From positions 1 to 64,000 of IMG/VR virus record IMGVR_UViG_3300042564_002819: DNA of 64,000 bases; one strand, written 5' to 3'. The position numbers and the translations under genes were made by a program. The notes under the pieces are model-generated. The model was not told the origin of the DNA. It searched no databases and saw nothing but the letters and a program-made list of their open reading frames with translations. This document shows, one piece after another, positions 1 to 64,000 of this stretch (position 1 is its first letter; every line of letters starts with the position of its first letter).

Positions 1-1
1 T

Positions 2-136
2 CAACCATTCAAAGGTCCTACTCTAATGATGCCTGAGTTCGCTACTCTTAATGAATTAATCAATACAAAACCCACAGACTACGTATTGCTTGACTATCAA
101 TATCACGAGACCATCAAGGCAACAATGGCAGTATGA
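2..136 (+). CDS. thyA: Thymidylate synthase, C-terminal fragment (5' partial)
   Basis: Manual translation QPFKGPTLMMPEF...DYVLLDYQYHETIKATMAV* resembles the ThyA C-terminus (Y.xH..IKAxMAV); stop overlaps the next ATG (ATGA). Confidence 0.65.
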   Translation, partial: QPFKGPTLMMPEFATLNELINTKPTDYVLLDYQYHETIKATMAV

Positions 137-402
137 TGGGGGTTAACATGGGTTATCAACCCGGGCCAAGAGAAACAGTTGATAAAAAATACGCTTTGTT
201 TCCTATTAAAACCAATAGCAATAGGTGGGTGTGGTTAAAAGAATATTATAAAATCAAAACCTACTATGACGAAAACGGAAAACCACCTATAAAGAGTTTG
301 ACTTGGGATTTGGTTTTAACCAAAAACGAATACTTGATTTGGTGTATTAAAAATCCTAAGAAAGAACCTGTGCTGCCAAGATTTAAAAGTGCAGTATATT
401 AA
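133..402 (+). CDS. Hypothetical protein
   Basis: 89 aa ORF translationally coupled to thyA and followed by a terminator. Confidence 0.6.
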   Translation: MMGVNMGYQPGPRETVDKKYALFPIKTNSNRWVWLKEYYKIKTYYDENGKPPIKSLTWDLVLTKNEYLIWCIKNPKKEPVLPRFKSAVY

Positions 403-429
403 ATAAAAGGGCCTTTCGGCCCTTTTATT
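402..429. terminator. Bidirectional intrinsic terminator
   Basis: AATAAAAGGGCC-TTTC-GGCCCTTTTATT perfect hairpin with A/T tracts, between convergent genes. Confidence 0.85.
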
Positions 430-1165
430 ATTCGTCTCCATATACCCGAAGAACTTCTTTTACTGCTTGATGGCGTTCAATATCTTTGTATGCAAATTCG
501 CAAACATCGATACGTTTTGCTTCAAAGTCTTTTAAGTGTCCGATAAAGTCTAATAATCCATTATCTTTGAGCCTATCAGCTTGTGCAAGATCACCTGTAA
601 CAACCATCTTTGAACCTGTGCCAATACGTGTTAATAGCATTTTCATTTGGTTCGGAGTGGCATTTTGCATTTCGTCTGCAATAATATATGCATCTTTAAA
701 TGTTCGACCACGCATGTATGCAAGAGGTGATATTTCAATAACCCCTTCTTGAATCATGCTTTCAATTTCGTTTGCATAGAAATATTCTCTAAAAACATCA
801 AATATCGGTCTAGTCCACGGTGCCATTTTTTGTTCTAAAGTACCTGGTAAAAACCCAAGATCCTCGTCTGCACTGACTGCTGGTCTTGTTACGATGATTC
901 TATCTACTTCACCATCTAAGAATTTTTTTACGGCCACCTGGCAAGCTATCATAGTTTTGCCGGTTCCTGCTGGACCAATTCCAAAGACTATGTCTTTACT
1001 CGAATCCAATAGTTGTAACACATAAGTTTCTTGACTCTTATTTCTTGGAAGTATATCAACTGTTCTAGTTTTTTTTGGAAGGAAAGTGTTAATTTTAACA
1101 ACGTTATTTGAAACAACGTTGTTAGACGAAAAAGTTGCTTGCTTTTTAGCTTTAGCTCTACCCAT
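428..1165 (-). CDS. phoH: PhoH family ATPase
   Basis: GPAGTGKT Walker A, LGFLPG, YMRGRTF, IADEMQN, GDLAQ.D motifs. Start moved from 1228 to MGRAKAK at 1165 because AGGAGG precedes it. Confidence 0.93.
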   Translation of the reverse strand: MGRAKAKKQATFSSNNVVSNNVVKINTFLPKKTRTVDILPRNKSQETYVLQLLDSSKDIVFGIGPAGTGKTMIACQVAVKKFLDGEVDRIIVTRPAVSADEDLGFLPGTLEQKMAPWTRPIFDVFREYFYANEIESMIQEGVIEISPLAYMRGRTFKDAYIIADEMQNATPNQMKMLLTRIGTGSKMVVTGDLAQADRLKDNGLLDFIGHLKDFEAKRIDVCEFAYKDIERHQAVKEVLRVYGDE

Positions 1166-1282
1166 TAAGTCCTCCTGTGAGTTCGGATAGCAGGGTGTAT
1201 TCCGTTGCAGGAATATCCTTCCCTGCACACTTATTTAACCTTTGATGACGAAAGAAAAGTGCGTATATTGAATAGTAAAACA

Positions 1283-1290
1283 GATAAATA
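1283..1290 (+). promoter_or_regulatory. Putative T4-type late promoter (GATAAATA)
   Basis: Matches the TATAAATA-like late consensus; lies 25 nt upstream of the operon starting at 1316. Confidence 0.55.
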
Positions 1291-1315
1291 AGTATAGAGT
1301 AAACTAGGAATTATT

Positions 1316-1864
1316 ATGGTAAACATTCTCGACACTTTAGACGTAATACGAAACATTGAAAGTATGTATGATAGCAATACGCTATTTAATGTACTAAAAG
1401 ACTTTGAACGAGTACTCGACGAACTTGATTTGTATGTTTACAAAAATTGGGAAGATGGGGAATTAGCCGCAGGACCTTCTGTTGACAGACATTGGGTTAC
1501 TGTTAAGTTTTTCTGGCCTAAAGAAAAGATGCCCGACCCAATGGGTGGGAAAAGATTATTAGATTACGATTGCAAAATAAAATACGAAAAATCTTACTTA
1601 ATTAAGCCAAAAAAAGTTTTAACACAAGACGATTTTAGACCGGGTACTAAAAAAGGCAAACTTGAAAGACATCCTATCTGGATAGTAGAAATAAAAATGC
1701 CTAAAAAATTACTTTCGGATATGTATACATCGCATTTAGAAGATCTCGATTTAGAAACATCCGATGTTCAATTAAAACCAAATGTTCCAACTGAGGCACC
1801 GCCGGAACCTGGTTCGACTGGTGCTGGAGAACAACTTACACCAATTAGCGGAGAAAATCTATAA
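1316..1864 (+). CDS. Hypothetical phage protein
   Basis: 182 aa ORF with SD (AGGA), coupled to the next gene. Confidence 0.75.
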   Translation: MVNILDTLDVIRNIESMYDSNTLFNVLKDFERVLDELDLYVYKNWEDGELAAGPSVDRHWVTVKFFWPKEKMPDPMGGKRLLDYDCKIKYEKSYLIKPKKVLTQDDFRPGTKKGKLERHPIWIVEIKMPKKLLSDMYTSHLEDLDLETSDVQLKPNVPTEAPPEPGSTGAGEQLTPISGENL

Positions 1865-2583
1865 TGTCTTTAAATACTGGCGATTTAGTTGACATGGTCG
1901 ACAAGGTACTTGAAATCGACGCATATAAAAGCAAAATGGGTAGCGATCAAGACATTGTTGTATTAAGTTTTACAGTTTTAGAAGAGGCACCTGCTAAAGA
2001 TTTGGTTAACTTTATTGAAAAGGGTTATTCGTTTGTGCTAGACGCTGCTACATCAAGTGGCGAACAAGATGACGGTATGTATAAAGTATTTGTTGAGATT
2101 GAGCGTGACAAACAAATTGCTGAACAAATAATGGAATTGATGGACGGTATAAAGAAGTTAACTAATAAAAATAATTATAGATTTAGATATTACAAATCAT
2201 TTAAGTCTGTTCCGTTAACTTTAGAAAATTTACAAAAAGAAGTTCCATCCACTACAGAAGATTATACAGAAGTTGTAACAGAATCTAACATGAACAACTT
2301 TAAGAACTTTTTTAATAAAAGTTATTTAGAATCTATAGATTTAGATTCCAATGATGAATTAGTATTAAAAAAAGCCTATGCTGATCCAATTGGTTTTAAA
2401 ATTAAAGATTTTGGCAATTCTCAACATGTAAACGAAAATATTTCTGAAAAAATTAACATGAACGATTATGCAGAAATTTTATTTTTAACTAAGTATATTG
2501 GTGACTATAACGTAACAAAATTTGGTAATAAAACTCTCACTTTTGAAAACAACGGTCATATGTTAGTTTTAGAAAGACTATAA
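1864..2583 (+). CDS. Hypothetical phage protein
   Basis: 239 aa ORF with TAATG coupling. Confidence 0.75.
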   Translation: MSLNTGDLVDMVDKVLEIDAYKSKMGSDQDIVVLSFTVLEEAPAKDLVNFIEKGYSFVLDAATSSGEQDDGMYKVFVEIERDKQIAEQIMELMDGIKKLTNKNNYRFRYYKSFKSVPLTLENLQKEVPSTTEDYTEVVTESNMNNFKNFFNKSYLESIDLDSNDELVLKKAYADPIGFKIKDFGNSQHVNENISEKINMNDYAEILFLTKYIGDYNVTKFGNKTLTFENNGHMLVLERL

Positions 2584-2618
2584 GAGTTACACATAAAAAA
2601 CGAAAGGGTAAAACAATA

Positions 2619-3506
2619 ATGAGTGCTGACCAATTTAAATTTAAATTTACTAAAGAACAATTAAAAGAAATACTACACGGAAATCCAGATTCAGACAAAT
2701 GGTTTGAAGCATGTGTTTCAATTTTTCCAAAATATGAAATTACAACAATCGAGCGTGTAGCAGGATTTCTAGCCCAATGTGCTCATGAATCCGGTAATTT
2801 TAAAATGTTAGAAGAAAACCTAAACTATAAAGAAGAAACTCTTCTTAAAGTTTTCCCACGTTACTTTGGACCAGGAAAGCGTAACGCAAAAGAATACGCT
2901 CGTAACCCAGAGAAGATTGCAAACTATGTTTACATGGACGAGTTCCGTACTAGCAAGATGGGTAACGTAAAAGAAGGCGACGGCTGGAGATTCCGCGGTC
3001 GTGGACTTAAGCAGTTGACTGGTCGTGAGAACTACACTAACTTTGGTAAGAGTGTTAACATGACAGCAGAACAAGCCGCAGATTATGTTGCAACAGAAAA
3101 AGGTGCTATCGAATCAGCTTGCTGGTTCTGGAATAGTAAAAAATTAAATGCTGTTGCTGATACACAAGACATTGTTAAAATGACCAAGATCATCAACGGT
3201 GGCGACATTGGTTTAGCTGATCGTAAAAGCCGTTTTGAACATGCATTAAAGGTACTTGGCGGAAATTTTACGCCATCCGCTGCCGCATCAAGCGTATCTA
3301 CCGCAGCGTCAGCATCGACTTCAGAAACTTTAAAGAAAGGATCAAAAGGCCCTTCCGTAGCAAAATTGCAAGAAGCACTTGGAATTACAGCAGACGGCTC
3401 ATTTGGCCCTGGAACAGAGTCAGCATTAAAGGCTTGGCAAGCAAAGAATGGGTTAACAGCGGACGGAGTAGCTGGACCAAAAACGTTAGCAAAGTTACTA
3501 AGTTAA
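2619..3506 (+). CDS. Endolysin: glycoside hydrolase family 19 domain plus C-terminal peptidoglycan-binding domain
   Basis: FLAQCAHESG, DGWRFRGRGLKQLTGRENY, KIINGG GH19 motifs; Ala/Ser linker; LKKGSKGPSVAKLQEALG..ADGSFGPGT..ALKAWQ..NGL.ADGVAGPKT PG_binding_1 domain. Confidence 0.92.
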   Translation: MSADQFKFKFTKEQLKEILHGNPDSDKWFEACVSIFPKYEITTIERVAGFLAQCAHESGNFKMLEENLNYKEETLLKVFPRYFGPGKRNAKEYARNPEKIANYVYMDEFRTSKMGNVKEGDGWRFRGRGLKQLTGRENYTNFGKSVNMTAEQAADYVATEKGAIESACWFWNSKKLNAVADTQDIVKMTKIINGGDIGLADRKSRFEHALKVLGGNFTPSAAASSVSTAASASTSETLKKGSKGPSVAKLQEALGITADGSFGPGTESALKAWQAKNGLTADGVAGPKTLAKLLS

Positions 3507-3535
3507 CCAATATAGGTATTCCTGGAGGTGGCAAT

Positions 3536-4000
3536 ATGTTAGGTCTAAAAGGCATGATGATTATGGGAGCAGTAATGGCAACTATGGCCGGTGGCTTTTA
3601 CTTCTACTATCAAGATAGTCAAAAACGCATGGCCGTTTTACAAGCTAACAATGCTAAACTAGAAACAGCAGTTCAAATCAATGAAGAAACTATTACAACT
3701 CTGCAGGCTGATTATGCAAAAGCTAATGCAGAGTTGAATAGAATTAACAACGAGTTTCAAAAGATTAGAGAGCAAAACAAAGAGCTCTCTAATCGTTTAG
3801 CAAAGCACGATTTAGGATTATTGGGTAGTGAAAAACCTGCATTAGTAGAACGTATTATTAACGGTGCAAGTAATAAAGTAGGAAGATGCTTTGAGCTATT
3901 AAGCGGAGCAGAACTAACAGACAATGAAAGGAATGCAAAAGATGCAAAATCGTTCAATAGTGAATGTCCTTGGCTTTACGACAGCCTTGTTAACAATTAG
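3536..4000 (+). CDS. Inner-membrane spanin (Rz-like)
   Basis: N-terminal hydrophobic helix, long coiled coil, C-terminal Cys residues; start at 3536 after GGAGG; lies between endolysin and lipoprotein. Confidence 0.75.
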   Translation: MLGLKGMMIMGAVMATMAGGFYFYYQDSQKRMAVLQANNAKLETAVQINEETITTLQADYAKANAELNRINNEFQKIREQNKELSNRLAKHDLGLLGSEKPALVERIINGASNKVGRCFELLSGAELTDNERNAKDAKSFNSECPWLYDSLVNN

Positions 4001-4403
4001 TGCGTGTTCAGCACCACCTAGGGAAATACAAGTAAGTGCAAAACCAATTGAAAAACCTGAATTGGTTTTGCCAAAATCCGACAGACTTAGCACTAGAGAA
4101 GTAGAATGGATTGTTATTACTCCTGAGAATTTTCAAGAGATAGTTTCTAAAATTTCTGCAAAAGGTAAACCAGTTGTATTTTTTGCATTAACAGACGAAG
4201 GATACGAAGCACTTGCACTTAACCTCAGTGACTTACGAGCATTTATGCAACAACAACAAGCAATTATAGTTGCATACGAAGGTTACTACAAGGATAGCAA
4301 TAGTGCATTAGAAGCTGCTAATGCAGAGATTGAAAATGTTAACAGCGAAGTAAATGCTGCCAACACAGAGCAACCAAAACGACGTATATGGCCATTTAAT
4401 TAA
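3942..4403 (+). CDS. Outer-membrane spanin lipoprotein (Rz1-like)
   Basis: Signal peptide ending in lipobox ISA-C; overlaps the i-spanin 3' end; start may be 3924, 3933 or 3942. Confidence 0.75.
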   Translation: MQNRSIVNVLGFTTALLTISACSAPPREIQVSAKPIEKPELVLPKSDRLSTREVEWIVITPENFQEIVSKISAKGKPVVFFALTDEGYEALALNLSDLRAFMQQQQAIIVAYEGYYKDSNSALEAANAEIENVNSEVNAANTEQPKRRIWPFN

Positions 4404-4405
4404 TC

Positions 4406-4663
4406 ATGGAAGAAGATTTTATTAATAAAAAATGGAGGCCCATGATGGCATGGACTTACATGATTATTAATATTTTTGACTTTATTTTATTTCCTATATT
4501 CTGGTCAATGTTGCAAACAATACACGGCGGTATTGTAACACAACAATGGGATCCTATTACGCTAGGCGGTGGTGGGTTATTTCATGTTGCTATGGGTGCA
4601 GTACTTGGTATTGCAGCATATGGACGAACTAAAGAAAAACTTGAAGACAAACACATGTCATAA
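4406..4663 (+). CDS. Holin-like membrane protein
   Basis: 85 aa; KWRP..AW start, hydrophobic segments, LGIAAYGRTKEK end, resembling 3TM GTA-type holins; ends the lysis cassette. Confidence 0.7.
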   Translation: MEEDFINKKWRPMMAWTYMIINIFDFILFPIFWSMLQTIHGGIVTQQWDPITLGGGGLFHVAMGAVLGIAAYGRTKEKLEDKHMS

Positions 4664-4667
4664 TCAC

Positions 4668-4697
4668 TTGACATTATAGATAGTCTAGCTATATACT
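4668..4697 (+). promoter_or_regulatory. Sigma70-type promoter for dnaJ-def-clpA (probably leaderless)
   Basis: TTGACA-18nt-TATACT; ATG begins 7 nt after the -10 box with no SD. Confidence 0.65.
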
Positions 4698-4703
4698 TAT
4701 AGT

Positions 4704-5516
4704 ATGGACTATTATTCAATTTTAGGCGTTAGCAAGTCTGCAAGCCAAGAAGAAATTAAAAAAGCTTACAGAAATTTAGTTATGGAACATCACCCCGATA
4801 AGGGCGGTGACCATGCTAAGTTTTCTGCAATCAATGAAGCATACGAAACATTAAAAGATCCGGCTAAACGTGCAGAGTACGATTCGCCTACACCGCAAGG
4901 ATTCGCCTATCAAAACTTTAATGGCCCAAGATTTGAAGATTTGTTCTCAGATCTATTTGGTCAATTTAGACAGCAACAAGCAAAAAACAGAGACATAAAG
5001 CTGTCAATAACACTTTCTTTAGAAGACGTATTAACCGAAAAAGATTTGATAGTTAATTACTCGTTGCTTAATGGTAAAAATACACATGCAAATATTAAAA
5101 TTCATGCAGGGGTTGAAAGCGGAGAAAGTATTAGGTTTAGAGGACTCGGTGATAATACAATAAGTCATTACCCTCGAGGTGACTTGATTGTTTTTATAAA
5201 GATTAAAAATCATAATACATTTTTAAGAGACGGAAAACATTTAAAAATTACACATTCGGTTAACATTTTCGATTTAATTTTAGGAACAAAAATTGAATTG
5301 GGTGTGTTATCCGGCGGAAAAATAAGTTTATCAGTTCCAAAGGGAACACAACCCGGAACAGTTATGAGTGTTTCGGGATATGGATTGCCGTGCTATAGAA
5401 CAGGTATAACTGGTAATTTATATGTTACATTGAAAGGTGTTGTTCCAAAAATTGAAGATAAGAAGTTATTAGAAAGGATTCAAGAATTAAATGATGCAAT
5501 TAATAAAGGCTCCTAA
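4704..5516 (+). CDS. dnaJ: DnaJ/CbpA-type co-chaperone (J domain plus C-terminal domain, no zinc finger)
   Basis: DYYSILGV..ASQEEIKKAYR...HHPDKGG J domain with HPD; RFRGLG, GDL, VPKGTQPG, G.GLP C-terminal motifs. Confidence 0.92.
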   Translation: MDYYSILGVSKSASQEEIKKAYRNLVMEHHPDKGGDHAKFSAINEAYETLKDPAKRAEYDSPTPQGFAYQNFNGPRFEDLFSDLFGQFRQQQAKNRDIKLSITLSLEDVLTEKDLIVNYSLLNGKNTHANIKIHAGVESGESIRFRGLGDNTISHYPRGDLIVFIKIKNHNTFLRDGKHLKITHSVNIFDLILGTKIELGVLSGGKISLSVPKGTQPGTVMSVSGYGLPCYRTGITGNLYVTLKGVVPKIEDKKLLERIQELNDAINKGS

Positions 5517-6009
5517 CTTAATGTTAGAGGCTCCTGTTAAAAAGTTTGATTACGAATTAATGCATCCAGCACCGCTTGCACTCGACATGATAGACATCAT
5601 GAATAAAGAAAGTGGGCTTGGGTTAAGTGCAAATCAAGTAGGATTGAACGCACAAATCTTTGTTATGAAAACTATATTAAATAAAACCCACGGCAATCCG
5701 TTGGTAGTTATTAACCCTATAATTACAGGTTTGAGCAAAGAGATAGAAGAAGGTATAGAAGGCTGCTTGAGCCATCCTGATTTATTCTTGAAGGTTAGGA
5801 GACCTATATCCTGTACAGTTGAATTTGACACCTTGACAAATGACCTTAAAAGTGTTATACATGTAGATACAAAGTTCGATGACATAGATGCCCGCATATT
5901 CTTACACGAATATGATCATTTGCACGGCATTCAGTTTACTAACCGAGTCAGTAAATTGAAACTAACAATGGCAGAAAAACGTCGATTAAAAAGGAAAAAG
6001 AATGGTTGA
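5491..6009 (+). CDS. def: Peptide deformylase
   Basis: GLGLSANQVG, EGCLS and HEYDHLHG motifs. Confidence 0.93.
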   Translation: MMQLIKAPNLMLEAPVKKFDYELMHPAPLALDMIDIMNKESGLGLSANQVGLNAQIFVMKTILNKTHGNPLVVINPIITGLSKEIEEGIEGCLSHPDLFLKVRRPISCTVEFDTLTNDLKSVIHVDTKFDDIDARIFLHEYDHLHGIQFTNRVSKLKLTMAEKRRLKRKKNG

Positions 6010-8260
6010 GCCAACTAAACACTTACAATTAGTTTTTGATAAAGCTAACAATGATGCAAAAAAGTTGCAACACGAGTATATTACACTTGAGCATCTTTTG
6101 TACGCAATGCTATGTGATGAAAATTTTGAAGGCATTATTACTGGGTACGGTGCAGACCCAGTTCTAATGAAGAAAAATTTAGAAAATTATCTTAAAACTA
6201 AGTTAGAAGAAATTAAAGTTACTGATACTAAGTATAAGCCTAAAAAAACTAGTACAGTTGAAAGAGTGCTTAGTCGTGCGTTTGCACAGGTACTTTTCCA
6301 AGGAAGAAATCAAATTGACATCTCTGATGTTTTTATAAGCATCTTGAGTGAAAAAAGATCACATGCATACTTTATCACTCAGCAAGCTGGCATTGACAAA
6401 GATAAATTTGTCATGCACATTAACACAGATGTCGAAGAGTACAGCGAAGCTACTCAAGAAGTATTTGAAAATCAAGGTATTGCAAGTAAAGCACTAAAAA
6501 CATTTACTACTGATTTGAATGCTAATGTTAAGGCAAATAAGATTGATCCGGTGATTGGTCGAGATGAAGAAATTGAACAAGTTGCATTGGCTCTCGGTCG
6601 TCGTACAAAATCTAACGTGCTAATGGTCGGCGATCCGGGTGTTGGTAAAACTGCAATTGCAGAAGGTCTTGCATGGCGTATTGTTAACAAGCAAGTGCCT
6701 AAGTTCTTAGAAGACTATACTGTGTACTCGTTGGACATTGGAAGTATGCTTGCTGGTTCCAAGTATCGCGGAGACTTTGAAGAACGATTTAAACTTGTGT
6801 TGCAAGGCTTAACTACAAAAGGCAACACCATTATGTTTATCGACGAAGCACACATGATTTCAGGTGCCGGTGCCGGTAGCGGAAACAGTGCAAACGATCT
6901 TGCTAATATGCTAAAACCTGCACTGTCAAAAGGAAATATTAAAGTAGTTGCATCTACTACTTGGGAAGAATATCGCAAGTATTTCGAAAAAGATCGTGCT
7001 CTTATGCGTCGTTTCCAACGTGTAAGTGTTGACGAACCTACGTCCGAGATGGCAATTGATATTCTTAAAGGAGTTAGAAAATACTACGAAGAGTATCACA
7101 AGGTCGAAATTACTGACGCAGCAATTGAAGAAGCTGTTAAGTTATCAGTAAAATATCAAGCTGACAAAAAGCTTCCTGATAAAGCGATTGATCTTATCGA
7201 CGTTGCATGTTCTAGATTTAAAGTTCTAGAACAAGAAGATAATAAAGTAGTTGACGTCAAGAATATTCAATTTGAATTGGCAAAGTTAATTAAGATTCCT
7301 GAAGAACAAGTTGCTGAAAAAGAAACTGAAAATCTTGCTCACCTCGAGTCTAATCTTAAAGGAAGTGTATACGGACAAGATTCTGCAATCGAAACTATTG
7401 TCGACAAGATTTTAGTAGCACAAGCCGGTCTTAAATCAGAAAACAAACCTATTGGGTCGTTTGTGTTTATGGGTCCAACTGGTACAGGTAAGACTGAAAC
7501 AGCCAAACAACTTGCAAAACATCTCGGAGTAAATCTTGTTAGATTTGACATGAGTGAATACCAAGAAAAGCATTCGGTTGCAAAGTTTATCGGTGCACCT
7601 CCGGGTTATGTAGGGTTTGAAGACAACGCCGGACAACTTATAGTTAAGCTACAGGAGAATCCAAATTGCGTTCTTTTGCTTGACGAAATTGAAAAAGCAC
7701 ATCCAGAAGTTAGTGCAGTTTTGTTGCAACTAATGGATAACGGTAAAGTCACTGGCTCAAACGGCAAAGAAGCAGATGCGAGAAATTGCATACTTATCTT
7801 AACTACTAACTTAGGTGCTAAAGAAGCAGAGAAGAACAGTATCGGATTTGGAGACAGCTTAGAAAGAGATTACGAAGACGGTGAATTAAAGAAATACTTT
7901 GCACCAGAATTCCGTAATAGACTTGACGCTATTATTACATTTAGCAAGCTTGGTAAACCGGTAATGCTCAAGATTGTAGGGAAGTTCTTGTCTGAACTTA
8001 GAGATCAGGTTGCTGGAAAAGAAATTAAGATTTCAGTTACCGACGAAGCTCTTGACTATCTTGTTGACAAAGGTTTTGATACTAAGATGGGAGCTAGACC
8101 GTTGCAACGTGTTATTGACAAAGATATTAAACGTCCACTATCGAGACTTATGTTGTTCGGAGAGTTAAAGAACGGCGGCAAAGTTAACATCAATTTAAAA
8201 AATAATGAGATAACCCTTGAAGTATTTGCAAATGAAGAATCAAAAATTGCACGAAACTAA
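6002..8260 (+). CDS. clpA: ClpA-like AAA+ chaperone/protease ATPase subunit
   Basis: Clp N domain, two Walker A motifs (GDPGVGKT, GPTGTGKT), KYRGDFEER, RFDMSEYQEKHSV, GARPL; 752 aa without the ClpB middle domain. Confidence 0.93.
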   Translation: MVEPTKHLQLVFDKANNDAKKLQHEYITLEHLLYAMLCDENFEGIITGYGADPVLMKKNLENYLKTKLEEIKVTDTKYKPKKTSTVERVLSRAFAQVLFQGRNQIDISDVFISILSEKRSHAYFITQQAGIDKDKFVMHINTDVEEYSEATQEVFENQGIASKALKTFTTDLNANVKANKIDPVIGRDEEIEQVALALGRRTKSNVLMVGDPGVGKTAIAEGLAWRIVNKQVPKFLEDYTVYSLDIGSMLAGSKYRGDFEERFKLVLQGLTTKGNTIMFIDEAHMISGAGAGSGNSANDLANMLKPALSKGNIKVVASTTWEEYRKYFEKDRALMRRFQRVSVDEPTSEMAIDILKGVRKYYEEYHKVEITDAAIEEAVKLSVKYQADKKLPDKAIDLIDVACSRFKVLEQEDNKVVDVKNIQFELAKLIKIPEEQVAEKETENLAHLESNLKGSVYGQDSAIETIVDKILVAQAGLKSENKPIGSFVFMGPTGTGKTETAKQLAKHLGVNLVRFDMSEYQEKHSVAKFIGAPPGYVGFEDNAGQLIVKLQENPNCVLLLDEIEKAHPEVSAVLLQLMDNGKVTGSNGKEADARNCILILTTNLGAKEAEKNSIGFGDSLERDYEDGELKKYFAPEFRNRLDAIITFSKLGKPVMLKIVGKFLSELRDQVAGKEIKISVTDEALDYLVDKGFDTKMGARPLQRVIDKDIKRPLSRLMLFGELKNGGKVNINLKNNEITLEVFANEESKIARN

Positions 8261-8927
8261 AAAACTGCATTACGGAAAATATTTGTACAAGATTAGTATC
8301 GAAAATCCTCTGACATATATTTTCCGTACACAGAATCAACGTAGTGGTAAACTCGGCTATGCTAGAACTAAACTAGAAGAGTTTGTCACTAACAAAAAGC
8401 CGAAGTCTTTTGTATTAAATACACGATACAGAAAAACAGTAGTCGAGCCCGAACACATCAAAGATGCACAATCGATTTATAATATACTCAGAATCGAGGA
8501 AGATTATATAATAAGATGTGAGCACAAGAAGTTACTCATTTATAGCAATTCTGTAGACTTAATCGACAAAATTTCTAATAAAGTAGTAGGTGAAGTCGAA
8601 ACCTGGAAGCCAGATGATAAAGCATTATCTACTTTAACAGAACAAAAAAACGTTATTATAAGTAACAAACCTACCGACTATCCTTACAAAGTTACGTTTG
8701 GTAACAAACCTGCAAAGCCTGAATTAGCTGCGTGGATTGCAAAAAATACCGATAAAGTATTAGCCGGACCTATCTTGATGAAAAATCTCCAATACGGCCT
8801 TCGGTGGATACAAGGACAGTACATATTTGCTAGAGACGAAAACATTATTATGTTATTACAAATGATTGTTGGTGATAACATAGCAAGAATTGATAAAATA
8901 ATCTATAAGGCTAATATAGATAAATAG
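8217..8927 (+). CDS. Hypothetical protein
   Basis: Long ORF overlapping the clpA end; start may be 8232. Confidence 0.7.
   Translation: MKYLQMKNQKLHETKKLHYGKYLYKISIENPLTYIFRTQNQRSGKLGYARTKLEEFVTNKKPKSFVLNTRYRKTVVEPEHIKDAQSIYNILRIEEDYIIRCEHKKLLIYSNSVDLIDKISNKVVGEVETWKPDDKALSTLTEQKNVIISNKPTDYPYKVTFGNKPAKPELAAWIAKNTDKVLAGPILMKNLQYGLRWIQGQYIFARDENIIMLLQMIVGDNIARIDKIIYKANIDK
8919..8926 (+). promoter_or_regulatory. Putative late promoter (GATAAATA)
   Basis: Late consensus ending 5 nt before the ATG at 8932, at the head of the small modular-protein cluster. Confidence 0.55.
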
Positions 8928-8931
8928 TTAT

Positions 8932-9297
8932 ATGTCAGTAACTAGCGAAATTATTTTATCAGTGCAAACTCATCCTGTCGGTAACAGTGAAGAATCTGTT
9001 ACCGGCAATTCCTTTAAAGGCGACGGATATTACAATAGATCCGACGGATTTCATACTGTGCAGTACAGTGTTATTGGATTTGTTGGTACTATCAAGATGC
9101 AAGCCACACTGTCTACTAGTCCAGCCGAAGGCGATTGGTTCACAGTATCTGATTCAGTTCATACAAGTGCTAACACTAATGCAACTGAAAGTAATGGTTC
9201 ATTTATTAAAAATTTTACAGGTAACTATGTGTGGGTTAGAGCAGTCATATCCGGTTGGACTGCTGGCACTGTTTCGTCGATATTGTTAAATCACTAA
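8932..9297 (+). CDS. Hypothetical protein, beta-rich, possibly a virion component
   Basis: 121 aa, Ser/Thr/Gly-rich; follows a late promoter. Confidence 0.65.
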   Translation: MSVTSEIILSVQTHPVGNSEESVTGNSFKGDGYYNRSDGFHTVQYSVIGFVGTIKMQATLSTSPAEGDWFTVSDSVHTSANTNATESNGSFIKNFTGNYVWVRAVISGWTAGTVSSILLNH

Positions 9298-9306
9298 GGA
9301 AGTATT

Positions 9307-9903
9307 ATGAAAAATTTTATAAGTATAATTTGGGAAGAAGGCAACGTAAATAAAGACAAGCTAGTCGAATCTGTAATTAATACTAACAATCTTCCACTAA
9401 ATGAGAGTAATGTAAAATACATATCCGGCAAAACCGAACAGGGTGCTAACTTATTACGTATAGCTATTACTAAAAATTTATCAGAAAGCGAATGCGATAT
9501 ACTTGCAGATAAAATTGCAGATAAAGTATTTGAAATGGGCCTAGATGACTTCGATCTCGAATTTACTACTGAAGATGAAGTAGTGGATGAAGAAACCTAC
9601 GATGGCGATGAATTCTACGAAGCATACGGAGTTATGTGGTTCAACGAAGACGAAATATTAGACGAAGCAGAATATCAAGGACGCAAAGTACCGCTAGGAA
9701 AACCTATGCGTGGTGACGTTAAAAAATTTAAAGTGTATGTAAGAAACCCAAGTGGCAACGTAGTTAAAGTAAACTTCGGCGATCCTAACATGAAAATTAA
9801 AAAGTCTAACCCAGCAAGACGCAGAAGTTTCCGTGCAAGACACAATTGTGATAATCCTGGACCTAGAACTAAGGCAAGATATTGGAGTTGCAGGGCTTGG
9901 TGA
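9307..9903 (+). CDS. Two-part protein: acidic N domain plus basic C module (VKKVNFG-type, ARYWSC) seen in large myoviruses
   Basis: LDE|AEYQGRKV...KFKVYV..NVVKVNFGDPNMKIKK.NPARRRSFRARHNC...KARYWSCRAW. Confidence 0.65.
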   Translation: MKNFISIIWEEGNVNKDKLVESVINTNNLPLNESNVKYISGKTEQGANLLRIAITKNLSESECDILADKIADKVFEMGLDDFDLEFTTEDEVVDEETYDGDEFYEAYGVMWFNEDEILDEAEYQGRKVPLGKPMRGDVKKFKVYVRNPSGNVVKVNFGDPNMKIKKSNPARRRSFRARHNCDNPGPRTKARYWSCRAW

Positions 9904-10012
9904 TGCATTACAATACTTTACATTGGAAAAAAAGCATGGGTAAGCACATTAGTAGAGGAAAACATAAAAACTTCCTAGTCGAACAACTAAGTACATATAA
10001 GGATTTGACATA

Positions 10013-10369
10013 ATGGTAAAAATAGTCGAATTTACCGATCTTGCATTAAATGCACACACCAATGAACCTAATGGAGCACTTCCTTGGGATGTAGTAGAAG
10101 ATTTGGTTGTGTATATGCGTAACGAGCCAAACTTTTACAGACAAAAGTTATACCCTACAATGTTAGAAGTTCAAAAAACTGTTAAAAAAGGCGGCAAGTT
10201 TAATAAAAGAAAAATGATACCTCTTGTAGACGAAGCTGTTTTGTCGTATATTAAAAAGTATAACATCAAAAAAACACCAGAAGAATTGCTATCAGATTCT
10301 GAAAAAATGGATTGCATTTCTAAAATTTTAGAAGACGAAGTAGAAAACTTTAAAAAAGGATCTTATTAA
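10013..10369 (+). CDS. Hypothetical protein
   Basis: 118 aa ORF coupled to the next gene; MVKIVEF N-terminus. Confidence 0.7.
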   Translation: MVKIVEFTDLALNAHTNEPNGALPWDVVEDLVVYMRNEPNFYRQKLYPTMLEVQKTVKKGGKFNKRKMIPLVDEAVLSYIKKYNIKKTPEELLSDSEKMDCISKILEDEVENFKKGSY

Positions 10370-11886
10370 TGCAACTAAGAGAACTGTTTAATCAAAATAA
10401 GACAACAGCAGTTCTTGCATTTGGAAGAATGAATCCAATTACTATTGGACATCGCAAATTAGCTGAAACAATAAAAAGTATACCCGGCGACGGTTATATT
10501 TTTCTTTCTCATAAACAAAATTCTAAAACCGATCCTTTAAGTTTTGAAACAAAACTTAAGTTTGCAAAAGAATACTTTCCAGGGATAACTGTTGGTGATT
10601 CGTCGGTAAGAACTATTATCGAAGCTATTAAAAAAGTAAATTCACTAGGTTACACAAAACTGGTTTATGTAGCAGGTTCGGACAGAGTTAACGAATTTAC
10701 ACAACTACTAAATGCATATAACAATAAAGAATACTTCTTCGAGAGTATTGAAATAGTTAATGCAGGAGCACGAGATCCTGACGCCGAAGGTGTCGAAGGC
10801 ATTAGTGCAAGCAAACTTAGAGAAGCTGCTATAAAAAATGATGTTAAAACATTTCTAGCAGGAACTCCTAACAACAAGTTTTCTTTAGAAATGTTTGAAG
10901 CTGTTCGTAAAAATATGACCGATGTTACGTCCGAGCCCAAGCATAGCAATGTAAAAAAAAATGATTTAATACCAGCATTGGAAAAATTTCTTCCAATTGC
11001 TATGGAAGTATTAAACATTGAAAAACTTCCAAAAATTAAACTAGAAAAACATATAGAAACAAAAGATCAGCCATCATTTGGCAGATTTGTAAATGACAAA
11101 GTTGTTATCCACCTAGGAATTCAAAATCGTCATCCTATAGATATTCTAAGAACATTGGCTCATGAACTTGTACATTTTAAACAATTACTAGATGGAAAAC
11201 TAGACAAAAATAGTGGCATGACAGGAAGCCCTGAAGAAAACGAAGCACACATTAAAGCAGGCATCGTTATGCGTCTGTTTGACAAAAAATATCCAGAATA
11301 TTTTAAAGAACCAGCAGTTAATTTTTCAGAATCAAAAGTAATGTATGTCGAACCGCAGTTCGACGTAGAATGGGATGAGGCAAAAAGATATCCCGAATTT
11401 GCTAAGTTAGGATTCGAAGGATGGCTCAACCTTGTTAAAAAAGGCAAAGCTGTAACTATTAAATCGGCAAAGGGTATAAACAACACCGATGCTAATGAGC
11501 CTGATAGTTTTAAATCTTTAGATCAAAACAAACAAAAACGAGCAATGTCGCAAATACAAAGCGGCAAAGTAGAAATGCCAATAATAGCAGTTTACCCAGA
11601 TGGTTGGAAAGAGCTTATTGGCGGAAATACTCGTTTAACAGGGATGTTAGCAACACAAAGCAAAGCAACTGTTTGGGTCTTTAAAGTTCCTAATGAAATT
11701 CTAGATGAAAACTTTGCAGATGGTAAAGTAAAAGGTAAAAGCAGACCAGGACGTGTAAAACGTGCAGGTGCTAGTTGCAACGGTAGTGTTACAGCACTAC
11801 GTAAAAGAGCAAAAAACAGTTCAGGTGAAAAAGCGAGGATGTATCATTGGTGTGCAAACATGAAGAGTGGACGCAAGAAGAACTAG
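10369..11886 (+). CDS. Multidomain protein: HIGH-type nucleotidyl/cytidylyltransferase + HExxH module + ParB/Srx-like module + basic C-terminal module
   Basis: FGRMNPITIGH, YVAGSDRV, RDPDAEGVEGISASKLR; LAHELVH...ENEA; MPIIAVYPDG..ELIGGNTRL; Cys-containing basic tail. Confidence 0.7.
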   Translation: MQLRELFNQNKTTAVLAFGRMNPITIGHRKLAETIKSIPGDGYIFLSHKQNSKTDPLSFETKLKFAKEYFPGITVGDSSVRTIIEAIKKVNSLGYTKLVYVAGSDRVNEFTQLLNAYNNKEYFFESIEIVNAGARDPDAEGVEGISASKLREAAIKNDVKTFLAGTPNNKFSLEMFEAVRKNMTDVTSEPKHSNVKKNDLIPALEKFLPIAMEVLNIEKLPKIKLEKHIETKDQPSFGRFVNDKVVIHLGIQNRHPIDILRTLAHELVHFKQLLDGKLDKNSGMTGSPEENEAHIKAGIVMRLFDKKYPEYFKEPAVNFSESKVMYVEPQFDVEWDEAKRYPEFAKLGFEGWLNLVKKGKAVTIKSAKGINNTDANEPDSFKSLDQNKQKRAMSQIQSGKVEMPIIAVYPDGWKELIGGNTRLTGMLATQSKATVWVFKVPNEILDENFADGKVKGKSRPGRVKRAGASCNGSVTALRKRAKNSSGEKARMYHWCANMKSGRKKN

Positions 11887-11958
11887 AGCATTATGTTCGT
11901 GTTTTAAAAGAACACGAACTACGTAGGGCAAGTACCGACGAGAGGAACAAGTATTGGT

Positions 11959-12186
11959 ATGAATATAGAAGATCTAAAGAGATTAGCAGGAATAACAGAA
12001 TTTAAAGGTTATACACCTTACGAAGGTTCTAACATTTCTGTAACCGGGACTGAAAAGCGTCGTATAGAACGAGAAAAAAACATTAAACCTGGAGACAAAG
12101 AATGGTTTGAATTGTGGTTTAATCTTCCATACATGACAGGTTCGCTAAATACAAAGCCGGGCTTTAGAGGACGAAAGAAAAAATGA
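11959..12186 (+). CDS. Small hypothetical protein
   Basis: 75 aa; MNIEDLKRLAGI N-terminus, IKPGDKEWFELWF motif. Confidence 0.7.
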   Translation: MNIEDLKRLAGITEFKGYTPYEGSNISVTGTEKRRIEREKNIKPGDKEWFELWFNLPYMTGSLNTKPGFRGRKKK

Positions 12187-12578
12187 GATTCAAAGATATT
12201 ATTTCCGAAGCATCCAAGCCAAAAGATTATGGAATTCCAGCTGCTATAGATCCTGATGTTGAACGATCAATTCCGGGAACTTTTGTTATACCCGAATTAA
12301 GAAACACAGATCCCTACATGCAATATCGTATGGGATTAGCACTTGCAGTTGCACAAGCAACTAAAAGCAGAGAAGTTAAGTTTGATCAAGAAACAGCTTG
12401 GGCTGAAAATTTTATTACTACTGCATATGCCGAAGAAGAACAAGAAACTATTAAACTAGCAGCAAAGTTAATGGGAGTTAGTACAAGGCAAGTTACCAGT
12501 ACTAAAAGTCAAGAGATCGACAGCGTTAACAAAACAAGTCCAGTTGCTAAACCAAAACGCAACAAATACGGAGTTTAA
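12183..12578 (+). CDS. Hypothetical protein, paralog A
   Basis: Shares QYR..ALA core and NKTSPVAKPKRNKYGV C-terminus with 12580..12966. Confidence 0.75.
   Translation: MRFKDIISEASKPKDYGIPAAIDPDVERSIPGTFVIPELRNTDPYMQYRMGLALAVAQATKSREVKFDQETAWAENFITTAYAEEEQETIKLAAKLMGVSTRQVTSTKSQEIDSVNKTSPVAKPKRNKYGV
12528..12565 (+). repeat. 38-bp direct repeat, copy 1
   Basis: AACAAAACAAGTCCAGTTGCTAAACCAAAACGCAACAA, identical to 12916..12953. Confidence 0.9.
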
Positions 12579-12579
12579 C

Positions 12580-12966
12580 ATGAAAGTAAGAGAAATTGTA
12601 AGCGAAGCTGCTGGAAGCAAATTATCAAAAAGAGAACAAGAAGCAACTGTAGGATTGCATACATACGACGATGGCCCAAATCTTGGAGCATTCGGCAGTG
12701 ACTACGGACAATACAGATTAATGATGGCTCTTGCTTGTTCCGACGGAAAGACTCCGCCTGATATAGATGCATTAAGCTGGATCGGGAAGAAGAAAACTGC
12801 ACACCCTTATACCGATGTTGAAGCAGAAATGCTTAAGCAAGGTTATAAAGTAATCGGTCTAAAATACGACGACTTAAATAAAGGTGATACAAAAAGCAAA
12901 GAGCTTGATAGCACAAACAAAACAAGTCCAGTTGCTAAACCAAAACGCAACAAGTATGGTGTATAA
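12580..12966 (+). CDS. Hypothetical protein, paralog B
   Basis: Start moved to MKVREIVSE at 12580, immediately after the paralog A stop; same C-terminus as paralog A. Confidence 0.75.
   Translation: MKVREIVSEAAGSKLSKREQEATVGLHTYDDGPNLGAFGSDYGQYRLMMALACSDGKTPPDIDALSWIGKKKTAHPYTDVEAEMLKQGYKVIGLKYDDLNKGDTKSKELDSTNKTSPVAKPKRNKYGV
12916..12953 (+). repeat. 38-bp direct repeat, copy 2
   Basis: Identical to 12528..12565. Confidence 0.9.
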
Positions 12967-13418
12967 TGAAAATTGAAGACCTATTCGAAGAAAAAGGAAC
13001 AAAAGCTGAAGCAGGTTATCAGCCCGATCCTAAGAATGGTCAAAAATGTATTAATTGTACAATGTGGAGAGATCCAAACAAGTGTACAGCAGTTGCAGGT
13101 AATATTAGTCCAAACGGTTGGTGCAAATGGTATGCCGGCGGTGCTTACGGTAAGCGTGGCAAAAAAATCGACGAAGACGGACGTATTGTGAAAGGTGTTA
13201 ACACTACTATTGACGTAGGTCCGGACGAAATTAAAAAGCAAAGTGCAAAGTTTGGAAACTCAGTAACAAAAGATGGATTACCTCCATTTTTAAGAACAAA
13301 CGGTAAGGTAAACGAAGAAGCCAAGTATACTTTGCGTGAATGGGCAGCAATTCAAGGTGGACATACTTTAGAAGATGAACCAATAAAACCTAAGTTATTT
13401 GATTGGAATAAATATTAA
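12966..13418 (+). CDS. Protein with N-terminal HiPIP-like [4Fe-4S] domain plus further short modules
   Basis: AGYQPDP..GQKCINCTMW...KCTAVAGNISPNGWCKWY matches the HiPIP pattern Y..C-x2-C..C..V.G.I...GWC; no signal peptide. Confidence 0.72.
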   Translation: MKIEDLFEEKGTKAEAGYQPDPKNGQKCINCTMWRDPNKCTAVAGNISPNGWCKWYAGGAYGKRGKKIDEDGRIVKGVNTTIDVGPDEIKKQSAKFGNSVTKDGLPPFLRTNGKVNEEAKYTLREWAAIQGGHTLEDEPIKPKLFDWNKY

Positions 13419-13419
13419 T

Positions 13420-13611
13420 ATGCTAATTCGCGAGTTACAAGATACAAAAGTTTTTTCAATATTTGTTGCAACTGTACAAGTTAAACAAAACTTTTATAGT
13501 CAATGGATCCCTGTGCAGGTGTCGGCCCGTAACATGCAAGAAGCAAAACAGCAGATTCTAGCCCAATATGGAAAAGATTCAAAAATTAGCGGATTAAAAA
13601 AAGCAAAATGA
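13420..13611 (+). CDS. Small hypothetical protein
   Basis: MLIRELQD start at 13420, just after the previous stop. Confidence 0.6.
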   Translation: MLIRELQDTKVFSIFVATVQVKQNFYSQWIPVQVSARNMQEAKQQILAQYGKDSKISGLKKAK

Positions 13612-13781
13612 AAATTGTAGAGATAACTGAAAAAGCTTTATTAAAAACTCCATTGGGTAGAGAAAAAATAAAAGCAGACCAAGCTAGAGGAAATGATCCT
13701 TGGCCTAAAAAAAGTAAGCCTACACTTGGCCCTACACAAAAACATCCACTGCGTGGAAAATTAGTTGGAGGCGGCTTATAA
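13608..13781 (+). CDS. Small basic hypothetical protein (57 aa, not in ORF track)
   Basis: Manual translation MKIVEITEK...HPLRGKLVGGGL*; ATGA and TAATG coupling on either side. Confidence 0.7.
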   Translation: MKIVEITEKALLKTPLGREKIKADQARGNDPWPKKSKPTLGPTQKHPLRGKLVGGGL

Positions 13782-13957
13782 TGAAAATACTTGAAATAAT
13801 TGAGTCTGCATCAGCAGGAGCCACTGGTGCAAGTGGAATAGCAACTGTTGTTAATCCATCTAAAAAATCTAAAAAGTCTAAAACATGGAAACCTACTGAT
13901 AATGCATTAGACATGAAAAATACAAGTTTGTTTGGCACAACTCTAATAAAACGATAA
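13781..13957 (+). CDS. Small hypothetical protein (58 aa, not in ORF track)
   Basis: Manual translation MKILEIIESASAGATGASGIATVVNP...NALDMKNTSLFGTTLIKR*. Confidence 0.7.
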   Translation: MKILEIIESASAGATGASGIATVVNPSKKSKKSKTWKPTDNALDMKNTSLFGTTLIKR

Positions 13958-13969
13958 ATATAATAAATA
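13953..13969 (+). promoter_or_regulatory. Tandem putative late promoters (GATAAATA, AATAAATA)
   Basis: Two late-consensus boxes upstream of GGAG and the ATG at 13984. Confidence 0.5.
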
Positions 13970-13983
13970 TTCCGGAGATTACA

Positions 13984-14499
13984 ATGAGAAATAAAAAGAT
14001 TAGCGAAGGACTATCAGAGTTAGCAGACACAACAGATCGTGATCATGAAATTCAGATGGCTCGTGCAGAATTATATAAAATTGCAGATTATGCTATCCAA
14101 CTACATAATCTATTAAGAAATATTTCAGAAGAAGAAGGTCTAGAAGCCTGGCAACAATCAAAAATAACAAAAGCAGCCGATTATGTTGGCTCTGTATTCC
14201 ATGCACTATCATACGATAAGAAAGTTCAACCTTCAGTCGGATCACCTACACCGCCAATGGCATCAAGTCCTGCACAGCTAGGAATGTCAGAATCCGATAT
14301 CAAAAACTATAAGTCGTTGCTTGAAAAAGCAAAGTCAAGAGCACAACAAAAGTTTATGGGCATGGTTTATGCTGCAAAGAAAGGCGAAAAGCCTGCTAGT
14401 CCAGAAGTTGCTAAAGTTGCAAAAGGCATGAGTAAGAGTGATGCAAAAGACTTTGCAAAAACAAAGCACAAAGGTAAACCAGAGCACGTCAAGAAATAA
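13984..14499 (+). CDS. Hypothetical protein with C-terminal DUF3008-like basic module
   Basis: HEIQMARAEL..LEAWQQSKITKAADY module followed by AKSRAQQKFMGMV..AKKG...MSKSDAKDFAKTKHKGKPE. Confidence 0.65.
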   Translation: MRNKKISEGLSELADTTDRDHEIQMARAELYKIADYAIQLHNLLRNISEEEGLEAWQQSKITKAADYVGSVFHALSYDKKVQPSVGSPTPPMASSPAQLGMSESDIKNYKSLLEKAKSRAQQKFMGMVYAAKKGEKPASPEVAKVAKGMSKSDAKDFAKTKHKGKPEHVKK

Positions 14500-15095
14500 T
14501 GGAATATGCCGAGAATCTAGTTTGGAAAAATATTGATCCGGACCATATGTGGATTCTTGATAAGCTAATACTGTCTAAAAAATTAAATTATACTAGTGGC
14601 CCGGTTGGTTTAGACGTACCAAAGCCGGGCCACTATATTGTTAGACCCTGTGTCAATATGCAAGGCTTAGGGTTAGGAGCACAACGAGTTTGGCTTGAAA
14701 AATCTACAAAGCATTTGCCTGTGGGATACTTTTGGTGTGAGTGGTTCGAAGGCAGACACTTGAGTATAGACTATCATCATGGTAAACAGGTTTTAGCAGT
14801 CGAAGGGCATAAACCTGATAACACATTTACACGATGGGATAGTTGGATTAAAGTTTCTGATAGACTAAAGATGCCCGATGTAATAAAACCTTTTGCTGAA
14901 ATATACGAATGGATTAACATAGAGTATATCGGAAAGAAATGTATAGAAGTACATTTTAGACACAATCAAGATTTTGAAAATAATATAACACATTTTATTC
15001 CTGTGTGGGAGGGCGACAGTACTGAGCCACCAGAAGGCTATTCTTACAAAGTGTATCCGGATGTACACGGAAGAATAGGTGCGTTTGTAAAATAA
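14499..15095 (+). CDS. Hypothetical protein, possible ATP-grasp-like fold
   Basis: YIVRPCVNMQGLGLGA, WCEWFEGRHLSIDY, INIEYIG..IEVHFR echo ATP-grasp motifs. Confidence 0.45.
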   Translation: MEYAENLVWKNIDPDHMWILDKLILSKKLNYTSGPVGLDVPKPGHYIVRPCVNMQGLGLGAQRVWLEKSTKHLPVGYFWCEWFEGRHLSIDYHHGKQVLAVEGHKPDNTFTRWDSWIKVSDRLKMPDVIKPFAEIYEWINIEYIGKKCIEVHFRHNQDFENNITHFIPVWEGDSTEPPEGYSYKVYPDVHGRIGAFVK

Positions 15096-15098
15096 AAA

Positions 15099-15127
15099 TT
15101 GACTTTTTTGGTATCTTGTATTACATT
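15099..15127 (+). promoter_or_regulatory. Sigma70-type promoter of the replication operon
   Basis: TTGACT-17nt-TACATT, then AAGGAG and ATG at 15146. Confidence 0.65.
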
Positions 15128-15145
15128 TACATAAAGGAGTACACA

Positions 15146-15412
15146 ATGAGTGATAGAGTTTACGGACCAGAAGAAAAAGCTAAATTAGAAAGACTAGTAA
15201 AAGAAGGCGTTAGTGTTATGCAAGAAGTTGACGACCTTACTAGTAGTCTTAAAGACACAATTAAAAGTGTTGCAGAAGAATTAAATATAAAACCTACAAT
15301 TATTAACAAAGCAATCAAAGTTGCAATGAAGCGTGATTGGAATAAACATCAAGACGCATTCGAGGATCTAGAAACCCTTGTTTCTACCTTGGGCTACGAC
15401 AAAGATGCTTGA
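15146..15412 (+). CDS. T4 DsbA-like double-stranded DNA-binding protein
   Basis: 88 aa helical protein (LKDTIKSVAEELNIKPTIINKAIK); upstream of the DNA polymerase; start set by AAGGAG. Confidence 0.55.
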   Translation: MSDRVYGPEEKAKLERLVKEGVSVMQEVDDLTSSLKDTIKSVAEELNIKPTIINKAIKVAMKRDWNKHQDAFEDLETLVSTLGYDKDA

Positions 15413-15638
15413 ACCGATAATACATAAAGATATTTTAGGAAATGAAATTAAACTAGGGGATACTGTTGTATACCCTAGTCATAACTCTTTAAAAATAGCA
15501 GTTGTAAAAAAAATTAATCCTAAAATGATAAATGTTGTAGCAGTAGGACGTAGCTGGCCTGACAGAAAGTATTCCACTGATCTGTTGGTTGTTAACGATC
15601 CTAAAATTACAATATACATTTTAAAAAATACTAAGTAA
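15405..15638 (+). CDS. Small hypothetical protein (SH3/KOW-like beta pattern)
   Basis: KDILGNEIKLGDTVVY motif; start at 15405 overlapping the previous stop. Confidence 0.6.
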   Translation: MLEPIIHKDILGNEIKLGDTVVYPSHNSLKIAVVKKINPKMINVVAVGRSWPDRKYSTDLLVVNDPKITIYILKNTK

Positions 15639-15706
15639 TCTATAGAGTCGCTCACTTAAGAGCATGTAGATGGTAAGTTGGCCAAGAAACAACAAAGGAG
15701 TAATAA

Positions 15707-18373
15707 GTGCCGTACGTTGACGCAATGTTCGATAGAGATAATGATATTATCCGATTAGTCGAACGAAAAGATGGTAAAAGAATTTATCAAGAATATCCAG
15801 TAAAATATACTTTCTATTACGGTGATCCTAAAGGCAAATATAAAAGCGTTTATGGTGATCCGCTTAGTAGAATAGTCTGCAAGAATACTAAAGACTATAG
15901 AAAAGAACTTGCAATTAACAAAAATAAAACACTATTCGAGTCTGACATTAATCCTATTTTTCAATGCTTAAGTGAAAATTATGAAAATCAAGATGCACCA
16001 AAGTTAAACGTTGCATTTTTTGACATCGAGACCGACTTTGATCCTGAGAGAGGATTCGCTCCAACAAACGATCCCTTCATGCCAATTACGGCAATTACAG
16101 TTCATTTGCAATGGTTAGATGCATTAATTACGCTGGCTGTTCCTCCAAAAACTCTCACAATGGAACAAGCTAAAGAACTTTGCGTTGAATGGGGTGACTC
16201 ATGTATACTGTTCGAAAAAGAAGCAGACATGCTTGATACATTTCTTGACTTAATACAAGACGCTGACATTTTAAGCGGTTGGAACTCAGAAGGGTATGAC
16301 GTTCCTTATACTGTAAATAGAGTAGCTCGTGTACTAAGTAAGAACGACACTAGAAGATTCTGTTTGTGGGATCAACATCCCAAAAAACGAGAATACGAAA
16401 AATATGGAAAAACTTCTGAGACATATGATTTTGTAGGCCGTGTGCATATTGACTCGCTAGAGCTTTATAGAAAATACACATACGAAGAACGTCATAGCTA
16501 TAGACTTGACGCGATCGGCGAAATGGAGATCGGCGAAAACAAAACTGTTTACGAAGGTACGCTAGATCAACTGTATAACAACGACTTTAGAACTTTTATT
16601 GAATACAACAGACAAGACGTTGCACTACTCGACAAACTAGATAAAAAACTTCGTTTTATTGATCTAGCAAATGAAATTGCACATGATAATACAGTTCTAT
16701 TGCAAACTATTATGGGTGCCGTAGCTGTTACTGAACAAGCTATTATTAACGAAGCACACAGACGAGGTATGCAAGTTCCTAACAGACGTGATCACGGCGG
16801 TAACACTCAAGCTGCCGGTGCGTATGTTGCATATCCTAAAAAAGGGTTGCATCAGTGGATTGGTTCTATGGACTTAAACAGTTTGTATCCATCTGTTATT
16901 AGAGCGTTGAACATGGCGCCAGAAAGTATCGTTGGGCAATTAAGACCTGAATATACAGATCAATATATCTACGAACAAATGACGTTGCATAAAAAGAGTT
17001 TTGCGGCAGCATGGGAAGGCCTATTTGGTACTTTTGAATATATGTGGGTTATGGAACAGCGTAGAGATAAAACAATTACAATCGACTGGGAAGACGGAAG
17101 ATCGGATGTTTTAAGCGGTGCTGAAATTTATAAATTAATGTTTGACAGCAACATGCCGTGGATGATTAGTGCCAATGGCACTATATTTACACACGAGTTT
17201 GAATCTGTTATTCCTGGATTGTTAGCTCGCTGGTATAAAGAACGTAAAGAACTACAAGCAATGCTTAAAAAAGCAAAGGATGCAGGAAACGAAACAGAAA
17301 TTTCGTTCTGGGATAAGCGACAGCTAGTTAAGAAAATTAACCTTAATAGTTTATATGGTGCTATTCTAAATCCAGGTTGCAGATTCTTTGATAAAAGAAT
17401 AGGTCAGTCAACTACACTCACCGGTAGACAGATTGCAAAACACATGGCTGGAAAAGTAAATGAAATAGTTACTGGCGATTATAACCATGTTGGACAAGCT
17501 GTAATCTACGGTGATACAGACTCTGTATATTTTAGTGCGTATCCAACACTTAAAAACGAGATCAATGCAGGAAAAATACCGTGGAGTAAAGAAAACGTTG
17601 TTACATTGTATGATCAGATTGCCAACGAAGTAAACAAAACATTTAGTGATTTTATGGGAAGTGCATTCCATTGCCCAAAAACTCGTGCCGAAGTTATTAA
17701 AGCAGGTCGCGAAATTGTAGGCGAAACTGGATTGTTTATTACTAAGAAACGCTATGCTGTTCTAGTGTATGACGAAGAAGGCAAGCGTAAAGATATCGAC
17801 GGTAAGCCAGGTAAAATAAAAGCAATGGGTCTTGATCTTAAACGCTCCGATACGCCAGTATTCATGCAAGACTTTTTGTATGATCTTTTAACTATGGTAT
17901 TGCTACAAGAACCTGAAAAAGCAATTCTCGATAGTATTACAAAATTTAGAAGAGACTTTAAATCTAGACCTGGTTACGAAAAAGGTTCTCCTAAACGTGC
18001 TAATAACATTCAAGCATATCAACGAGAAGAAGCAAAACTCGGAAGAGCTAACATGCCTGGACATGTTAGGGCAAGTATTAACTGGAATACATTAAAACGC
18101 ATGAACGGTGATCGATATTCACAAGAGATTGTTGACGGTATGAAAGTTATTGTTTGCAAGGTAAAACAAAATCCTCTAGGATTTACCAGTGTCGCATATC
18201 CAACTGACGAACTGCGTTTACCTCAGTGGTTTAAAGAATTGCCGTTTGATGATAGTGCAATGGAAGAAGTTATCATTGATAACAAGCTTGATAACCTAAT
18301 CGGAGTTCTAGATTACGATTTGCAGTCAACAAAGCAAAACACAACTTTTAATTCTTTATTTGAATGGGAATAA
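15707..18373 (+). CDS. Family B DNA polymerase (T4 gp43-like)
   Basis: Exo I FFDIETD, Exo II GWNSEGYD, Exo III YNRQDV; Pol motifs DLNSLYPS, KKINLNSLYG, YGDTDS, KKRYA; GTG start after AAGGAG; no intein. Confidence 0.96.
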   Translation: MPYVDAMFDRDNDIIRLVERKDGKRIYQEYPVKYTFYYGDPKGKYKSVYGDPLSRIVCKNTKDYRKELAINKNKTLFESDINPIFQCLSENYENQDAPKLNVAFFDIETDFDPERGFAPTNDPFMPITAITVHLQWLDALITLAVPPKTLTMEQAKELCVEWGDSCILFEKEADMLDTFLDLIQDADILSGWNSEGYDVPYTVNRVARVLSKNDTRRFCLWDQHPKKREYEKYGKTSETYDFVGRVHIDSLELYRKYTYEERHSYRLDAIGEMEIGENKTVYEGTLDQLYNNDFRTFIEYNRQDVALLDKLDKKLRFIDLANEIAHDNTVLLQTIMGAVAVTEQAIINEAHRRGMQVPNRRDHGGNTQAAGAYVAYPKKGLHQWIGSMDLNSLYPSVIRALNMAPESIVGQLRPEYTDQYIYEQMTLHKKSFAAAWEGLFGTFEYMWVMEQRRDKTITIDWEDGRSDVLSGAEIYKLMFDSNMPWMISANGTIFTHEFESVIPGLLARWYKERKELQAMLKKAKDAGNETEISFWDKRQLVKKINLNSLYGAILNPGCRFFDKRIGQSTTLTGRQIAKHMAGKVNEIVTGDYNHVGQAVIYGDTDSVYFSAYPTLKNEINAGKIPWSKENVVTLYDQIANEVNKTFSDFMGSAFHCPKTRAEVIKAGREIVGETGLFITKKRYAVLVYDEEGKRKDIDGKPGKIKAMGLDLKRSDTPVFMQDFLYDLLTMVLLQEPEKAILDSITKFRRDFKSRPGYEKGSPKRANNIQAYQREEAKLGRANMPGHVRASINWNTLKRMNGDRYSQEIVDGMKVIVCKVKQNPLGFTSVAYPTDELRLPQWFKELPFDDSAMEEVIIDNKLDNLIGVLDYDLQSTKQNTTFNSLFEWE

Positions 18374-18374
18374 T

Positions 18375-18809
18375 ATGAAAGTAGGTATAGTATTTTCAAC
18401 ATTTGATCTTCTTCATGCCGGGCATATAGGAATGCTGCGTGAAGCAAAACAACATTGCGATTATCTTATTGTAGGATTACAAACAGATCCTACAATAGAT
18501 AGGCCTACTACAAAAAATAAACCTGTGCAAACATTGGTAGAACGTTATGCACAATTAAATGCTGTTAAGTTTGTTGATGAAATTGTTCCATATCAAACCG
18601 AAGAAGACGTGATTGATATATTAGAACTTTTTGAAATTGATATAAGATTTTTAGGTGAAGAGTATCGAGAACAAGACTTTACAGGTAAAGACGTATGTCG
18701 AAAGCGTGGTATCGAACTACACTTTAATAAACGAGATCATAGATTCAGCAGTAGTGGTTTGCGTCGCAGAGTAGCAGAGGCAGAAAAAGATGCACGACAA
18801 GGATCTTGA
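18375..18809 (+). CDS. Glycerol-3-phosphate cytidylyltransferase-like (TagD family)
   Basis: STFDLLHAGH HIGH motif, LIVGLQTDP, ER..QL.AVKFVDE, SSSGLR. Confidence 0.85.
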   Translation: MKVGIVFSTFDLLHAGHIGMLREAKQHCDYLIVGLQTDPTIDRPTTKNKPVQTLVERYAQLNAVKFVDEIVPYQTEEDVIDILELFEIDIRFLGEEYREQDFTGKDVCRKRGIELHFNKRDHRFSSSGLRRRVAEAEKDARQGS

Positions 18810-18987
18810 GATTTACAACTTAATAGCACGTCTAGAAGAAAAGATTAACAATTTAATCAACTCTACTGAAAGACAAGAGCAAGAATTAACTTTGCTTAGA
18901 AATGAATTCGAACTTGTTAAAAACGAAGGTTGTTGGCTTTCTAAACAAAATCCAGATCATGTACACGGAGATTTTAAACATGAATAA
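18790..18987 (+). CDS. Small coiled-coil hypothetical protein
   Basis: 65 aa, overlap-coupled on both sides. Confidence 0.6.
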   Translation: MHDKDLEIYNLIARLEEKINNLINSTERQEQELTLLRNEFELVKNEGCWLSKQNPDHVHGDFKHE

Positions 18988-19702
18988 ATTTATCTTTGAT
19001 GTTGATGGAACATTAACTCCTAGCAGAATGCCAATTGACAAAAACTTTGCTGAATACTTTATATCTTTTTGCAATGATAATTCTGTTTATCTAGTTACCG
19101 GTTCTGACTATGCTAAAACTCTTGAACAATTAGGAGAAGACATTTGTCTTTCTGTAAAAAAAGTATACAATTGTTCCGGAAACGAAGTACGAGAAAAAGA
19201 AACATTGGTTAAATCAAGCGATTGGTCTTTATCCAAAAATGCAAAAGAATGGCTGTTAAATCAACTGTCTCAAAGTTCTTTTCCTTTAAGAACTGGCAAT
19301 CATATTGAAGAACGTACCGGAACTGTGAATTTTAGCGTTGTTGGTAGAAATGCAACTTTAAAAGAAAGAATGATGTATGTTCAATACGACCGTATGACTA
19401 ATGAACGAGAATTGATTGCAACAGATTTTAATCTTACATTTGACACATTGGATGCAAAGGTCGGTGGTGAAACAGGAATCGATATCTTTTTAAAAGGACA
19501 CGACAAACGTCAGATTATTAAAGATTTTAGTAAGCAACATAAACTTATCTTTTTTGGAGATAGGATGGATATTAAAGGAAATGATTATCCTTTAAAGAAT
19601 GAAATTGAAACTAATAACCGAGGTATTTGTTATAACGTTAAAGATTGGCAAGATACTTACGAACGGTTAATGTATTTGCAGGAGGCCAAGATAGCAGCAT
19701 GA
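18980..19702 (+). CDS. HAD-IIB phosphomannomutase (eukaryote-type PMM family)
   Basis: FIFDVDGTLT, LVTGSD, IEER.GTVNFSVVGRNA, GGETGIDI, FFGD...GNDYP. Confidence 0.85.
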   Translation: MNKFIFDVDGTLTPSRMPIDKNFAEYFISFCNDNSVYLVTGSDYAKTLEQLGEDICLSVKKVYNCSGNEVREKETLVKSSDWSLSKNAKEWLLNQLSQSSFPLRTGNHIEERTGTVNFSVVGRNATLKERMMYVQYDRMTNERELIATDFNLTFDTLDAKVGGETGIDIFLKGHDKRQIIKDFSKQHKLIFFGDRMDIKGNDYPLKNEIETNNRGICYNVKDWQDTYERLMYLQEAKIAA

Positions 19703-20454
19703 TAGTAATTGCAGGATTTGGATTTGTTGGCAAAGCGTATTACAACGCTTTTAAATCATATAGAAGCATCGAAATTGTAGACCCTAAGTATAACAACAAT
19801 AAAATAAAAGACATGGAAAAACTTAGAGGCGTAATAGTTTGTGTATCAACGCCGCAAGGAGACGACGGAAGTTGTTATATGGATAATGTTTACAATGTTG
19901 TCTCTGACGTTCCTGAACATGTTCCTATAATGATAAAAAGTACAATTAGTTTAGAGGGATGGGATCAACTAGCAGAAAAATTTCCCAATCATCAAATAAC
20001 ATTTAGCCCAGAGTTTTTACGAGCAGCAACAGCCGATGCTGATGTAAAGAATACAACTCATGTCTTTTTAGCAGGAGGAAATACTGATTACTGGAGAGAC
20101 TTTTATAGTTTTGCCTTTCCTGAAGCTAAAATTACAATATGTTTGCCACAAGAAGCAATTGCAATTAAATATTTTAGGAATTCATTTTTAGCAACAAAGT
20201 GTAGTTTCTTTAATGAAGTATACGATTTTTGTCAAGCTATTGGGCTAGATTACAACAACGTTCGCTACGGTATTGCAGCAGATTCTAGAATAGGCGATAG
20301 TCATACATTTATTGAACCACTTGCACGTGGTTGGGGCGGATATTGTTTTCCTAAAGACACTTCTGCTCTTCTAAAAATGGCAGAGAATAATAACGTAAAT
20401 CTAAATACACTTGATGCGGCAGTTAAATCTAATGATATAATTAGAAAAAAATAA
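19699..20454 (+). CDS. UDP-glucose/GDP-mannose dehydrogenase family protein (short, lacks the C-terminal domain)
   Basis: GFGFVG, CVSTP, IKST, FSPEFLR, KYFRNSFLATK..FFNE, GWGGYCFPKD with the catalytic Cys. Confidence 0.85.
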   Translation: MIVIAGFGFVGKAYYNAFKSYRSIEIVDPKYNNNKIKDMEKLRGVIVCVSTPQGDDGSCYMDNVYNVVSDVPEHVPIMIKSTISLEGWDQLAEKFPNHQITFSPEFLRAATADADVKNTTHVFLAGGNTDYWRDFYSFAFPEAKITICLPQEAIAIKYFRNSFLATKCSFFNEVYDFCQAIGLDYNNVRYGIAADSRIGDSHTFIEPLARGWGGYCFPKDTSALLKMAENNNVNLNTLDAAVKSNDIIRKK

Positions 20455-20482
20455 TTGACTTTTAGGCAATATAATATAAAAT
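20455..20482 (+). promoter_or_regulatory. Possible sigma70-type promoter
   Basis: TTGACT-16nt-TAAAAT upstream of GGAG and the ATG at 20503. Confidence 0.4.
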
Positions 20483-20502
20483 AAAACAAATTGGAGAAAA
20501 AT

Positions 20503-21231
20503 ATGAAAGACATTTTACAAGACATCGTTTCGCACACATATAGCTTAGGCTTTATTACTACACTTAAAGTTACAGCAGATAATAACACATCAATTGATAG
20601 TATGGCAGATGACAGATCTGTTATCATAACCGGAGTTACACACAAACCGGTTGCAGAATTTACTGGTGTTTTTGGTATGCCAGATCTCGGCAAACTTGCA
20701 TATCACTTAAAGAATCCTGAATACAAAGAAAAAGCCAAGATCGACGTTAAACAAGAAGATCGTAATGGCGAACTTATTCCAACACACATTCATTTTGAGA
20801 ATTCTGCAGGAGACTTTCAAAACGATTACAGATTTATGAATCGTGCAGTTATTGAAGAAAAACTTAAATCAGTTAAGTTTAAGGGAAATAGCTGGGATGT
20901 TGAGATAGAGCCATCTATGGCATCAATATCAAGAATGAAATTAATGGCCGGTGCCCATTCAGAAGAACTTGTTTTTTATGTTAAAACAGAAAATGGAGAT
21001 CTTAATTTTTACTTCGGTGATGCAAGTACACACGCTGGTAAGTTTACATTCCAACATGGAATTACAGGAAAACTTACACATAGCTGGGCGTGGCCTGTTT
21101 CGCAAACTATTGCAATTTTAAATCTCGACGGCGACAAAAAGCTATCAATTACTGACCAAGGTGCTATGAAAATTACAGTTGATAGCGGTATGGCTAAGTA
21201 CGATTATATACTTCCGGCACAACAAAAATAA
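20503..21231 (+). CDS. Probable DNA polymerase sliding clamp (T4 gp45-like)
   Basis: 242 aa, clamp-like size and two-domain alternating pattern; C-terminal ...DSGMAKYDYILPA; same operon as PolB. Confidence 0.55.
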   Translation: MKDILQDIVSHTYSLGFITTLKVTADNNTSIDSMADDRSVIITGVTHKPVAEFTGVFGMPDLGKLAYHLKNPEYKEKAKIDVKQEDRNGELIPTHIHFENSAGDFQNDYRFMNRAVIEEKLKSVKFKGNSWDVEIEPSMASISRMKLMAGAHSEELVFYVKTENGDLNFYFGDASTHAGKFTFQHGITGKLTHSWAWPVSQTIAILNLDGDKKLSITDQGAMKITVDSGMAKYDYILPAQQK

Positions 21232-21241
21232 GGAGTTAGCT

Positions 21242-21649
21242 ATGGATCAGTTTGATATTACTGAATTTGCTAAAATGTTTGACGCAGCACTTGCGTCAGA
21301 CAACCCAGCAGTTAAAAAAGCACTGCGTAACTTTATGATGGTAGCTGCCATTGTTCATGCTCAAGAATTAAATGAAGATGAACGACTAATGGGTCCATTC
21401 GAGGCATTGCTTAAAAAAGTACAATCTCTTGAGAGCATGGTGCGAGAATTACAAAACAATCGTACATACAAAGACCAATATAAAGATTATTATAATTCCA
21501 ATCCAACTTGGGTATATCAACCTACCACAAGCATAAGCACTACTAGCGGTACTTCCAGTGACGCTAAAACTTGGAAAGGTACGTACAACGGCCAACCAAT
21601 CGACCCTTCTGAGATCTATGAGTTATTGAAAGATTTAAAATTTAAATGA
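21242..21649 (+). CDS. Hypothetical protein
   Basis: ATG at 21242 after AAGGAG. Confidence 0.7.
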   Translation: MDQFDITEFAKMFDAALASDNPAVKKALRNFMMVAAIVHAQELNEDERLMGPFEALLKKVQSLESMVRELQNNRTYKDQYKDYYNSNPTWVYQPTTSISTTSGTSSDAKTWKGTYNGQPIDPSEIYELLKDLKFK

Positions 21650-23211
21650 AAACAAATCTAACAGAAACACAAAACGACTACGCTGTATTCTTGCCTAGTA
21701 TCAGCGGCTTTTACGCTACATTCGTAGGCAAACAACGTTATGGAGAATATGTAGATCCGACTCGTGTTCCTGAAGGCATTGGTGAAGTAGAAGCATTAAA
21801 CTTTTTAAACCCAAGCAAAGGAGCCTTCCATTATAAGTGGGCTCTTTATAGTGCTGGACATGCGGAACTTGATACTGCTAAATTTAGTGAAAAAGAAGAT
21901 ATGCTACGCAACCGTGATAGAAACAACAGTTGGTTGCTAGGAGACTCGGGCGGGTTCCAGATTGCTAAAGGACTTTGGGAGGGCGACTGGACTGATCCAA
22001 ACTGCCCTAAAGCACAAAAGAAACGTGAATTAGTTGTAAACTGGATGGAAGCATACATGGACTATGGCATGATGCTGGATATTCCAACTTGGACTTTCCA
22101 AGATAAGAAAGCTGCAAAAGCAGCCAATATTCACAGTTATCAAGATGCAGTTGATGCTACTCACATTAACGCAAGATATTACATGGCTAATCGTCGTGGT
22201 AACTTTAAAGTGCTGAACGTATTGCAAGGCAGCAATCATGCAGATGCCGACAACTGGTATAACGAATTTAAAGATTATTGTGATCCTAAAAAATATCCAG
22301 AAACACATTTTAATGGGTGGGCTATGGGTGGCCAGAACATGTGTGATGTACATTTAATTTTACGTCGACTTGTACACATGATACACGATGGGTTGCTTGA
22401 GACTGGCGTTCACGATGTTATGCACTTCTTAGGCACTAGCAAATTAGAATGGGCAGTACTGCTTACTGACATTCAACGTGCTGTTAGAAAATATCACAAT
22501 CCTAACTTTATGATTACATACGACTGTGCAAGTCCATTCCTTGCTACTGCAAACGGACAGGTGTATCACAGCATTAGAATCGAAGATCGAGGCAAGTGGA
22601 GTTATATGATGAGTCCAAGTGCAGACGACAAGAAATATGCTACTGATACAAGACCTTTTAAAGATGCCGTTGAACAAGATGGTATATTAGAAGCATTTGA
22701 GGATTCGCCTATAAGCAAGCATCTACAAATCAAAGATGTTTGTATCTATAAACCAGGAGACCTAAATAAAGTAGGCAACGAAGGCAGAACCAGCTGGGAT
22801 AGCTTTAGCTATGCACTGCAAATGGGACACAATGTTTGGATGCATATCGAAAGTACGCAACGTGCAAATGAAAAATACGATGAAGGATTATTTCCTTACA
22901 TGTTAATAAATGAAAAGTTTGAAAGAACTACATTTAAAGATCTTGTAGATGAAATTTTTAGTCTAAAAGATAGAGCCAAGAGTCTTAAATTAATTGACGA
23001 CAATAGTAGATTTTGGATGCAGGTGATAGGAACTAGACTTAACGTTGGTAAAAAAGCTGTCAATGCTCTTACAAATTATCAAAAATTAACTGAAGAGTCA
23101 CACACAGAAATTACTAGCGAAATGCTCAGCGAAGAAGAATTAGCTCGTTGGGAGAAGAAAAAAATCAAAACAAAGTCGTATATGCCAAATGATCTATGGG
23201 AGAATAGTTAA
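21646..23211 (+). CDS. dpdA: DpdA-like 7-deazaguanine DNA transglycosylase (TGT fold)
   Basis: LLGDSGGFQI TGT motif, MMLDIP, LNVLQG, GWAMGG, MHFLG, ITYDCASP; clustered with folE, queE and a queD-like gene. Confidence 0.78.
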   Translation: MKTNLTETQNDYAVFLPSISGFYATFVGKQRYGEYVDPTRVPEGIGEVEALNFLNPSKGAFHYKWALYSAGHAELDTAKFSEKEDMLRNRDRNNSWLLGDSGGFQIAKGLWEGDWTDPNCPKAQKKRELVVNWMEAYMDYGMMLDIPTWTFQDKKAAKAANIHSYQDAVDATHINARYYMANRRGNFKVLNVLQGSNHADADNWYNEFKDYCDPKKYPETHFNGWAMGGQNMCDVHLILRRLVHMIHDGLLETGVHDVMHFLGTSKLEWAVLLTDIQRAVRKYHNPNFMITYDCASPFLATANGQVYHSIRIEDRGKWSYMMSPSADDKKYATDTRPFKDAVEQDGILEAFEDSPISKHLQIKDVCIYKPGDLNKVGNEGRTSWDSFSYALQMGHNVWMHIESTQRANEKYDEGLFPYMLINEKFERTTFKDLVDEIFSLKDRAKSLKLIDDNSRFWMQVIGTRLNVGKKAVNALTNYQKLTEESHTEITSEMLSEEELARWEKKKIKTKSYMPNDLWENS

Positions 23212-23436
23212 ATGAGTAATTATGAAGATGAAAACGACAAGTTAAAAGCCCATCTAGAAGAACTAAAAAGAAAACACAAAGATTTAGATACTTACATTAA
23301 ATCAGAATTTAATAATCAAAATTTAATTCCAGAAGTATATAAATTAAAAACACAAAAGCTATGGCTCAAAGATGAGATACACAGAATTGAAAACAAGTTA
23401 TTAAATTCCGGTAATATTGTAAATGGTACTGTCTGA
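23212..23436 (+). CDS. Small coiled-coil protein (DUF465/YdcH-like)
   Basis: L.RKH..LD..I.......LK.QKLWLKDEI pattern. Confidence 0.6.
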   Translation: MSNYEDENDKLKAHLEELKRKHKDLDTYIKSEFNNQNLIPEVYKLKTQKLWLKDEIHRIENKLLNSGNIVNGTV

Positions 23437-23596
23437 AAAAAGTTTAAAATTAGAAGCATTAGAAATTGCTTTAAAAGATTTAGATCGTATAATAGAAGCA
23501 TTAAAATCTCAAGAATATCCGCAAGAACAGATAAACGAATACGTTAAGAAACGCTGGGCTGTTTGGAATGAAATATATCAGGTAAGAAAATTATGA
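23423..23596 (+). CDS. Small hypothetical protein (57 aa, not in ORF track)
   Basis: Manual translation MVLSEKSLKLEALEIALKDL...WNEIYQVRKL*; fills the gap and couples by ATGA to the next gene. Confidence 0.6.
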   Translation: MVLSEKSLKLEALEIALKDLDRIIEALKSQEYPQEQINEYVKKRWAVWNEIYQVRKL

Positions 23597-24123
23597 AAAG
23601 AATTTATGAACAGGGAATAGAAGAACAAATACAATACTTTTTTGGTACTGAAGTAGAACACACTCCTGCATTTGGTAAAAAGACTTTGTTTGTAGTAGGA
23701 ATAAAAGATCCAGACGAAGTCACAGCAATTGCAAATTCAAATAGCGTTGATCATATCTATCTAGGTGCAAATCAAAGTTTTTCTATAACAGGTGAGCATG
23801 GTACTAACGAAGAAATAGAAGGATGGGAGAAACTAGCTATTAGCCTTTTAAAACAAGGATTTTGGGTTACGTTAGATTTTGATATACGTTATGTTGAATG
23901 GATATTAGAATCTGGCTTTACAGAATACAATCGTTTCATTCCAATGATATCTGCAAAGTTGCCTTATATTTCGCAACTTGGTTACAATGCATGTCTAAAA
24001 TTAGACGATAAAGATTTTGATGCAACAAATCCCGGTGTATGGACACACAGAGTACACGATTTGTTAGATAAAGATGTATTTACGGATTGGTCTAAGTATA
24101 CAACTGATACTATTATTAGTTGA
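23593..24123 (+). CDS. Uncharacterised protein embedded in the 7-deazaguanine cluster
   Basis: 176 aa; FFGTEVEHTP, TLFVVG, HIYLGANQSF, FIPMISAKLP, KLDD.DF..TNPGVW. Confidence 0.7.
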   Translation: MKRIYEQGIEEQIQYFFGTEVEHTPAFGKKTLFVVGIKDPDEVTAIANSNSVDHIYLGANQSFSITGEHGTNEEIEGWEKLAISLLKQGFWVTLDFDIRYVEWILESGFTEYNRFIPMISAKLPYISQLGYNACLKLDDKDFDATNPGVWTHRVHDLLDKDVFTDWSKYTTDTIIS

Positions 24124-24599
24124 CAAATGTATACGAGCGTAGTAGTATGAATTATCAAGAGCATTATTACACTTACATAGCTAGAAAACTAAGAGAAGAG
24201 AGAATGAATCAACCATTAAAAAGTATTTGGGTTACCTTCCGAAAAGAAGGCATACACTTGTATCCTGCCGCAGCAACAGATCCCAAACTTGCAACCGGTG
24301 ACTGGGACGATGTGTCGTTCCTAGGTGTTCCGCATAGGCACATTTTTCACTTTAAAGTTCGTATCGAAGTATTTCACGATGATCGAGATATTGAATTTAT
24401 TCAATTCAAGCGTTGGCTTGAAAAACTGTACAACGAAGACATTCTAGAACTTAATCACAAAAGTTGCGAAATGATCAGCGATGACTTGTATCAAGAAATT
24501 TCTGCAAGGTATCCGGGCCGCCTTGTCGAAATCGAAGTCTCCGAAGACGGAGAAAATGGCTCAATAATTTTTTATCCCACTAACAGTAACGCCACTTAA
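24120..24599 (+). CDS. QueD-like T-fold protein with LxxxHRHxF motif (DpdL-like candidate)
   Basis: FLGVPHRHIFHFKV replaces the QueD CxxxHGH motif; IEFIQFK, SCEM, VSEDGENG. True start probably downstream (24147 or 24204). Confidence 0.7.
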   Translation: MTNVYERSSMNYQEHYYTYIARKLREERMNQPLKSIWVTFRKEGIHLYPAAATDPKLATGDWDDVSFLGVPHRHIFHFKVRIEVFHDDRDIEFIQFKRWLEKLYNEDILELNHKSCEMISDDLYQEISARYPGRLVEIEVSEDGENGSIIFYPTNSNAT

Positions 24600-24611
24600 A
24601 GGAGAAATTAC

Positions 24612-24806
24612 ATGGCAATTACTAACCCTACCGTTAACAAAGTGTTTTCGGACCTTGAAGAGTTTCGTAACTTTTGTCGATTTGAAGGGCATGTGTTTAA
24701 CGAAGCAGATTTGTATAAGTCTGACGCTAGAGCGTGGCAGGCATTTACAAAGCACAGGAATTGGCTTCGTGCAAAGTCAAGAGTAAAGGTAAAGCGTAAT
24801 GCGTAA
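24612..24806 (+). CDS. Small hypothetical protein
   Basis: 64 aa after AAGGAG; DLEEFRNFCRFEGHVFNEADLY. Confidence 0.7.
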   Translation: MAITNPTVNKVFSDLEEFRNFCRFEGHVFNEADLYKSDARAWQAFTKHRNWLRAKSRVKVKRNA

Positions 24807-25962
24807 ACTATTCTATATGGGTTTAGAACCATATGAGGGTAGATACACACTTCAGTTAGAAGATTGGAGCCGTAAGGTCTTTGAACGCCGTGGCATTGAG
24901 TATATCTCGGTGCCCGGTGTTACCATTGATAACACCAAGTCTATCCAAGTTGGTCAAGTGCTTGACGCACATGGACGCTCATTCTTTAGTATGAGCCAAA
25001 TGATGAATCTTGTACAAATGATGCGTAACGGCGAAGTAACTGGCGAAGATGTAGTATTCTTTGAAGATATGTTTCAACCCGGTATCGAATCTCTTCCTTA
25101 CATTATGGATCAGATTCCAGTAGAACAGCGTCCAAAGGTTTGGGTACGTTGTCTAGCACAAACTGTTGACCCTGACGACTTTGTACACGTTTGGGGTATG
25201 AGCAAATGGATGAGTTTGTATGAAGCAATGACTAATGAATTTGTTACTGGCGTTCTTGCTAGTAATGAAGAAATGGTTGCTAATATGAAAATTGCTAACT
25301 GGCGAGCTCCTATTTACAACGTTAGCGGGCTTGCTTTTGGCAAAGAAGAAGTACAAGGTCGTGTGAAAGATATCAAACCTTGGATTGAACGTGCTAATCG
25401 TGTGGTATTTGCTGCACGGTGGGATCAAGAAAAACAACCAGACTTTTACATGGATATTGTAGAACAATGTGCAAATCACTATGTAGAATTTGCAGTCTTA
25501 CAAGGTGGCCCTCTACGTTCAAACAATCCTAAATACATTGAACGTGCAAGAGCTTTAGAAGCGGCAGGTAAACTTAAGATCTACGAAAATCTTAAGAAAA
25601 ACGACTACTACAATATTCTAAACGATAGTCGGGTGATGTTTAACTGTGCTTTGCAAGACTGGACTAGTAATACTGTTAGTGAAGCAGATGCACTTGGTTG
25701 CAATGTTCTGTTTCCTGCTTATCGCAGTTTTCCAGAAATCTTTGCAAACGATCATACAAGAATGTATGTTCCGTGGAGTAAAGAAGATGCTATGAACAAA
25801 TTGTATGCATTGCTAAAAGCACCGCATATGGATATTGGAAAGATTAGCGATTGGACCGATGCTACTATTGATCGTTACATTGACATTATGCAAGGTAACG
25901 GTGAACAATGGCGTCGTGACACTAATCGCTACAGAGACTTTGTATCGGAGAAGAAGTATTGA
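24799..25962 (+). CDS. Glycosyltransferase, GT-B fold
   Basis: C-terminal VVFAARWDQEKQP..F, YY..L.DSRV.FN...D..S.TV.EA.ALG..VL.P...SFPE pattern of GT-B (GT1/GT4-like) enzymes. Confidence 0.78.
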   Translation: MRKLFYMGLEPYEGRYTLQLEDWSRKVFERRGIEYISVPGVTIDNTKSIQVGQVLDAHGRSFFSMSQMMNLVQMMRNGEVTGEDVVFFEDMFQPGIESLPYIMDQIPVEQRPKVWVRCLAQTVDPDDFVHVWGMSKWMSLYEAMTNEFVTGVLASNEEMVANMKIANWRAPIYNVSGLAFGKEEVQGRVKDIKPWIERANRVVFAARWDQEKQPDFYMDIVEQCANHYVEFAVLQGGPLRSNNPKYIERARALEAAGKLKIYENLKKNDYYNILNDSRVMFNCALQDWTSNTVSEADALGCNVLFPAYRSFPEIFANDHTRMYVPWSKEDAMNKLYALLKAPHMDIGKISDWTDATIDRYIDIMQGNGEQWRRDTNRYRDFVSEKKY

Positions 25963-26825
25963 AAGTTTTGGTCACAGGAGCAACTGGTTATATTGGAAGC
26001 CACGTTTGCAAAATCTTAAAAGAACACGGGCACTATGTAGAGGCTTGGGATATTAACTTTTGGGGGGAATATAACGACATTTCTGCATACTGTGATCAAT
26101 TTTATCATTACGATGTAACTAAAAACGTAAAAGGTGAATTTGACGCAGTTGTGCATCTTGCTGGAAGAAGTTTAGTCGAACCTAGTATGCGAACTCCTAC
26201 AGAATATTATTTTACTAATATTCTCGGTACTTCTAACATGCTCGACTGTGTAAAAACTGGCCACTTTATTTTTGCTAGTACTAGCAGTGCTTGGGAAATG
26301 GCATCGCCTTATGCTCGCAGTAAAGTTGCGGCAGAAGATATTATTAAAGAAAAAGCTGCCGGTTATACTATTTTTAGATTTTTTAACGTAAGTGGAACAA
26401 ATGGCATCCATAGACAGCTATGTGCTCCGTCTCATCTCATACATGTAGCTGCCTTAGTTGCAGCAGGTAAACGTCCATATATTAACGTTTACGGAACAGA
26501 CTATTCTACTCGTGATGGTACTTGTATCCGCGATTACGTACATGTAGTCGATCTTGCAACCGCTATTGTAAAGGCAGTGGAAACTGGTCCTAAAAACACT
26601 CCTTATGAGTGCCTAGGCAGTAATCACGGGTGGACTGTGTTAGAAGTATTAGATACCATGGAACGTGTAACTGGTATTAATATTAATAGAATTTACGCAG
26701 ATCGTCGCCCAGGCGATGCAGTTTCTTCAGTTGTTGATAAACTAAGCGACTTTATTACTTTAGAAAAAACAATCGAAGATATGTGCTTAGACCAGTATAA
26801 CTTTGAAAGATCACGAAATGGATAA
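25959..26825 (+). CDS. galE: UDP-glucose 4-epimerase-like NAD-dependent epimerase
   Basis: VTGATGYIGSH, VHLAG, YARSK (YxxxK), FRFFNV.G, YGTDYSTRDGTCIRDYVHV.DLA, RRPGD. Confidence 0.88.
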   Translation: MKVLVTGATGYIGSHVCKILKEHGHYVEAWDINFWGEYNDISAYCDQFYHYDVTKNVKGEFDAVVHLAGRSLVEPSMRTPTEYYFTNILGTSNMLDCVKTGHFIFASTSSAWEMASPYARSKVAAEDIIKEKAAGYTIFRFFNVSGTNGIHRQLCAPSHLIHVAALVAAGKRPYINVYGTDYSTRDGTCIRDYVHVVDLATAIVKAVETGPKNTPYECLGSNHGWTVLEVLDTMERVTGININRIYADRRPGDAVSSVVDKLSDFITLEKTIEDMCLDQYNFERSRNG

Positions 26826-27147
26826 TGACGAATTTTTAAAACAGTATGAATTTATATTTTCTAACGAGGACGTTATTAATATTGATTTAAATGATATAAC
26901 ATCAAACACAATTACAGTTTCGACAATTGGCGGAACTGACAATGCAGGCCTGGTTATGACCGGCGACGGTTGGCAATGGACAACGCAGTACAACGTAGTG
27001 TTTCAAGATATAATGCCAAGCCTGAGTACTTTAAATAGCATGTGTAAAGAATATCCTGCATTAGAGAAAGCTTATGAAAATTTTAAAACAGTTTACAAAA
27101 TGGTTGAACAAGACTGGAACGGAAAACAAAAAGACAGCAACGCTTAA
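26818..27147 (+). CDS. Hypothetical protein, paralog 1 of the YPAL family
   Basis: C-terminal CKEYPALEKAYENFKTVYKMV. Confidence 0.7.
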   Translation: MDNDEFLKQYEFIFSNEDVINIDLNDITSNTITVSTIGGTDNAGLVMTGDGWQWTTQYNVVFQDIMPSLSTLNSMCKEYPALEKAYENFKTVYKMVEQDWNGKQKDSNA

Positions 27148-27601
27148 AGAAGCATATTCTGGATACAATCCAGAATATGCTTATATGAATCGCAAAAAAA
27201 CAGAGGCAGAAAAGAAGCGTTTAGAAAAATGGACAAAAGAGCTAAAAAGTATGAGTACATACAATAGCAATAATACAAATGTTTATAGTGGAGGTGGCTT
27301 TGGCGGAACAGGTTACGTGTCTGGTTACACTTTGACAAACAGCACTATTACTACTAACACTACAAATTTTTCTGATAGTGCTATTATTATCAATGGCGGA
27401 CCCAACGGTAGTATGAAGGTTGATGTTCCGTTGATTGTAAATGGCAGAGACGTTATGAAAGAACTTGACGAAATGCGTGACGCTCTGTTATTATTAAAAA
27501 GACACGTAAACATGGAAGAAAAGTATCCGCGGCTAAAAGAATTAAAAGATGAGTACGAGCAAGCTCTCGAAAAATACCAAACATTTGAGGCATTAAAATG
27601 A
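27074..27601 (+). CDS. Hypothetical protein, paralog 2 of the YPAL family (start uncertain, possibly 27251)
   Basis: Thr/Gly-rich middle; C-terminal EEKYPRLKELKDEYEQALEKY. Confidence 0.6.
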   Translation: MKILKQFTKWLNKTGTENKKTATLKEAYSGYNPEYAYMNRKKTEAEKKRLEKWTKELKSMSTYNSNNTNVYSGGGFGGTGYVSGYTLTNSTITTNTTNFSDSAIIINGGPNGSMKVDVPLIVNGRDVMKELDEMRDALLLLKRHVNMEEKYPRLKELKDEYEQALEKYQTFEALK

Positions 27602-27894
27602 TACCGGTACATGTAAACTATCAAATACCATATACTAGCAACGGGGATGAACGTGCTCACAATGGCGAAGTGCGAGCAATTAATGGACAGTTACAAGTTT
27701 ACAATGGCTCGTATTTTGTGCCTATACACACTACTGCCTGGGTTGATAATATTGAACTCGGTACTGTTGTAGAATGGTGTAAGCAGAAAATGCAACAGGA
27801 ACTGCGTGAACAAGCGTTGGCAGAACGTTTCCCTGCATTTGCTAAAGCAAAAGAAAACTATGAAATAGTAAAGGCATTAGTTCAACATGAATAA
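27598..27894 (+). CDS. Hypothetical protein, paralog 3 of the YPAL family
   Basis: C-terminal AERFPAFAKAKENYEIVKALV. Confidence 0.7.
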   Translation: MIPVHVNYQIPYTSNGDERAHNGEVRAINGQLQVYNGSYFVPIHTTAWVDNIELGTVVEWCKQKMQQELREQALAERFPAFAKAKENYEIVKALVQHE

Positions 27895-28453
27895 AACTTA
27901 TTACAGTTGGCAAGATGTTGAAACTGCCGCAAGTTGCATTATGCTCAGTATGCAAAAAGATCCCTGGTACCCAGATTGGATTGTAGGATTAAGTCGAGGC
28001 GGATTGCCTCTAGCCACTATTCTAAGTAACCGCCTTGGTGTTCCTATGCAACCTTTAGTTGTTTCTTTACGTGACGGTGAAGCTGGCTGGCAAACTGAAA
28101 CTAATTGCTGGCTTCCAGAACTTGCTTTCGGTTATGTCGAAGTAGAAGAACGTGAAATTTATCGCACCCGTTGGGATATTAGCAAACGAAAAAATATCTT
28201 AATCGTTGATGACATTAACGATACTGGTGCTACGTTCAATTGGATTAAAAAAGATTGGGAATCGAGTGTATTCCCAAATGAACGTGCTGCATGGGATACA
28301 GTATGGGACAAAAACGTTCGATTTGCTGTGATGACACAGAATTGGGGTAGTAGTTTTGAACCAGATTATTGGTGGCACGAAGTAAACAAAGCAGAAAAAG
28401 ATTGTTGGTTAGTATACCCTTGGGAGAAGGAATCATGGCTAAAAAGAACATAA
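27887..28453 (+). CDS. Type I phosphoribosyltransferase (Gpt/HPRT-like)
   Basis: IVGLSRGGL..A, PRPP-binding ILIVDDINDTGATF, WLVYPWE. Confidence 0.85.
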   Translation: MNKTYYSWQDVETAASCIMLSMQKDPWYPDWIVGLSRGGLPLATILSNRLGVPMQPLVVSLRDGEAGWQTETNCWLPELAFGYVEVEEREIYRTRWDISKRKNILIVDDINDTGATFNWIKKDWESSVFPNERAAWDTVWDKNVRFAVMTQNWGSSFEPDYWWHEVNKAEKDCWLVYPWEKESWLKRT

Positions 28454-28830
28454 CCGGACCGTGGACTGATGTAGTTATAGATACAAAAACTTACACTGTA
28501 TTTAAAGATGGTTTTCCTGTCACAGAAGGACATTTGTTGTTTGTTCCTAAAGAAGAAACAATGGAATGTTTAATGGCTTGCTACAAAGCAGCATATGCAT
28601 GGGGCTACGGCTGGATTAATGAAGGTTATTGCGACGGCTACAACATAGGTCAAAATGTAGGCAAAAGTGCAGGACAAACAGTTGATTGGCCTCACATTCA
28701 TTTAATCCCAAGAAGAACCGGCGACATGACAGACCCACGAGGCGGAGTTAGACATGTAATTCCGGAAAGAGGCAATTATAAAAAACACGAATTTGATTGG
28801 GACAATCTGTCTCATGGTCAGGCAGCATAA
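28435..28830 (+). CDS. HIT family hydrolase
   Basis: DGFPVTEGHLLFVPK, GYNIGQN.G.SAGQTVDWPHIHLIPRR.GD; start at 28435. Confidence 0.85.
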   Translation: MAKKNITGPWTDVVIDTKTYTVFKDGFPVTEGHLLFVPKEETMECLMACYKAAYAWGYGWINEGYCDGYNIGQNVGKSAGQTVDWPHIHLIPRRTGDMTDPRGGVRHVIPERGNYKKHEFDWDNLSHGQAA

Positions 28831-28842
28831 GGAGATTATACA

Positions 28843-29055
28843 ATGCAGGAATTAAGAAATACAATGCTTTCAGCTGTTAAGAAACATGCAGAAGCACACA
28901 TCGAAAAGCACCGTGTTAATATCGAAATTTATCTTCGAAATTCTGTCGGAGTTGGCGAGCATAGCGATATTATGGATGCAATTGAAAAAGAATTAGCACA
29001 CATGGCAGAATATGAAGATCATCTTGAAATTCTCGAAAAGTATTTCAAGGAATAA
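28843..29055 (+). CDS. Small hypothetical protein
   Basis: 70 aa after AAGGAG; VGVGEHSDIMDAIEKEL. Confidence 0.75.
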   Translation: MQELRNTMLSAVKKHAEAHIEKHRVNIEIYLRNSVGVGEHSDIMDAIEKELAHMAEYEDHLEILEKYFKE

Positions 29056-29060
29056 AGTTA

Positions 29061-29843
29061 GTGACAAGTATAAAATTATTTGATGTTTTATCCGAAGATG
29101 CTGTTTATAATCTAATTGGACATTGTAAAGAGTGTTGGGATTACACCTATCCTAATAGCCAAGCATTAGAAGAAGCATCATACCGTGCCCTTGCCCCTTT
29201 TTTTAAAAATTGTCAGCATTTAGGAGCAGCTAATACAATTGTTGATGTTCTAATAGATTCAAATGCTCTTGATATTAAAGGATGCAAAAAATTAACACAT
29301 ATAGGAAAAACTAATGAGTCATCGAATCACATTAAAAATAGATTTGTAGAGAAAATTTTACCAGATGGATCAAAGATTATTTTTAAGATCCCTAACCAAA
29401 TCGAAACTATGGTTAAACGACCTAAAAGAGATGTAAACAATTGGTCCGGTGATCCAAAAGGACTTGTAGAGTTGTGTTTAAAAGATTACAACGATTTTGC
29501 ATGGTCGACTGCAAAATCTGCAGGATGTAAAAATCTATACAGTCTTGTAGTATTATACGGGGAAAGCAACGGATACAGATCTATTTATGTTACGTTAAAA
29601 GAATTCTCAGTTCCACAAATCGAAACAGCTATACAAAATTCTAAAAAAAAGTATACTGGCTATGATAAAAACGGAAATGAAGTTTGTTTAATAAAAGTAA
29701 TAAGCACCGGCAGTATTAATATTCACAAATTTTTTGATACATCTGAAGGAGTATTACATACCTATCCTGTAAAAAATGGTGTACCTAAATTTTTTAATAA
29801 ATCAGATCTGTTAATAGATGGACCAATAACAAATATTAAATAA
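29061..29843 (+). CDS. Hypothetical protein, possible PD-(D/E)xK nuclease
   Basis: IVDV...ALDIKG resembles a (P)D..(D/E)xK core; AT-rich; GTG start. Confidence 0.4.
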   Translation: MTSIKLFDVLSEDAVYNLIGHCKECWDYTYPNSQALEEASYRALAPFFKNCQHLGAANTIVDVLIDSNALDIKGCKKLTHIGKTNESSNHIKNRFVEKILPDGSKIIFKIPNQIETMVKRPKRDVNNWSGDPKGLVELCLKDYNDFAWSTAKSAGCKNLYSLVVLYGESNGYRSIYVTLKEFSVPQIETAIQNSKKKYTGYDKNGNEVCLIKVISTGSINIHKFFDTSEGVLHTYPVKNGVPKFFNKSDLLIDGPITNIK

Positions 29844-29874
29844 TTTAAAAAATTACCAAATACTTTAATAAACC

Positions 29875-29903
29875 TTGACAAAAAATCTAAATAATTGTAT
29901 ACT
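29875..29903 (+). promoter_or_regulatory. Sigma70-type promoter for folE-queE-metK
   Basis: TTGACA-17nt-TATACT, near-consensus. Confidence 0.8.
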
Positions 29904-29947
29904 TATAAAGATAGGACATCCTCGTCCTTGATAACTCGGAGAAAGAA

Positions 29948-30634
29948 TTGAAAACTAGTAAAAAAATTAAACAACGCATCGAAGAAGCAGGTGCAAGATA
30001 TTGGGCAGGTGACAATATCAGTGAATATATCAAAGAAGGCGAATTAAACGAACTGATCGACGAACTTACAGAAAAGTTCGAAGATGTTCTCGATAGCCTT
30101 GTTATCGATCGTAAGAACGATCCAAACAGCATGGACACCGGCAGACGTCTTGCAAAAATGTATGTCAAAGAACTTATGGCAGGTCGTTACTACCCAATGC
30201 CCAACGCAACGGCATTTCCGAATCATACTAATGAACCGTATAAAGGTATGTTGGTTGTTCGTAGCGAACTAACAAGCATGTGCAGTCATCATCACCAGCC
30301 TGTTAAAGGTGTAGCATATATCGGTATTATTGCTGCCGATACGCTGATTGGCTTGAGCAAGTATACACGTATTGCACAATGGTGTGCTCGTCGTGGAACA
30401 CTGCAAGAAGAACTTGCAATGGATATTGCTCGTGAAATTAAATCAGCAACTGGTTCAAAAGACGTTGCTGTTTATATTCAGGCTACTCACGGCTGTTGTG
30501 AGAATAGAGGCATTATGGCACACTCAAGCCTAACACAAACAACTGTTCTCGAAGGTGTATTCAAAAGCGATCAAAGTGTTAAAAAAGAATTCTTTGACAA
30601 CATTAAACTACAACAGGAGTTTGCACCAAGATGA
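29948..30634 (+). CDS. folE: GTP cyclohydrolase I
   Basis: DPNS.DTGRRLAKMY, SMCSHHHQP, GLSKY.R, LQEE, H.CC..RG; TTG start after GGAG. Confidence 0.93.
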   Translation: MKTSKKIKQRIEEAGARYWAGDNISEYIKEGELNELIDELTEKFEDVLDSLVIDRKNDPNSMDTGRRLAKMYVKELMAGRYYPMPNATAFPNHTNEPYKGMLVVRSELTSMCSHHHQPVKGVAYIGIIAADTLIGLSKYTRIAQWCARRGTLQEELAMDIAREIKSATGSKDVAVYIQATHGCCENRGIMAHSSLTQTTVLEGVFKSDQSVKKEFFDNIKLQQEFAPR

Positions 30635-30921
30635 AATTTTTGAAAAGACTTGTAGCTAAATGGGTACAAGAAGCACAAGAAGAACGCTACAGTAACGGTA
30701 AAGGCGGAATATTAATTGCAAAAGACGTTGATAGCAACACTGTTAACGACGAGCCTATTCTAAACTTTAGAATTTACAGTGCTCAAAACGGTAAGATTAT
30801 CGAGTTTCATAGATATGATAGAAAGACCGACCGAAGCGATAAATCTGTTTACATTGTTGAAAAAGACAAAGACTTGTCCGAGTATGTGAATAAGTGCCTA
30901 AGCTTGGAGTTGCTGCGATGA
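30631..30921 (+). CDS. Hypothetical protein
   Basis: 96 aa, overlap-coupled between folE and queE. Confidence 0.7.
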   Translation: MKFLKRLVAKWVQEAQEERYSNGKGGILIAKDVDSNTVNDEPILNFRIYSAQNGKIIEFHRYDRKTDRSDKSVYIVEKDKDLSEYVNKCLSLELLR

Positions 30922-31793
30922 TGAAACTACGTTATAGCGAAGCATTTTATTCAGTGCAAGGCGAAGGCCAGTACGTAGGAGTACCTAGTGTATTCCTACG
31001 TACTTTCGGTTGTAACTTTCGTTGTCAAAACTTTGGACTACCTCGTGGCACACCCAAAGGACGTTATAACCCAGAAGTTGCTAAACTTATCGAAGACGGC
31101 GTTCACGAAACTGTAGAAAAGTTTGAAGATTTGCCGCTGGTATTTACAGGCTGTGACACTTATGCAAGTATCTACCCTGAGTTTAGACATCTTGTTATGG
31201 ATAAGACTATCGACGAAGTAGTAGATCATTTGCTAAGTATTACTCCAGAAGGTAAATGGACTATGGATAATGGACAGGATGTTCACCTTATCCTCACAGG
31301 CGGCGAACCGTTACTTGCTTGGCAACGTCTATATATCGAATTATTCGAACATCCAAGAATGGCGGATCTAAAAAATGTTACATTTGAAACAAATACTACA
31401 CAGTGGTTGCACGATGAGTTTAGAGAATACTTGGGAACTCGTGCAAGATTTAGAACAACGTTTAGTTGTAGTCCAAAGTTATCCGTTTCGGGAGAGTCTT
31501 GGACTGATGCTATTAAGCCTAGCGTTGCTCGTCAGTACTACGATATCCCTGGTGTTGATCTTTATCTTAAGTTTGTTGTGGCTGATGACGTGGATGTTGA
31601 GGAAGTTGGCAGAGCCGTTGATGCTTATCGCAGCGAAGGTGTTGAGTGTCCCGTTTATCTCATGCCGATGGGCGGGCGTACAGAAGGCTATAACCTCACT
31701 GTTCAAGAAGTTGCAAAACTTGCTATGGCAAAAGGATGGCGGTTCACCCCAAGACTCCACATTAGTCTATTCGGAAATGCCTGGGGAACTTGA
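30918..31793 (+). CDS. queE: 7-carboxy-7-deazaguanine synthase (radical SAM)
   Basis: EAFYSVQGEG...GVPSVFLRTFGCNFRC, GCDT, LTGGEPLL, ETN, CSPKL, KFVV, LMP.G, PRLH. Confidence 0.9.
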   Translation: MMKLRYSEAFYSVQGEGQYVGVPSVFLRTFGCNFRCQNFGLPRGTPKGRYNPEVAKLIEDGVHETVEKFEDLPLVFTGCDTYASIYPEFRHLVMDKTIDEVVDHLLSITPEGKWTMDNGQDVHLILTGGEPLLAWQRLYIELFEHPRMADLKNVTFETNTTQWLHDEFREYLGTRARFRTTFSCSPKLSVSGESWTDAIKPSVARQYYDIPGVDLYLKFVVADDVDVEEVGRAVDAYRSEGVECPVYLMPMGGRTEGYNLTVQEVAKLAMAKGWRFTPRLHISLFGNAWGT

Positions 31794-31859
31794 TAAAACC
31801 TCCAAATACTTTAGAGGCATACACACAGAAGAACAATTTAATAATCTAAGGAAAGATTT

Positions 31860-32954
31860 ATGAACTATATTTTTACTAGCGAAAGTGTTAGCGACGGACA
31901 CCCGGATAAGATTGCAGACCAAATTTCTGACGCACTAGTCGATGCTGGATTAAAAGCAGGCGACACTACTACTCGTGTTGCAATCGAGACACTTGTAACT
32001 ACCAACCACGTTACGTTGGCGGGCGAAGTAAAGAACTTTAATGTAAGCAAGGACGAAGTAAAAGAAATTGTATGCAATAAAGTTAAAGAGATTGGCTACG
32101 AACAGGATGGGTTTCATTGGGATAAACTAAAAATTTACAATGAAATCCATAGCCAAAGTGCTGATATTGCACTAGGTACAGATACATTCGGTGCAGGCGA
32201 TCAAGGCATTATGTTTGGTTATGCATGTAATCATACAGATAGTTACATGCCGGCACCCATTCATTATGCTCATAAAATTTTGCATGAACTCAAAGACCTG
32301 CGTAAAACCAACAATATACTCGGGCCCGATGCTAAATCACAAGTTAGTGTAGAATATAATGGTGCAAGACGTGAGGGTATTATTAAACGTATTGACCAAA
32401 TTGTTATTAGCACACAACATACAGAAGGTAATGTTAACGAAGCTCGTGAACTTGCTAAACAAGCTGCATACAATGTATTAGGAGATTTAATTGACGAAAA
32501 TACAGTATGGCATCTCAATCCTACTGGCAATTTTGTTATCGGTGGACCCGACGGTGACGCCGGTGTTACTGGACGAAAGATTATCGTTGATACTTATGGC
32601 GGCTTTGCTCCTCATGGCGGCGGCGCCTTTAGTGGCAAGGATCCAACGAAAGTGGATAGAAGTGCAGCGTACATGGCACGATGGTTAGCTAAAAACGTTG
32701 TAGCAGACGAAATGGCAGACTGGTGTAATATTCAACTATCATATGCTATCGGTGTTAAACAACCTACTAGTATTCTTATTGATAGTAATGGCCATAATCG
32801 CAGTATCGAACAGTTTATTCGTAACGAAATTGATTTAAGTCCAAAAGGTATTATTGATAGATTTGATTTGTTTAACTTTCATAAGTATAGTGAAAATTGT
32901 GTATATGGACATTTTGGAGACAAAGATGTGCCGTGGGAAAGAATCGGATGGTAA
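31860..32954 (+). CDS. metK: S-adenosylmethionine synthetase
   Basis: FTSESVSDGHPDK, GAGDQG, GGP.GDAGVTGRKIIVDTYGG..PHGGGAFSGKDPTKVDRS. Confidence 0.96.
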   Translation: MNYIFTSESVSDGHPDKIADQISDALVDAGLKAGDTTTRVAIETLVTTNHVTLAGEVKNFNVSKDEVKEIVCNKVKEIGYEQDGFHWDKLKIYNEIHSQSADIALGTDTFGAGDQGIMFGYACNHTDSYMPAPIHYAHKILHELKDLRKTNNILGPDAKSQVSVEYNGARREGIIKRIDQIVISTQHTEGNVNEARELAKQAAYNVLGDLIDENTVWHLNPTGNFVIGGPDGDAGVTGRKIIVDTYGGFAPHGGGAFSGKDPTKVDRSAAYMARWLAKNVVADEMADWCNIQLSYAIGVKQPTSILIDSNGHNRSIEQFIRNEIDLSPKGIIDRFDLFNFHKYSENCVYGHFGDKDVPWERIGW

Positions 32955-33046
32955 TGAAGAAATGTCTTAAAAGAATTACTGGCATAGAATCCGAAGAGCA
33001 AGCACTAGAGGCTAGCCGTAAACAGCTCGGAGAAGCTAATCTGTGA
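32954..33046 (+). pseudogene. 30-aa ORF resembling the N-terminus of 33238..33669
   Basis: MKKCLKRITGIESEEQALEA vs MIKNWLRKITGIDEIKAEAEA. Confidence 0.35.
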
Positions 33047-33210
33047 GTCCAAATATTAAGTTAGATGTACAACTAGACGATATGATAAAGGTGATAAAAG
33101 AAGAGGCAATAAATTTAAAAAATGCCGGAGATCATCACCGTTCATACATCTTAAAAGAAGCAGCCAATTTCTTAACTGTACAAAAAAGAAATGGTGTTAA
33201 AAATATCTAA
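33043..33210 (+). CDS. Small hypothetical protein (55 aa, not in ORF track)
   Basis: GTG start overlapping the previous TGA; MSPNIKLDVQLDDMIKV...KNI*. Confidence 0.45.
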   Translation: MSPNIKLDVQLDDMIKVIKEEAINLKNAGDHHRSYILKEAANFLTVQKRNGVKNI

Positions 33211-33237
33211 TCTACTAAAAAATTTAAAAGGGATACA

Positions 33238-33669
33238 ATGATAAAGAACTGGCTTAGAAAAATTACAGGTATTGACGAAATTAAAGCTGAAGCAGAAGCA
33301 GCTAAGGCCGATCTTGTTATGCTTGTTGAGCAAAAGAAAAAACTAGAAGAAGAATCAGAACTTGCAAAACTCTCTCCTAAAGATCGTGCTACAAGAAAAG
33401 AAGAACCATACATATCTGTTATAGATACTAAAATAAATCCAGAAAACATTCGTAATGGTTTTTTTGAATTGGATTGGAATGAGTATTTTATTAAAGATCT
33501 GATAATGAATGGGTATGGAACTGAAGCCGATCCTGAAGAAGAAATTGTAGATAGATGGTTTCGTGATATAGTATATCAAATGCTTTCTGATGAAGGGCTT
33601 GACACGCAACGCGGTTCCGGCTATATTAACGTAGTTCCAATCGCTAAAGGCAAATCAGAGGTATCATGA
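33238..33669 (+). CDS. Hypothetical phage protein
   Basis: 143 aa; NIRNGFFELDWNEYFI, IVDRWFR. Confidence 0.75.
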   Translation: MIKNWLRKITGIDEIKAEAEAAKADLVMLVEQKKKLEEESELAKLSPKDRATRKEEPYISVIDTKINPENIRNGFFELDWNEYFIKDLIMNGYGTEADPEEEIVDRWFRDIVYQMLSDEGLDTQRGSGYINVVPIAKGKSEVS

Positions 33670-34664
33670 GCACTTACGTTTTAGTAGACACAGCAAATAC
33701 TTTTTTTCGAGCACGTCATGTTGTTAAAGGCGATGTCGATACTAAAGTTGGCATGGCTCTACACATTACCCTTAACAGCATTAAAAAAGCGTGGCTCGAC
33801 TTTAAAGCCGACCACGTTGTTTTTTGTCTTGAGGGCCGCAGCTGGCGTAAAGATTTTTATCAACCATACAAACGCAATCGTCAAGAAACTCGAAATGCAA
33901 TGAGTCCGCGTGAAGCCGAGGAAGATCGTGTGTTTTGGGAAATCTTTGATGAGTTTAAAGATTTTGTTACTAACAAAACAAATTGCACAGTGATCCAGAA
34001 TCCCATTCTTGAAGCTGATGACTTGATTGCTGGATGGATTCAAAGTCATCCTAACGATCATCATATCATTATTTCAACTGACAGTGACTTTGCACAGTTG
34101 GTTACACATAATGTAAAACAATATAATGGCGTTCAAAATACTTTGATTACACACGAAGGGTATTTTGACGACAAAGGCAAACCAATTAAAGATAAAAAAA
34201 CAAACGAAATTAAAACTGCTCCTAACCCAGAGTGGATGTTGTTTGAAAAGTGTATGCGTGGCGACACATCAGACAATGTATTTGCAGCATATCCTGGTGT
34301 AAGAACAAAAGGCACAAAAAACAAAGTCGGTCTTACTGAAGCATTTGCTGACAAAAAGACTAAAGGCTTTTCGTGGAATAATCTTATGCTACAGCGTTGG
34401 GTAGATCACAACAATGTTGAACACCGTGTTATTGATGATTATCAGCGTAATGTTACACTTTGCGATCTAACTGCACAACCCCTTCATATCAGAGATGAAA
34501 TTAATAAAACTATTGCTAATGTTATTCCAAAAGATGTTACTCAAGTTGGAATGAAACTTATGAAATTTTGTGCCAAGTGGGATATGAAAAGAATTGCTGA
34601 TCAAGCTATTGCATTTAGCGAACCTTTAAATGCAAAATATCCTAAACAGAAAGAACTACAATGA
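33666..34664 (+). CDS. rnh: T4-type RNase H / 5'-3' flap exonuclease
   Basis: LVDTAN.FFR, SWRKDFY..YK.NR, EADDLIA, STDSDF.QL, RGDTSDNV. Confidence 0.88.
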   Translation: MSTYVLVDTANTFFRARHVVKGDVDTKVGMALHITLNSIKKAWLDFKADHVVFCLEGRSWRKDFYQPYKRNRQETRNAMSPREAEEDRVFWEIFDEFKDFVTNKTNCTVIQNPILEADDLIAGWIQSHPNDHHIIISTDSDFAQLVTHNVKQYNGVQNTLITHEGYFDDKGKPIKDKKTNEIKTAPNPEWMLFEKCMRGDTSDNVFAAYPGVRTKGTKNKVGLTEAFADKKTKGFSWNNLMLQRWVDHNNVEHRVIDDYQRNVTLCDLTAQPLHIRDEINKTIANVIPKDVTQVGMKLMKFCAKWDMKRIADQAIAFSEPLNAKYPKQKELQ

Positions 34665-35143
34665 AACATCATATTATTGCAAAAGAAATACTGCATGATA
34701 AATTTTGGATAGTCGAAGATGAAGGTGTTAGAGTCGGAACGTTAACCAAAGACGAAAACTCTTTTATATTGTCAAGCAAGGGTGCTATCAGCTTTTACAA
34801 AGATGAAAAGCAACTTAAAAAGAAATTTGGAAAAAACTTTCTAACAGCTAAGATTACAACGCCTGTATCAAAAAGTGTCGAACACTCTGTACAAGGATAT
34901 CCTACTAGAGGAGTACCGTATAACAGCATGTTTGATATTTCTCGAAAGCTTCCGCTTTTTACTAAGAGCGAAAAGTCAAAAAGTGTTTATTGTGCAGGCT
35001 ATTATCTCATTAAATTTAATGTTAACTGGCTTAAAAGTTTTTGTCCAAAGCTAATTACTATAGAAAGGAACCAATACATGGGTCCTTATAAAACAGATAT
35101 AGAAATGAAAGCTGCATTAAGTAATGTCGATAGAACCAATTAA
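34661..35143 (+). CDS. Hypothetical protein
   Basis: 160 aa, ATGA-coupled to rnh. Confidence 0.75.
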   Translation: MKHHIIAKEILHDKFWIVEDEGVRVGTLTKDENSFILSSKGAISFYKDEKQLKKKFGKNFLTAKITTPVSKSVEHSVQGYPTRGVPYNSMFDISRKLPLFTKSEKSKSVYCAGYYLIKFNVNWLKSFCPKLITIERNQYMGPYKTDIEMKAALSNVDRTN

Positions 35144-35366
35144 TACAACACCAATAACACAATTTATACAACAAGTTAAAGGTGCCGATTCAAGTAATTC
35201 TAAAGATATTAGACTAGACATAGCTACTGCAAAGTCTCTTGCGTTTACCCTAGGAATTGTAATGGGTAGATTAAATGGCGATTTAGAAAAATTTGTAAAA
35301 GAAAACTCGGGTGGAGGTAACGAAAATATAGTTATTTCCATGGACGGCGGTAGCAATTGGAACTGA
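35124..35366 (+). CDS. Small hypothetical protein
   Basis: 80 aa, overlapping the previous gene. Confidence 0.7.
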   Translation: MSIEPINTTPITQFIQQVKGADSSNSKDIRLDIATAKSLAFTLGIVMGRLNGDLEKFVKENSGGGNENIVISMDGGSNWN

Positions 35367-35372
35367 ATCTGT

Positions 35373-35380
35373 CATAAATA
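35373..35380 (+). promoter_or_regulatory. Putative late promoter (CATAAATA)
   Basis: Intergenic late-consensus box before GGAG and the ATG at 35405. Confidence 0.45.
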
Positions 35381-35404
35381 TACGTATATAATACGGAGTA
35401 TTCC

Positions 35405-35695
35405 ATGAGTAGACCAAAGCCAAGTATATTGCTAGAATTTATAAACAGTAGAACATACAAGTGTGAGCAAATTTTAAATGCTGATGCAGTGTGGGCAGTA
35501 TTTTATAAAGGAAAGCCCTTTAATCTAAAAAGTTCAAATTCGTTAACTAGTTACCCCGGCCCGAAATATAAAAAAACAAGTTTTTCAAATCCTGGACATG
35601 CACATAACTTATCAAAAAAGTTAAACAGCATGTTTAAAACTACAGACTTTTCCGTGTATAAACTTACAAGCGGCGAAGAAGTTGACGATGAATAA
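35405..35695 (+). CDS. Hypothetical protein
   Basis: 96 aa; MSRPKP..LL, YPGPKYKKTSFSNPGHA.NL. Confidence 0.75.
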   Translation: MSRPKPSILLEFINSRTYKCEQILNADAVWAVFYKGKPFNLKSSNSLTSYPGPKYKKTSFSNPGHAHNLSKKLNSMFKTTDFSVYKLTSGEEVDDE

Positions 35696-36086
35696 AAATA
35701 TATATACAAAAATTTTTTTACAACAATTAGGAAAATCTGTTTCAGAAGCAGCTATTGCAGAAGCTTTACCTCTGTGGTGGCAAAACACGAGAGATAAAAA
35801 AGAAGGCGGGCTCGGGTTAACCGAAACTGGTTTTAATACTGTCAAAGAAATAGGTATCGAGTTTTACGAAATACCGTTTCCGTTAGATATGCCACTTACT
35901 GCACAAGTTATGATATATCTTGATCGATACATAGACAGTCCATATTACTTAACTAAGAAAAGTGTTTTTGTTACAAATGAAAAAAAGGCTGTAGAACTAA
36001 CACTGTTTAGTGGCGACATCAGAAAGTATGGACTTGCAAAAGCAATGAGGCGTCCTAGCGAAGATCAGGATGAACATAATTTATAA
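35688..36086 (+). CDS. Hypothetical protein
   Basis: ORF coupled to the previous gene; LGLTETGF, YLDRYIDSPYYL. Confidence 0.7.
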   Translation: MNKNIYTKIFLQQLGKSVSEAAIAEALPLWWQNTRDKKEGGLGLTETGFNTVKEIGIEFYEIPFPLDMPLTAQVMIYLDRYIDSPYYLTKKSVFVTNEKKAVELTLFSGDIRKYGLAKAMRRPSEDQDEHNL

Positions 36087-36753
36087 TGAAGAAGAAAAAA
36101 TTCTTATTTGTGCATTAGCACGTTGCGGAACAAACTTTCTTGCAGATATTGCTCCACATATCAATTATAAAGTTTTAGATGATTATCATCAAATAAAGAA
36201 TTTTTCTGAATATACTATTGTTAAGATTGTTCGAGAACCAATGAACAGATTTGTTAGTTGGTGGTATTCTTTTAAAGCAAATCTTTCTAAAACAGAAGAT
36301 CACCCCCGTGATTGGACCGAAGAAGAAACTAACAACTGGATTGAAAAATTTAAAGACGAAATGCACTACGACGAACATACCGGATTACAAAGCATTTTAT
36401 ATTTTCAAAATCCTGATTTAAATCATAACAACTTGTTTATAAAACTAGAAGATATAGACATTTTCTTAGGATTTTCTGTTGAAAAATATCGATTAAATCG
36501 ATATGTCGAAGACATGTATAATAATATCCCAATAATGAACAGGCTTATTAAAACTGTAAAAAGATTTTATAAAAGAGATCTAGAGTGGTATAATAATTTA
36601 GATACTAGGATACCGGGAAATTTTCGTTTAAAGTTTTTTTCTGTCTTGACAAAATTAGACATGGGTGTTATTGATAGAACTCATCCAATGACTATCGACC
36701 TCGGCACAATTAAAAACGATTTGGAAATTGATGTCGATTTTGGTAAATTTTAG
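36070..36753 (+). CDS. Sulfotransferase family 2-like protein
   Basis: ICALARCGTNF (5'-PSB loop-like), IVREPMNRFVSWW (3'-PB-like), DEHTGLQ, FIKLED. Confidence 0.6.
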   Translation: MNIIYNEEEKILICALARCGTNFLADIAPHINYKVLDDYHQIKNFSEYTIVKIVREPMNRFVSWWYSFKANLSKTEDHPRDWTEEETNNWIEKFKDEMHYDEHTGLQSILYFQNPDLNHNNLFIKLEDIDIFLGFSVEKYRLNRYVEDMYNNIPIMNRLIKTVKRFYKRDLEWYNNLDTRIPGNFRLKFFSVLTKLDMGVIDRTHPMTIDLGTIKNDLEIDVDFGKF

Positions 36754-36756
36754 TAG

Positions 36757-36805
36757 TTGACTTCACGAGTGTTTTGCATTATGTTACGTATATAGGCACT
36801 GAACA
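36757..36805 (+). promoter_or_regulatory. Sigma70-type promoter plus shared 15-bp element, moxR
   Basis: TTGACT-17nt-TATGTT, then TATAGGCACTGAACA at 36791..36805. Confidence 0.7.
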
Positions 36806-36822
36806 ACACGAAAGGATACAGT

Positions 36823-37905
36823 ATGTCTGACAATACTCGCACCGTTAGCCCGAACAAGGCTAAGACTGGCATTAAACATGCATTGCTTAAAAAACGTCCA
36901 ATTTTCCTGTGGGGTCCTCCTGGTATTGGAAAATCCGACGTAGTTCACCAGATTGGTGAACTTATTGACGCTCACGTTATTGACGTCCGCTTGTCGCTTT
37001 GGGAACCTACTGACATCAAAGGTATTCCGTACTTTGATTCCAATGAAAGCAAAATGGTTTGGGCACCGCCGAGCGAACTTCCGGACGAAGCTCTTGCTGC
37101 AAAACACAAAAATATCATTTTGTTCCTTGACGAAATGAACAGTGCTGCACCTGCTGTGCAAGCTGCTGCGTATCAGCTGATTCTTAACCGTAAAGTTGGC
37201 ACTTATCGACTGCCCGACAACGTTATGATTGTTGCTGCCGGTAACCGTGAAGCTGACAAAGGTGTTACTTATCGTATGCCGGCGCCGCTTGCTAACCGCT
37301 TTGTTCACCTCGAAATGCAGGTTAACTTCGACGACTGGTTCCAGTGGGCAGTTGACAACAAAATTCACAAAGATGTAGTTGGTTTCCTTAACTTCTCAAA
37401 GAAGGACCTCTACGACTTTGATCCTAAATCGCCAAGCCGTTCTTTTGCAACTCCGCGTTCGTGGTCGTTTGTTAGCGAACTGCTTTCCGATAATCTTGAC
37501 GACGGTACTACCACTGACCTGGTTGCAGGTGCAGTTGGTGAAGGACTTGCCGTTAAGTTCATGGCTCACCGCAAGGTTGCTGCTAGTATGCCTGACCCAA
37601 CTGACATTCTTGCCGGTAAGGTCAAAGAGATGAAGACTAAAGAAATCAGTGCCATGTATTCCTTGACAGTCTCGCTCTGCTACGAGCTCAAAGATGCATC
37701 CGACAAAGGCGATAAGAAGTTTGACGATAAAGTCAACAACTTCCTTCGGTTTGCGATGGATAATTTCGACACTGAACTTGTTGTAATGGGCATTAAACTT
37801 GCTCTTACTCAGTATCAACTGCCGATCGATCCTGATGCTGTTGAATGCTTTGACGAGTTCCACAATCGCTACGGCAAATACATTAAAGCAGCTCAGTCTG
37901 CTTAA
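36823..37905 (+). CDS. MoxR-like AAA+ ATPase
   Basis: LWGPPGIGKS Walker A, LFLDEMN Walker B, AAGNR, PLANRF, TPRSW. Confidence 0.9.
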   Translation: MSDNTRTVSPNKAKTGIKHALLKKRPIFLWGPPGIGKSDVVHQIGELIDAHVIDVRLSLWEPTDIKGIPYFDSNESKMVWAPPSELPDEALAAKHKNIILFLDEMNSAAPAVQAAAYQLILNRKVGTYRLPDNVMIVAAGNREADKGVTYRMPAPLANRFVHLEMQVNFDDWFQWAVDNKIHKDVVGFLNFSKKDLYDFDPKSPSRSFATPRSWSFVSELLSDNLDDGTTTDLVAGAVGEGLAVKFMAHRKVAASMPDPTDILAGKVKEMKTKEISAMYSLTVSLCYELKDASDKGDKKFDDKVNNFLRFAMDNFDTELVVMGIKLALTQYQLPIDPDAVECFDEFHNRYGKYIKAAQSA

Positions 37906-37915
37906 GGTGAGAAAT

Positions 37916-37947
37916 AAAGTGGGCGGGTTGAACTCCGCCCACTTTTT
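37916..37947 (+). terminator. Intrinsic terminator after moxR
   Basis: AAAGTGGGCGG-GTTGAACT-CCGCCCACTTT followed by T tract. Confidence 0.88.
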
Positions 37948-37958
37948 CTATCCACTGG

Positions 37959-38006
37959 TTGACATCTAACGTAAATACTGTTACATTACAGTATAGGCAC
38001 TGAACA
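37959..38006 (+). promoter_or_regulatory. Sigma70-type promoter plus shared 15-bp element, VWA gene
   Basis: TTGACA-17nt-TACATT, then TATAGGCACTGAACA at 37992..38006. Confidence 0.72.
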
Positions 38007-38017
38007 CGAGGTATACT

Positions 38018-39304
38018 ATGTCTGTTAAACAAACTGCGTCCAAGACTAAAAAAAACTGGAAGCCTAATCCGAATCTTACAGAAGCAGAACTTAAAAAAAT
38101 GCGAGAAGATGTTCTCGATCGCATTATTGTTGCTCGAGTTGGATTGCTCTTGCGCCATCCGTTCTTTGGTAATATGGCCACTCGACTTCGTATCGAGCCA
38201 GCCGATGACTGGCTTCCTACTGCGGCAACTGACGGGCGTCATCTTTACTTTAACACTCAGTTCTTTAATGCTATGGACAATAAAGAAATTGAGTTTGTTA
38301 TTGCACACGAAATTCTTCACTGTGTATACGATCACCTTACTCGTCGTGAAAGCAGAGATCCTAAACTTTACAACATCGCAGCAGACTACGTTGTAAACAA
38401 CTTGCTGGTCCGTGACCGAATTGGTGCTAAACCCAAGGTTGTTGATTGTTTCCAAGATTTTAAATATGACAAGTGGACTTCAGAAGAAGTTTACGACGAT
38501 CTATTTAAGAACGCTAAGAAGATCGATCTTGATTCGCTCGGCGAATTGCTCGATGAGCATATTGACTGGAACGACGAGGATGATAGCGACAACGACGGCG
38601 ACAAAGAGGGTAAGGGCGGCAGACCGCGTTTGAGTAAAGAAGATTTGCGTCAGATTCGTGACGAAATCAAAGAAGCAATGATTCAAGCTGCCCAAAGTGC
38701 TGGTGCTGGTAACGTTCCTGGAGAAATTCAGCGAATGATTAAAGAGCTAACAGAGCCAAAAATGAATTGGCGTCAACTGTTGCGTCAGCAAATCCAGAGC
38801 ACTATTCGTAATGACTACACTTTTGCTCGACCGTCTCGCAAAGGTTGGCATACCGGTGCTGTATTGCCAGGTATGAACTTCGACCAACAAATTGACATTT
38901 GTGTGTCTATTGACATGTCAGGTTCTATTAGCAACGAACAAGGATCCGACTTCCTTGGCGAGATCAAAGGTATTATGGAAGAATTTAAAAGCTATAATAT
39001 CAAGGTTTGGTGTTTCGATACTAAGGTTTACAACGAAGATGACTTTAGTGCAGACAACGGCAAAGACATCAGCGAATATCAGGTTGTTGGCGGTGGCGGC
39101 ACCGACTTTGAATGCAACTGGGCATACATGAAGAAACATGATATTCAGCCTAAAAAGTTTATCATGTTTACTGATGGATATCCGTTTGGTAGCTGGGGTG
39201 ATGAATCCTATTGCGATACAATCTTCATTATCCACAGCAATCATAATAAAAATCTCGAAGCACCGTTCGGCATTACTGCCCACTACGAGAAAGCAAATGG
39301 CTAA
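38018..39304 (+). CDS. Metallopeptidase-like (HExxH) plus VWA domain protein (DUF2201-type MoxR partner)
   Basis: TAATDG, IAHEILH, NIAADY, W...LR, RPSR, IDMSGS MIDAS, GGGGTDF, FTDGY. Confidence 0.88.
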   Translation: MSVKQTASKTKKNWKPNPNLTEAELKKMREDVLDRIIVARVGLLLRHPFFGNMATRLRIEPADDWLPTAATDGRHLYFNTQFFNAMDNKEIEFVIAHEILHCVYDHLTRRESRDPKLYNIAADYVVNNLLVRDRIGAKPKVVDCFQDFKYDKWTSEEVYDDLFKNAKKIDLDSLGELLDEHIDWNDEDDSDNDGDKEGKGGRPRLSKEDLRQIRDEIKEAMIQAAQSAGAGNVPGEIQRMIKELTEPKMNWRQLLRQQIQSTIRNDYTFARPSRKGWHTGAVLPGMNFDQQIDICVSIDMSGSISNEQGSDFLGEIKGIMEEFKSYNIKVWCFDTKVYNEDDFSADNGKDISEYQVVGGGGTDFECNWAYMKKHDIQPKKFIMFTDGYPFGSWGDESYCDTIFIIHSNHNKNLEAPFGITAHYEKANG

Positions 39305-39581
39305 AAAAGAAAGTGTTAATCCACTTAATGTTTTAGATGCAAGGAGGGTAGATTTCTGCCCTCCTTATTTTGAATCAACAACTATTGCACCAACTTATAA
39401 CTTAGCAAAAGCGTTGGATGAGTGGATATACGAAAACTTATCCGGTAGATACTACATCGGATCTGCTGTTGATCTAGAAAGTTCTAGACCTTTTAAATCT
39501 AAGATTAAAATAGGATTTGAAAATCCTACAGAAATGAGTTTTTTCATGTTGGCTTGTCCAATTCTGAAATACAACAAATAA
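39297..39581 (+). CDS. Hypothetical protein
   Basis: Start moved to MAKKESVNPLNV at 39297, overlapping the previous stop. Confidence 0.7.
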   Translation: MAKKESVNPLNVLDARRVDFCPPYFESTTIAPTYNLAKALDEWIYENLSGRYYIGSAVDLESSRPFKSKIKIGFENPTEMSFFMLACPILKYNK

Positions 39582-39616
39582 TTTAAAAATATATAATATA
39601 CAAGGAGAAATACAAA

Positions 39617-39856
39617 ATGTCTACACAAAAACCAGAAACCAACCCTACCGATCTAAACATCCAAGATCTTGCAACTATGAAAAGTATCATCGAAATTGCA
39701 AGCGAACGCAGTGCATTTAAGCCTGCTGAGATGGCTGCGGTTGGTATTGTTTATAACAAACTCGACATGTTTTTAAAAGCTGTTGAAGAACAACAAAAGC
39801 AAGCACAAGCTGCCGCTGCACAAGCGACACCTGCTGCTACCGAGGAAAGCGAATAA
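39617..39856 (+). CDS. Small hypothetical protein
   Basis: 79 aa after AAGGAG. Confidence 0.75.
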   Translation: MSTQKPETNPTDLNIQDLATMKSIIEIASERSAFKPAEMAAVGIVYNKLDMFLKAVEEQQKQAQAAAAQATPAATEESE

Positions 39857-40467
39857 TGGCTAATTTAAAACATGTAGGACGTTTAAAAAACAACAAAAAA
39901 AGAACGATTGTAGCCTACAGAACCTTGCCTGGAGATCCGTACAGTTGTTTGGTTGTTCTTACGGAATCTTTGCCAGCTGATGAACACGATGTGTTAATTA
40001 AGTTGGTAGAATCGCCTGCTGGGCAACAAGCAAATGAGCTTGCCGAAGCAATGGCAAGGTCGTATCTACCGGATGGCAGAAACATGCTTGCTGGATTTCA
40101 TGCCACCGGTAAATTAAAAAAATTACGCACAGTTGATGTTGAAATGACTCCTGATACAAAAAGTGTAGTCGGGCTAGATCAGCTAAATGAACTCATTGCA
40201 ACTCAGCGTGGTATTGCAATCGAGGATCTTGCTATAAAGCCTACTAATCAGGCACCGGCTGCTAAACCAGAGAAAGTATCCGAAGCGGTTCAAGAGTTTG
40301 AACAAATTCCCGACAACAATCAACATGTAGTTCTTACAGACGAAGAACGTGCTACACAACTTAGGGGTCAAGCCGACAGGTTGTATAAGGAAGCTAAACG
40401 TTTGAGAGATGAGGCTGAAGAAATTTCCCCGACTAAGAAAAAGGCAAGCTCTAAAGAAAGTGTCTAA
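39856..40467 (+). CDS. Hypothetical protein
   Basis: 203 aa with TAATG coupling. Confidence 0.75.
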   Translation: MANLKHVGRLKNNKKRTIVAYRTLPGDPYSCLVVLTESLPADEHDVLIKLVESPAGQQANELAEAMARSYLPDGRNMLAGFHATGKLKKLRTVDVEMTPDTKSVVGLDQLNELIATQRGIAIEDLAIKPTNQAPAAKPEKVSEAVQEFEQIPDNNQHVVLTDEERATQLRGQADRLYKEAKRLRDEAEEISPTKKKASSKESV

Positions 40468-40777
40468 GAAAAAAATAACACATACTGAGCATAGCGAAGA
40501 GCATTGGCAGGAAATATTTGACTCTATTGACATGGAGTATCTTCCTTTAGAATACATTAATCGTATTGTTATTACATTTCAAGACGGTGCTGTTTGGGAT
40601 ATTGATATCGACGACAGTAGAAAAAAACAACCTATCGAATACATAGAAGATCAACTTGATCAACTATTTGAAGAATACGATACAAAAATTGAAACTATAG
40701 ACTTTAGATTAGATTTAGAACGTGTTAAAAACGACCTAAGTAAAAGAGTATATAGATTTCTCAAATTGAATAAGTGA
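40460..40777 (+). CDS. Hypothetical acidic protein
   Basis: Probable GTG start at 40460 overlapping the previous gene. Confidence 0.65.
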   Translation: MSKKKITHTEHSEEHWQEIFDSIDMEYLPLEYINRIVITFQDGAVWDIDIDDSRKKQPIEYIEDQLDQLFEEYDTKIETIDFRLDLERVKNDLSKRVYRFLKLNK

Positions 40778-40780
40778 TTC

Positions 40781-40827
40781 ATCCCCTAGTGTGATAAATA
40801 TATATAATTAATATCACACTAGGGGAT
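40781..40827. repeat. 16-bp inverted repeat enclosing a late-promoter box
   Basis: ATCCCCTAGTGTGATA-15nt-TATCACACTAGGGGAT; GATAAATA at 40793..40800. Confidence 0.85.
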
Positions 40828-40834
40828 TTCTAAT

Positions 40835-42280
40835 ATGACATTGCGACTAAGACGCGGAACTGATCTTGCAAGACAATCTATCGTTTTTCAGGAAGGCGAG
40901 CTCGTTTACATAACCGACACAAAAGACTTGTACGCCGGGGACGGTACCACTGTAGGTGGTATAAAAGTATCTAACATTGGGTCGCCTAGTAGTCTAACAC
41001 AAAATTTAAATCTTAACGGTTATAGTATTCAAGGTAGTGGTACAATAAGTGCTACTTCGTTTGTTGGTGACGGTTCTGGACTAACTGGCATAGACATCGG
41101 TGTACAGTCGGGACAAGAATATGATATTAGCATACGCGGTGCTGTTAGAGGATATGACAGTACTGTATTAGTAGATCCGGCTAGTAACACAATATTCGGC
41201 AACTTTTTTGGGGATGGAACAAATTTAGTAAATGTTCCCGGTACTATTGTGCCAAGTGGTGAATATACTATAAACGTTACAGGATACATTAGAGCATTTG
41301 ATAACGATATTCTTGTTGATGCAGAAACAAAAACTATGTATGGCGATTTTATAGGAACTCATCAGGGATCGCTAAGAGCCGAAGATAGTACACTGTTAAT
41401 CGATTCAAATTCTAGTTCTTTCTTTGGAACATTTATCGGAGACGGAAGTCTCTTATCAAATATATCATTAACTCAAATAGCCGAAGTTGGAATAGTTAAT
41501 CCAACTTTTAATGATGTACTATTTTATGACGGAAGTAGTTGGGTTAATTTATCGGCTTCTGACATAGGAATTTCTGAAGGCGGTAATTATAAAATTAGTG
41601 TTGTAGGTCTTGACAGCACAATTATAGTTGATGCTACAACAGGAACGGTAACAGCTGATCGAACAAATACTTCTAGAATTTTTCACAGTAGTGGCGATGT
41701 TCTTATTGTAACTTCCGCTGAGAGCGGTGAATCTACTGTTCTAATGACTGATTCCGTTGATAACACATCAGAACTTCGTTTACGTAGAACATCCAACTCG
41801 GCTATTACCGATGACATGGTTTACGGAAAACTTACTTTTGAAAAGACTGAGAATTTCCTTACTACTACATCCGCTATTATCGGGGCTGACAACCTCGGGC
41901 TGTTTTTCTCGTACAATTCTAACGGAGTAGATTTTGACGAATCTACATATATAACATACTCGTTTGAAAATAAGCTTGGTATAGGAACCTTTAGTCCTAC
42001 TGAGCGTCTAGATGTTCGTGGAAATGCAGTAGTTACAGGAACTGTTACTGCTGCATCATTTAACGGTTCGGTTGTGGCAGACGACAGCACTACTATAATT
42101 GATGCAATTAACGGATCAATTGTTGCAAGTAATTATGTAATGTTTGGTCGGTTAACTACTTCTGAACGCGATGCCCTATTTCCAGAAAATGGAATGGTTA
42201 TTTATAACACCACAGCAAATAGATTTCAGGGCTATCAAAACAATTCTTGGATCAATATCGACGACGGCACAAGTGCGTAA
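40835..42280 (+). CDS. Tail-fibre/virion structural-like protein
   Basis: LRLRRGT...EGEL..ITDT...Y.GDG.T.GG N-terminal module typical of fibre proteins; repeated G.Y.I...DST.LVD units; Gly/Ser/Thr-rich. Confidence 0.7.
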   Translation: MTLRLRRGTDLARQSIVFQEGELVYITDTKDLYAGDGTTVGGIKVSNIGSPSSLTQNLNLNGYSIQGSGTISATSFVGDGSGLTGIDIGVQSGQEYDISIRGAVRGYDSTVLVDPASNTIFGNFFGDGTNLVNVPGTIVPSGEYTINVTGYIRAFDNDILVDAETKTMYGDFIGTHQGSLRAEDSTLLIDSNSSSFFGTFIGDGSLLSNISLTQIAEVGIVNPTFNDVLFYDGSSWVNLSASDIGISEGGNYKISVVGLDSTIIVDATTGTVTADRTNTSRIFHSSGDVLIVTSAESGESTVLMTDSVDNTSELRLRRTSNSAITDDMVYGKLTFEKTENFLTTTSAIIGADNLGLFFSYNSNGVDFDESTYITYSFENKLGIGTFSPTERLDVRGNAVVTGTVTAASFNGSVVADDSTTIIDAINGSIVASNYVMFGRLTTSERDALFPENGMVIYNTTANRFQGYQNNSWINIDDGTSA

Positions 42281-42285
42281 TACTA

Positions 42286-42318
42286 ATTACTTTACAAGAG
42301 AATCTCTTGTAAAGTAAT
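42286..42318. terminator. Perfect 15-bp hairpin at the island boundary
   Basis: ATTACTTTACAAGAG-AAT-CTCTTGTAAAGTAAT directly after the fibre gene stop. Confidence 0.65.
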
Positions 42319-42346
42319 GTTTACTCAATAAGCTTAAAGTTGTAAA

Positions 42347-42916
42347 ATGAAAATTAAGAATGTAATAATTCACGGAAAAATTTCCGACCCGTCCTACTTT
42401 GATAAAATGATGTCGCTGCTATCTGCAGATGAAAGTAAGAGAAATGAAAATTATACATATGAAAATATGGATTTTAAAAATCATTTAACTTATGACTTGC
42501 TGCTTACCGACGACGACGAAATCATTTGTTTTAGCGGACTTTATTCTAGACCCGGTTGGGGTGAACGCATTTATAGAAGTTCCAACAGAACTTACGTAAA
42601 TCCTAAATTTAGAAATAATGCATACAACTTTTATAATCCAATGTACATTGTTCCTCATCAGGTAACTAAGTTTCAATCACACATAGATATTGTTTTTAGT
42701 TCTAGAGAGCATTATAAATCAGAATTTTTTTTTAAAAAAGCAAAGACTGTGGTTGACTTTTACAAAGATTGGGATATAATGGATAATATGATAAAAGTTG
42801 TGCCCACGTCAACTAAAAAATCTGCATATCAAAAAGTTATAGTAAAATCTTTTACTGGTGCTAAATTGCCATTTGCATCTATAACAAAAGATGAATGGAA
42901 TATGTTGCCCGATTAA
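42347..42916 (+). CDS. Hypothetical protein, possibly GNAT-like
   Basis: DDEIICFSG...RI....YVNPKFR resembles a GNAT motif A; weak. Confidence 0.45.
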   Translation: MKIKNVIIHGKISDPSYFDKMMSLLSADESKRNENYTYENMDFKNHLTYDLLLTDDDEIICFSGLYSRPGWGERIYRSSNRTYVNPKFRNNAYNFYNPMYIVPHQVTKFQSHIDIVFSSREHYKSEFFFKKAKTVVDFYKDWDIMDNMIKVVPTSTKKSAYQKVIVKSFTGAKLPFASITKDEWNMLPD

Positions 42917-43004
42917 GCTGTGTTTTAAATTTTATAAAACAACTGCCCAATCAAGTAATAGATAAACATAGAAAATTATGTAAGTTGAAAGAAATTAAAA
43001 AATA

Positions 43005-44276
43005 ATGGGTAGATTATACATAAACGATGTAGAAAAATTTATTTTACAAAAACTAAAAAAACCAGATATAACACACCCAGCAATTTATGTTAATCCAGGA
43101 ATAGTAGACTTATCCACTATTCCTTATAAAATTTATAATAAGGATCAAGATTTCTTATTACTTAAAAACGATGTAAGTAACATTTCTATAAAAGTAGAAG
43201 TTAACAACAAAATACATGATTTTTATATTATAAATAAACAATTTGTTAGCACAAATACTTGTAAGTTTTCTAAAGATTCTAATTTATCATTTGGATACGG
43301 TTTAACTGCTTTACCTAATTTGCCTTTGCTTCCTTTTATAGAAAAGTTTAAAATTCCTAAAGACATTGAAGTTATGTCATGGTGGGATGAATGTGTAAAC
43401 AGTGCAAAACATATAAAAGAAAGATATAAAGATATCTTTCTTTGTTTAAGTGGAGGATTAGATTCTGAACTTATGGCTCTTGCATTTATCGATGCTAATG
43501 TTAAATTTACGGCATTTTCTTTAGTTTATAAGCATAAAGATAAAATATTAAACGAACACGATATTAAACACGCTGTTGATTTATGTAAAAAATATAACAT
43601 AAAACTTGTTACCAAAGATGTGAATATTCTAGAAGATCTATATAACAACAGACATAGAGAATATTTTATAAACGGAGTTTATGAAACTTATTTTATTCTG
43701 CCATATCTTTATACTCAACAACTTATGATCGAACACATAAACAAGTTAGGCGGCGTTCCGATCATGGCCTCAGATCAGGTCGAAATGAAACTGAATAAAG
43801 ATGGCGAAGTATGCATCGGAGACTGTTCTTATTCTATAGGCCTTTCTGCTCCTACGTGGGCACACTTGACTAACAACACATGCATTTATGATTTTTTTAT
43901 GTATAGTCCAGAGCAAATATATGCATTTTTAAAACTAGAAGATGTGCAATCAACCAAGACAGTCGATTATAATTTTAAAAGAAAAGTTAGTATGATGCAT
44001 GGATCTCAAAAATTAAAATTTTATGAGAAAATAACAGGCTACGAATACATCAAGGAATCACTATTAATATACTATAAAAAAGAAATGCACGAAATTACAT
44101 TTAACACAATCGAAGATATTGACTGGACTAAAAAACCAATGGCACAGTTTATACATCCAATAAAAGATATAATTTCTGAAAATGAATTTAACAACTGGCA
44201 AATTATTAGAACAACATCAAATGACTTTTTAGCAAGAGGATTTAAAGAAAATGACCCACTATACTACGACATATAA
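43005..44276 (+). CDS. PP-loop (asparagine synthase-like) adenine nucleotide alpha-hydrolase
   Basis: FLCLSGGLDSE PP-loop after an N-terminal domain of about 120 aa. Confidence 0.6.
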   Translation: MGRLYINDVEKFILQKLKKPDITHPAIYVNPGIVDLSTIPYKIYNKDQDFLLLKNDVSNISIKVEVNNKIHDFYIINKQFVSTNTCKFSKDSNLSFGYGLTALPNLPLLPFIEKFKIPKDIEVMSWWDECVNSAKHIKERYKDIFLCLSGGLDSELMALAFIDANVKFTAFSLVYKHKDKILNEHDIKHAVDLCKKYNIKLVTKDVNILEDLYNNRHREYFINGVYETYFILPYLYTQQLMIEHINKLGGVPIMASDQVEMKLNKDGEVCIGDCSYSIGLSAPTWAHLTNNTCIYDFFMYSPEQIYAFLKLEDVQSTKTVDYNFKRKVSMMHGSQKLKFYEKITGYEYIKESLLIYYKKEMHEITFNTIEDIDWTKKPMAQFIHPIKDIISENEFNNWQIIRTTSNDFLARGFKENDPLYYDI

Positions 44277-45600
44277 AAATTTTAAAAAAATAATTATCCT
44301 CGGTGCAGGTAGCATTTCTAATGCACTGTTACCGTTAATATACAAACACATCGAAAATCCTAATGTTACAATTATTTCTGAAGATAACCGAAATAGTGAC
44401 ATCACTGAACAATACAATCTTACTAGAATTTTAAAAAAAATTGAGAAAGATTCTTACAAAGAGCTTCTGTCAAATTATACATCCGACGGTGATCTAGTAA
44501 TTAACTTAACAGTCGACGTGTCTTCACAAGATTTAATCGATTATTGCATGTTAAACAATTTAAATTATATAGATACATGTATTCAACCGTGGCCAGGATT
44601 TTTTGACAACTTTTCGATGTCAGACAGTGAAAGATCAAATTATGGATTAAGAAACAAACTAATCAGTACAAAAAACGATAGAAAAAATAAATCTACAGCT
44701 ATTGTATCGCACGGTGCTAATCCCGGGTTAGTAAACCACATAGTTAAAGACGGAATTTTAAGAATATCAAAAATTCTTGGATACGAAGATACACCCACAA
44801 ATAAAATTGAATGGGCAGAGCTTTCTAAAAAAATAGGACTTAAAACAATACACGTATCTGAGAGAGATTCGCAATTTGACTTATCCGAAAAAAAGAAAAA
44901 CGAATTCGTGAATACTTGGAGCGTTGATGGTTTTATTGCCGAGGGAATATTGCCTGCAGAACTCGGTTGGGGTACACACGAACTAGAAATGCCATCGCAA
45001 GGCTGCAACCACGAATACGGAACAAAGTCATCCATTTTCTTAAAAACTCCCGGATGTTCTACAAAAGTAAAAACATGGACGCCAAGTCATAAAAGTATCG
45101 TAGGCTATTTAATAACACATCAGGAATCTATGTCAATTGCAGAATTTTTAACAACTGATCACTATAGACCGACTGTGCATTATGCATATTGTCCGTGTGA
45201 TGTAGCATCCGAAAGTCTTGAAGAATTAGTTAAAAGAAACTTAAAAGGTCAAGATAATGCAAGAATAATGACAGACTCTCTAGTCGGCGGTATGGACGAG
45301 TTAGGAGTTTTGTTTATGGGAGATTTTGGTGCATACTGGCTAGGAAGTCAACTAAGCATCGACGAAACTAGATCATTGATTAGTCATAATAATGCAACTA
45401 GTCTACAAGTAGTTGCACCGTTGTTTGCTGCAATGCTCTGGGTTAACGAGAACACACATTGCGGATTACTAGAACCTGATGATTTGCCCTATGACTTTAT
45501 TTTAGACAAGTCGATGCCGTATCTCGGTAAGTATGTATTTGTAAAATCAGACTTTACTGTGAAAGATTGGCAATTTGTAAATTTTCTAGTAAGTGAGTAA
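44251..45600 (+). CDS. hss: Homospermidine synthase
   Basis: IILGAGSI Rossmann, YIDTCIQPW, HGANPGLV, NTWSVDGF..EG, WGTHE, GMDELGV, NATSLQV. Confidence 0.87.
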   Translation: MTHYTTTYKNFKKIIILGAGSISNALLPLIYKHIENPNVTIISEDNRNSDITEQYNLTRILKKIEKDSYKELLSNYTSDGDLVINLTVDVSSQDLIDYCMLNNLNYIDTCIQPWPGFFDNFSMSDSERSNYGLRNKLISTKNDRKNKSTAIVSHGANPGLVNHIVKDGILRISKILGYEDTPTNKIEWAELSKKIGLKTIHVSERDSQFDLSEKKKNEFVNTWSVDGFIAEGILPAELGWGTHELEMPSQGCNHEYGTKSSIFLKTPGCSTKVKTWTPSHKSIVGYLITHQESMSIAEFLTTDHYRPTVHYAYCPCDVASESLEELVKRNLKGQDNARIMTDSLVGGMDELGVLFMGDFGAYWLGSQLSIDETRSLISHNNATSLQVVAPLFAAMLWVNENTHCGLLEPDDLPYDFILDKSMPYLGKYVFVKSDFTVKDWQFVNFLVSE

Positions 45601-45614
45601 TCACTTACTAGAAA
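45583..45614. terminator. Hairpin formed by the 3' ends of two convergent genes
   Basis: TTTCTAGTAAGTGA-GTAA-TCACTTACTAGAAA, 14-bp stem with GNRA loop on the + strand. Confidence 0.65.
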
Positions 45615-46182
45615 TAATTGTTGCAACTAAATGTATTCTTTCTTTTGTACTAGCATTAAACGCTGTATGCTTTTTCTGAGTTTCTGTATACCACCATTTA
45701 TTTTTTTCTAAGTGACACACTTGATCTTCTATTACCATTAAGCATCCTTCTTGAGTTTGCATAGGATAATGAACTCTTACATTATGGTCAACATGCCACG
45801 ACAAGCATGTTTTTGGTCTTGATTTCATTATTCTAACTCTGCCCAAGACAAACATACTGTCTAATGCGTTATATGCAGTTTCAAAAAGTGTTCCATGAAA
45901 TCTTGTGCATAGGTGTTTAAAATCTTCTTCTTTTAAAGGATTTTCTCGTACAACAGGATTAGTTGGAATTCCTGATTTAATATCTATCCCTGCTTTGTCC
46001 CAATCTAAATCTAAACTACCAACTCCGTGATGTATATTGTCCGGTTGATCGTCTGTAGTATTTAAACAGATTTGGTTTGGTTCTCTTGGAGAAAAATTAA
46101 TAATATTCATATCTAATAATCTGTTATACTCTTCTATTAAATTAAGTATAGGCAATCCAGATATTTCGCGAAAGTTTTCCAT
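45601..46182 (-). CDS. Aspartyl/asparaginyl beta-hydroxylase-like 2OG-Fe(II) oxygenase
   Basis: RVRIMKSRPKTCLSWHVD (HxD), RVHYPM, HTAFN...RIHLV. Confidence 0.75.
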   Translation of the reverse strand: MENFREISGLPILNLIEEYNRLLDMNIINFSPREPNQICLNTTDDQPDNIHHGVGSLDLDWDKAGIDIKSGIPTNPVVRENPLKEEDFKHLCTRFHGTLFETAYNALDSMFVLGRVRIMKSRPKTCLSWHVDHNVRVHYPMQTQEGCLMVIEDQVCHLEKNKWWYTETQKKHTAFNASTKERIHLVATIISSK

Positions 46183-46195
46183 TTTTTCCTTTTTA

Positions 46196-46726
46196 TTACT
46201 TTGGCAATATTGTCATTGATGTCAATCTATAACTACGAGTCATATTCACAGAATCTATAATAAATTGTGCAGCATCATTAGTATTTATAAAGCTAGATGG
46301 ATTGACCATACTTAAAATCCGTTCAGTGCCTATATAACCAAATCTAAACATAGTAACCTTGCACGGTTTGTTCATATTAGCTAACTGCTCGTTGGCTTTT
46401 TCTAAGCTTGCTTTTTGTGCTGAATATTCGTGAGGATGGCGTTTGATTCCATCTGTAGTATTACTACCAATGTTTATAATAATTTTGTCAAGTTCTGCCC
46501 ATCTATCCCACAATTCATATAGTAACTGTGTTTGAGCATATCCATCATGTGCATTATTAATAAACACATCGCAATGTATAGATTTGTCGATAATGCACTG
46601 TCTACTTAACGGATCTGTTATATCATATCCGGTTGATGTACTAAATCCTACAACTTTGTCATTGCCTACTAAATTAACAATTGCTTTTCCTAAACCATTA
46701 GTATGACCTGTTATTGCAATATTCAT
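46196..46726 (-). CDS. Short-chain dehydrogenase/reductase
   Basis: IAITGHTNGLG, DVFINNA, IINIGS, YSAQK (YxxxK). Confidence 0.82.
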   Translation of the reverse strand: MNIAITGHTNGLGKAIVNLVGNDKVVGFSTSTGYDITDPLSRQCIIDKSIHCDVFINNAHDGYAQTQLLYELWDRWAELDKIIINIGSNTTDGIKRHPHEYSAQKASLEKANEQLANMNKPCKVTMFRFGYIGTERILSMVNPSSFINTNDAAQFIIDSVNMTRSYRLTSMTILPK

Positions 46727-46743
46727 AATTTTATAATTTCCTT

Positions 46744-47796
46744 TTATTTTTTTAATACATCCGATAACTCTGGGATATACTTATCTATACTTTTTTTCAA
46801 TATAAGATCTTGGTACTTTGTTTTTTCCACTAACATCTTATTAAGTTTGTAATTATATTTGTAATCTTTTATAAAACTAGAATTGTAATTGTTTTTATGT
46901 TTTTCTATATATTCCGGTGGCAATGAGTTTAGCGTAAATTCTACAGGATCTTTTATAAGAACAGGATTATGTTCTAAATTAAACTCTTTACTAAAATTAT
47001 TTAATTGTTCTATATTATGAAAATTATATGCCTGCACTACTGTATGAATGTATCTCATACTTTTCTTGTTGTTGTTTTTAAAAAAATCTTCCCATTTTTC
47101 TAAATTTTTAACTACCGAGTCCCATTTACATCCATCACGTATAAATTCGTTAACTCTTTCAGTGCCGTCTATACTGTACCCAACAAAAATTTCATCTGCA
47201 TTAAGTAGTTGTGTTTCGAACTTTTCTGGTGATACAGTCAGATTTGTGTTAATGTAAAATTTTATTTTATTATCACTATGATTTTTAATAAAATTAAAAA
47301 TGTTTTCTATTTCATCTGTAAGTAATGGCTCTCCACCAAGGTATTTTATTGTATTAACCTGTGTTCCAGTAATGCTTTTTAATAATTTTTCTATATTATA
47401 GGAAACTACTCCAGCAGTTTTTAAATTATCTTCAGTTTTCTTCCAAAGACTGCTATGTTTCGGATCGCACATGCGACACCGGCTATTGCATTTATTGCTT
47501 ACCGCAATTTCTAACATATCAAAGACATTTATGTCAGACTGACAATAAAAACTATAGCTATCTCTAACAGAATGCATCCCTAGCATTTCTGTTTTCTTAC
47601 ACGATAAGCACCCTTTGTCCCATGAATCTCCTTCCATATTTTTTCTTATAGAAGCAATATAATCCGAATTTAAAAATTCTAAAGGTGTTAAATCATCTAC
47701 TGTGTACGGACTTGTTTCAGGATATTCGCAGCAAGGTCTATATTTTCCACTAATTTCTACACATACTTGATTATATAACGCTTTACATAAGGGCAT
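46744..47796 (-). CDS. Radical SAM protein with N-terminal SPASM/twitch-like domain
   Basis: CNSRCRMC, LGGEP; N-terminal CKA...RPCC...CLSC. Confidence 0.88.
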   Translation of the reverse strand: MPLCKALYNQVCVEISGKYRPCCEYPETSPYTVDDLTPLEFLNSDYIASIRKNMEGDSWDKGCLSCKKTEMLGMHSVRDSYSFYCQSDINVFDMLEIAVSNKCNSRCRMCDPKHSSLWKKTEDNLKTAGVVSYNIEKLLKSITGTQVNTIKYLGGEPLLTDEIENIFNFIKNHSDNKIKFYINTNLTVSPEKFETQLLNADEIFVGYSIDGTERVNEFIRDGCKWDSVVKNLEKWEDFFKNNNKKSMRYIHTVVQAYNFHNIEQLNNFSKEFNLEHNPVLIKDPVEFTLNSLPPEYIEKHKNNYNSSFIKDYKYNYKLNKMLVEKTKYQDLILKKSIDKYIPELSDVLKK

Positions 47797-48914
47797 TATA
47801 ATTCTTTCTTAAACTTTGGAATTTTACTATCTGCACTGCTTACACAACTAGATGTTATGCACGGCATAGGTTTGTCAAACAATTTAAATCCTGTTTCGAT
47901 ATTACCCAACGGAACATCGTGGCATGAATACGAACGTTTAACCGATCCATCCGGCTCTCTAATAATTATGCCCTGGTATCCTGCATTGCAACTCCAACCT
48001 TTAAAGTTATTGAAGTTAAACGCATTAAATCGTTCGGCCTGATCCATATACCATTTTTCGCCTTTAGAGTCGGTAAACTCTACTTGCATGTGCCACGGCA
48101 CAGTAGCATCATTACGTCCTATTGTGTAGTCAGGAAGTTCAAATGTCGGAGTCGGTCTGTTTGCCCAGATACGTTTGTTTTCTGTATATGCTCGTTGTGG
48201 CATTCCGTTCCACAGTCTCTTAAGCATATCAGGAGTATAACCATCTACTACCCTGCTAGCAGTAGGATCACTTTGTGGCTTGAGTGTAACGTTAATTCCC
48301 TGTTCGTGGAAGAATAAAGCATTTTCCCAATCCTTTTCGAACCATTCTGGAACCATAACCATATTGATTGTAATTTGTATATCATATTCTTGACACAGGA
48401 TTAACTTGTCTGCAAAATCCTGCATCTTTTCCTTTGTGTCTAAATGTTCTGTATGCAAGCTAGCAGTAATACTTGCACGATGAAAGGGCTTAGAATATTC
48501 TACGTATTGTTCAAACCATTTCATTGGCCTTGAACAATTTGATGTCATATGAATGGAAGTGTAATTAGTATTAGAAACATCATCAGCAAGATATTTGAGA
48601 ATATCCAAATACCCAGGGTGAAAAGTAGGCTCGCCACCAGATAAACTAAAATGAAAGCTATTAAAACCGTTATCACGTGCTTGACGTTTTATTTCGTCGA
48701 TTGTTTTGAGACATAGCTCTGTAGGTCGATGATCTTTTGTGTTGGATCTTGCGTACGGCCAACAATAGCTGCATCTGTAGTTGCAGAATCTTCCAAGGAG
48801 CCAAGATACAGTAAATAAGTCTCTATATAAGAGTGTCCGTTGGCCGACTTGGACAATGTCGTCAAACGGGATTTTGGTAAAGTCATAATTGCTCCATTTT
48901 AAATCTTCGGTCAT
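47796..48914 (-). CDS. Radical SAM protein with C-terminal twitch-like domain
   Basis: CNYRCSYC, SGGEP, TSN; C-terminal CNAG...SC...CITSSC. Confidence 0.88.
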   Translation of the reverse strand: MTEDLKWSNYDFTKIPFDDIVQVGQRTLLYRDLFTVSWLLGRFCNYRCSYCWPYARSNTKDHRPTELCLKTIDEIKRQARDNGFNSFHFSLSGGEPTFHPGYLDILKYLADDVSNTNYTSIHMTSNCSRPMKWFEQYVEYSKPFHRASITASLHTEHLDTKEKMQDFADKLILCQEYDIQITINMVMVPEWFEKDWENALFFHEQGINVTLKPQSDPTASRVVDGYTPDMLKRLWNGMPQRAYTENKRIWANRPTPTFELPDYTIGRNDATVPWHMQVEFTDSKGEKWYMDQAERFNAFNFNNFKGWSCNAGYQGIIIREPDGSVKRSYSCHDVPLGNIETGFKLFDKPMPCITSSCVSSADSKIPKFKKEL

Positions 48915-48920
48915 ATTTTT

Positions 48921-48948
48921 AGTATAACACCTTTCTCGTATTTGTCAA
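48921..48948 (-). promoter_or_regulatory. Sigma70-type promoter, probably leaderless
   Basis: Minus strand TTGACA-16nt-TATACT; ATG at 48914 is the 7th nt after the -10 box. Confidence 0.65.
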
Positions 48949-48979
48949 TTATGTTTATATTTAACAGATAAGTATTAGC

Positions 48980-49942
48980 ATGATTTATGACGAGCTCACT
49001 CATTTTAAAAACTATGTATTTGTAGATTGGGATATAAGTAGTCGCTGCAATTACAATTGCTATTACTGCACACCCGAGTCACATGACGGAAAAATAAATT
49101 TTCCCGATATAACTGTTGCAAAAAAAGTAGTCGAAAAAATAGAGAAAGAATACAGTTCTTGTAAAGAATTTGCAGTGTATAATCTTTTAGGTGGAGAACC
49201 TACTATATGGAATGATTTGCCAGAATTTAGCAAATATATCAAATCTATTAACAACAAAAATATATTACAATTGTTGACAAACGGCAATAGAACACTAAGA
49301 TGGTGGGAAAATTCTGCACCATACATAGATAAAATTATTGTTAGTGTGCATGTTGCACAAACCGATATTGTTAAATTAGTAGAAAAGTTTAACAAGCTAG
49401 CAGATAAAATCTATATAGACTTTCAATTTGCAATGGATGTTGCAGTGTTTGATCAAGCCGTTGAAGATTATTATTATGCTTATAACAACCTGCATGAAAA
49501 TATTTGTTTATATTCTAAGCCTTTACGGAAAGTGTTAAATAACACCGAATTGATGCCATATACAGAATTGCAAATTGAAACTATTAAAAAGTTACCATCT
49601 AAATGGAGCAGATCTATCGAAATATTCGAAACTCCTATGGTTAAAAAGCTTAACGGAACAGTTGTAGACCCTGCTGTTAATATTGGTAAATTAGTTTTAT
49701 CAAAAGAAAACAACTGGTACGGATGGGCTTGTTGGATTGGCATAGATACTATTACTATTAATCGATACGGAAATGTTAAAATAGGTTCTGGTTGCAACCC
49801 CGACCTAGTGCTCGGTAATATAAATTCTTTAGATTTTAAATTTCCACTGATTCCTGTCAAGTGTAAATATACTACTTGTGGATGTTTTGCTGATATATCT
49901 ACAACAAAAAAATTAAACTACACAGGACCTATGATTCTTTAA
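48980..49942 (+). CDS. Radical SAM protein with C-terminal twitch-like domain
   Basis: CNYNCYYC, LGGEP, TNG; C-terminal CWIG...GC...CKYTTCGC. Confidence 0.88.
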   Translation: MIYDELTHFKNYVFVDWDISSRCNYNCYYCTPESHDGKINFPDITVAKKVVEKIEKEYSSCKEFAVYNLLGGEPTIWNDLPEFSKYIKSINNKNILQLLTNGNRTLRWWENSAPYIDKIIVSVHVAQTDIVKLVEKFNKLADKIYIDFQFAMDVAVFDQAVEDYYYAYNNLHENICLYSKPLRKVLNNTELMPYTELQIETIKKLPSKWSRSIEIFETPMVKKLNGTVVDPAVNIGKLVLSKENNWYGWACWIGIDTITINRYGNVKIGSGCNPDLVLGNINSLDFKFPLIPVKCKYTTCGCFADISTTKKLNYTGPMIL

Positions 49943-51417
49943 TATAGCTTATTAAATTTTTCTAAATGTGCATTTACGATTTTTTCCATATGTGAATTTT
50001 TGCCATATACTTCGTTTATTAAATTCCATATTTCCGATATTCTCTTCTTTCTGACTTCCGGAGAATTGTCTTTATACTTCCAATTAAGAGAACTATTATA
50101 ATATTCTAAATCGTCCTTTATAGTCTCATAAATTATAGAATCCTTATCTAATATCAATGTATTTCCGAATCCAAAATGAATTAGTGGAGTTTGCGAGTAA
50201 TCGCCGACCTTTGTATCAAGATATCCTATCTCTTTTAATTTTCTAATAGTGTCTAATGTTATCTTGTGATCTTCATCTGTTTCAGTTGGATATCCAACTA
50301 TCATTAGCAAACTGTGTTGTATTCTATTTTTTTGAAGTTGTTCAAGGCAAAACCACATATCTTCATCTTTGATCTTTTTACCCATATGAAATCTAACACT
50401 TTCACTAAAGCTTTCTAGTCCAACATCAAGTCCGTGACATCCGCTATCTTTCATTAACTGAAAATCCTCTGCTGTACACTGTGATTGAGGTCGCATAATC
50501 CATTGACTGCTCCAAGTAAAACCAGGGTCTGTTTTTCTATATTCTTTTAATAAATTTAGTAATTCTCTAAATGTTTTCATACTTCCGTTTATTAAGCTAT
50601 CGGTAAAATGAAAATCTGTTCGGTTCCAGAGTTTACGAATTTCTACTATCTCAGTAAAAATACTTTTAGCAGATCTAAATTTATACTTCGGCCAAAGTCG
50701 ATGTATATCGCAAAATGTACAATTTTTAACACACCCTCTACTTCCAGTTATGTAAACAGTTTTTCCGTTTTTAAACCTGTTAGGATATAAAGTCCATTCT
50801 ATATCGCTATAGTCAGGTATTAGTACAGTTGACAAATCTTCAACTTGGTGTGCTTCGTCTGAGTTAATTCCAGGAGCAGACACATTACCTTTTAATAATT
50901 CAACTAAAGAAAATTCTGCATCTCCGTGTATAAAAAAATCAATCAAACCTCTATTGAGCGGATACTGAGCTCGATAACCACGAACGTCGGCGCCGCCCCA
51001 AATAATCTTTGTGTTAGGTAAGTATTTTTTTATTAACATAGAAAAGTAAATTGCAAAAGTTCTACTATACTCAGTTAGCAAACTCATGCCTACAAATCTT
51101 GGTTTTAATTTTTTTAAATCGTTAATAACACTATTTGTCCAATTTTTATATTTTTTAAGAAAAATTTTATGTTCTTTTTCTAAAGAATAATCCCACTCGG
51201 TTACAAATATTTTATCATCATTTTTAAAGAAATACTTTTCTTTTTCCTCATCGGACATTATATTATACAATTGTATATTTAGGTCTATTATTTTGCATGA
51301 AAATCCTTCTGCAGAAAGATGACTTTTAAGAATTGCCGGACCTACTGTAGGAGCATATGGATCTATTTTTGGTATTACTAATATTGCTATATCTACCATT
51401 TTATATATCTTTTCCAT
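49939..51417 (-). CDS. Cobalamin-binding (class B-like) radical SAM protein
   Basis: N-terminal B12-binding-like domain (P.VGPAILKS, IIWGG, GDAE), GSRGCVKNCTFC, FTDSLING, GLES, IVGYPTET. Confidence 0.85.
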   Translation of the reverse strand: MEKIYKMVDIAILVIPKIDPYAPTVGPAILKSHLSAEGFSCKIIDLNIQLYNIMSDEEKEKYFFKNDDKIFVTEWDYSLEKEHKIFLKKYKNWTNSVINDLKKLKPRFVGMSLLTEYSRTFAIYFSMLIKKYLPNTKIIWGGADVRGYRAQYPLNRGLIDFFIHGDAEFSLVELLKGNVSAPGINSDEAHQVEDLSTVLIPDYSDIEWTLYPNRFKNGKTVYITGSRGCVKNCTFCDIHRLWPKYKFRSAKSIFTEIVEIRKLWNRTDFHFTDSLINGSMKTFRELLNLLKEYRKTDPGFTWSSQWIMRPQSQCTAEDFQLMKDSGCHGLDVGLESFSESVRFHMGKKIKDEDMWFCLEQLQKNRIQHSLLMIVGYPTETDEDHKITLDTIRKLKEIGYLDTKVGDYSQTPLIHFGFGNTLILDKDSIIYETIKDDLEYYNSSLNWKYKDNSPEVRKKRISEIWNLINEVYGKNSHMEKIVNAHLEKFNKLY

Positions 51418-52024
51418 TATTTAATAAGCTATGATACCACCCGTTTGGTCGGAGACACCCTCTTCTATTTGTATAGTCTATATTATGTAAATCTAAAAAT
51501 TGTTTTATTTGTAAACATAATTCGTTGTATTTGTCTTGATTATTTGCAAAAAATAAAAATCCCTTGTATAATAATACAGGATATAGTTCTTTGTTATTTA
51601 TGCACACACTAATGTCAACAGTTCGTGTTAGTTCTGCACCGAACCCACATATTGCCATACAAGTTTTTTTAAATTGTTTGTTTAAAAAATATGTTTTGTA
51701 ATCTATGTTATAGGCATCAGTAAATAAAAAATCAAGAGAATTGCTATTAAGATTAGAAGTTCCATCTCCTATGTCTATAGTCAGATTCGGTATTTTTTGT
51801 TTCCACGACTCGTATAAAACTAATAATCTTTCTTTTTCTACTTGTTGCTGAGAATCTTGAAAGTTTTCATAAAAGCTTAACGTGTTAAGAAATTTTGCTT
51901 TATTTAAAAAACAACTGCATATATCTTGCCCATCGTATATTCCAATCATTGCTGAATTTTTAAACAATTCTGATTTGGATTCGATTAAATTTGCTATTAA
52001 ATTATATTTTATTGTTGGTATCAT
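51401..52024 (-). CDS. Hypothetical protein
   Basis: ORF between two radical SAM genes; probable start MIPTIKYN at 52024 (track start 52087). Confidence 0.55.
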   Translation of the reverse strand: MIPTIKYNLIANLIESKSELFKNSAMIGIYDGQDICSCFLNKAKFLNTLSFYENFQDSQQQVEKERLLVLYESWKQKIPNLTIDIGDGTSNLNSNSLDFLFTDAYNIDYKTYFLNKQFKKTCMAICGFGAELTRTVDISVCINNKELYPVLLYKGFLFFANNQDKYNELCLQIKQFLDLHNIDYTNRRGCLRPNGWYHSLLNNGKDI

Positions 52025-52035
52025 TTTAAAGTTTT

Positions 52036-53145
52036 TTATAAATTTACTTTCATGTTTTGTTCTTGTTCTCGTTTTACAATGCCACATGTTTTAATGCACC
52101 TAGGTATTACATTATCATCACCCCAAGATTTTTCTAACTCTTCAGAAAAGAATTTATGCAATAATATTTCTGCCCATGATTTATCTTTCAAAGACAACTC
52201 TGTAAGAGGATATTTTAATTCGGCTTCTGAAAATTTTCTAAAAGATTCGTTGTCATCACTTATATAACAACACGGAAATACTTCTAGTCTGCTATTTACA
52301 TATATCTTTTTTGCTTCTTGATATATGCAAGATATTTTCCATTTGGAGAGTTTTTCAACCGGATTGTAATTTCCTGTGGTAAATTCAGTTACTGATAGTT
52401 GGTTGTTTAGTGATTCCATAATTTCATCATGAGAATGTGTACTTTTAGATCTAACTATAGATTTCATAGTGTCATGACTAGGATGTCGCAAATCTTTTTG
52501 AATAGGAGGTTCGAGATAGTGTGTAATTTCTTTTTTAGAATTCATAACAGGAAAAGGATCAAAGTTATCAAACCGCGGAGTTCGACGTATTCTAAAATCG
52601 TTAACACCAATTTCGGATGCTATATTTTTACATTTTTCAATCTCATGTTCGTTATGCTTAAATGCTAAAAAGTCCCATCGTACTTTTACAGAACCTTTGC
52701 AGCATATTTTCATATGAGAAAGTATTTTATTAATATGAGTATTTTGTCTGTACAAATGGTTAGTTTCTATACCATCAACCCCGAAAGTTATTCTATCATT
52801 TTTATCTAAAATTTCTACTAATTTTTCCCACCAGCTATCTGTTTTGAGACTTCCATTTGTAAATATTTCAATGTTTAGATTTCTGCTTTTAGCTTTATAT
52901 ATTGCTTCAAATAAATATCTCGAAGCAATAGGATCACCGTGTGTTCCGCAAAAATAAACACGTTTTAGATTTGGCAACTCTTCGGAAAATACTTTGTCTA
53001 TGTCCTCTAACGACCACTCCGTTAATCCAAGTCCTGGTCGGTCTACGGATCCAAATATATTTCTATTACACATAGGACAGGATGCGTTACATTTGTTTGT
53101 AATCTCTACATGCATCTCTTCTATTGTGTCAGTTCTTAAAAACAT
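52036..53145 (-). CDS. Radical SAM protein with C-terminal twitch-like domain
   Basis: CNASCPMC, FCGTHGDP, TNG; C-terminal C...FPCC...CIKTC. Confidence 0.88.
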   Translation of the reverse strand: MFLRTDTIEEMHVEITNKCNASCPMCNRNIFGSVDRPGLGLTEWSLEDIDKVFSEELPNLKRVYFCGTHGDPIASRYLFEAIYKAKSRNLNIEIFTNGSLKTDSWWEKLVEILDKNDRITFGVDGIETNHLYRQNTHINKILSHMKICCKGSVKVRWDFLAFKHNEHEIEKCKNIASEIGVNDFRIRRTPRFDNFDPFPVMNSKKEITHYLEPPIQKDLRHPSHDTMKSIVRSKSTHSHDEIMESLNNQLSVTEFTTGNYNPVEKLSKWKISCIYQEAKKIYVNSRLEVFPCCYISDDNESFRKFSEAELKYPLTELSLKDKSWAEILLHKFFSEELEKSWGDDNVIPRCIKTCGIVKREQEQNMKVNL

Positions 53146-53158
53146 GTTTTTTAAATCC

Positions 53159-53180
53159 TATAAATATATGCATGTATTTA
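53159..53180. promoter_or_regulatory. Divergent late-type promoter boxes
   Basis: Exact TATAAATA on + at 53159..53166; TAAATA on - at 53175..53180, between divergent genes. Confidence 0.5.
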
Positions 53181-53208
53181 ACTTTAACAGAGAGATAAAG
53201 ATTTATAT

Positions 53209-54723
53209 ATGACTGATATAGTCTTTCTTACTTTACCAAGATTAGAACTTAGAGCACCGATAACTGCTCCTGCATTGTTAAAATCGATGGTTGAAAAGCA
53301 TGGATATACTGCATTTTGCTATGATTTAAATCTAGATTTGTGGCACAGTATAGATGCATCTACCTACGGACATGTTTGGTTTGACACTGATCTAACATTT
53401 AGATACGAAGACAAGTTTAAAGATTTTTGGAATTCGCATATCTTGCCGTGTGTACCAAGATGGATTGAAACTATTAAATCTAAAAATACATCGTGGGTTG
53501 GGATTACTATTTTTAGTCAAAGAAGTAAGTGGATTAGTATTGCAATATGCGAATTATTACGTAAAGAATTGCCTGAAGTAAAGATTGTAGCAGGTGGTCC
53601 TTTTTGCGAATTTACCGGGCCGCTGCTATATGAAAAAAATCTAGTTGATGCTTATGTAGTTGGCGAAGGCGAACTTGCTATTTTAGATATCCTTAGAGGA
53701 AATTTTTCAAATCCTGGAATAAATGGCAATGATCCTGTACAAATTGAAGATTTAGATACTATTCCTATTCCGGATTATAGTGATTTTCCAATGGAATTAT
53801 ATCCAAAAACTTGGTATGATCCAAGAATAAAAGATCACGACAAATTAGGAACAGAATTTGTATACATCACTGGCAGTAGAGGATGTGTAAGAAAGTGTAC
53901 ATTTTGTGATATACAAAGTGTTTGGCCAAAGTTTAGATTTAGAAGTGGTATTAGTATAGCAACAGAAATGTTAGAACAAAATCAAAAATACGGAAGTAAA
54001 AGATTCTTGTTTACTGACAGCTTGCTAAATGGAAGTGTTAAACAGTTAAAGGATATATGCACAACTCTTATAAAAAATAAAAAATCAGGGCGTATGACTC
54101 ATGTAAATTGGCAGGGACAGTTTATTGCACGTCCAGAACATCAAATGTCAGAAGAAGTTTATTCATTAATGTACGAAGCGGGCCTTAGATTTGTAAGCAT
54201 CGGAGTCGAAAGTGGTAGCGAAAAAGTTCGAAACGATATGAAAAAAATGTTCGACGATTCTGCTATGGACTTTACATTTAACATGTGTGCAAAGTATAAA
54301 ATAGAAATGGCCTGGTTATTGCTTGTGGGGTATCCGACTGAAACAGAGGAAGAGTTTCAAAAAACACTTACTATGCTAGAAAAGTACCAATGGATTAACC
54401 AACAAGGGCTAATACGTAGCATTGCGTTAGGTCCAACGTTAGATATAGTTCCAGGATCGCCACTTTACAAAAATCAAGAAAAATTAGGAATTACTTGGGA
54501 CTCAAACAATCATTGGGTATATAAAGATAATACTCGAGAGATTAGAATTAAGAGATGGCTTAGATTAAAAGAAAAATGCATAGAGCTCGGATATCCAGTC
54601 GTAGAAAAAGCAACAGATCATCTTTTAGCCGAATTAGAAAAGATAACTGCACAAAAAAGTCAAGTAAACCATATTTACGATCATTATAATGAATTATCTG
54701 GAGCAATGGGGCCTAGCGTATAA
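53209..54723 (+). CDS. Cobalamin-binding (class B-like) radical SAM protein
   Basis: APALLKS, IVAGGP, VVGEGE, GSRGCVRKCTFC, FTDSLLNG, GVESGS, LVGYPTET. Confidence 0.87.
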   Translation: MTDIVFLTLPRLELRAPITAPALLKSMVEKHGYTAFCYDLNLDLWHSIDASTYGHVWFDTDLTFRYEDKFKDFWNSHILPCVPRWIETIKSKNTSWVGITIFSQRSKWISIAICELLRKELPEVKIVAGGPFCEFTGPLLYEKNLVDAYVVGEGELAILDILRGNFSNPGINGNDPVQIEDLDTIPIPDYSDFPMELYPKTWYDPRIKDHDKLGTEFVYITGSRGCVRKCTFCDIQSVWPKFRFRSGISIATEMLEQNQKYGSKRFLFTDSLLNGSVKQLKDICTTLIKNKKSGRMTHVNWQGQFIARPEHQMSEEVYSLMYEAGLRFVSIGVESGSEKVRNDMKKMFDDSAMDFTFNMCAKYKIEMAWLLLVGYPTETEEEFQKTLTMLEKYQWINQQGLIRSIALGPTLDIVPGSPLYKNQEKLGITWDSNNHWVYKDNTREIRIKRWLRLKEKCIELGYPVVEKATDHLLAELEKITAQKSQVNHIYDHYNELSGAMGPSV

Positions 54724-54731
54724 GGAAAAAC

Positions 54732-55442
54732 ATGGAAGATTATATTGTACTTAAAAATGTGTTAACTCCCGAAGATATAAAAAATCTAAATGACATAAAA
54801 AGTCTGCTAAAGGACGATCCAGAATCTCATAGACCAAGAGCATCAAACGGAAAAAGACACAATAATGTATATAACATAACTGACAAAACAGTATACACAT
54901 TGGATCAGATTACCAAATGGCTCGATAACTATATGCCTTGGGATAAAGAAATTTATGAATACTGGGGAGTAAATTTTTACGACTTGCAAAATCCGTATGC
55001 ATTACACAGTGACGGAAACGATACTAGACGGGCGTTTTATCAAGGAATTATTCCACTTTCAGTAGAACCGAGCGACAAAGATGCATATACTATAATTTTT
55101 GATCAAACAGCAGATACCAACACTGAATGGATTTCGTCTGTGTATAATAAACCGGATGATTACGAACCGTTTTATAATAAGGGTATTCGAGATCCTAGTT
55201 ACTTCGGAGGCTGGTCAGACGAATATAAAATAGACGACGAAGTAGGATACAAACACTGGGGTAAAAAATGGAATACCACATTTAAAGAGGCCTACAAAGG
55301 TTTTAGCATAAAATATGAATATAAGTGGGAAGTTGGAGACATTTTCTTTTTTGATAGTAAGTTTACTCACTGTGCAACTGAATTAGCAGAAAAAGAAATA
55401 AATCAAAAAACAGGCTTGCTTTTTTGTTTAAATAGGAAATAA
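54732..55442 (+). CDS. 2OG-Fe(II) oxygenase-like protein
   Basis: YALHSD (HxD), WEVGDIFFFDSKFTHCA. Confidence 0.65.
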   Translation: MEDYIVLKNVLTPEDIKNLNDIKSLLKDDPESHRPRASNGKRHNNVYNITDKTVYTLDQITKWLDNYMPWDKEIYEYWGVNFYDLQNPYALHSDGNDTRRAFYQGIIPLSVEPSDKDAYTIIFDQTADTNTEWISSVYNKPDDYEPFYNKGIRDPSYFGGWSDEYKIDDEVGYKHWGKKWNTTFKEAYKGFSIKYEYKWEVGDIFFFDSKFTHCATELAEKEINQKTGLLFCLNRK

Positions 55443-55443
55443 A

Positions 55444-56250
55444 ATGCGTGTAGAAGAACTTAACAGATACTTTTCAACTGCTGTACCGTTTGCAAGTGTT
55501 GAAGATGTCGAAATAAAACAATATTATTATACAGACTTAGATAAAATAGAAATTGCTGTTCCAAGAAACGGTGCACCAATGGGAATGTTTTTGTCAGGCG
55601 GCCCTGATAGTGCCCTTACAGCCTACTTGTTAGTAAAAACAATTAAAGAATTTGGATTTAACAACCCTGTTTATCCTATAACTACTGAATTTCTTGCAAG
55701 GCCTTACAATATAAAATACGCTTGGGGAGTGTTAAGAAAAATAGAAGAACTATTAGATTTTAAATTTGAACAGCATCTTATTTTTCCTATGCCTAACCAT
55801 GCACTACCAATTAGTGACGAAGATAAAAAAGTAATCATGTCATTTAATATACAAGAATACCATGATAGATACAATCTAAGTTGTATTGTAAATGGACTAA
55901 CTGCAAATCCACCTATATCTGAAGTCGGAGATACAAAATACGGCGATAGTTCTAAAGAGCGTGACGAAGCAGAAGTTATTTTAAAAAAATTAAAAAGCAA
56001 GCGTGTGCAATATCCATTCTTATTTTCTAATAAAAGAGTAGTTTCATATTTTTATAATCATTTTGACTTGCTCGAAACCCTTTTCCCTATCACTCGTTCG
56101 TGTGAAGCTGAGATGCACGAAACCGAATATTTTACAAAAGATTGCTTTCAAGTAAGACGAGAAGAAAGATATTGCTGGTGGTGCAGAGAAAGACAATGGG
56201 GATTTGAAAAATACAGACCTGACGATTTTGTAAATAGGTTTAAAGGATAA
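55444..56250 (+). CDS. QueC-like PP-loop ATPase, paralog 1
   Basis: FLSGGPDSAL; C-terminal TRSCE...C....YCWWCRERQWG. Confidence 0.7.
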   Translation: MRVEELNRYFSTAVPFASVEDVEIKQYYYTDLDKIEIAVPRNGAPMGMFLSGGPDSALTAYLLVKTIKEFGFNNPVYPITTEFLARPYNIKYAWGVLRKIEELLDFKFEQHLIFPMPNHALPISDEDKKVIMSFNIQEYHDRYNLSCIVNGLTANPPISEVGDTKYGDSSKERDEAEVILKKLKSKRVQYPFLFSNKRVVSYFYNHFDLLETLFPITRSCEAEMHETEYFTKDCFQVRREERYCWWCRERQWGFEKYRPDDFVNRFKG

Positions 56251-56258
56251 GATTAATC

Positions 56259-57014
56259 ATGAAACCAAAACACCCAAATGTCGAATTTGAGGAAATGTGG
56301 GAAGTATCTGATGGCAGTGCAACTATAATTCCTATGAATAGTAAATGGAAAGCAATAGGCGTTCAAGTATCAGGAGGTTTAGACAGTGCTGTTCTCCTGT
56401 ACTTAACTGTCAAAACAATACAAAAACATAATCTAGATGTAAAAGTTGTTCCTATTAGTTTAGAAATTTACAATAAAGCAAAGAATTTAGAGAGTTCTAG
56501 AGCAGTAATACAAAAAGTTAAAGACATTACAGGATTTAAAAACTGGGGAGAATCGGTAGAAGCTATTGGAAAACCTTCTCAAGCAGAATTTATCGGAAAA
56601 AACAGTTTTTTTAGTTCTGTTATTAATACACTATTTTTAAAAAAAGCAATAGATTTTGAAATTAACGGAGTGACTAAAAACCCTCCTTTAGAAGTGTGTA
56701 AAGATTTTAAATTTAACGAATACAGAGAATTTGCAAGAGACAATCCGCGAACTATATACAACGGAATGCGAAATGCTAGTCCACACGCTTTTGTAGATAA
56801 AAAAGGAATAGTAGAACATTATATCAATCATAATCTAGTTGATGAAATAATTCCGCTAACGCTCTCTTGTGATGAAAAATTAGATATAATAATAAAAAAT
56901 GATTGGCCAATTCCTTGTGGCACCTGTTGGTGGTGCAGAGAAAGAAGATGGGGCCTCGAATCTCACAATCTTGATTATCAAAAATATAGTCCGTTAAATG
57001 CATATACCAAGTAA
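56259..57014 (+). CDS. QueC-like PP-loop ATPase, paralog 2
   Basis: QVSGGLDSAVL; C-terminal TLSCD...CGTCWWCRERRWG, like the QueC zinc site (T.SC...CG.C..C..R). Confidence 0.72.
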   Translation: MKPKHPNVEFEEMWEVSDGSATIIPMNSKWKAIGVQVSGGLDSAVLLYLTVKTIQKHNLDVKVVPISLEIYNKAKNLESSRAVIQKVKDITGFKNWGESVEAIGKPSQAEFIGKNSFFSSVINTLFLKKAIDFEINGVTKNPPLEVCKDFKFNEYREFARDNPRTIYNGMRNASPHAFVDKKGIVEHYINHNLVDEIIPLTLSCDEKLDIIIKNDWPIPCGTCWWCRERRWGLESHNLDYQKYSPLNAYTK

Positions 57015-58182
57015 AACTTTTTGCAGCATGGCTTGGAACCATCAGTTTATCGATCCTACAGGACGAGTTAAGCCGTGTTGCAGATTTGCAGAAAAATTTA
57101 GACCAGTAGAAAACAATCTTAACAATAAAACATTGAGTGAAGTGTTTTATGGCGAGTGGATGACTGATATTCGACAAAAAATGCTAGCCGGAGACACTGT
57201 GCCGGGCTGCATTAGATGCTATCAAGAAGAAGCAGCCGGTAAAAAAAGTCTGCGAGAACGTTACCACGAAAACAAAGATCTTCCTATAGACGAGCTAGTT
57301 AATCTAACAAATCCAACTATTCGTTGGATAGAGCTTGCTATTAGCAACGATTGTAATCTTGCATGTAGGATGTGCGACAGTCGTTATGCGTGGAAATGGT
57401 TTAAAGAAGAAAAAGAGATGTACGGGTCCACTCTTAACACTGTTGAACACAGCAAAAGTGACATATCAAACATCTTTCCATTTATAAACGATCTAGTACA
57501 TATAAAATTTACAGGCGGAGAACCATTATTAACAAAAGATCAATGGCTATTAGTTGATAAAATGCTTGAGGAAAGAGACTGTAGTGACATTTTATTAAAT
57601 TATTCAACTAATTGTACAATAATGCCAAAAGACAGTTGGGTTGAAAAATGGAAAAAATTTAAACAAGTTGAATTTGCATTAAGTTTTGATAGTGCAAATC
57701 CTGCAGAATCTGAATATATACGTTGGCCTGCAAAATTTGAAACAACCGAAGCAGTTACAAAAAGATTTTTAGAACTTAAAAAAGAACATGGATTTCATGT
57801 ATTTTTAAGAAGTACTATAAGTTTATTGAATGTTTGGTACATGCCAGAAAGTATGCAATGGTGGCACGACAACGATCCTTCGTCAGTTAAAATAATGAAT
57901 CCTACACACTTGACATATCCCGAAAACTTATCTGTTACAGTATTACCACAGCATATTAAAGAAAGAATCACTTTAAAATTTGTTGATTATCAAAAAAATT
58001 GTAATATTAAAAAGATAAATGAAAGTTTAGAATACATCAAAAATTACATGAATAGCAAGGATGACAGTCATTTACTTCCGAGTTTAAAATCATATATAAC
58101 TCAGACCGATGCTTATAGAAATCAAGATTTTTTTAAAAACTATCCTCAATTTTCAGATATATTTGAACAATTGTGTGTTTGA
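56998..58182 (+). CDS. Radical SAM protein with N-terminal SPASM/twitch-like domain
   Basis: FCSMAW...KPCC...CIRC..E..GKKSLR; CNLACRMC; TGGEP. Confidence 0.88.
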   Translation: MHIPSKTFCSMAWNHQFIDPTGRVKPCCRFAEKFRPVENNLNNKTLSEVFYGEWMTDIRQKMLAGDTVPGCIRCYQEEAAGKKSLRERYHENKDLPIDELVNLTNPTIRWIELAISNDCNLACRMCDSRYAWKWFKEEKEMYGSTLNTVEHSKSDISNIFPFINDLVHIKFTGGEPLLTKDQWLLVDKMLEERDCSDILLNYSTNCTIMPKDSWVEKWKKFKQVEFALSFDSANPAESEYIRWPAKFETTEAVTKRFLELKKEHGFHVFLRSTISLLNVWYMPESMQWWHDNDPSSVKIMNPTHLTYPENLSVTVLPQHIKERITLKFVDYQKNCNIKKINESLEYIKNYMNSKDDSHLLPSLKSYITQTDAYRNQDFFKNYPQFSDIFEQLCV

Positions 58183-59255
58183 TATTGTTTATACATATAA
58201 GAATCTTTTTTGCAATTTATTATGCAACTAGTACAAACATTATCAGATTTCCATGTTTCTTTGATCTTTTTAAAAATTTTAACTTGATCTAATATCCTAT
58301 CTATCGGATTTAATATTACATTGTTAAAAAAATAATCCTTTCTTATAGAATCTTTAAAAATTTCAACTATACTATCATATAGTATATTTTGTTTATAGTC
58401 TTGTTCGAATCCTATTGCAGTATGACAACACGGCCAAAGTCTCTGATCGTACGATAAAAACACACTGTTTTCATTTAAAGCATTACAAGATATTTTTCCT
58501 TTTCTCACTATCTTAGGACTTTCTAAACTATTTGCATACCCAACATCGGCACCATAATATTTGTGCCATTTTTTATCAAAGTGTTTAGTATCTCGTACAA
58601 TGTCGTTATTTTTAATATTATATGGTTCTAAAAAGTATGAATGTTCTAAATTTTTATCTACTACTGATAATTTTTTTTCTTTAAATCTTGTTGATTCTCT
58701 TGTAGCAAATTCGGTAAACTTGAGGTCAAATGCTAGTTTTTTGCATTCATCTATTTGATGTGCATTGTGTTTAAAAAGAGTCATCTCCCATCTAGCTATA
58801 CCACCAGATTCAATGTATGCTTTTGCATTTTGTATAACTCGCGAAAAAGAAGTATTTCTTCTATACAAATGATGGGTATCTTCTAATCCATCAATACCAA
58901 ATCTTACTTCAACATTTGGCTGTTCGCCTAACCATTTCCAAAATTCTAATGATTGTGCTCCGCCGTTTGTATGTATATTGATTTTAAAATTTAATTCAAC
59001 AAATACTTCTATTATCGATTTTGGATTAGTGTGCATTACAATATCTCCAAAATTTCCATTTATTAGTACCGTTTCGATGTCTTTAAAGAAAGGATGAGCT
59101 AATGTATTTTTTAAGTCAACTGCATTCCACTCTGAAATATTTAAGCGTGGATAAGTTTCTAGACTAGTTTCAAACGTCCTAGGACATTGCGGACATCTTG
59201 CATTACACGCACTAGTCGGTTCAAAATGAAGCATAGTTATAGGTGATGAATACAT
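58146..59255 (-). CDS. Radical SAM protein with C-terminal twitch-like domain
   Basis: CNARCPQC, INGNFGD, TNG; C-terminal C...WPCC...CIINC. Confidence 0.88.
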   Translation of the reverse strand: MYSSPITMLHFEPTSACNARCPQCPRTFETSLETYPRLNISEWNAVDLKNTLAHPFFKDIETVLINGNFGDIVMHTNPKSIIEVFVELNFKINIHTNGGAQSLEFWKWLGEQPNVEVRFGIDGLEDTHHLYRRNTSFSRVIQNAKAYIESGGIARWEMTLFKHNAHQIDECKKLAFDLKFTEFATRESTRFKEKKLSVVDKNLEHSYFLEPYNIKNNDIVRDTKHFDKKWHKYYGADVGYANSLESPKIVRKGKISCNALNENSVFLSYDQRLWPCCHTAIGFEQDYKQNILYDSIVEIFKDSIRKDYFFNNVILNPIDRILDQVKIFKKIKETWKSDNVCTSCIINCKKDSYMYKQYQTHNCSNISEN

Positions 59256-59257
59256 GT

Positions 59258-60481
59258 TTACTCCTCGTAATATTCGTAGTATTTTAATTTTTCGTTAATA
59301 TAGTCTTGTAATAATGGGTTTACATCTTTTAGTGACAGTTTTCTTACTTTGCTAAAATACTCAATTGCTTCACTAAATTGTTTAATTCTACGTAATGTTA
59401 TATCTGAGCCGATTGTATTATATACTACTTGCAAATTTTCAATAATTTCTTCGTAGTTATCAAATCGATTTCTAAATTTATTTACAATTTTTATAGATCT
59501 TTTAACATACTTTTTAAATCTGTCGTCAAGAAATCCTACTGTTATACCCGGAGTGTAAACAATATTGGCTTTTACATCAATTTTAATTTTGTATTTCATA
59601 GTAATATAAATTAAAAAATTAAAATAGTCAGGCAACATTGTTATAGATATTGGATTTATTGCCATGTTTGTACTCATTAAATATCCTGTATTTGCCCACT
59701 TTTTAAAATTTTCAACAAATCTATCGTAAGAGCATCCATATCTAATATATTCAAAATTTTGTCCAACACTTTCAGCACTGATAGATATTAAGTAATTTAA
59801 ATTTGGATATTTTTGTTTGTAAAAACTCATTTTTTCTAAACACTTATCCATTATCTTAGGAGGAGTATTTGCATTTGTTTGTATAGTTAATAAGAGATAT
59901 GTATTCGGATCTGTATTTTTATAAAAACTCTCAATGGTCAAATCCAACAGTTCTTTTTTGTTTATACTCATTAGTAAAGGCTCTCCTCCTAAGAGTATTA
60001 TTTCGTAATAGTCATCTTCTTTTTTATTTTTAGCAACTTCGGAAATATAATTAAAAACATAGTCAGCATATTTTTTAGGAGTATGTTTATTTTTTATTTC
60101 TCTGTCAGCCCACGTTGGCGGCTCAACACTTGTATTTAATATTTCTTGTTCCCATTTACTACTGTAAATTCTACTACAATAGACACAAGCAGAATCACAG
60201 GTATTGTCAAAGTAAAGTTCAATTTGATATTTGTTCGGTCGTTTTTCGTAATGTTCGTTGCCGTGCATTCTCCACGATTTATTTTTAGAAAACTCAGCTT
60301 TCCAACAAGTATTACAAGAATTATTTTTTATACCATTTTGCAAATCTGTTTTTATTTTTTCAAGGTCGTCTGTAAACATTTCTGCACCAGGATGCATTTT
60401 ACAACAAAGACATACTGTATTTTCTAACGGTCTGAATACTATTTCATGAGAACTTCTTTTACATCCAAGATTATCTTGCAT
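59258..60481 (-). CDS. Radical SAM protein with N-terminal SPASM/twitch-like domain
   Basis: GCKR...CLCC...CNTCWKAE; CDSACVYC; LGGEP. Confidence 0.85.
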   Translation of the reverse strand: MQDNLGCKRSSHEIVFRPLENTVCLCCKMHPGAEMFTDDLEKIKTDLQNGIKNNSCNTCWKAEFSKNKSWRMHGNEHYEKRPNKYQIELYFDNTCDSACVYCSRIYSSKWEQEILNTSVEPPTWADREIKNKHTPKKYADYVFNYISEVAKNKKEDDYYEIILLGGEPLLMSINKKELLDLTIESFYKNTDPNTYLLLTIQTNANTPPKIMDKCLEKMSFYKQKYPNLNYLISISAESVGQNFEYIRYGCSYDRFVENFKKWANTGYLMSTNMAINPISITMLPDYFNFLIYITMKYKIKIDVKANIVYTPGITVGFLDDRFKKYVKRSIKIVNKFRNRFDNYEEIIENLQVVYNTIGSDITLRRIKQFSEAIEYFSKVRKLSLKDVNPLLQDYINEKLKYYEYYEE

Positions 60482-61691
60482 TTTGTTTTACCTTAGTTGC
60501 CCAATTTGCTAATTCTGGATTATAATCATAAATGTTAAATCCTCTTAGAGAATTAATATAATCGATCCATCGCAATGCATGAGAATTGTCTTCATCAGTT
60601 GCCGAATATTTTAAAGTCTTTAATCTTTCTGTTCTTTCAAAAATTATAGGATTTTTTAAATATTCTGTATTGTTAAAAAAATCATTTACTAATCTATCTA
60701 TGTCGTTTTGTGGAACGATACTATATGCAGAATACTTTGGAAGAAAAACATAGTAATAAGCAAATACATCTACTAATCCTGTTTTTAACAACTCGTTTGC
60801 TGATTCCTTAAGAGTCCATAATGTATAGAGTGAAACTGTACTACTTGCTATAACTCTTTTTCCTGTTCTTCTTAAATATGTTTCCATATTTTCAAGTGTT
60901 TGTTCATAAGGAGTACTACGTATCCATTCGTAGATTTTTCCTGTGCCGTCAAGACTTGCAGTAACTAATAATTCAACATTGGGATTTTTATTTAACTTTT
61001 CTAAAATGTCCCAAATTTCTTCTGTAATTACTGCCCAATTAGAAACAATTAAAATACGCATTTCGTATTTTTTATCTACAATTTCTTTTAAAACTCTTAT
61101 ATTTCTTGGATCTGCAAAGGGCTCGCCCCCTTTAATAAGTAAAAACTTAATCGACGGTAACACTTCTAAAATCTTTTTCATGTCGTCGTCGGTGGCCTGG
61201 AAAGCCTTTGTATGTAAGTTTGATAATCCAGAATTTTCTCTAAATTCTAAACCTTCTTTTTTTGCACGTTTATCTAGTCCTATCCATTTACTGCTATAGA
61301 TACTTCCGCACATAGCACAGCTTTGATTACATAAGTTACTTGGAGTATACTCTAGTGATAAAATTTGCTTTCTCGAAGAATTAAAATTTTCATCCGACCA
61401 AGGAAGATTAACATAATGATCGTTGTCTATATGGGCAGGAATTCCATTTTCTCTATTGTCTTTGCAAGCTACACATGCACTTGGCCATTCACCTTTTTTA
61501 AATTTATTACGAATGCCATTTATTATGTCATTGTTGTAATAGTCAGTTAATGATGCTACCTCGCTAATATATGACCCGTGTTTTTTGCCAACTGTGCATA
61601 ATTTTAAATCTCCCAATGGACCAATGTTAAGTTGGCTCCACGGGGCTTTACACATCATCGGTCTACGAGATTGATATTCTTTATCAGACAT
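60471..61691 (-). CDS. Radical SAM protein with N-terminal SPASM/twitch-like domain
   Basis: MCKAPW...KLC...CVAC; CNQSCAMC; KGGEP; probable start MSDKEY at 61691. Confidence 0.87.
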   Translation of the reverse strand: MSDKEYQSRRPMMCKAPWSQLNIGPLGDLKLCTVGKKHGSYISEVASLTDYYNNDIINGIRNKFKKGEWPSACVACKDNRENGIPAHIDNDHYVNLPWSDENFNSSRKQILSLEYTPSNLCNQSCAMCGSIYSSKWIGLDKRAKKEGLEFRENSGLSNLHTKAFQATDDDMKKILEVLPSIKFLLIKGGEPFADPRNIRVLKEIVDKKYEMRILIVSNWAVITEEIWDILEKLNKNPNVELLVTASLDGTGKIYEWIRSTPYEQTLENMETYLRRTGKRVIASSTVSLYTLWTLKESANELLKTGLVDVFAYYYVFLPKYSAYSIVPQNDIDRLVNDFFNNTEYLKNPIIFERTERLKTLKYSATDEDNSHALRWIDYINSLRGFNIYDYNPELANWATKVKQNAR

Positions 61692-62565
61692 TATATCCCC
61701 TTGCGTCAAATCTATTATCAACTAGCATTCTTAAAGGAGTTCTAACACTTACAAAAGTTCCATTATGAGATGCAATATTTATAGAATCAGTTTCTTCTAA
61801 TTTAAAATCTTTGCAAACTTTTGTATATTCTTTATTATAATTTTTCCACCAAAAGTCCGAGCCAAACCTGTCTATCATATTACACCCAATCCACATGTCG
61901 CTTACGTTATTATATCCAAAGTTATTCATAATATTTATAGGACCATCGATTTGTTCTTTACTGTATCGAACACCAATTCTTTGAGATCCCATCGAAAAGG
62001 CTTTACTTAGGCTAATTGAAAACGTCTTGATAGCAGAATGTGACAAATCTATATCAATGTTTTTACACTGTCCTAGCCATGCTGCATCTATGTGAACGTC
62101 GATAGAGTTTTTGTAACAAAAGTCTAAGAGTCGATCTATGTCGGGTATATTCCCTGCTGTTTTAACAGAAGGATAAGAAATAACTAGAACTGATCCTGAC
62201 GGTATTGCAGAATAATGTGTTACTTTTAAAATTTTTGGATTTAATCTCCAATGATATGCATACTCGCCTTCGAATATTACTAACTTATTACTGTATCTGT
62301 AATGCAGTTCGTCTATTTGCTGTGAAACACCTAATATAGCATCAGTAAATTTAAAAGACTCTAAATTTTTAATATTATTTAATTTAGAATTTTTAATCCA
62401 AGCTGTAACTTTTTCTATAAAGTATTTTGTATATTGATTGCTATCTGTTGGATATTCTTTCATATCTAGAGAATCTCGAAACCCAATAATTTTACCAACT
62501 AACATAGGAGGAATTCTAGATGTTAAAAACTTTTCTACACTTAAGTTATTATAATCCATATACAT
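61684..62565 (-). CDS. PLP-dependent enzyme (aminotransferase/decarboxylase fold type I)
   Basis: VHIDAAW and SISLSKAF (PLP lysine), RIG. Confidence 0.75.
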   Translation of the reverse strand: MYMDYNNLSVEKFLTSRIPPMLVGKIIGFRDSLDMKEYPTDSNQYTKYFIEKVTAWIKNSKLNNIKNLESFKFTDAILGVSQQIDELHYRYSNKLVIFEGEYAYHWRLNPKILKVTHYSAIPSGSVLVISYPSVKTAGNIPDIDRLLDFCYKNSIDVHIDAAWLGQCKNIDIDLSHSAIKTFSISLSKAFSMGSQRIGVRYSKEQIDGPINIMNNFGYNNVSDMWIGCNMIDRFGSDFWWKNYNKEYTKVCKDFKLEETDSINIASHNGTFVSVRTPLRMLVDNRFDARGYNV

Positions 62566-63916
62566 CGCCTTTTAACAATGCCCATGTTTTTTCGCATACA
62601 TCTTTTAGTTTTTCTTTTCTTGACTTATCTAATGTATTTGTATAATACCAAAACTTTTCTAAATCTTTAGAATGATCTTCTGAGTTCATAAATTTTATAT
62701 ATTGATCTAATATCTTACAAAAATACTTAAAGTTTTCCGATTTTTCTTTTTCGGTTAAATCTAGCAACGAAATCTCTGCTTTAGCTTCAATCTTTTTTTG
62801 TTCAAAGTAATTTTCTATCCACTGCTTACTTTCTTTTGGAAATATTTGAATATTTAAGAACTTTGGATTATGTAAAGGATGCGGACTTATTACCGGCTTG
62901 TGTTGCACCTCAACATTAATTCTTTTAAATTTTTGTTTGATTTTCCAAAGCATCATATCAGGCAAGTGAACTAGATTATATGCTTGTATAGTAGCAGCCC
63001 ACCATATTTTAAAATCTCCTTCAGCAGCGTCTAATTTTCGCATATTTTCTTCTATCTTGTGCCATTTGCTAGGATTTCTTATATAATCGTTTATTGGTCC
63101 TACAGCATCAACACTCATTCCAATTTGTATACGTTCAAAATGCTTCCAAATATTCCAAGCACGTTCTGGAATATTAGTAATATTTGTATTGTATTCTATC
63201 ACAATAGATTTAGATCTTCCGGCATCTATGCACTTTTGTAAAAACTCGTAATGTTGGTCTATTAATAAAGGTTCCCCTCCAACGATGTATAATCGTTCTA
63301 TTGTAGGAATTTCTTGTTCCATTTCCTTCCAAAAAGCAGGCTTTTCGTACCAAGAATAGATATCAACTTCGGGTTTATGCTTTCCGTTTGCTGTTTTTAT
63401 TAATTTTACAGTTTGCCCGCTATCTTTATATTGATTTCCCCAAAGCAATACGTTGTCATCGTACCACTGACTGCTATCTGTAGGCCCACACATTCTACAT
63501 TTTAAATTGCAAAGATTTCCAAAACGAAGATCCATGTATTTTATAGGATTTTCTTCTAAATCAATTGATCCATCTTGCTTCGTTTTTGATATGGCATCTT
63601 CTTTATTAATTACATGAGCCCATATATCTCTTTCCCAACTAGCTCTACTTTCCATTCCTGATTCTGCTTCACGTTTACATCTAATGCATGATTCGTGATA
63701 TTCATTATTTAACATAGCTAATCTAACTTCTTTCATTAGATTGCTGTTTCTAAATCCGTGTATAGTTTCAGTTGATAGGTTGTAATTCGATCCTGTTTCT
63801 GTTTTTACTAATCCCTGATTAATACTAACATTTGCATTACAACATATTCTTACATCGCCGTTATTTCTTACATTTAAACTCATCCACGGCAGTGGACAAA
63901 ATGCGTTATTTTCCAT
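62549..63916 (-). CDS. Radical SAM protein with N-terminal SPASM/twitch-like domain
   Basis: FCPLPW...RICC...CIRC..E..G.ESR; CNLKCRMC; VGGEP. Confidence 0.9.
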   Translation of the reverse strand: MENNAFCPLPWMSLNVRNNGDVRICCNANVSINQGLVKTETGSNYNLSTETIHGFRNSNLMKEVRLAMLNNEYHESCIRCKREAESGMESRASWERDIWAHVINKEDAISKTKQDGSIDLEENPIKYMDLRFGNLCNLKCRMCGPTDSSQWYDDNVLLWGNQYKDSGQTVKLIKTANGKHKPEVDIYSWYEKPAFWKEMEQEIPTIERLYIVGGEPLLIDQHYEFLQKCIDAGRSKSIVIEYNTNITNIPERAWNIWKHFERIQIGMSVDAVGPINDYIRNPSKWHKIEENMRKLDAAEGDFKIWWAATIQAYNLVHLPDMMLWKIKQKFKRINVEVQHKPVISPHPLHNPKFLNIQIFPKESKQWIENYFEQKKIEAKAEISLLDLTEKEKSENFKYFCKILDQYIKFMNSEDHSKDLEKFWYYTNTLDKSRKEKLKDVCEKTWALLKGDVYGL

Positions 63917-63930
63917 TTATAAATCCTATA

Positions 63931-64000
63931 TTAAGAAAGTTGCTTATCGTTTTTATTTTTTCCATGTCCGCTACTAAACTCAAATTTTTTGCCACAAGTT
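63931..64000 (-). CDS. C-terminal fragment of the next gene (5' partial), possibly another radical SAM twitch end
   Basis: Manual translation ..TCGKKFEFSSGHGKNKNDKQLS*; TCG resembles the CIKTCG end of 52036..53145. Confidence 0.3.
   Translation of the reverse strand, partial: TCGKKFEFSSGHGKNKNDKQLS

What the first reader, a model, noticed from the sequence alone, without database searches (positions are those of the whole stretch)
24120..24599. QueD-like protein with LxxxHRHxF rather than CxxxHGH, and no canonical QueD or QueC in the cluster
Seen: FLGVPHRHIF, so the QueD catalytic Cys is absent; no queC, queF or arcS in 21646..32954. Known: QueD needs CxxxHGH. From memory, an LxxxHRHxF T-fold family was proposed as DpdL, a CDG decarboxylase giving 7-deazaguanine (Cui et al. 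2023, NAR); this should be verified. Inference: the base may be dDG or dCDG derived, or this protein is a non-canonical QueD.
Basis: partly seen in the sequence, partly recalled or inferred. Interest (0 to 1): 0.6.

Follow-up and report, generated by a model that had tools for sequence, protein, structure and literature searches.

The report
DpdL-type 7-deazaguanine gene in jumbo phage
The gene is a clear member of the recently named DpdL family, a QueD-like enzyme that phages are predicted to use to put 7-deazaguanine into their DNA; it sits in a full modification module of a 330-kb phage that, unusually, has no QueD gene of its own.

Summary
ORF 24120..24599 (+), probably starting at ATG 24147 or 24204, reads FLGVPHRHIF, which fits LxxxHRHxF. 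It is 57% identical to Acidovorax phage ACP17 gp125 and 32% to Cellulophaga phiST CGPG_00067, the two proteins Cui et al. 2023 named DpdL. Its model (pLDDT 94) matches E. coli QueD best. It keeps QueD's three zinc histidines and two glutamates but lacks Cys27 and Asp70-His71.

The window is the start of a 330-kb jumbo phage syntenic with Pseudomonas phage PA5oct. The module holds FolE, a QueE-like enzyme, DpdL and a 521-aa protein (21646..23211) that I identify as a divergent DpdA-like transglycosylase from its TGT fold and its DSGGFQ and FDC motifs. No QueD exists anywhere in the record, whereas all 12 cultured DpdL phage lineages have a QueD-family (PF01242) match, 11 above the curated cut-off. 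Canonical QueC is absent; two very divergent QueC-like proteins lie elsewhere.

Most likely DpdL acts after QueE, decarboxylating CDG to 7-deazaguanine, with the host supplying QueD. That activity has never been shown experimentally.

A GT4-like glycosyltransferase lies within 3 kb of dpdL in six cultured lineages, and LmbE-like/DpdL fusions recur. The final base could therefore be more elaborate than dDG.

This is a known family in a variant context.

The parts
24120..24599 (+). DpdL-family T-fold protein (QueD paralogue). The longest ORF starts at TTG 24120; likely starts are ATG 24147 (150 aa) or ATG 24204 (131 aa). Motif LGVPHRHIF; family-conserved H18, H44, H46, R61, E64, F65, S87-C88-E89, E114, D115 (131-aa numbering).
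21646..23211 (+). 521-aa DpdA-like DNA/tRNA-guanine transglycosylase superfamily protein, with invariant LGDSGGFQ, LDVP and FDCASP motifs. Orthologue of PA5oct gp168.
23212..23436 (+). Small DUF465 protein, conserved at this position in relatives (45 of 80 loci).
23593..24123 (+). 176-aa conserved partner of unknown fold ('gp122-like'). It is a homologue of ACP17 gp122 and is aligned with Phosso gene 222 (annotated 'glycosylase', only 16% identical). It is fused to DpdL in P0189.
24799..25962 (+). GT-B/GT4-like glycosyltransferase-like protein. Its family lies within 3 kb of dpdL in six cultured phage lineages.
25959..26825 (+). NAD-dependent sugar-nucleotide epimerase/dehydratase.
27887..28453 (+). 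Purine-type phosphoribosyltransferase (weakly XPRT/HGPRT-like). It is conserved with the module (49 of 80 loci) and also sits in the DpdA3-type cluster of L097.
28369..28830 (+). HIT-family nucleotide hydrolase/transferase.
29948..30634 (+). FolE, GTP cyclohydrolase I, the first step to 7-deazaguanines.
30894..31793 (+). QueE-like radical-SAM CDG synthase. It has the QGEG and GCDTY motifs, with about 42 residues inserted inside the cluster-binding motif.
31860..32954 (+). MetK, S-adenosylmethionine synthetase; it would supply SAM to QueE and to the many radical-SAM enzymes of this phage.
18360..20454 (+). Three sugar-nucleotide genes between the DNA polymerase and the clamp: cytidylyltransferase-like (18360..18809), phosphomannomutase (18902..19702) and UDP-glucose/GDP-mannose dehydrogenase-like (19645..20454). 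The same order is seen in 346-kb and 370-kb relatives.
56259..57014 (+). Divergent QueC-like PP-loop ATPase (SGGLDS ... CGTCWWCRERRWG) next to a radical-SAM/SPASM gene. It is probably not part of the DpdL module but bears on the claim 'no QueC'.

Best explanation
The gene encodes a DpdL-family enzyme, a zinc-binding T-fold paralogue of QueD. It belongs to a 7-deazaguanine DNA-modification module of a PA5oct-like jumbo phage.

Proposed pathway:
1. Phage FolE makes H2NTP from GTP.
2. The host's QueD makes CPH4, because the phage has no QueD. This step is inferred.
3. The phage QueE-like enzyme makes 7-carboxy-7-deazaguanine (CDG).
4. DpdL acts on this free base, most likely decarboxylating it to 7-deazaguanine. 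The retained His3-Zn site would hold the carboxylate and the two retained Glu would hold the 2-amino-4-oxo-pyrimidine edge. This step is inferred from Cui et al. 2023 and has never been shown biochemically.
5. The 521-aa DpdA-like transglycosylase encoded 0.9 kb upstream swaps the base for guanine in phage DNA.
6. The neighbouring purine phosphoribosyltransferase may recycle the released guanine into GMP and then GTP. This is speculative.

Shown here: family membership, fold, retained and lost catalytic residues, gene content and synteny. Inferred: the chemistry, the host supply of CPH4, and the identity of the base in the DNA.
For: - Sequence similarity: 57.5% identity to ACP17 gp125 and 32% to phiST CGPG_00067, the named DpdL. 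phmmer gives 6e-43 and 2e-11, with no hit to any QueD.
- Fold: AlphaFold model with pLDDT 94.4. The best Foldseek hits are E. coli QueD 4ntk/4ntm (prob 1.0, TM 0.69/0.75), followed by other PTPS structures.
- Residues: profile-profile alignment to QueD (E 1.9e-5) puts H18/H44/H46 on QueD H16/H31/H33, L40 on C27, E89 on E86 and E114 on E110. The Asp70-His71 dyad is not conserved.
- Module: FolE, QueE-like enzyme and MetK.
- DpdA-like protein: TGT fold (Foldseek prob 1.0, E 1e-7, top 50 hits all Z. mobilis TGT) plus invariant DSGGFQ and FDC motifs.
- Phyletic pattern: QueC (PF06508) is absent in 10 of 12 cultured DpdL lineages, with one weak and one above-cut-off match. All 12 have a PF01242 match. 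This fits an enzyme that acts after QueE and is not a QueD substitute.
- Related phages: phiST DNA is 100% dDG. PA5oct, which is syntenic with this phage, resists G-containing restriction sites (PMC12191111).
- A fusion of a YhhQ-family (preQ0 transporter) domain to DpdL (P0210) suggests a free 7-deazapurine base as substrate.
Against: - The decarboxylase activity is only a prediction. Cui et al. co-expressed dpdL and dpdA of phiST and ACP17 in E. coli and detected no dDG.
- A zinc T-fold decarboxylase has no precedent that I know of.
- The family has a nearly invariant Cys in an S-C-E motif that a simple decarboxylation does not obviously need.
- This genome lacks QueD, unlike all 12 cultured DpdL lineages, so the pathway needs a host enzyme of an unknown host.
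- The conserved GT4-like neighbour, the sugar-nucleotide genes and the LmbE-like fusions have no role if bare dDG is the end product.
Confidence: 0.55

Rival explanations
1. DpdL works in a longer pathway whose product is a hypermodified, possibly glycosylated, 7-deazaguanine. In PA5oct/ACP17/window-type phages DpdL, the 176-aa partner and the GT4-like enzyme act together, using NDP-sugars made by the neighbouring genes. On this reading dDG is not the final base, and DpdL's reaction may not be a plain decarboxylation.
For: - The GT4-like family lies within 3 kb of dpdL in six cultured lineages: ACP17, PA5oct, Phosso, X1, BCSR5 and cyanophage BUCT-ZZ01. It is present in 68 of 80 related IMG/VR loci.
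- In ACP17 the genes run without a break: FolE, gp122, DpdA, GT-like, DpdL, QueE.
- Cytidylyltransferase-like, PMM, NDP-sugar dehydrogenase and epimerase genes sit in the same replication module.
- Seven independent cluster representatives fuse an LmbE/PIG-L-like domain (PHxDDExIGC) to DpdL. One of these sits beside a Glycos_transf_1 gene, FolE and a 425-aa gene.
- The genome has no thymidylate-synthase-like hydroxymethylase that would offer a pyrimidine acceptor.
- PA5oct's modified G has not been identified chemically and is sensed by nucleases that target hypermodified DNA.
- The failure to obtain dDG from ACP17 dpdL plus dpdA alone fits a need for further enzymes.
Against: - phiST has DpdL without the GT-like gene and carries plain dDG.
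- 7-deazaguanine has no obvious acceptor group for a sugar.
- The GT4 and PIG-L assignments rest on sub-threshold matches.
- The sugar genes could serve virion or host-surface glycosylation instead.
- No paper in the searchable library reports a glycosylated 7-deazaguanine in DNA.
Confidence: 0.25
2. The protein is a non-canonical CPH4 synthase that replaces QueD in this phage, using the relocated conserved Cys of the S-C-E motif in place of Cys27. The DNA base would then be dCDG or a derivative made by the divergent QueC-like proteins.
For: - No QueD exists anywhere in the 330-kb record, while FolE and QueE are kept.
- The position that holds FolE and QueD in PA5oct lies inside the contig, not at an end.
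- The zinc ligands and both pterin-anchoring Glu are retained.
- A nearly invariant Cys sits where PTPS has its substrate-contacting T-T-E segment.
- Two QueC-like PP-loop proteins exist in the genome.
Against: - All 12 cultured DpdL lineages have a separate PF01242 match as well (11 above the cut-off), as do 5 of 12 large related fragments. DpdL is therefore not generally a substitute.
- The Asp-His dyad and Cys27 are missing.
- The protein does not reach the Pfam PTPS or NCBIfam QueD thresholds.
- The QueC-like proteins score 25 bits against a QueC cut-off of 150. They sit beside radical-SAM/SPASM genes 30-40 kb away and have no homologue in cultured DpdL phages.
Confidence: 0.1
3. The apparent lack of QueD is an assembly artefact: the gene lies in the roughly 7% of the genome that CheckV estimates to be missing. 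The module would then be an ordinary DpdL-type pathway with its own QueD.
For: - The record is 'linear' and estimated 93% complete.
- In several relatives QueD lies 52-66 kb from dpdL, in variable regions.
Against: - Synteny with PA5oct places the FolE-QueD block between genes that map to 257 and 268 kb of this contig, which is interior sequence.
- FolE has moved into the dpdL cluster while QueD has not.
- A 256-kb relative also shows no QueD.
Confidence: 0.1

Closest known systems
DpdL (proposed 7-carboxy-7-deazaguanine decarboxylase) of Cellulophaga phage phiST (CGPG_00067) and Acidovorax phage ACP17; Cui et al. 2023, NAR 51:9214
   Same: - Same family: 32% and 57% identity.
- Same LxxxH(R)HxF signature, and the same conserved H, E, S-C-E and E-D-G-E-N blocks.
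- Same QueD-like T-fold.
- Same company of FolE, QueE and a DpdA, without canonical QueC.
   Different: - This genome has no QueD, whereas phiST, ACP17 and ten other cultured lineages all have a QueD-family match.
- The transglycosylase is a 521-aa type shared with PA5oct and Phosso. It is neither phiST's 259-aa DpdA3 nor ACP17's 424-aa type (no phmmer match).
- Unlike phiST, it has the GT4-like and 176-aa partners.
QueD, 6-carboxy-5,6,7,8-tetrahydropterin synthase (E. coli, PDB 4ntk; Pfam PF01242)
   Same: - Best structural match (TM about 0.7).
- Three zinc-binding His and two Glu occupy equivalent positions.
   Different: - Only 16-17% identity.
- Cys27 is replaced by Leu.
- The Asp70-His71 dyad is absent.
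- It scores below the Pfam and NCBIfam thresholds.
- New conserved residues appear: Arg in HRH, DDRDIEF, S-C-E and EDGENG.
Pseudomonas phage PA5oct (Wroclawvirus) gp168-gp162 region
   Same: Collinear genes: PolB, clamp, 540-aa DpdA-like, GT-like, DpdL, QueE-like, structural protein, exonuclease. PA5oct DNA carries an unidentified modified G.
   Different: - PA5oct has two PTPS-family genes and FolE about 55 kb away.
- Here FolE sits in the cluster and QueD is absent.
- Protein identities are only 22-57%.
Tubercidin/toyocamycin biosynthesis (FolE, QueD, QueE homologues plus a PRTase and a decarboxylase); recalled from memory, not checked here
   Same: It combines CDG synthesis with a phosphoribosyltransferase and a decarboxylation step.
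   Different: There the decarboxylase is a UbiD-type enzyme acting on a nucleotide, not a T-fold protein. In addition, a DpdA-like transglycosylase here argues for base exchange in DNA.

Membership tests
DpdL (Cui et al. 2023) | Significant sequence similarity to the named DpdL proteins of phiST and ACP17, and not to QueD | tested here: met
   tblastn gives 57.5% identity (1e-38) to ACP17 gp125 and 31.9% (2e-6) to phiST CGPG_00067. phmmer gives 6.4e-43 and 2.2e-11, with QueD queries at E>6. The ACP17 gene number is my assignment from position next to QueE; the paper does not give it.
DpdL (Cui et al. 2023) | Signature LxxxHRHxF in place of the QueD signature CxxxHGH | tested here: met
   LGVPHRHIF; conserved across 37 family members and 7 phage DpdLs.
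DpdL (Cui et al. 2023) | QueD-like T-fold that shares three His and two Glu with QueD | tested here: met
   Model pLDDT 94.4; Foldseek top hits are QueD 4ntk/4ntm with prob 1.0. hhalign mapping of H18/H44/H46/E89/E114.
DpdL (Cui et al. 2023) | Encoded together with FolE, QueE and a DpdA, without QueC | tested here: met
   FolE and QueE-like enzyme. DpdA-like 521-aa protein. No canonical QueC; the QueC-like paralogues score 25 bits against a cut-off of 150.
DpdL (Cui et al. 2023) | Co-encoded with a QueD, as in the phages where the family was described | tested here: not met
   No PF01242 match at E<=1, no CxxxHG motif and no six-frame QueD-HMM hit in 330 kb. All 12 cultured lineages have a PF01242 match, 11 of them above the cut-off.
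DpdL (Cui et al. 2023) | CDG decarboxylase activity, with dDG in the virion DNA | not testable with these tools
   No biochemical proof exists for any member; the heterologous test by Cui et al. was negative.
QueD / PTPS-I (CPH4 synthase) | Catalytic Cys in CxxxHGH | tested here: not met
   Leu at the position of Cys27.
QueD / PTPS-I (CPH4 synthase) | Asp70-His71 catalytic dyad | tested here: not met
   The aligned region reads YNEDI and is not conserved in the family.
QueD / PTPS-I (CPH4 synthase) | Score above the curated Pfam PF01242 or NCBIfam thresholds | tested here: not met
   No Pfam or NCBIfam family at E<=0.01. One distant family member, P0256, reaches 23.9 bits.
DpdA / TGT superfamily (for ORF 21646..23211) | TGT TIM-barrel fold with catalytic Asp motifs (DSGGFQ; FDC) | tested here: met
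   Model pLDDT 86. The Foldseek top 50 hits are all Z. mobilis TGT (prob 1.0, E about 1e-7, TMt 0.5-0.55). D100-S-G-G-F-Q, D145 and F-D293-C are invariant. That these are the catalytic motifs of TGT is recalled from memory, not checked against a TGT sequence here.
DpdA / TGT superfamily (for ORF 21646..23211) | Sequence-profile membership (Pfam PF01702), or similarity to a named DpdA subfamily | tested here: not met
   No PF01702 match. No phmmer match to phiST DpdA3 or to ACP17 gp123 / X1 TGT. There is only a weak tblastn link to a 'TGT domain' protein of Vibrio phage GR7B (5e-6). PF01702 also misses the transglycosylase genes (phiST CGPG_00065, X1's annotated TGT) in all 12 cultured DpdL phages, so this test is insensitive. 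DpdA1, DpdA2 and DpdA4 references were not compared.

The most novel reading that the evidence does not exclude
PA5oct-, ACP17- and window-type phages may make a 7-deazaguanine-based hypermodification that has not yet been described, possibly carrying an amino sugar. DpdL, the 176-aa partner (or an LmbE-like deacetylase domain in other lineages) and a GT4-like transferase would cooperate in making it. In that case DpdL is not simply a terminal CDG decarboxylase, and the long 521-aa transglycosylase is a new DpdA subfamily that inserts the base.
Probability: 0.2. Interest if true: 0.8.

Novelty: new member of a known kind. Interest (0 to 1): 0.45.

Why it matters
DpdL is the only proposed route to 7-deazaguanine in DNA, a base that fully replaces G in some phages and blocks restriction. 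Its chemistry has never been demonstrated.

This locus shows the family is very large: 2131 clusters at 50% identity, with close relatives in environmental contigs of up to 370 kb. It also gives three concrete handles for experiments:
- A natural genome that keeps FolE, QueE, DpdL and a DpdA-like enzyme but has lost QueD. This tests whether DpdL can or cannot replace QueD.
- A nearly invariant Cys next to the retained substrate-binding Glu.
- A conserved set of partners (GT4-like enzyme, 176-aa protein, LmbE-like fusions) that may explain why DpdL plus DpdA alone gave no product in E. coli.

The cultured relative PA5oct carries an unidentified modified G, so the question can be tested directly.

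Tried and rejected
- Direct Pfam, NCBIfam and PDB sequence searches with the DpdL protein gave nothing useful. A family profile against PDB gave only a marginal hit to P. horikoshii PTPS (E 0.07). The fold search was what settled the fold.
- Megablast of the 11-kb cluster against cultured phages found no match.
- The 260-aa ORF 29061..29843 was considered as a DpdA3 candidate because of its size. It has no PDB, Pfam or NCBIfam match and no homologue in 80 related loci, so I dropped it.
- phmmer with phiST DpdA3, ACP17 gp123 and the X1 'TGT' against all ORFs of the genome found no hit.
- A family profile of the 521-aa protein against PDB sequences found nothing. Only the structure search found TGT.
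- The 176-aa partner stays unassigned. Atlas look-alikes at 0.88 (DUF4434 and glycoside-hydrolase-like) are below the level I trust. A PDB profile search gave only a spurious repeat hit. hhalign against the LmbE-like fusion domain gave probability 0.
- A profile of the LmbE-like domain against PDB found nothing. That assignment rests on two weak Pfam PIG-L hits and the PHxDDExIGC motif.
- The two QueC-like proteins were considered as pathway members. They are far below the QueC cut-off, sit beside SPASM radical-SAM genes, and have no homologue in cultured phages.
- I tried to search the 346-kb and 370-kb relatives for QueD, but those records are not held.
- The supplementary tables of Cui et al., which list DpdL and DpdA per phage, are not held. 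I therefore could not check how they classed the PA5oct proteins.
- I could not read model coordinates, so the distance from Cys88 to the zinc site was not measured.
Full report
**What is there.** Window 24120..24599 (+) is an open frame of 159 codons. Its product contains ...SFLGVPHRHIFHF..., and the other strand is closed. The public collection holds the product as 150 aa from ATG 24147 (P0002). Homologues align only from about residue 34. ATG 24204, preceded by a purine-rich stretch, would give 131 aa. I leave the start open between 24147 and 24204. The motif fits LxxxHRHxF exactly.

**Which genome.** The window is the first 64 kb of a 330,024-bp IMG/VR virus record with 37% G+C, which CheckV estimates to be 93% complete. 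Gene order is collinear with Pseudomonas jumbo phage PA5oct over the replication module: PolB, clamp, a 540-aa protein, a GT-like protein, DpdL, QueE, a structural protein and an exonuclease. Close relatives (70-95% identity for this protein) are abundant in metagenomes, on contigs of up to 370 kb.

**Family membership.**
- tblastn against cultured phages finds 28 records.
- The phiST match is CGPG_00067, which Cui et al. 2023 named DpdL.
- The ACP17 match is gp125, next to QueE. Cui et al. tested an ACP17 dpdL but the text does not give its gene number.
- The paper states that the QueD signature CxxxHGH becomes LxxxHRHxF in DpdL. It says three His and two Glu are shared with QueD, and that co-expression of dpdL and dpdA in E. 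coli gave no dDG.
- The protein belongs to phrog_17812.
- It has 2131 representatives at E<=1e-3 in a library clustered at 50% identity.

**Fold and residues.** An alignment of 37 diverse members (A1) gave an AlphaFold model with pLDDT 94.4. Its best PDB matches are E. coli QueD (4ntk, 4ntm; prob 1.0; TM 0.69/0.75), then other PTPS enzymes. Profile-profile alignment to E. coli QueD plus three phage QueDs (E 1.9e-5), together with the multiple alignment, gives this mapping:

| DpdL (131-aa numbering) | E. coli QueD | Role in QueD |
|---|---|---|
| H18, H44, H46 | H16, H31, H33 | zinc ligands |
| L40 | C27 | catalytic Cys |
| E89 | E86 | conserved Glu |
| E114 | E110 | conserved Glu |
| not conserved | D70-H71 | catalytic dyad |

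The family also has its own conserved blocks: HRHxF, DDRDIEF, an S-C-E motif with a nearly invariant Cys, and EDGENG. The best PDB sequence match is P. horikoshii PTPS (2dj6). It aligns the S-C-E motif with the T-T-E segment of PTPS. From memory, that segment contacts the pterin in rat PTPS. I could not measure distances in the model.

**Is QueD really missing?** Several independent checks say yes for the assembled sequence.
- No PF01242 match at E<=1 in the whole record.
- No CxxxHGH in any ORF of 50 aa or more.
- No phmmer hit with three phage QueDs.
- No six-frame hit with a QueD HMM (best E 1.7).
- By contrast, all 12 cultured DpdL lineages tested have a PF01242 match, 11 of them above the cut-off. 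These are PA5oct (two copies), Phosso, X1, ACP17, RHph_I1_18, phiST, Bakedbeans, Ahp1, BCSR5, D479 (weak), BUCT-ZZ01 and MA9V-3.
- Five of 12 large related fragments and 7 of 80 loci within 10 kb also have one.
- In PA5oct the FolE-QueD-QueD block lies between genes that map to 257 and 268 kb of this contig. That is interior sequence, and it holds neither gene here. FolE has moved into the dpdL cluster.

The loss therefore looks real, although about 7% of the genome may be unassembled.

**QueC.** No canonical QueC was found. Two PP-loop proteins carry a QueC-like C-terminal CGxCWxCxERRWG motif (window 56259..57014 and genome 64977..65630). They pass the Pfam cut-off marginally but score 25 bits against 150 for the NCBIfam QueC equivalog. 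Each lies beside a radical-SAM/SPASM gene, and they have no homologue in cultured phages. Across the 12 cultured DpdL lineages, QueC (PF06508) is absent in 10, with one weak and one above-cut-off match.

**The missing DpdA.** Pfam TGT finds nothing in this genome. It also finds nothing above threshold in any of the 12 cultured DpdL phages, including those with a recognised DpdA, so that negative result is uninformative. The evidence for the 521-aa ORF 21646..23211 is as follows.
- It is conserved in 67 of 80 related loci and is the orthologue of PA5oct gp168.
- It has invariant LGDSGGFQ, LDVP and FDCASP motifs. From memory, these are the TGT catalytic signatures.
- Its atlas neighbours include TGT-like clusters at 0.93.
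- Its model (pLDDT 86) matches Z. mobilis tRNA-guanine transglycosylase in all top 50 Foldseek hits (prob 1.0, E about 1e-7).
- tblastn gives a weak link to a 538-aa 'TGT domain' protein of Vibrio phage GR7B.

I conclude that it is a DpdA-like transglycosylase of a long type. This type is shared with PA5oct and Phosso. It differs at the sequence level from phiST DpdA3 and from the ACP17/X1 type.

**Other conserved partners.**
- *The 176-aa gene upstream (23593..24123).* It is homologous to ACP17 gp122 (1.6e-12) and present in 70 of 80 loci. It is fused to DpdL in P0189. A profile that includes it also matches a separate PA5oct gene. Phosso gene 222, at the same position, is annotated 'glycosylase' but aligns only weakly (16% identity). 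I could not assign a fold to this family.
- *The 387-aa gene downstream (24799..25962).* It gives sub-threshold GT4 (Glycos_transf_1) matches. Its family profile hits GT4 structures weakly and aligns the R-x-x-P-E-K segment. This family lies within 3 kb of dpdL in ACP17, PA5oct, Phosso, X1, BCSR5 and cyanophage BUCT-ZZ01.
- *Sugar-nucleotide genes.* A cytidylyltransferase-like gene, a phosphomannomutase, an NDP-sugar dehydrogenase and an epimerase/dehydratase lie in the same module, here and in the 346-kb and 370-kb relatives.
- *LmbE/PIG-L-like fusions.* In seven independent cluster representatives DpdL carries an N-terminal domain with the PHxDDExIGC signature of LmbE/PIG-L deacetylases. One of these sits beside a Glycos_transf_1 gene, FolE and a 425-aa gene.
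- *YhhQ fusion.* One representative fuses a YhhQ-family (7-deazapurine precursor transporter) domain to DpdL.
- *Phosphoribosyltransferase.* A purine-type PRTase accompanies the module in 49 of 80 loci and also sits inside a phiST-like (DpdA3) cluster in L097.

**Most likely mechanism.** FolE, host QueD, QueE-like enzyme, DpdL and DpdA-like enzyme act in that order, with DpdL working on the free base after QueE. The retained zinc site and pyrimidine-anchoring Glu residues fit binding of CDG. The loss of the Cys and the Asp-His dyad argues against QueD chemistry. The phyletic pattern (QueD nearly always present, QueC nearly always absent) and dDG in phiST DNA support decarboxylation of CDG. I put this at about 0.55 because no activity has ever been shown. 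The conserved Cys, the GT4-like partner and the deacetylase fusions are also unexplained by that model.

The main rival, at about 0.25, is a longer pathway to a hypermodified and possibly glycosylated 7-deazaguanine. PA5oct's modified G is chemically unidentified, and I found no report of such a base. The remaining rivals are a QueD-substitute role (0.1) and an assembly gap that hides QueD (0.1).

**Novelty.** The protein is a new member of a family named in 2023. The context differs in three ways: no QueD, a long DpdA-like enzyme, and GT4-like and 176-aa partners. It is shared with the uncharacterised PA5oct group. Interest is moderate, and higher if the hypermodification reading proves right.

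Noticed in passing
window 43005..64000 and on to genome 67042 (L007): A dense island of at least 11 radical-SAM genes: 46744..47796(-), 47796..48914(-), 48980..49942(+), 49939..51417(-) with a B12 domain, 52036..53145(-), 53209..54723(+) with a B12 domain, 56998..58182(+) SPASM, 59258..60481(-), 62549..63916(-) SPASM, genome 63931..64980(-), and genome 65627..67042(-) SPASM. It also holds three PP-loop ATPases (43005..44276, 56259..57014, genome 64977..65630) and a saccharopine-dehydrogenase-like gene (44251..45600). With MetK at 31860, this looks like a large unknown modification or biosynthesis pathway.
   Followed up: partly
L001:4469-4963, L002:4781-5257, L009:6919-7497, L014-L018, L083, L092 and others: Every QueD that accompanies DpdL in phages has CxxxHGY rather than CxxxHGH, and has F/Y/H-R-Q-W/P where E. 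coli QueD has its first zinc His. These proteins therefore keep the catalytic Cys and Asp-His but lack two of the three zinc ligands. That is the mirror image of DpdL, which keeps the zinc site and lacks the Cys and the dyad. PA5oct has one extra canonical CRHLHGH copy.
   Followed up: partly
window 29061..29843 (+): A 260-aa ORF between the HIT gene and FolE has no Pfam, PHROG, NCBIfam or PDB match and no homologue in any of 80 related loci. It looks like a lineage-specific insertion into the module.
   Followed up: partly
window 30894..31793 (+): The QueE-like enzyme has CNFRC, then about 42 residues, then GCDTY. This is a long insertion inside the radical-SAM cluster motif. NCBIfam QueE models match only its first 30-65 residues.
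   Followed up: no
P0145, P0168, P0171, P0227, P0242, P0249, P0256; P0210; P0189; L107:4245-5396; L112:530-1411: Natural fusions of DpdL occur with an LmbE/PIG-L-like domain (seven representatives), with a YhhQ/Vut_1 membrane domain (one), and with the 176-aa upstream partner (one). Longer DpdL-containing ORFs are also seen in Vibrio phage Bakedbeans and Chryseobacterium phage MA9V-3.
   Followed up: partly
window 36823..39304 (+): A MoxR-type AAA ATPase is followed by a DUF2201 metallopeptidase/VWA protein. The pair is conserved in PA5oct and in the 346-kb and 370-kb relatives.
   Followed up: no
L097 (IMGVR_UViG_3300021957_002955): A compact phiST-like cluster in an environmental contig reads QueD, QueE, PRTase, FolE, DpdL and a DpdA3-like gene. 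The phosphoribosyltransferase therefore travels with the pathway in a second architecture.
   Followed up: no
L002:6306-6704 versus W04 83050-83532: ACP17 gp122 is annotated as 132 aa, but the family profile matches a 170-aa open frame that starts upstream. The annotated start is probably too far downstream.
   Followed up: no

Follow-up and report, generated by a model that had tools for sequence, protein, structure and literature searches.

A 64,000-nt window (the whole stretch of DNA analyzed, bases 1-64000 of the 330,024-bp viral contig, IMG/VR record IMGVR_UViG_3300042564_002819) was examined for the genes at positions 42347-63916. This region is 98.8% coding and is tiled by 21 ORFs on both strands, here numbered o1 to o21, with g numbers used for genes of the wider locus. 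Protein sequences were searched against Pfam, NCBIfam, PHROG and PDB profiles or sequences, paralogues were identified by BLASTP, and orthologues were compared for invariant residues; ORFs were named from these results, or from motifs alone where indicated. The features identified within the window, including the supply genes upstream of the island, were as follows.

18360..20454 (+), sugar-nucleotide supply genes outside the island: nucleotidyltransferase, HAD/PMM-like protein and NDP-sugar dehydrogenase.
24799..26825 (+), GT1-like protein (faint hit) and GalE-like epimerase outside the island; galE scored 194.5 bits, below the 262 cutoff.
31860..32954 (+), phage S-adenosylmethionine synthetase outside the island, likely supplying SAM (precomputed Pfam S-AdoMet_synt_N, _M and _C; phrog_1569).
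40835..42280 (+), fibre-like protein (481 aa, g55) marking the left border of the island; Pfam Chlorovi_GP_rpt 27.9 bits and Mtd_N 23.2 bits, a weak precomputed PTL_trimer hit, repeated GDGS.L motifs in the translation and no PDB sequence hit; homologues sit next to rSAM islands in other viral contigs.
42286..42318, hairpin between the fibre gene and o1, with 16-nt arms (42286-42301 and 42303-42318) that are 100% complementary; it is AT-rich with no clear T-run, and terminator function is not shown.
42347..42916 (+), o1, 189 aa, unknown; no Pfam, NCBIfam or PHROG hit, with weak homologues (25-33%) at the same border in other viral loci.
43005..44276 (+), o2, 423 aa, PP-loop ATPase (adenylating amidotransferase- or thiolase-type); ATP_bind_3, NAD_synthase and QueC all below cutoff, SGGLDSE motif, no PDB hit.
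44251..45600 (+), o3, bacterial-type homospermidine synthase; Sacchrp_dh_NADP and Sacchrp_dh_C, and PDB 2ph5 at E 2.5e-106 over its full length; probably an independent polyamine gene at the island edge.
45583..45614, 14-bp-stem hairpin at the convergent o3/o4 junction, from a scan for terminator-like structures.
45601..46182 (-), o4, Asp/Arg beta-hydroxylase-type (cupin, 2OG/Fe) oxygenase; PF05118 (Asp_Arg_Hydrox) at 39.8 bits, above the 22.6 cutoff, with homologues in 8 viral loci.
46196..46726 (-), o5, short SDR-like oxidoreductase; weak profile hits (adh_short 17 bits, NF006099 25 bits), with TGxxxGxG and YxxxK motifs read by eye.
46744..47796 (-), o6, rSAM with an N-terminal Cys-rich 'twitch' domain; CNSRCRMC, NF033640 at 200 bits, above the 170 cutoff.
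47796..48914 (-), o7 (g48), the most conserved rSAM of the island class, with four invariant C-terminal Cys; CNYRCSYC, Radical_SAM 58.5 bits, 72-93% identical in 44 viral loci and about 65% in Bdellovibrionota; its profile gave only weak hits to anSME and viperin cores.
48980..49942 (+), o8, rSAM, distant paralogue of o7, with weak viperin/MoaA/QueE-like hits.
49939..51417 (-), o9, B12-binding (class B) rSAM, methyltransferase-like; B12-binding 34 bits and Radical_SAM 62 bits, both above cutoff; the best NCBIfam matches, PhpK and RiPP C-methyltransferase families, were far below their cutoffs.
51401..52087 (-), o10, 228 aa, unknown; no hits, and one orthologue (53%) in the related locus L096.
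52036..53145 (-), o11, rSAM of the g30/g33/g38/g44 family; CNASCPMC, W_rSAM_matur 80.8 bits, well below the 380 cutoff.
53209..54723 (+), o12, B12-binding rSAM, paralogue of o9 (33%); orthologues are 62-69% identical in Bdellovibrionota.
54732..55442 (+), o13, 236 aa, possible 2OG/Fe oxygenase by motif only; H92, D94 and H213 invariant in 8 orthologues, no significant profile hit.
55444..56250 (+), o14, QueC-like PP-loop protein, paralogue of o15 (BLASTP E 1e-24); SGGPDSA motif plus C-terminal CWWCRER motif.
56259..57014 (+), o15, QueC-like PP-loop protein, paired with o16; Pfam QueC 22.7 bits (cutoff 22), not a QueC orthologue (TIGR00364 not reached); the o15-o16 pair recurs in other phages and in Bdellovibrionota.
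56998..58182 (+), o16 (g39), N-twitch rSAM used as the anchor for searches; NF033640 at 304 bits, invariant C27, C28, C71 and C74 plus the CNLACRMC motif, 394 homologues at E below 1e-5.
58146..59255 (-), o17, rSAM, paralogue of o11 (E 1e-31); CNARCPQC.
59258..60481 (-), o18, divergent N-twitch rSAM; CDSACVYC, NF033640 at 132.6 bits, below the cutoff.
60471..61721 (-), o19, N-twitch rSAM; NF033640 at 195 bits.
61684..62565 (-), o20 (g35), 293 aa, possible fold-type-I PLP enzyme by motif only; D160, S185, K188 and R196 invariant in 12 orthologues, PDB profile search not significant.
62549..63916 (-), o21 (g34), N-twitch rSAM; CNLKCRMC, NF033640 at 368 bits.
63917..64000 (-), 3' end of the next rSAM gene (g33; 349 aa with a GTG start, carrying CNCACPQC).

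Exactly 11 of the 21 ORFs carry one CxxxCxxC each (o6, o7, o8, o9, o11, o12, o16, o17, o18, o19 and o21), and the count of 11 radical-SAM (rSAM) genes in the initial annotation was thereby confirmed. All 11 hit Pfam Radical_SAM; nine were above the gathering score, and o17 (25.1 bits) and o21 (28.5 bits) were just below 29.5. None of 18 large ORFs upstream has the motif. The labels of homospermidine synthase, SDR, two QueC-like enzymes and one 2OG oxygenase (o4) were retained at the strengths listed above. Other labels are weaker than the initial annotation stated: o2 is PP-loop only and 'Asn-synthase-like' is not specifically supported, the second 2OG oxygenase (o13) and the PLP enzyme (o20, a conserved D/S-x-x-K/R motif) rest on motifs alone, and no support was found for a GNAT-like ORF in o1 or o10. 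GC content was 31.8% in the island against 37.0% upstream (Mann-Whitney p = 7e-7), and GC3 was 0.24 against 0.30; the far flank returned to 36.5%.

The island continues about 29 kb past the window end, to about position 92,908 of the contig. In total it spans roughly 50.5 kb, of which the window holds the proximal 43%, and it has 48 genes and 17 intact rSAMs. The rSAMs fall into four anciently diverged families (eight N-twitch, four o11-type, three B12-type and two o7-type), only 20-35% identical to one another but 40-93% identical to orthologues elsewhere, so these are distinct functions rather than recent duplicates. Seven island proteins pass the cutoff of NF033640, 'twitch domain-containing radical SAM protein' (o6, o16, o19, o21, g12, g25 and g31); as this family has no assigned function, membership names the fold but not the reaction. 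Beyond the window the island also holds an NDP-sugar dehydrogenase, a GDP-fucose-synthase-like epimerase/reductase and a DegT-like protein. None of the 48 island proteins is a multi-pass membrane protein, and 69 of 77 related viral loci also lack one.

Although sequence profiles found no glycosyltransferase family, structures predicted with AlphaFold and compared by Foldseek indicated two GT-A-like and four GT-B-like proteins, all of them outside the window. The g26 model (pLDDT 90) matched only GT-A glycosyltransferases among its top PDB hits, such as K4CP, ArnC, RmlT, ppGalNAcT, SunS and TarS, and its viral matches are GT2 proteins, including one from Mycobacterium phage Che8 and others from giant viruses. 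g11 is a stand-alone homologue of the g26 catalytic domain. The g14 model (pLDDT 94) matched GT-B glycosyltransferases, and g16, g18 and g20 are its paralogues. The Foldseek E-values were modest (1e-6 to 1e-3).

The island is phage-borne. The contig carries PolB, ClpB and fibre genes on both sides of it; PolB is 45-50% identical to jumbo T4-like phages, and Fibre, Collar and Peptidase_G2-like genes lie on the far side. The left junction was assembled in at least 6 samples and the right part in at least 3. The island is not unique to this phage, but belongs to a widespread, unstudied class: relatives were found in 358 IMG/VR stretches, with 5-14 rSAM ORFs per 20 kb in most of the 77 non-identical loci, and the island recurs next to homologues of the same fibre-side genes (g55-g57) in divergent phages. 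Cellular relatives are mostly Bdellovibrionota, and no cultured phage has a close one.

The initial annotation had proposed a phage biosynthetic cluster modifying virion proteins or glycans, DNA or a small molecule, with no substrate identifiable in the window, and this was supported. The window part contains only tailoring enzymes, but the glycosyltransferase-like proteins and NDP-sugar enzymes of the same island make a glycan the best-supported product class, and a virion glycan the most likely of the options named. With moderate confidence, we read the locus as a hypervariable island, lying between fibre-type genes of a T4-related jumbo phage, that encodes a wholly cytoplasmic factory which builds and heavily tailors a glycan and consumes much SAM. 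That the product is a glycan is considered likely; that the acceptor is a virion protein is more tentative, and each individual reaction is inferred. Under this reading, phage genes outside the island (nucleotidyltransferase, PMM-like protein, NDP-sugar dehydrogenase, GalE-like epimerase and SAM synthetase) would provide sugar nucleotides and SAM. Sugars or NDP-sugars would then be altered by enzymes in the window and beyond: C-methylation by the three B12-type rSAMs; radical oxidation, epimerisation, deoxygenation or C-C chemistry by the N-twitch, o11-type and o7-type rSAMs; amidation of carboxylates such as uronic acids by PP-loop QueC-like enzymes; and further decoration by PLP, amidinotransferase-like, SDR, 2OG-oxygenase, SGNH-like and methyltransferase-like proteins. 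Soluble GT-A-like proteins (g26, g11; probably g08 and g09) and GT-B-like proteins (g14, g16, g18, g20) would join the sugars on an acceptor inside the cell, most likely a virion surface protein encoded next door, such as the fibres or the 4603-aa giant protein.

Several results weigh against this reading, among them the absence of a glycosyltransferase inside the window, the modest Foldseek E-values and the lack of a glycosyltransferase family in the sequence profiles. The core most conserved across phages (o7/g48, g31, g30, the 75-aa g29, g34) is rSAM-dominated, and only g26/g11 and the methyltransferase-like g27 link it to sugars. No rSAM here is close to a characterised sugar-modifying rSAM, the best hits being far below family cutoffs. 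Nothing ties the product to the fibres except position, and hypervariable islands tend to gather near fibre genes regardless of function; peripheral glycosyltransferases could instead act on host lipid-linked glycans.

Remodelling of the host envelope is the strongest alternative, but was considered unlikely. Here the same enzymes would make or alter sugars added to the host's own lipid-linked LPS, capsule or cell-wall glycans, the host's flippase and ligase would complete the job, and the result would mask receptors and block superinfection or competing phages. This is the interpretation given for glycosyltransferases in pelagimyophage host recognition clusters (PMC7029224). The GT-A matches include enzymes acting on lipid or teichoic-acid acceptors (ArnC, RmlT and TarS), peripheral glycosyltransferases need no transmembrane helix, and the cellular relatives in Bdellovibrionota presumably serve a cellular glycan. 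However, the 48 genes include no initiating polyprenyl-phosphate transferase, flippase, polymerase, ligase or transporter, tailoring on this scale (17 rSAMs) seems costly for a lytic-cycle exclusion function, and the position between fibre genes recurs.

RiPP-like or direct protein modification is less probable still. The rSAMs, B12 C-methyltransferases and hydroxylases would act on amino-acid side chains or backbone (epimerisation, cross-links, C-methylation) of a fibre protein or of g29, with glycosylation secondary (glycocin- or proteusin-like logic). The nearest named families for several rSAMs are peptide maturases (the RiPP C-methyltransferase TIGR03975, sactipeptide/ranthipeptide/cyclophane maturases, anSME and PDB 8vpo), but at low scores, far below family cutoffs. 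g29 is 61-81% identical across phages and overlaps the start of rSAM g30, Asp/Asn-hydroxylase-type oxygenases often act on proteins, and g26 also matches the peptide S-glycosyltransferases SunS and ThuS and the ppGalNAcTs. Against this, no RiPP recognition element, leader peptidase or Cys-rich or repeat precursor was found, g29 has no Cys and no homologue in the bacterial clusters that share g30, g31 and g48, and the many sugar-nucleotide enzymes and glycosyltransferases would be left unexplained.

Hypermodification of DNA, in which a 7-deazapurine-type or other modified base is made and possibly glycosylated to evade restriction, is doubtful. The phage encodes GTP cyclohydrolase I (146 bits) followed by a QueE-like rSAM and SAM synthetase at 29948-32954, the island has four PP-loop proteins with QueC-like features, and T4-type phages glycosylate DNA (Pyle 2024, as cited in PMC12619734). 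However, no DpdA/TGT, QueD, bona fide QueC (scores of about 17-28 bits against a 150-bit cutoff) or dCMP/dUMP hydroxymethylase was seen in the roughly 102 kb of the contig inspected. Six to eight glycosyltransferases and 17 rSAMs far exceed any known DNA-modification pathway, and cellular relatives form chromosomal clusters in Bdellovibrionota without an evident DNA-insertion enzyme.

A small-molecule product (an aminoglycoside-, nucleoside- or pseudo-oligosaccharide-like compound that poisons competitors or reprogrammes the host) was judged improbable. rSAMs, B12 C-methyltransferases, aminotransferase-, amidinotransferase- and SDR-like proteins and glycosyltransferases would be typical of aminoglycoside and nucleoside antibiotic clusters (BtrN, GenK, AprD4, KedN5), g17 scored 242 bits to the KedN5 family, and the enzymes are all soluble. 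There is, however, no exporter, resistance gene or scaffold-forming enzyme such as a 2-deoxy-scyllo-inosose synthase, the hypervariable, fibre-flanked position is atypical for such clusters, and all family scores were below cutoffs. Misjoined bacterial DNA, suggested by the lower GC and by closest cellular homologues in Bdellovibrionota MAGs, is effectively refuted, as identical junctions on both sides appear in independent JGI and Logan assemblies, phage fibre genes lie on both flanks, eighty related viral loci show the same arrangement, and identity to bacterial orthologues is only 33-72%.

Among described systems, the host recognition cluster of pelagimyophages and cyanomyophages (Zaragoza-Solas et al. 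2020, PMC7029224) is a large (mean 44.6 kb) non-syntenic island inside the structural region of T4-like aquatic myophages, and in pelagimyophages holds tail fibres, glycosyltransferases and rSAM cassettes. Several related loci found here (for example L012 and L099) look like this type, with o7 and o16 orthologues at 76-87% identity. The present island differs in that it lies in a 330-kb jumbo phage related to Atu_ph07/Phosso-type phages, that rSAMs dominate, and that its glycosyltransferases belong to unannotated families; that paper did not analyze the rSAM cassettes or propose a function for them. In the Mimivirus fibril and chlorovirus capsid glycan clusters, and in mycobacteriophage capsid and tail glycosylation (Freeman et al. 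2023, as cited in PMC12619734), the virus carries its own sugar-nucleotide synthesis, tailoring enzymes and soluble glycosyltransferases, with glycosyltransferase genes beside structural genes, and glycosylates its surface proteins in the cytoplasm without host export machinery. Virion glycosylation is not demonstrated for the present phage, and none of those systems appears to use rSAM enzymes. Flagellin or pilin O-glycosylation islands of Campylobacter, Helicobacter and Clostridium are probably comparable as hypervariable clusters of soluble enzymes, with PP-loop amidotransferases (PseA-type), aminotransferases and methyltransferases, that decorate a filament protein before export and need no flippase; these use nonulosonic-acid pathways, no Pse, Leg or Neu synthase was seen here, and the rSAM content is unmatched. 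The chemistry proposed here would have precedent in aminoglycoside and related sugar-tailoring rSAMs (BtrN, GenK/GenD1, AprD4, DesII), in which twitch-type and B12-type enzymes can oxidise, deoxygenate and C-methylate sugars, but no orthology was detectable, and the Cys-rich domain is N-terminal in NF033640 whereas it is C-terminal in BtrN and MoaA.

Multi-rSAM clusters were also found in Bdellovibrionota chromosomes and MAGs, for which no description was found in the literature searched. These lack g29 and the fibre flanks, and some of the short MAG contigs may themselves be mis-binned phage DNA. They share orthologues of o7, o11, o12, o13-o16, o20, o21, g26, g27, g30, g31, g33 and g18 at 33-72% identity, in clusters of up to about 35-40 kb on a 936-kb contig.

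The interval 42347-63916 was tiled by 21 ORFs (o1 to o21) with a coding density of 98.8%. Eleven of these carried one CxxxCxxC motif each and matched Pfam Radical_SAM (PF04055), with scores above the cutoff for nine and just below it for o17 and o21, which were rescued by the NCBIfam model NF033640 or by paralogy. None of 18 large upstream ORFs had the motif. The hairpin and the lower GC content (31.8% vs. 37.0%, p = 7e-7) described in the initial annotation are real, but nothing was found to support the GNAT-like ORF that it also proposed. The non-coding and junction features of this interval and its left border are as follows.
42286-42318, hairpin with perfect 16-nt arms.
45583-45614, hairpin with a 14-bp stem, on which o3 and o4 converge.
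58146-58182, 37-nt overlap of the 3' ends of the convergent genes o16 (+ strand) and o17 (- strand).

The 11 radical-SAM (rSAM) proteins fell into four old families. For the N-terminal 'twitch' rSAMs of NF033640 (cutoff 170 bits), o6, o16, o19 and o21 passed with full-length matches of 200, 304, 195 and 368 bits, whereas o18 was divergent at 133 bits and did not pass; C27, C28, C71 and C74 were invariant in 16 relatives of o16. Proteins o9 and o12 matched both PF02310 and PF04055 above cutoffs, i.e., the N-terminal B12-binding domain plus rSAM domain of class B (cobalamin-dependent) rSAM methyltransferases. The remaining two families were an o11/o17 pair and an o7/o8 pair, the latter with weak viperin/MoaA/QueE-like similarity.

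Among the other ORFs, o3 is a bona fide bacterial-type homospermidine synthase (PDB 2ph5, E 2.5e-106, residues 12-436) and o4 is an Asp/Arg-hydroxylase-type oxygenase. Proteins o2, o14 and o15 are PP-loop proteins, of which o14 and o15 have QueC-like C-terminal Cys motifs. They are QueC-like and not QueC orthologues, as o2 scored 17 bits against TIGR00364 (cutoff 150 bits), o15 did not reach the model, and only the PP-loop and a C-terminal Cys motif were shared. SDR-like similarity of o5 rested on weak profiles plus motifs. Catalytic-looking invariant residues were kept in the orthologues of o13 (H..D...H) and o20 (D...S-x-x-K...R), but no profile or PDB search supported them. Searches of the unknown ORFs with Pfam, PHROGs and NCBIfam gave nothing usable, and PDB sequence and profile searches with o2, o7, o16, the fibre, o13, o20 and two proteins from beyond the window (g26 and g14) gave either nothing or only generic rSAM-core hits.

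The T4-type late promoter motif TATAAATA was not enriched (6 hits vs. 10.5 expected), counts of sigma-70-like promoters and terminators were not above those in shuffled sequences, and no tRNA genes were found in the window. Almost all genes upstream of the island are on the + strand, whereas the island has at least six alternating transcription units.

The window corresponds to bases 1-64000 of a 330,024-bp viral contig (IMGVR_UViG_3300042564_002819 = Ga0453070_0000008). Upstream of the island lie PhoH, DnaJ, peptide deformylase, a ClpB-type ATPase, a family-B DNA polymerase (45-50% identical to those of the 469-490-kb phages Phosso and Atu_ph07), a 5'-3' exonuclease and a MoxR/VWA pair. The fibre-to-island junction was found in at least six independent assemblies, and the sequence beyond the window in at least three, with 100% identity where they overlapped the window. 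Misassembly and bacterial contamination were rejected. The upstream gene blocks are as follows.
4704-8260, chaperone and protein-quality block with DnaJ, peptide deformylase and a 752-aa ClpB-type double-AAA ATPase (phrog_4871, 824 bits).
18360-20454 and 24799-26825, a second, smaller sugar-nucleotide cluster outside the island, with an RfaE-domain-II/cytidylyltransferase-like protein, a PMM/HAD-IIB protein, a truncated-looking NDP-sugar dehydrogenase, a faint GT1 and a GalE-like epimerase.
29948-32954, GTP cyclohydrolase I (FolE, 146 bits), a 96-aa unknown, a QueE-like rSAM with a non-canonical cluster motif (CNFRCQNF...) and an S-adenosylmethionine synthetase in a row, which looks like a partial 7-deazapurine or pterin module plus SAM supply, about 9 kb upstream of the island.
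36823-39304, MoxR-type AAA ATPase followed by a DUF2201 metallopeptidase/VWA protein, a conserved pair just upstream of the fibre gene.

To determine the extent of the island, overlapping loci of an identical 121,779-bp contig were stitched. The island runs from 42,347 to about 92,908 and comprises about 50.5 kb and 48 genes at 31.5% GC, after which the GC content returns to 36.5%. Genes of the island and its borders carry the prefix g, and fetched loci the prefix L. In the far flank (L009:1-758 and upstream), a 4603-aa protein with faint CBM_5_12 and FG-GAP hits lies next to three paralogous fibre-type genes (g02-g04; Collar domain, Peptidase_G2-like) that share an N-terminal domain. The whole island has 17 intact rSAMs: eight N-twitch, four of the o11 type, three B12-type and two of the o7 type. 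Beyond the window, g31, g25 and g12 matched NF033640 at 414, 311 and 313 bits, and g17 matched the KedN5 family at 242 bits, below its cutoff of 700. The apparent truncation of the rSAM g33 (320 vs. 349 aa) is only a start-codon call, as the DNA is identical. Paralogues were only 20-35% identical to each other, while orthologues elsewhere were 40-93% identical; these are therefore distinct, old functions, and recent duplication within the island was rejected.

The part of the island beyond the window encodes an NDP-sugar dehydrogenase, a GDP-fucose-synthase-like epimerase/reductase, a DegT-like fragment, a 2OG oxygenase, a fourth QueC-like protein, and proteins with amidinotransferase-, SGNH- and methyltransferase-like motifs read by eye. 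The 857-aa protein g26 (L005:19307-21880) had no Pfam, PHROG or PDB sequence hit. It consists of five to six 103-aa repeats plus a C-terminal domain with an invariant D-x-D (D687, D689). The top 50 PDB hits of its AlphaFold model (pLDDT 90) were all GT-A glycosyltransferases, and among viral models it matched GT2 proteins of phages and giant viruses. The JGI name 'CYTH domain-containing protein' for g26 homologues was not supported by the model, in which the fold is GT-A plus repeats. The copy number of the repeat varies widely among homologues (about 640 to 1500 aa). Protein g11 is a stand-alone copy of the C-terminal domain, and in some phages the g11-type catalytic domain is fused into proteins of 1077-1222 aa at the g26 position. 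The g14/g16/g18/g20 family was modelled at pLDDT 94 (g14), and its best matches were GT-B glycosyltransferases in general. Membership of a sequence family (CAZy/Pfam) was not found for these proteins; their assignment as glycosyltransferases rests on predicted fold. DxD motifs were seen by eye in g08 and g09. None of the 48 island proteins had more than one hydrophobic 19-mer at or above KD 1.6, i.e., none is a multi-pass membrane protein, and the initiating polyprenyl-P transferase, flippase or transporter, and polymerase of a Wzx/Wzy- or ABC-dependent surface-polysaccharide locus were not found.

The best-supported reading is a cytoplasmic pathway that assembles and tailors a glycan and consumes much SAM, although each individual reaction and the acceptor are inferred. 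In this reading, sugar nucleotides and SAM are supplied by phage genes, the sugars are tailored by rSAMs, PP-loop amidating enzymes and aminotransferase-, amidinotransferase-, SDR-, oxygenase- and methyltransferase-like proteins, and the predicted soluble GT-A and GT-B enzymes join them on an acceptor. Virion surface proteins were taken as the most likely acceptor because the pathway has no export machinery, the island sits between fibre genes in many phages, and giant viruses and mycobacteriophages set a precedent. If this is right, tailed phages can run glycan biosynthesis as elaborate as that of giant viruses, with radical-SAM chemistry that has no characterised counterpart. The phage-encoded SAM synthetase fits a real metabolic investment. 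Seven of the 17 rSAMs belong to a family (NF033640) with no known function. The two glycosyltransferase-like families are also unannotated; one (g14/g16/g18/g20) has more than 8,700 relatives among 50%-identity representatives and the other more than 800 homologues.

Of the alternatives, remodelling of host lipid-linked glycans is the view taken for pelagimyophage islands in PMC7029224. RiPP-like protein modification, perhaps of g29, is another; this 75-aa Cys-free protein (L004:14083-14310), which overlaps the start of rSAM g30, was the only precursor candidate, it had no Pfam or PHROG hit, and no recognition element (RRE) or leader peptidase was detected in the searches made. For 7-deazapurine or DNA modification, FolE and the QueE-like gene lie at 29948-31793, but QueD, true QueC and DpdA were not seen in the approximately 102 kb of the 330-kb contig that was inspected. 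A small-molecule product was also considered.

Relatives of the island were frequent among uncultured viruses. Protein o16 had 394 homologues at E below 1e-5, many at 75-90% identity, and 358 stretches in IMG/VR encode relatives, the island type being common in aquatic viral contigs. Of the 80 loci fetched, 77 were not identical to the window, and most of these carried 5-14 rSAM ORFs within about 20 kb. A conserved core emerged, comprising o7/g48 (median 84% identity), g31, g30, g34 (o21), g29 (61-81% identical across divergent phages, median 76%), g27, and g26 or g11. The remaining genes come and go as cassettes; for example, locus L096 is syntenic at 37-88% identity, whereas locus L097 lacks o8, o9, o10, o17, o19, o20 and g32. 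Homologues of the fibre-side genes g55-g57 flank the island in several divergent contigs. No cultured phage had a close relative: megablast of the island against 50,697 phage records gave no match, and tblastn of o16 against cultured phages gave only 22-25% identity hits to generic rSAMs of KVP40-type phages. A sizeable part of viral 'dark matter' near host-recognition genes may thus be explained by one mechanism.

The closest described system is the 'host recognition cluster' of pelagimyophages and cyanomyophages (PMC7029224), where rSAM cassettes were mentioned in passing but not analyzed; no other description of such islands was found in the literature searched. As in that system, the island is hypervariable and contains glycosyltransferases (supported by predicted fold) and rSAM cassettes; it has fibre-type genes on both sides and shows cassette-level differences between related loci (L096-L098 and others). 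New here are the scale (17 rSAMs and about 50 kb in a jumbo phage), the structural evidence linking the rSAM core to unannotated glycosyltransferase families, the all-soluble nature of the pathway, the breadth of the class in viral contigs, and the Bdellovibrionota connection.

Among 185,579 species genomes, relatives of the o16 subfamily were overwhelmingly in Bdellovibrionota, including Mb-scale contigs, although the search patterns were specific to this subfamily and some short MAG contigs may be mis-binned phage DNA. One 'MAG' contig (JAUHVL010000001.1, 349,524 bp, 'bacterium isolate 1_bin.12'), which is close in size to the 330-kb phage and carries both island modules, may be a mis-binned jumbo phage genome. 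The concentration of cellular relatives in Bdellovibrionota gives a tractable bacterial entry point, and also a host or gene-exchange hypothesis. A more speculative and rather unlikely possibility is that the island writes a hypervariable, radical-SAM-tailored glycan onto the phage's fibres, and that this glycan is itself a determinant of host recognition or a shield against defences, so that host range would be encoded partly in sugar chemistry that changes by swapping enzyme cassettes. As the toolkit is shared with predatory Bdellovibrionota, which also attach to Gram-negative prey, this would point to a common 'predator surface-glycan' system and to a large reservoir of new radical sugar chemistry (N-terminal-twitch rSAMs paired with QueC-like ATPases). 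A 936-kb contig of a Bdellovibrionia MAG (JAUHWH010000001.1) carries a cluster of about 35-40 kb that shares 14 island families at 33-69% identity, while g29 was absent from the bacterial clusters. The multi-rSAM cluster on this contig ends next to two phage-type integrases and a P4 cII-like gene, so it may itself sit on a mobile island.

What the first reader, a model, noticed from the sequence alone, without database searches (positions are those of the whole stretch)
49939..54723. Two cobalamin-dependent (class B-like) radical SAM enzymes in a phage
Seen: two ~500-aa paralogs with an N-terminal B12-binding-like domain and GSRGCxxxCTFC, on opposite strands around divergent late-type boxes. 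Known: class B enzymes methylate unactivated carbon or phosphorus centres. Inference: the phage uses host B12, and its own MetK (31860..32954) to supply SAM, for C-methylation of the island substrate; this constrains the host to B12 producers or importers.
Basis: partly seen in the sequence, partly recalled or inferred. Interest (0 to 1): 0.63.

Follow-up and report, generated by a model that had tools for sequence, protein, structure and literature searches.

The report
Phage-borne B12-type radical SAM enzyme pair
A 330-kb T4-like lake-water phage carries two (in fact three) intact enzymes built like vitamin-B12-dependent radical SAM methylases, inside a huge sugar-tailoring island with 17 radical SAM genes, so making its full product probably depends on the host's B12.

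Summary
ORF A (49939-51417, -) and ORF B (53209-54723, +) are intact paralogs (33% identity, E 1e-84). Each has a Pfam B12-binding domain followed by a radical SAM core with CxxxCxxC. Both keep the three sequence motifs that hold cobalamin in solved class B enzymes. B's model (pLDDT 91.6) matches TsrM, MgmA, OxsB, CysS and TokK, but matches the cobalamin-free AprD4 equally well. No curated family cut-off is reached, so this is an uncharacterised class B subfamily.

The genome is a T4-like jumbo phage with gp23 capsid and PolB. The genes sit in a roughly 47-kb island with 17 radical SAM ORFs, a third (KedN5-like) B12 enzyme, PP-loop ATPases, sugar-nucleotide enzymes and four GT-B-like proteins.

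The family is abundant in uncultivated phages (353 IMG/VR stretches). Its closest cellular copies are in Bdellovibrionia, whose island-bearing genomes have MetH but no MetE or CobS hit. MetK is genuine, but it lies next to a FolE/QueE-like pair, 17-21 kb from A and B.

Methylation, the substrate and expression remain untested.

The parts
49939..51417 (-). ORF A: B12-binding domain plus radical SAM core (492 aa; probable true start at Met7, base 51399). Cluster motif is C229-x3-C233-x2-C236. Cobalamin motifs are G110-x-S112-x-L, G141-G142 and G165-D-x-E168.
   Evidence: Pfam hits. Paralogy to B. Motifs invariant in 9 viral orthologs. Database gene call of 486 aa.
51401..52087 (-). Class I SAM-dependent methyltransferase-like protein (Methyltransf_24, TylF/CmcI-like O-methyltransferase fold). 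It overlaps the start of A and lies in the same leftward gene string.
   Evidence: No Pfam or NCBIfam hit. Atlas feature score 0.90 and structural TM 0.70 to Methyltransf_24 clusters. This is a lead, not a proof.
52036..53145 (-). Radical SAM enzyme, one of four island paralogs ('W-cofactor-maturase-like'). It is the first gene of the leftward string that ends in A, and its family is the conserved upstream neighbour of B orthologs.
   Evidence: PF04055 37.7 bits and TIGR04317 80.8 bits, below cut-off. Paralogs. Synteny in L009, L087, L089 and L098.
53146..53208 (.). 63-bp divergent intergenic region with one exact TATAAATA (53159-53166, +) and a 7/8 copy on the minus strand. An AT-rich block (ATAAATATA...TGTATTTAAC) is conserved upstream of B orthologs.
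   Evidence: Sequence. Octamer not enriched. Conservation in L009, L010 and L012 despite saturated synonymous sites.
53209..54723 (+). ORF B: B12-binding domain plus radical SAM core (504 aa). Cluster motif is C226-x3-C230-x2-C233. Cobalamin motifs are G98-x-T100-x-F102(..R105), G129-G130 and G152-E-G-E155.
   Evidence: Pfam. Invariant columns. Alignment to TokK residues 65-394. AF2 model pLDDT 91.6. Fold matches.
54732..55442 (+). Unknown 236-aa protein directly after B. All nearest Atlas clusters are viral. Conserved next to the module in L009 (65% identity).
55444..57014 (+). Two paralogous PP-loop ATPase-like genes (55444-56250 and 56259-57014; weak QueC/NAD-synthase-type hits).
   Evidence: Pfam. 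(paralogy, also with genome 64977-65630).
56998..58182 (+). N-terminal-twitch radical SAM enzyme, the conserved downstream partner of B orthologs in phage and Bdellovibrionia loci.
   Evidence: NF033640 303.9 bits, above the cut-off of 170. 50-84% orthologs follow B in L009, L087, L089 and L098.
43005..64000 (.). Window part of the island, which runs on to about genome base 90,000. In all it holds 17 ORFs with CxxxCxxC (46744-89370), 3 B12-type radical SAM genes, 3-4 PP-loop genes, saccharopine-dehydrogenase-like, Asp/Asn-hydroxylase-like, DegT, 2OG oxygenase, UDP-Glc dehydrogenase and epimerase/dehydratase genes, and four GT-B-like paralogs. The simple hydropathy scan found no multi-span membrane protein (at most one weak segment in four ORFs). 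About 99.7% of the 43005-99974 span is coding.
31860..32954 (+). MetK (SAM synthetase), 17-21 kb upstream of A and B and directly after a GTP cyclohydrolase I / QueE-like radical SAM pair.
   Evidence: Pfam. TIGR01034 424.9 bits, above the cut-off of 309.4. Neighbours.

Best explanation
A and B are anciently diverged paralogs of an uncharacterised, largely phage-borne subfamily of cobalamin-dependent (class B) radical SAM enzymes.

Proposed mechanism (inferred):
- Each protein binds one [4Fe-4S] cluster through CxxxCxxC.
- Each binds one cobalamin, base-off and His-off, in the N-terminal Rossmann domain.
- One SAM methylates cob(I)alamin. A second SAM is cleaved to a 5'-deoxyadenosyl radical that abstracts a hydrogen from an unactivated carbon, which then takes the methyl from methylcobalamin.

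Proposed substrate (inferred): intermediates of tailored sugars or glycans made by the surrounding soluble island of about 47 kb. GT-B-type transferases then pass the product to an acceptor that is still unknown. A may extend or follow the methyl group placed by the adjacent class I methyltransferase. B works in a conserved module with a 369-aa radical SAM enzyme, PP-loop ATPases and an N-twitch radical SAM enzyme.

Cofactor supply (inferred): cobalamin must come from the host, probably a freshwater Bdellovibrionia bacterium that uses but does not make B12. The phage MetK helps to meet the SAM demand.

Shown: gene integrity, domain architecture, cofactor motifs, purifying selection, genomic context and distribution.
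Inferred: cobalamin binding, methyl transfer, a sugar substrate and the host.
For: Architecture and motifs:
- PF02310 plus PF04055 above cut-off in both proteins.
- The three motifs that contact cobalamin in MetH, OxsB, TsrM and TokK are G-x-S/T-x-residue on the beta3-alpha3 loop, GG on beta4, and GE on alpha5 (review PMC9204698).
- These are invariant or nearly so in the B set (G98, G129, G130, G152-E155) and in the A clade (G110, S112, G141, G142, G165, D166, E168).

Sequence similarity of the N-terminal domain:
- The family profile aligns through the N-terminal domain to TokK (E 9e-18), CysS (2e-16), OxsB and MgmA. It aligns to AprD4, RimO, MiaB and TsrM only through the radical SAM core.
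- The N-terminal 200 residues alone hit TokK's cobalamin domain (E 3e-4). Below that comes a weak trail of 13 cobalamin-binding proteins among 24 hits, with AprD4 absent.

Family and fold:
- The best NCBIfam models are methylases: TIGR03975 at 97-107 bits and TIGR04479 at 90-103 bits.
- Fold matches: TsrM, MgmA, OxsB, CysS and TokK at Z 18-25.

Sugar context:
- DegT, UDP-Glc dehydrogenase, epimerase/dehydratase and 2OG oxygenase genes.
- A four-member family with GT-B fold (pLDDT 95.7; every listed Foldseek hit at E<=1e-3 but one is a glycosyltransferase).
- A TylF/CmcI-like methyltransferase next to A.
- A KedN5-like third B12 methylase at 242 bits.

Conservation: synteny of the B module in phages and Bdellovibrionia and dN/dS of about 0.05.

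B12 in candidate hosts: MetH in 5 of 5, MetE in 0 of 5, CobS in 0 of 5, BtuB-like receptors, one of them beside a weak cobalamin riboswitch.

MetK is an equivalog.
Against: - No curated cut-off for any characterised class B family is reached. Best scores are 107 bits against 282 and 103 against 600.
- The single best structural match by VIA-align is AprD4 (Z 25.3), a cobalamin-independent sugar diol dehydratase. MiaB and RimO also score Z of about 20. Fold alone does not prove cobalamin binding.
- The A-clade profile on its own reaches PDB chains only through the radical SAM core.
- B12-domain radical SAM enzymes include non-methylases such as OxsB, BchE and HpnJ.
- Twitch/SPASM partners and the TIGR03975 resemblance are also typical of peptide maturation.
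- The acceptor of the product is unknown.
- MetK is not in the island and sits beside FolE and a QueE-like gene.
- No expression data exist.
- The host assignment rests only on shared island genes.
Confidence: 0.5

Rival explanations
1. A and/or B bind cobalamin but do not methylate. They catalyse another cobalamin-assisted radical reaction on the island intermediate, such as an OxsB/AlsB-type ring contraction, a BchE/HpnJ-type ring formation or carbon-skeleton rearrangement, or thioether formation.
For: OxsB is among the top fold matches (Z 25.0), and the profile aligns through its cobalamin domain. BchE, HpnJ, BzaD and the ladderane-lipid enzyme all score 1e-12 to 1e-22. No methylase cut-off is met. 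Two paralogs kept apart since before the phage lineages split suggest distinct chemistries.
Against: The best-scoring profiles and best PDB sequence matches are methylases: TIGR03975, PhpK, MgmA, TokK and CysS. Most characterised class B members are methylases (reviews). A class I methyltransferase-like gene and a KedN5-like methylase in the same island fit a methylation theme.
Confidence: 0.2
2. The N-terminal domain is a vestigial Rossmann domain that binds no cobalamin, as in AprD4. A and B would then be ordinary radical SAM enzymes acting on a sugar, for example as diol dehydratases or dehydrogenases.
For: AprD4 with its aminoglycoside substrate is the top VIA-align match (Z 25.3, 387 residues aligned) and rank 6 in Foldseek. 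The context is sugar tailoring. Pfam B12-binding scores are only just above cut-off (34 and 37 bits against 32.1).
Against: All three cobalamin-contact motifs are conserved under strong purifying selection. The N-terminal domain is sequence-similar to TokK, CysS, OxsB, MgmA and classical corrinoid domains, but not to AprD4. NF033070 (AprD4) scores 20-34 bits against a cut-off of 500.
Confidence: 0.12
3. The enzymes are cobalamin-dependent C-methyltransferases, but their substrate is a peptide or protein (PoyC/proteusin-like or MgmA-like). This could be a virion protein or an unrecognised precursor, with the SPASM/twitch radical SAM enzymes as co-maturases.
For: TIGR03975 (RiPP C-methyltransferase) is the best or second-best model. 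MgmA, a protein glutamine C-methylase, is the best PDB sequence hit (4.8e-20). Eight N-twitch/SPASM-type radical SAM paralogs, an Asp/Asn-hydroxylase-like gene and a 2OG oxygenase resemble proteusin toolkits.
Against: No precursor-like gene was found. The island is about 99.7% coding, and its only gap over 100 bp holds a 75-aa ORF without a Cys-, Gly- or Ser-rich core. The sugar-nucleotide enzymes and four GT-B-like proteins need a glycan explanation. Twitch-domain radical SAM enzymes also act on sugars (BtrN; own knowledge).
Confidence: 0.18

Closest known systems
TokK / ThnK / CysS (cobalamin-dependent radical SAM C-methyltransferases; PDB 7KDX, 9N1B)
   Same: The order is the same: Rossmann cobalamin domain, radical SAM TIM barrel, C-terminal domain. 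The profile alignment covers TokK residues 65-394 (E 9e-18) and CysS (2e-16). The GG and GEGE motifs are shared, and the downstream motif maps A70/S72/Y74/W76 of TokK to G98/T100/F102/R105 of B.
   Different: Identity is only about 14-17%. A and B are about 150 residues shorter. There is no Trp at the TokK W76 position (B has Arg, A has Tyr/Ser-Arg). The known enzymes act on carbapenam or a carrier-bound aromatic acid in actinomycete or myxobacterial antibiotic clusters, not in a phage sugar island.
TIGR03975 RiPP-maturation C-methyltransferases (PoyC type) and TIGR04479 PhpK-family P-methyltransferases
   Same: These are the best-scoring curated models for both proteins (97-107 and 90-103 bits, E 1e-26 to 1e-31).
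   Different: Scores are far below the curated cut-offs (282 and 600). No precursor peptide or phosphinate pathway genes lie nearby.
MgmA (methyl-coenzyme M reductase glutamine C-methylase, PDB 9CCB) and TsrM (6WTE)
   Same: MgmA is the best PDB sequence hit (4.8e-20). MgmA and TsrM are top fold hits (Z 24.3 and 23.3). Like TsrM, B carries G-x-T-x in the downstream motif with an Arg close by.
   Different: Those are archaeal protein-modifying and actinomycete tryptophan-modifying enzymes with unrelated contexts. Sequence similarity to TsrM is limited to the core.
AprD4 (radical SAM 1,2-diol dehydratase of apramycin biosynthesis, PDB 6FD2)
   Same: This is the best VIA-align match (Z 25.3). It acts on an aminoglycoside sugar, which resembles the sugar-tailoring context here.
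   Different: AprD4 uses no cobalamin. Its N-terminal domain shows no sequence match to the A/B profile. NF033070 scores 20-34 bits against a cut-off of 500.
GenK / GenD1 / Fom3-type class B methylases acting on sugars or small polar substrates (own knowledge; not tested here)
   Same: They are the functional analogy for C-methylation of sugar carbons within glycoside pathways.
   Different: No aminoglycoside or phosphonate genes are present.
B12-binding radical SAM gene of Streptomyces phage SF3 (NC_028952) and the T4-like marine viral genome with 12 radical SAM genes (Nishimura 2017, PMC5332604)
   Same: SF3 is the only deposited phage with a detectable homolog. The marine genome is a precedent for T4-like phages loaded with radical SAM genes.
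   Different: The SF3 protein is only 22.7% identical over 70% of B, in a 61-kb siphophage. The 2017 paper reports gene counts only, with no B12 link or function.

Membership tests
Radical SAM superfamily | CxxxCxxC motif that binds the [4Fe-4S] cluster, within a PF04055 core | tested here: met
   A has C229/C233/C236 and B has C226/C230/C233. These are invariant in 33 sequences. PF04055 scores 62.3 and 57.6 bits against a cut-off of 29.5.
Class B (cobalamin-dependent) radical SAM enzymes | N-terminal Rossmann-type cobalamin-binding domain (PF02310) preceding the radical SAM core | tested here: met
   PF02310 scores 34.0 bits (A) and 37.1 bits (B) against a cut-off of 32.1. The AF2 model of B shows five beta-alpha units before the barrel. 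It matches OxsB, TsrM, MgmA, CysS and TokK over residues 1-480. The N-terminal profile alone hits the TokK cobalamin domain at E 3e-4.
Class B (cobalamin-dependent) radical SAM enzymes | Cobalamin-contact motifs: G-x-S/T-x-residue (beta3-alpha3 loop), GG (beta4) and GE (alpha5), with no His ligand needed (PMC9204698) | tested here: met
   B has G98-I-T100-I-F102, G129-G130 and G152-E-G-E155. The A clade has G110-x-S112-x-L, G141-G142 and G165-D-x-E168, invariant in 9 sequences. Mapping to TokK is and the motif definition.
Class B (cobalamin-dependent) radical SAM enzymes | Physical binding of cobalamin | not testable with these tools
   Cobalamin is not among the ligands offered for co-folding, and no coordinates of solved homologs were available for superposition.
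Class B radical SAM methyltransferases (TokK, CysS, PoyC, PhpK, GenK types) | Methyl transfer with two SAM per turnover (SAH plus 5'-deoxyadenosine), or a score above a curated equivalog or subfamily cut-off | tested here: not met
   The best NCBIfam scores are 107.4 bits (TIGR03975, cut-off 281.85) and 103.2 bits (TIGR04479, cut-off 600). None passes. The chemistry itself cannot be tested here. The proteins are therefore filed as 'works like', not as members of any named methylase family.
AprD4-family cobalamin-independent diol dehydratases | Match to NF033070 above cut-off, with an N-terminal domain lacking the cobalamin motifs | tested here: not met
   NF033070 scores 20.5 bits (A) and 33.8 bits (B) against a cut-off of 500. 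The cobalamin motifs are present. Only the fold is shared.
MiaB/RimO methylthiotransferases | Three conserved Cys in the N-terminal domain for an auxiliary cluster, plus a C-terminal TRAM domain | tested here: not met
   No invariant Cys occurs before C226. TIGR00089 scores 43 bits against a cut-off of 251. There is no TRAM hit.
T4-like (gp23-capsid) jumbo myophages, as the carrier of the genes | gp23-type major capsid protein and family B DNA polymerase on the same contig | tested here: met
   PF07068 scores 338.8 bits at genome 141476-142453. PolB is 43-50% identical to phages Phosso, Atu_ph07 and Rak2-like phages. The IMG/VR record is 330,024 bp with a CheckV completeness estimate of 93%.

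The most novel reading that the evidence does not exclude
A large, unstudied group of environmental T4-like jumbo phages, sharing genes with predatory Bdellovibrionia, encodes a self-contained soluble pathway. It has up to 17 radical SAM enzymes, three of them cobalamin-dependent, plus PP-loop ATPases and GT-B transferases. The pathway would build a new class of heavily C-alkylated, aminated sugar decoration on the virion or another target. Completion of the pathway would then depend directly on scavenged vitamin B12. That would make B12, a scarce shared currency in lakes and oceans, a factor in phage fitness.
Probability: 0.25. Interest if true: 0.85.

Novelty: new member of a known kind. Interest (0 to 1): 0.6.

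Why it matters
Class B radical SAM enzymes carry out some of the hardest methylations in biology. They have been characterised almost only in antibiotic, cofactor and lipid pathways of cells.

- The subfamily is large: over 2000 protein clusters and 353 stretches in viral contigs. It is mostly phage-borne and has no characterised member.
- It sits in islands packed with radical SAM genes. This marks phages as a reservoir of new radical chemistry.
- It predicts a cofactor dependency of a virus on host-acquired B12, beside its demands for SAM, iron-sulfur clusters and reductant.
- It gives a concrete host clue (freshwater Bdellovibrionia) for a jumbo phage lineage that has no cultured member.
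- It offers a defined conserved gene module for biochemical work: a 369-aa radical SAM enzyme, B, PP-loop ATPases and an N-twitch radical SAM enzyme.

Tried and rejected
- Nucleotide similarity to 50,697 deposited phages: none. By protein, only Streptomyces phage SF3 matched, at 22.7% identity.
- Literature searches for B12 radical SAM enzymes in phages found no paper. The only relevant text was the 2017 note of 12 radical SAM genes in a marine T4-like genome.
- T4-style DNA sugar modification was considered because the GT-B hits include T4 alpha-glucosyltransferase. It is not supported: no thymidylate-synthase or dCMP-hydroxymethylase family hit exists in the 93%-complete genome.
- 7-Deazaguanine DNA modification was considered because of FolE, a QueE-like gene and the QueC-like PP-loops. 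No TGT/DpdA and no QueD was found, and the only QueC hits are the weak island PP-loops. Divergent DpdA could have been missed.
- A phage B12-dependent ribonucleotide reductase was sought as a second B12 link. The reductase is class Ia NrdAB, which needs oxygen.
- Phage-encoded Fe-S assembly (ATC, PF01521): not found.
- The idea that the Bdellovibrionales MAG contigs are mis-binned phage pieces was rejected for the five genomes tested. They lack a close homolog of the phage PolB, and the island lies on contigs of 936 kb and 349.5 kb. Homologs at about 30% identity in other Bdellovibrionia also lie on megabase contigs.
- A RiPP precursor in the intergenic space: only a 75-aa ORF with no telling features.
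- Expression: no RNA run holds the stretch.
- The A-clade profile alone did not reach any cobalamin domain in the PDB.
- No test of protein-protein binding was run.

Full report
**1. Observation**

The window holds ORF A (49939-51417, minus strand, 492 aa) and ORF B (53209-54723, plus strand, 504 aa).
- Each carries Pfam B12-binding (34.0 and 37.1 bits; cut-off 32.1) followed by Radical_SAM (62.3 and 57.6 bits).
- They are paralogs: 33% identity over 470 residues, E 1e-84, aligned from the first residue.
- Both show TGSRGCV(K/R)xCTFC.
- A's real start is probably Met7. The database gene call is 486 aa, and all orthologs begin there.
- The two genes are not directly divergent. The leftward string is a radical SAM gene (52036-53145), then a 228-aa gene (51401-52087), then A. 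B opens the rightward string after a 63-bp spacer.
- That spacer has one exact TATAAATA, 43 nt before B's ATG, and a 7/8 copy on the other strand. The octamer is no more frequent in the window than chance (6 found, 10.5 expected).
- An AT-rich block around the octamer is kept in three relatives whose synonymous sites are saturated. A promoter there is plausible, but its 'late' class is unproven.

**2. The carrier is a phage**

- The window is bases 1-64000 of a single 330,024-bp IMG/VR record, estimated 93% complete.
- It encodes a gp23-type capsid protein (338.8 bits).
- Its PolB is 50% identical to Sinorhizobium phage Phosso, 45% to Agrobacterium phage Atu_ph07 and 43% to Rak2-like coliphages.
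- It encodes class Ia NrdAB.
- The same 4.8-kb stretch occurs without differences in contigs from several lake-water runs. A diverged strain occurs in a river run, where the listed changes are mostly synonymous: 13 synonymous to 7 non-synonymous in A, and 10 to 1 in B.
- B against orthologs of 75-83% identity gives dN/dS of about 0.04-0.06.

**3. Is the N-terminal domain a cobalamin domain?**

The review of solved class B enzymes (PMC9204698) defines three contact motifs.
- A downstream motif, G-x-S/T-x-residue, on the beta3-alpha3 loop. Examples are MetH G-x-S-x-L, OxsB G-x-S-x-N, TsrM G-x-T-x-R and TokK A-x-S-x-Y-x-W.
- GG on beta4.
- GE on alpha5.
- No histidine ligand is required.

Both proteins keep these motifs.
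- B and 32 homologs keep G98-x-T100-x-F102, invariant G129-G130 and G152-E-G-E155.
- HMMER maps TokK A70/S72/Y74/W76 onto G98/T100/F102/R105.
- The A clade (nine viral sequences) keeps G110-x-S112-x-L, G141-G142 and G165-D-x-E168 without exception.

Sequence searches point the same way.
- The family profile aligns through the N-terminal domain to TokK (9e-18), CysS (2e-16), OxsB and MgmA. It aligns to AprD4, RimO, MiaB and TsrM only through the core.
- The first 200 residues alone find TokK's cobalamin domain (3e-4). Below it comes a sub-significant trail in which 13 of 24 hits are corrinoid proteins such as methionine synthase, B12 mutases and corrinoid methyltransferase partners. AprD4 does not appear.

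The fold alone is less decisive.
- The AF2 model of B (pLDDT 91.6) matches TsrM, MgmA, OxsB, CysS and TokK.
- It matches the cobalamin-free AprD4 equally well (Z 25.3) and MiaB only a little less (Z about 20).

The case for cobalamin therefore rests on the motifs and on sequence affinity. I put it at about 0.8.

No curated family cut-off is met. The best scores are TIGR03975 at 97-107 bits (cut-off 282) and PhpK at 90-103 bits (cut-off 600). The proteins work like class B methylases but belong to no named family.

**4. Context**

A and B lie in an island that starts near 43005 and runs to about genome base 90,000.
- 17 ORFs between 46744 and 89370 carry CxxxCxxC. They fall into paralog sets: eight N-terminal-twitch enzymes (56998-58182 passes NF033640 at 304 bits), four 'W-maturase-like' enzymes, the pair 47796/48980, and three B12-type enzymes.
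- The third B12 enzyme (genome 81728-83653, 641 aa) resembles the KedN5 family of methylcobalamin C-methyltransferases (242 bits, cut-off 700).
- Three to four PP-loop ATPases are present, together with saccharopine-dehydrogenase-like, Asp/Asn-hydroxylase-like, DegT aminotransferase, 2OG oxygenase, UDP-Glc/GDP-Man dehydrogenase and epimerase/dehydratase genes.
- A four-member family without Pfam hits folds with pLDDT 95.7 into a GT-B glycosyltransferase shape. Every listed Foldseek hit at E<=1e-3 but one is a glycosyltransferase.
- The 228-aa gene next to A looks like a class I SAM methyltransferase of the TylF/CmcI type (Atlas score 0.90, TM 0.70).
- The simple hydropathy scan found no multi-span membrane protein; four ORFs show one weak hydrophobic segment each.
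- The 43005-99974 span is about 99.7% coding.

This is a soluble sugar-tailoring and transfer pathway whose acceptor is unknown.

**5. Alternatives for the island**

- T4-style DNA glycosylation lacks its entry enzyme. No thymidylate-synthase or hydroxymethylase family hit was found.
- A 7-deazaguanine route was considered because FolE (29948-30634) and a QueE-like radical SAM gene (30894-31793; phrog_2076, 176 bits) sit just before MetK. No TGT/DpdA, QueD or canonical QueC was found.
- A peptide substrate remains possible. The RiPP-type best model, the MgmA similarity and the twitch partners favour it. However, no precursor gene was seen, and the sugar genes would be left unexplained.

**6. 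Distribution and host**

- B has 1674 homologs and A has over 2185 at E<=1e-40, nearly all from metagenomes. The contigs reach 350 kb and include Tara Oceans records.
- IMG/VR holds 353 encoding stretches. About 40-45% of the 79 fetched viral loci also carry twitch-type or W-like radical SAM genes within 10 kb.
- In the tree, A lies in an all-viral clade and B in a clade sister to Bdellovibrionales genomes. A and B split before these lineages diversified.
- All cellular homologs above 44% identity that have a taxonomic label are Bdellovibrionales, Bdellovibrionia or Pseudobdellovibrionaceae MAGs. One more, at 63%, is labelled only 'bacterium'. The closest are 63-69% identical.
- Five such genomes lack a close homolog of the phage PolB. 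The island sits on contigs of 936 kb and 349.5 kb, with 11 or more radical SAM genes.
- 29 of 301 sampled Bdellovibrionia genomes have a homolog.
- The conserved core around B is a W-like radical SAM gene, then B, then PP-loop gene(s), then a 56998-type twitch enzyme.
- The five island-bearing genomes all have B12-dependent MetH. No MetE or CobS hit was found, and they have BtuB-like receptors, one of them next to a weak cobalamin riboswitch.
- If the phage infects this lineage, its host uses imported B12. The link is an inference from shared genes only.

**7. MetK**

MetK is a genuine equivalog. A phage with 17 SAM-consuming enzymes plausibly benefits from it. However, it lies 17-21 kb from A and B, in a FolE/QueE-like cluster. 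Its dedication to the island is not shown.

**8. Verdict**

Architecture and cofactor motifs are supported. Methylation, substrate, expression and host are open.
- At the enzyme level this is a new, uncharacterised, mostly viral subfamily of a known kind.
- The surrounding multi-radical-SAM sugar island is the more unusual object and deserves its own study.
- Among deposited phages only Streptomyces phage SF3 has a distant homolog. The only text precedent found is a count of 12 radical SAM genes in a marine T4-like genome.

Noticed in passing
window 46744-64000, continuing to genome base 89370 (L001, L002): 17 ORFs with an intact CxxxCxxC radical SAM motif lie within 42.6 kb. They form paralog sets: 8 N-twitch, 4 W-maturase-like, the 47796/48980 pair, and 3 B12-type. 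This is among the densest radical SAM islands noted for a phage.
   Followed up: partly
L002:1728-3653 (-) = genome 81728-83653: Third B12-binding radical SAM enzyme (641 aa). It is KedN5-family-like (NF033712, 242 bits against a cut-off of 700). It is flanked by GT-B-like genes and an epimerase/dehydratase.
   Followed up: partly
L002:3650-4912 (-), L002:5871-7187 (-), L001:15268-16506 (-), L001:17675-19738 (-): A four-member paralog family with no Pfam or NCBIfam hit. The 420-aa member folds at pLDDT 95.7 into a GT-B glycosyltransferase-like structure. 168 homologs exist, none with a functional name from its source.
   Followed up: partly
window 29948-31793: GTP cyclohydrolase I (134 bits) and a full-length QueE-like radical SAM gene (phrog_2076, 176 bits) lie directly upstream of MetK. 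Yet no QueD, canonical QueC or TGT/DpdA was found in the genome.
   Followed up: partly
L089 / L166 (GCA_030424715.1, 936-kb contig, about 643-665 kb): A Bdellovibrionia chromosome carries a syntenic island with 11 or more radical SAM genes. It lies next to MscL, a SIS-domain gene and two phage-type integrases. This suggests a mobile island shared with freshwater jumbo phages.
   Followed up: partly
window 36823-39304: A MoxR-type AAA ATPase is followed by a DUF2201 metallopeptidase/VWA protein. This is a chaperone-like pair of unknown role, with no NCBIfam match.
   Followed up: no
window 40835-42280: A 481-aa protein with an Mtd_N (major tropism determinant) N-terminus and a chlorovirus glycoprotein repeat lies just upstream of the island. 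It may be a receptor-binding or decorated structural protein.
   Followed up: no
window 24799-26825: A second small sugar module lies outside the island: a GT1-family glycosyltransferase-like gene and an NAD-dependent epimerase/dehydratase.
   Followed up: no
window 36070-36753 and L001:6347-7030 (-): Two sulfotransferase-like proteins. The first has weak Pfam hits (about 20-21 bits). The second has no hit, but its N-terminus resembles a PAPS-binding loop.
   Followed up: no
window 6002-8260: A full-length ClpB/ClpA-type double-AAA chaperone is encoded by the phage.
   Followed up: no
L001:6123-6350 (-) = genome 68123-68350: The only intergenic gap over 100 bp in the island holds a 75-aa ORF of unknown nature. 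It is not obviously a RiPP precursor.
   Followed up: no
window 51036-51666: Low-depth contigs in two lake runs join 51036 to 51666 with 113 other letters between them, anchored by only 21 letters. This is probably a related strain or another organism rather than a real deletion across the start of A.
   Followed up: no
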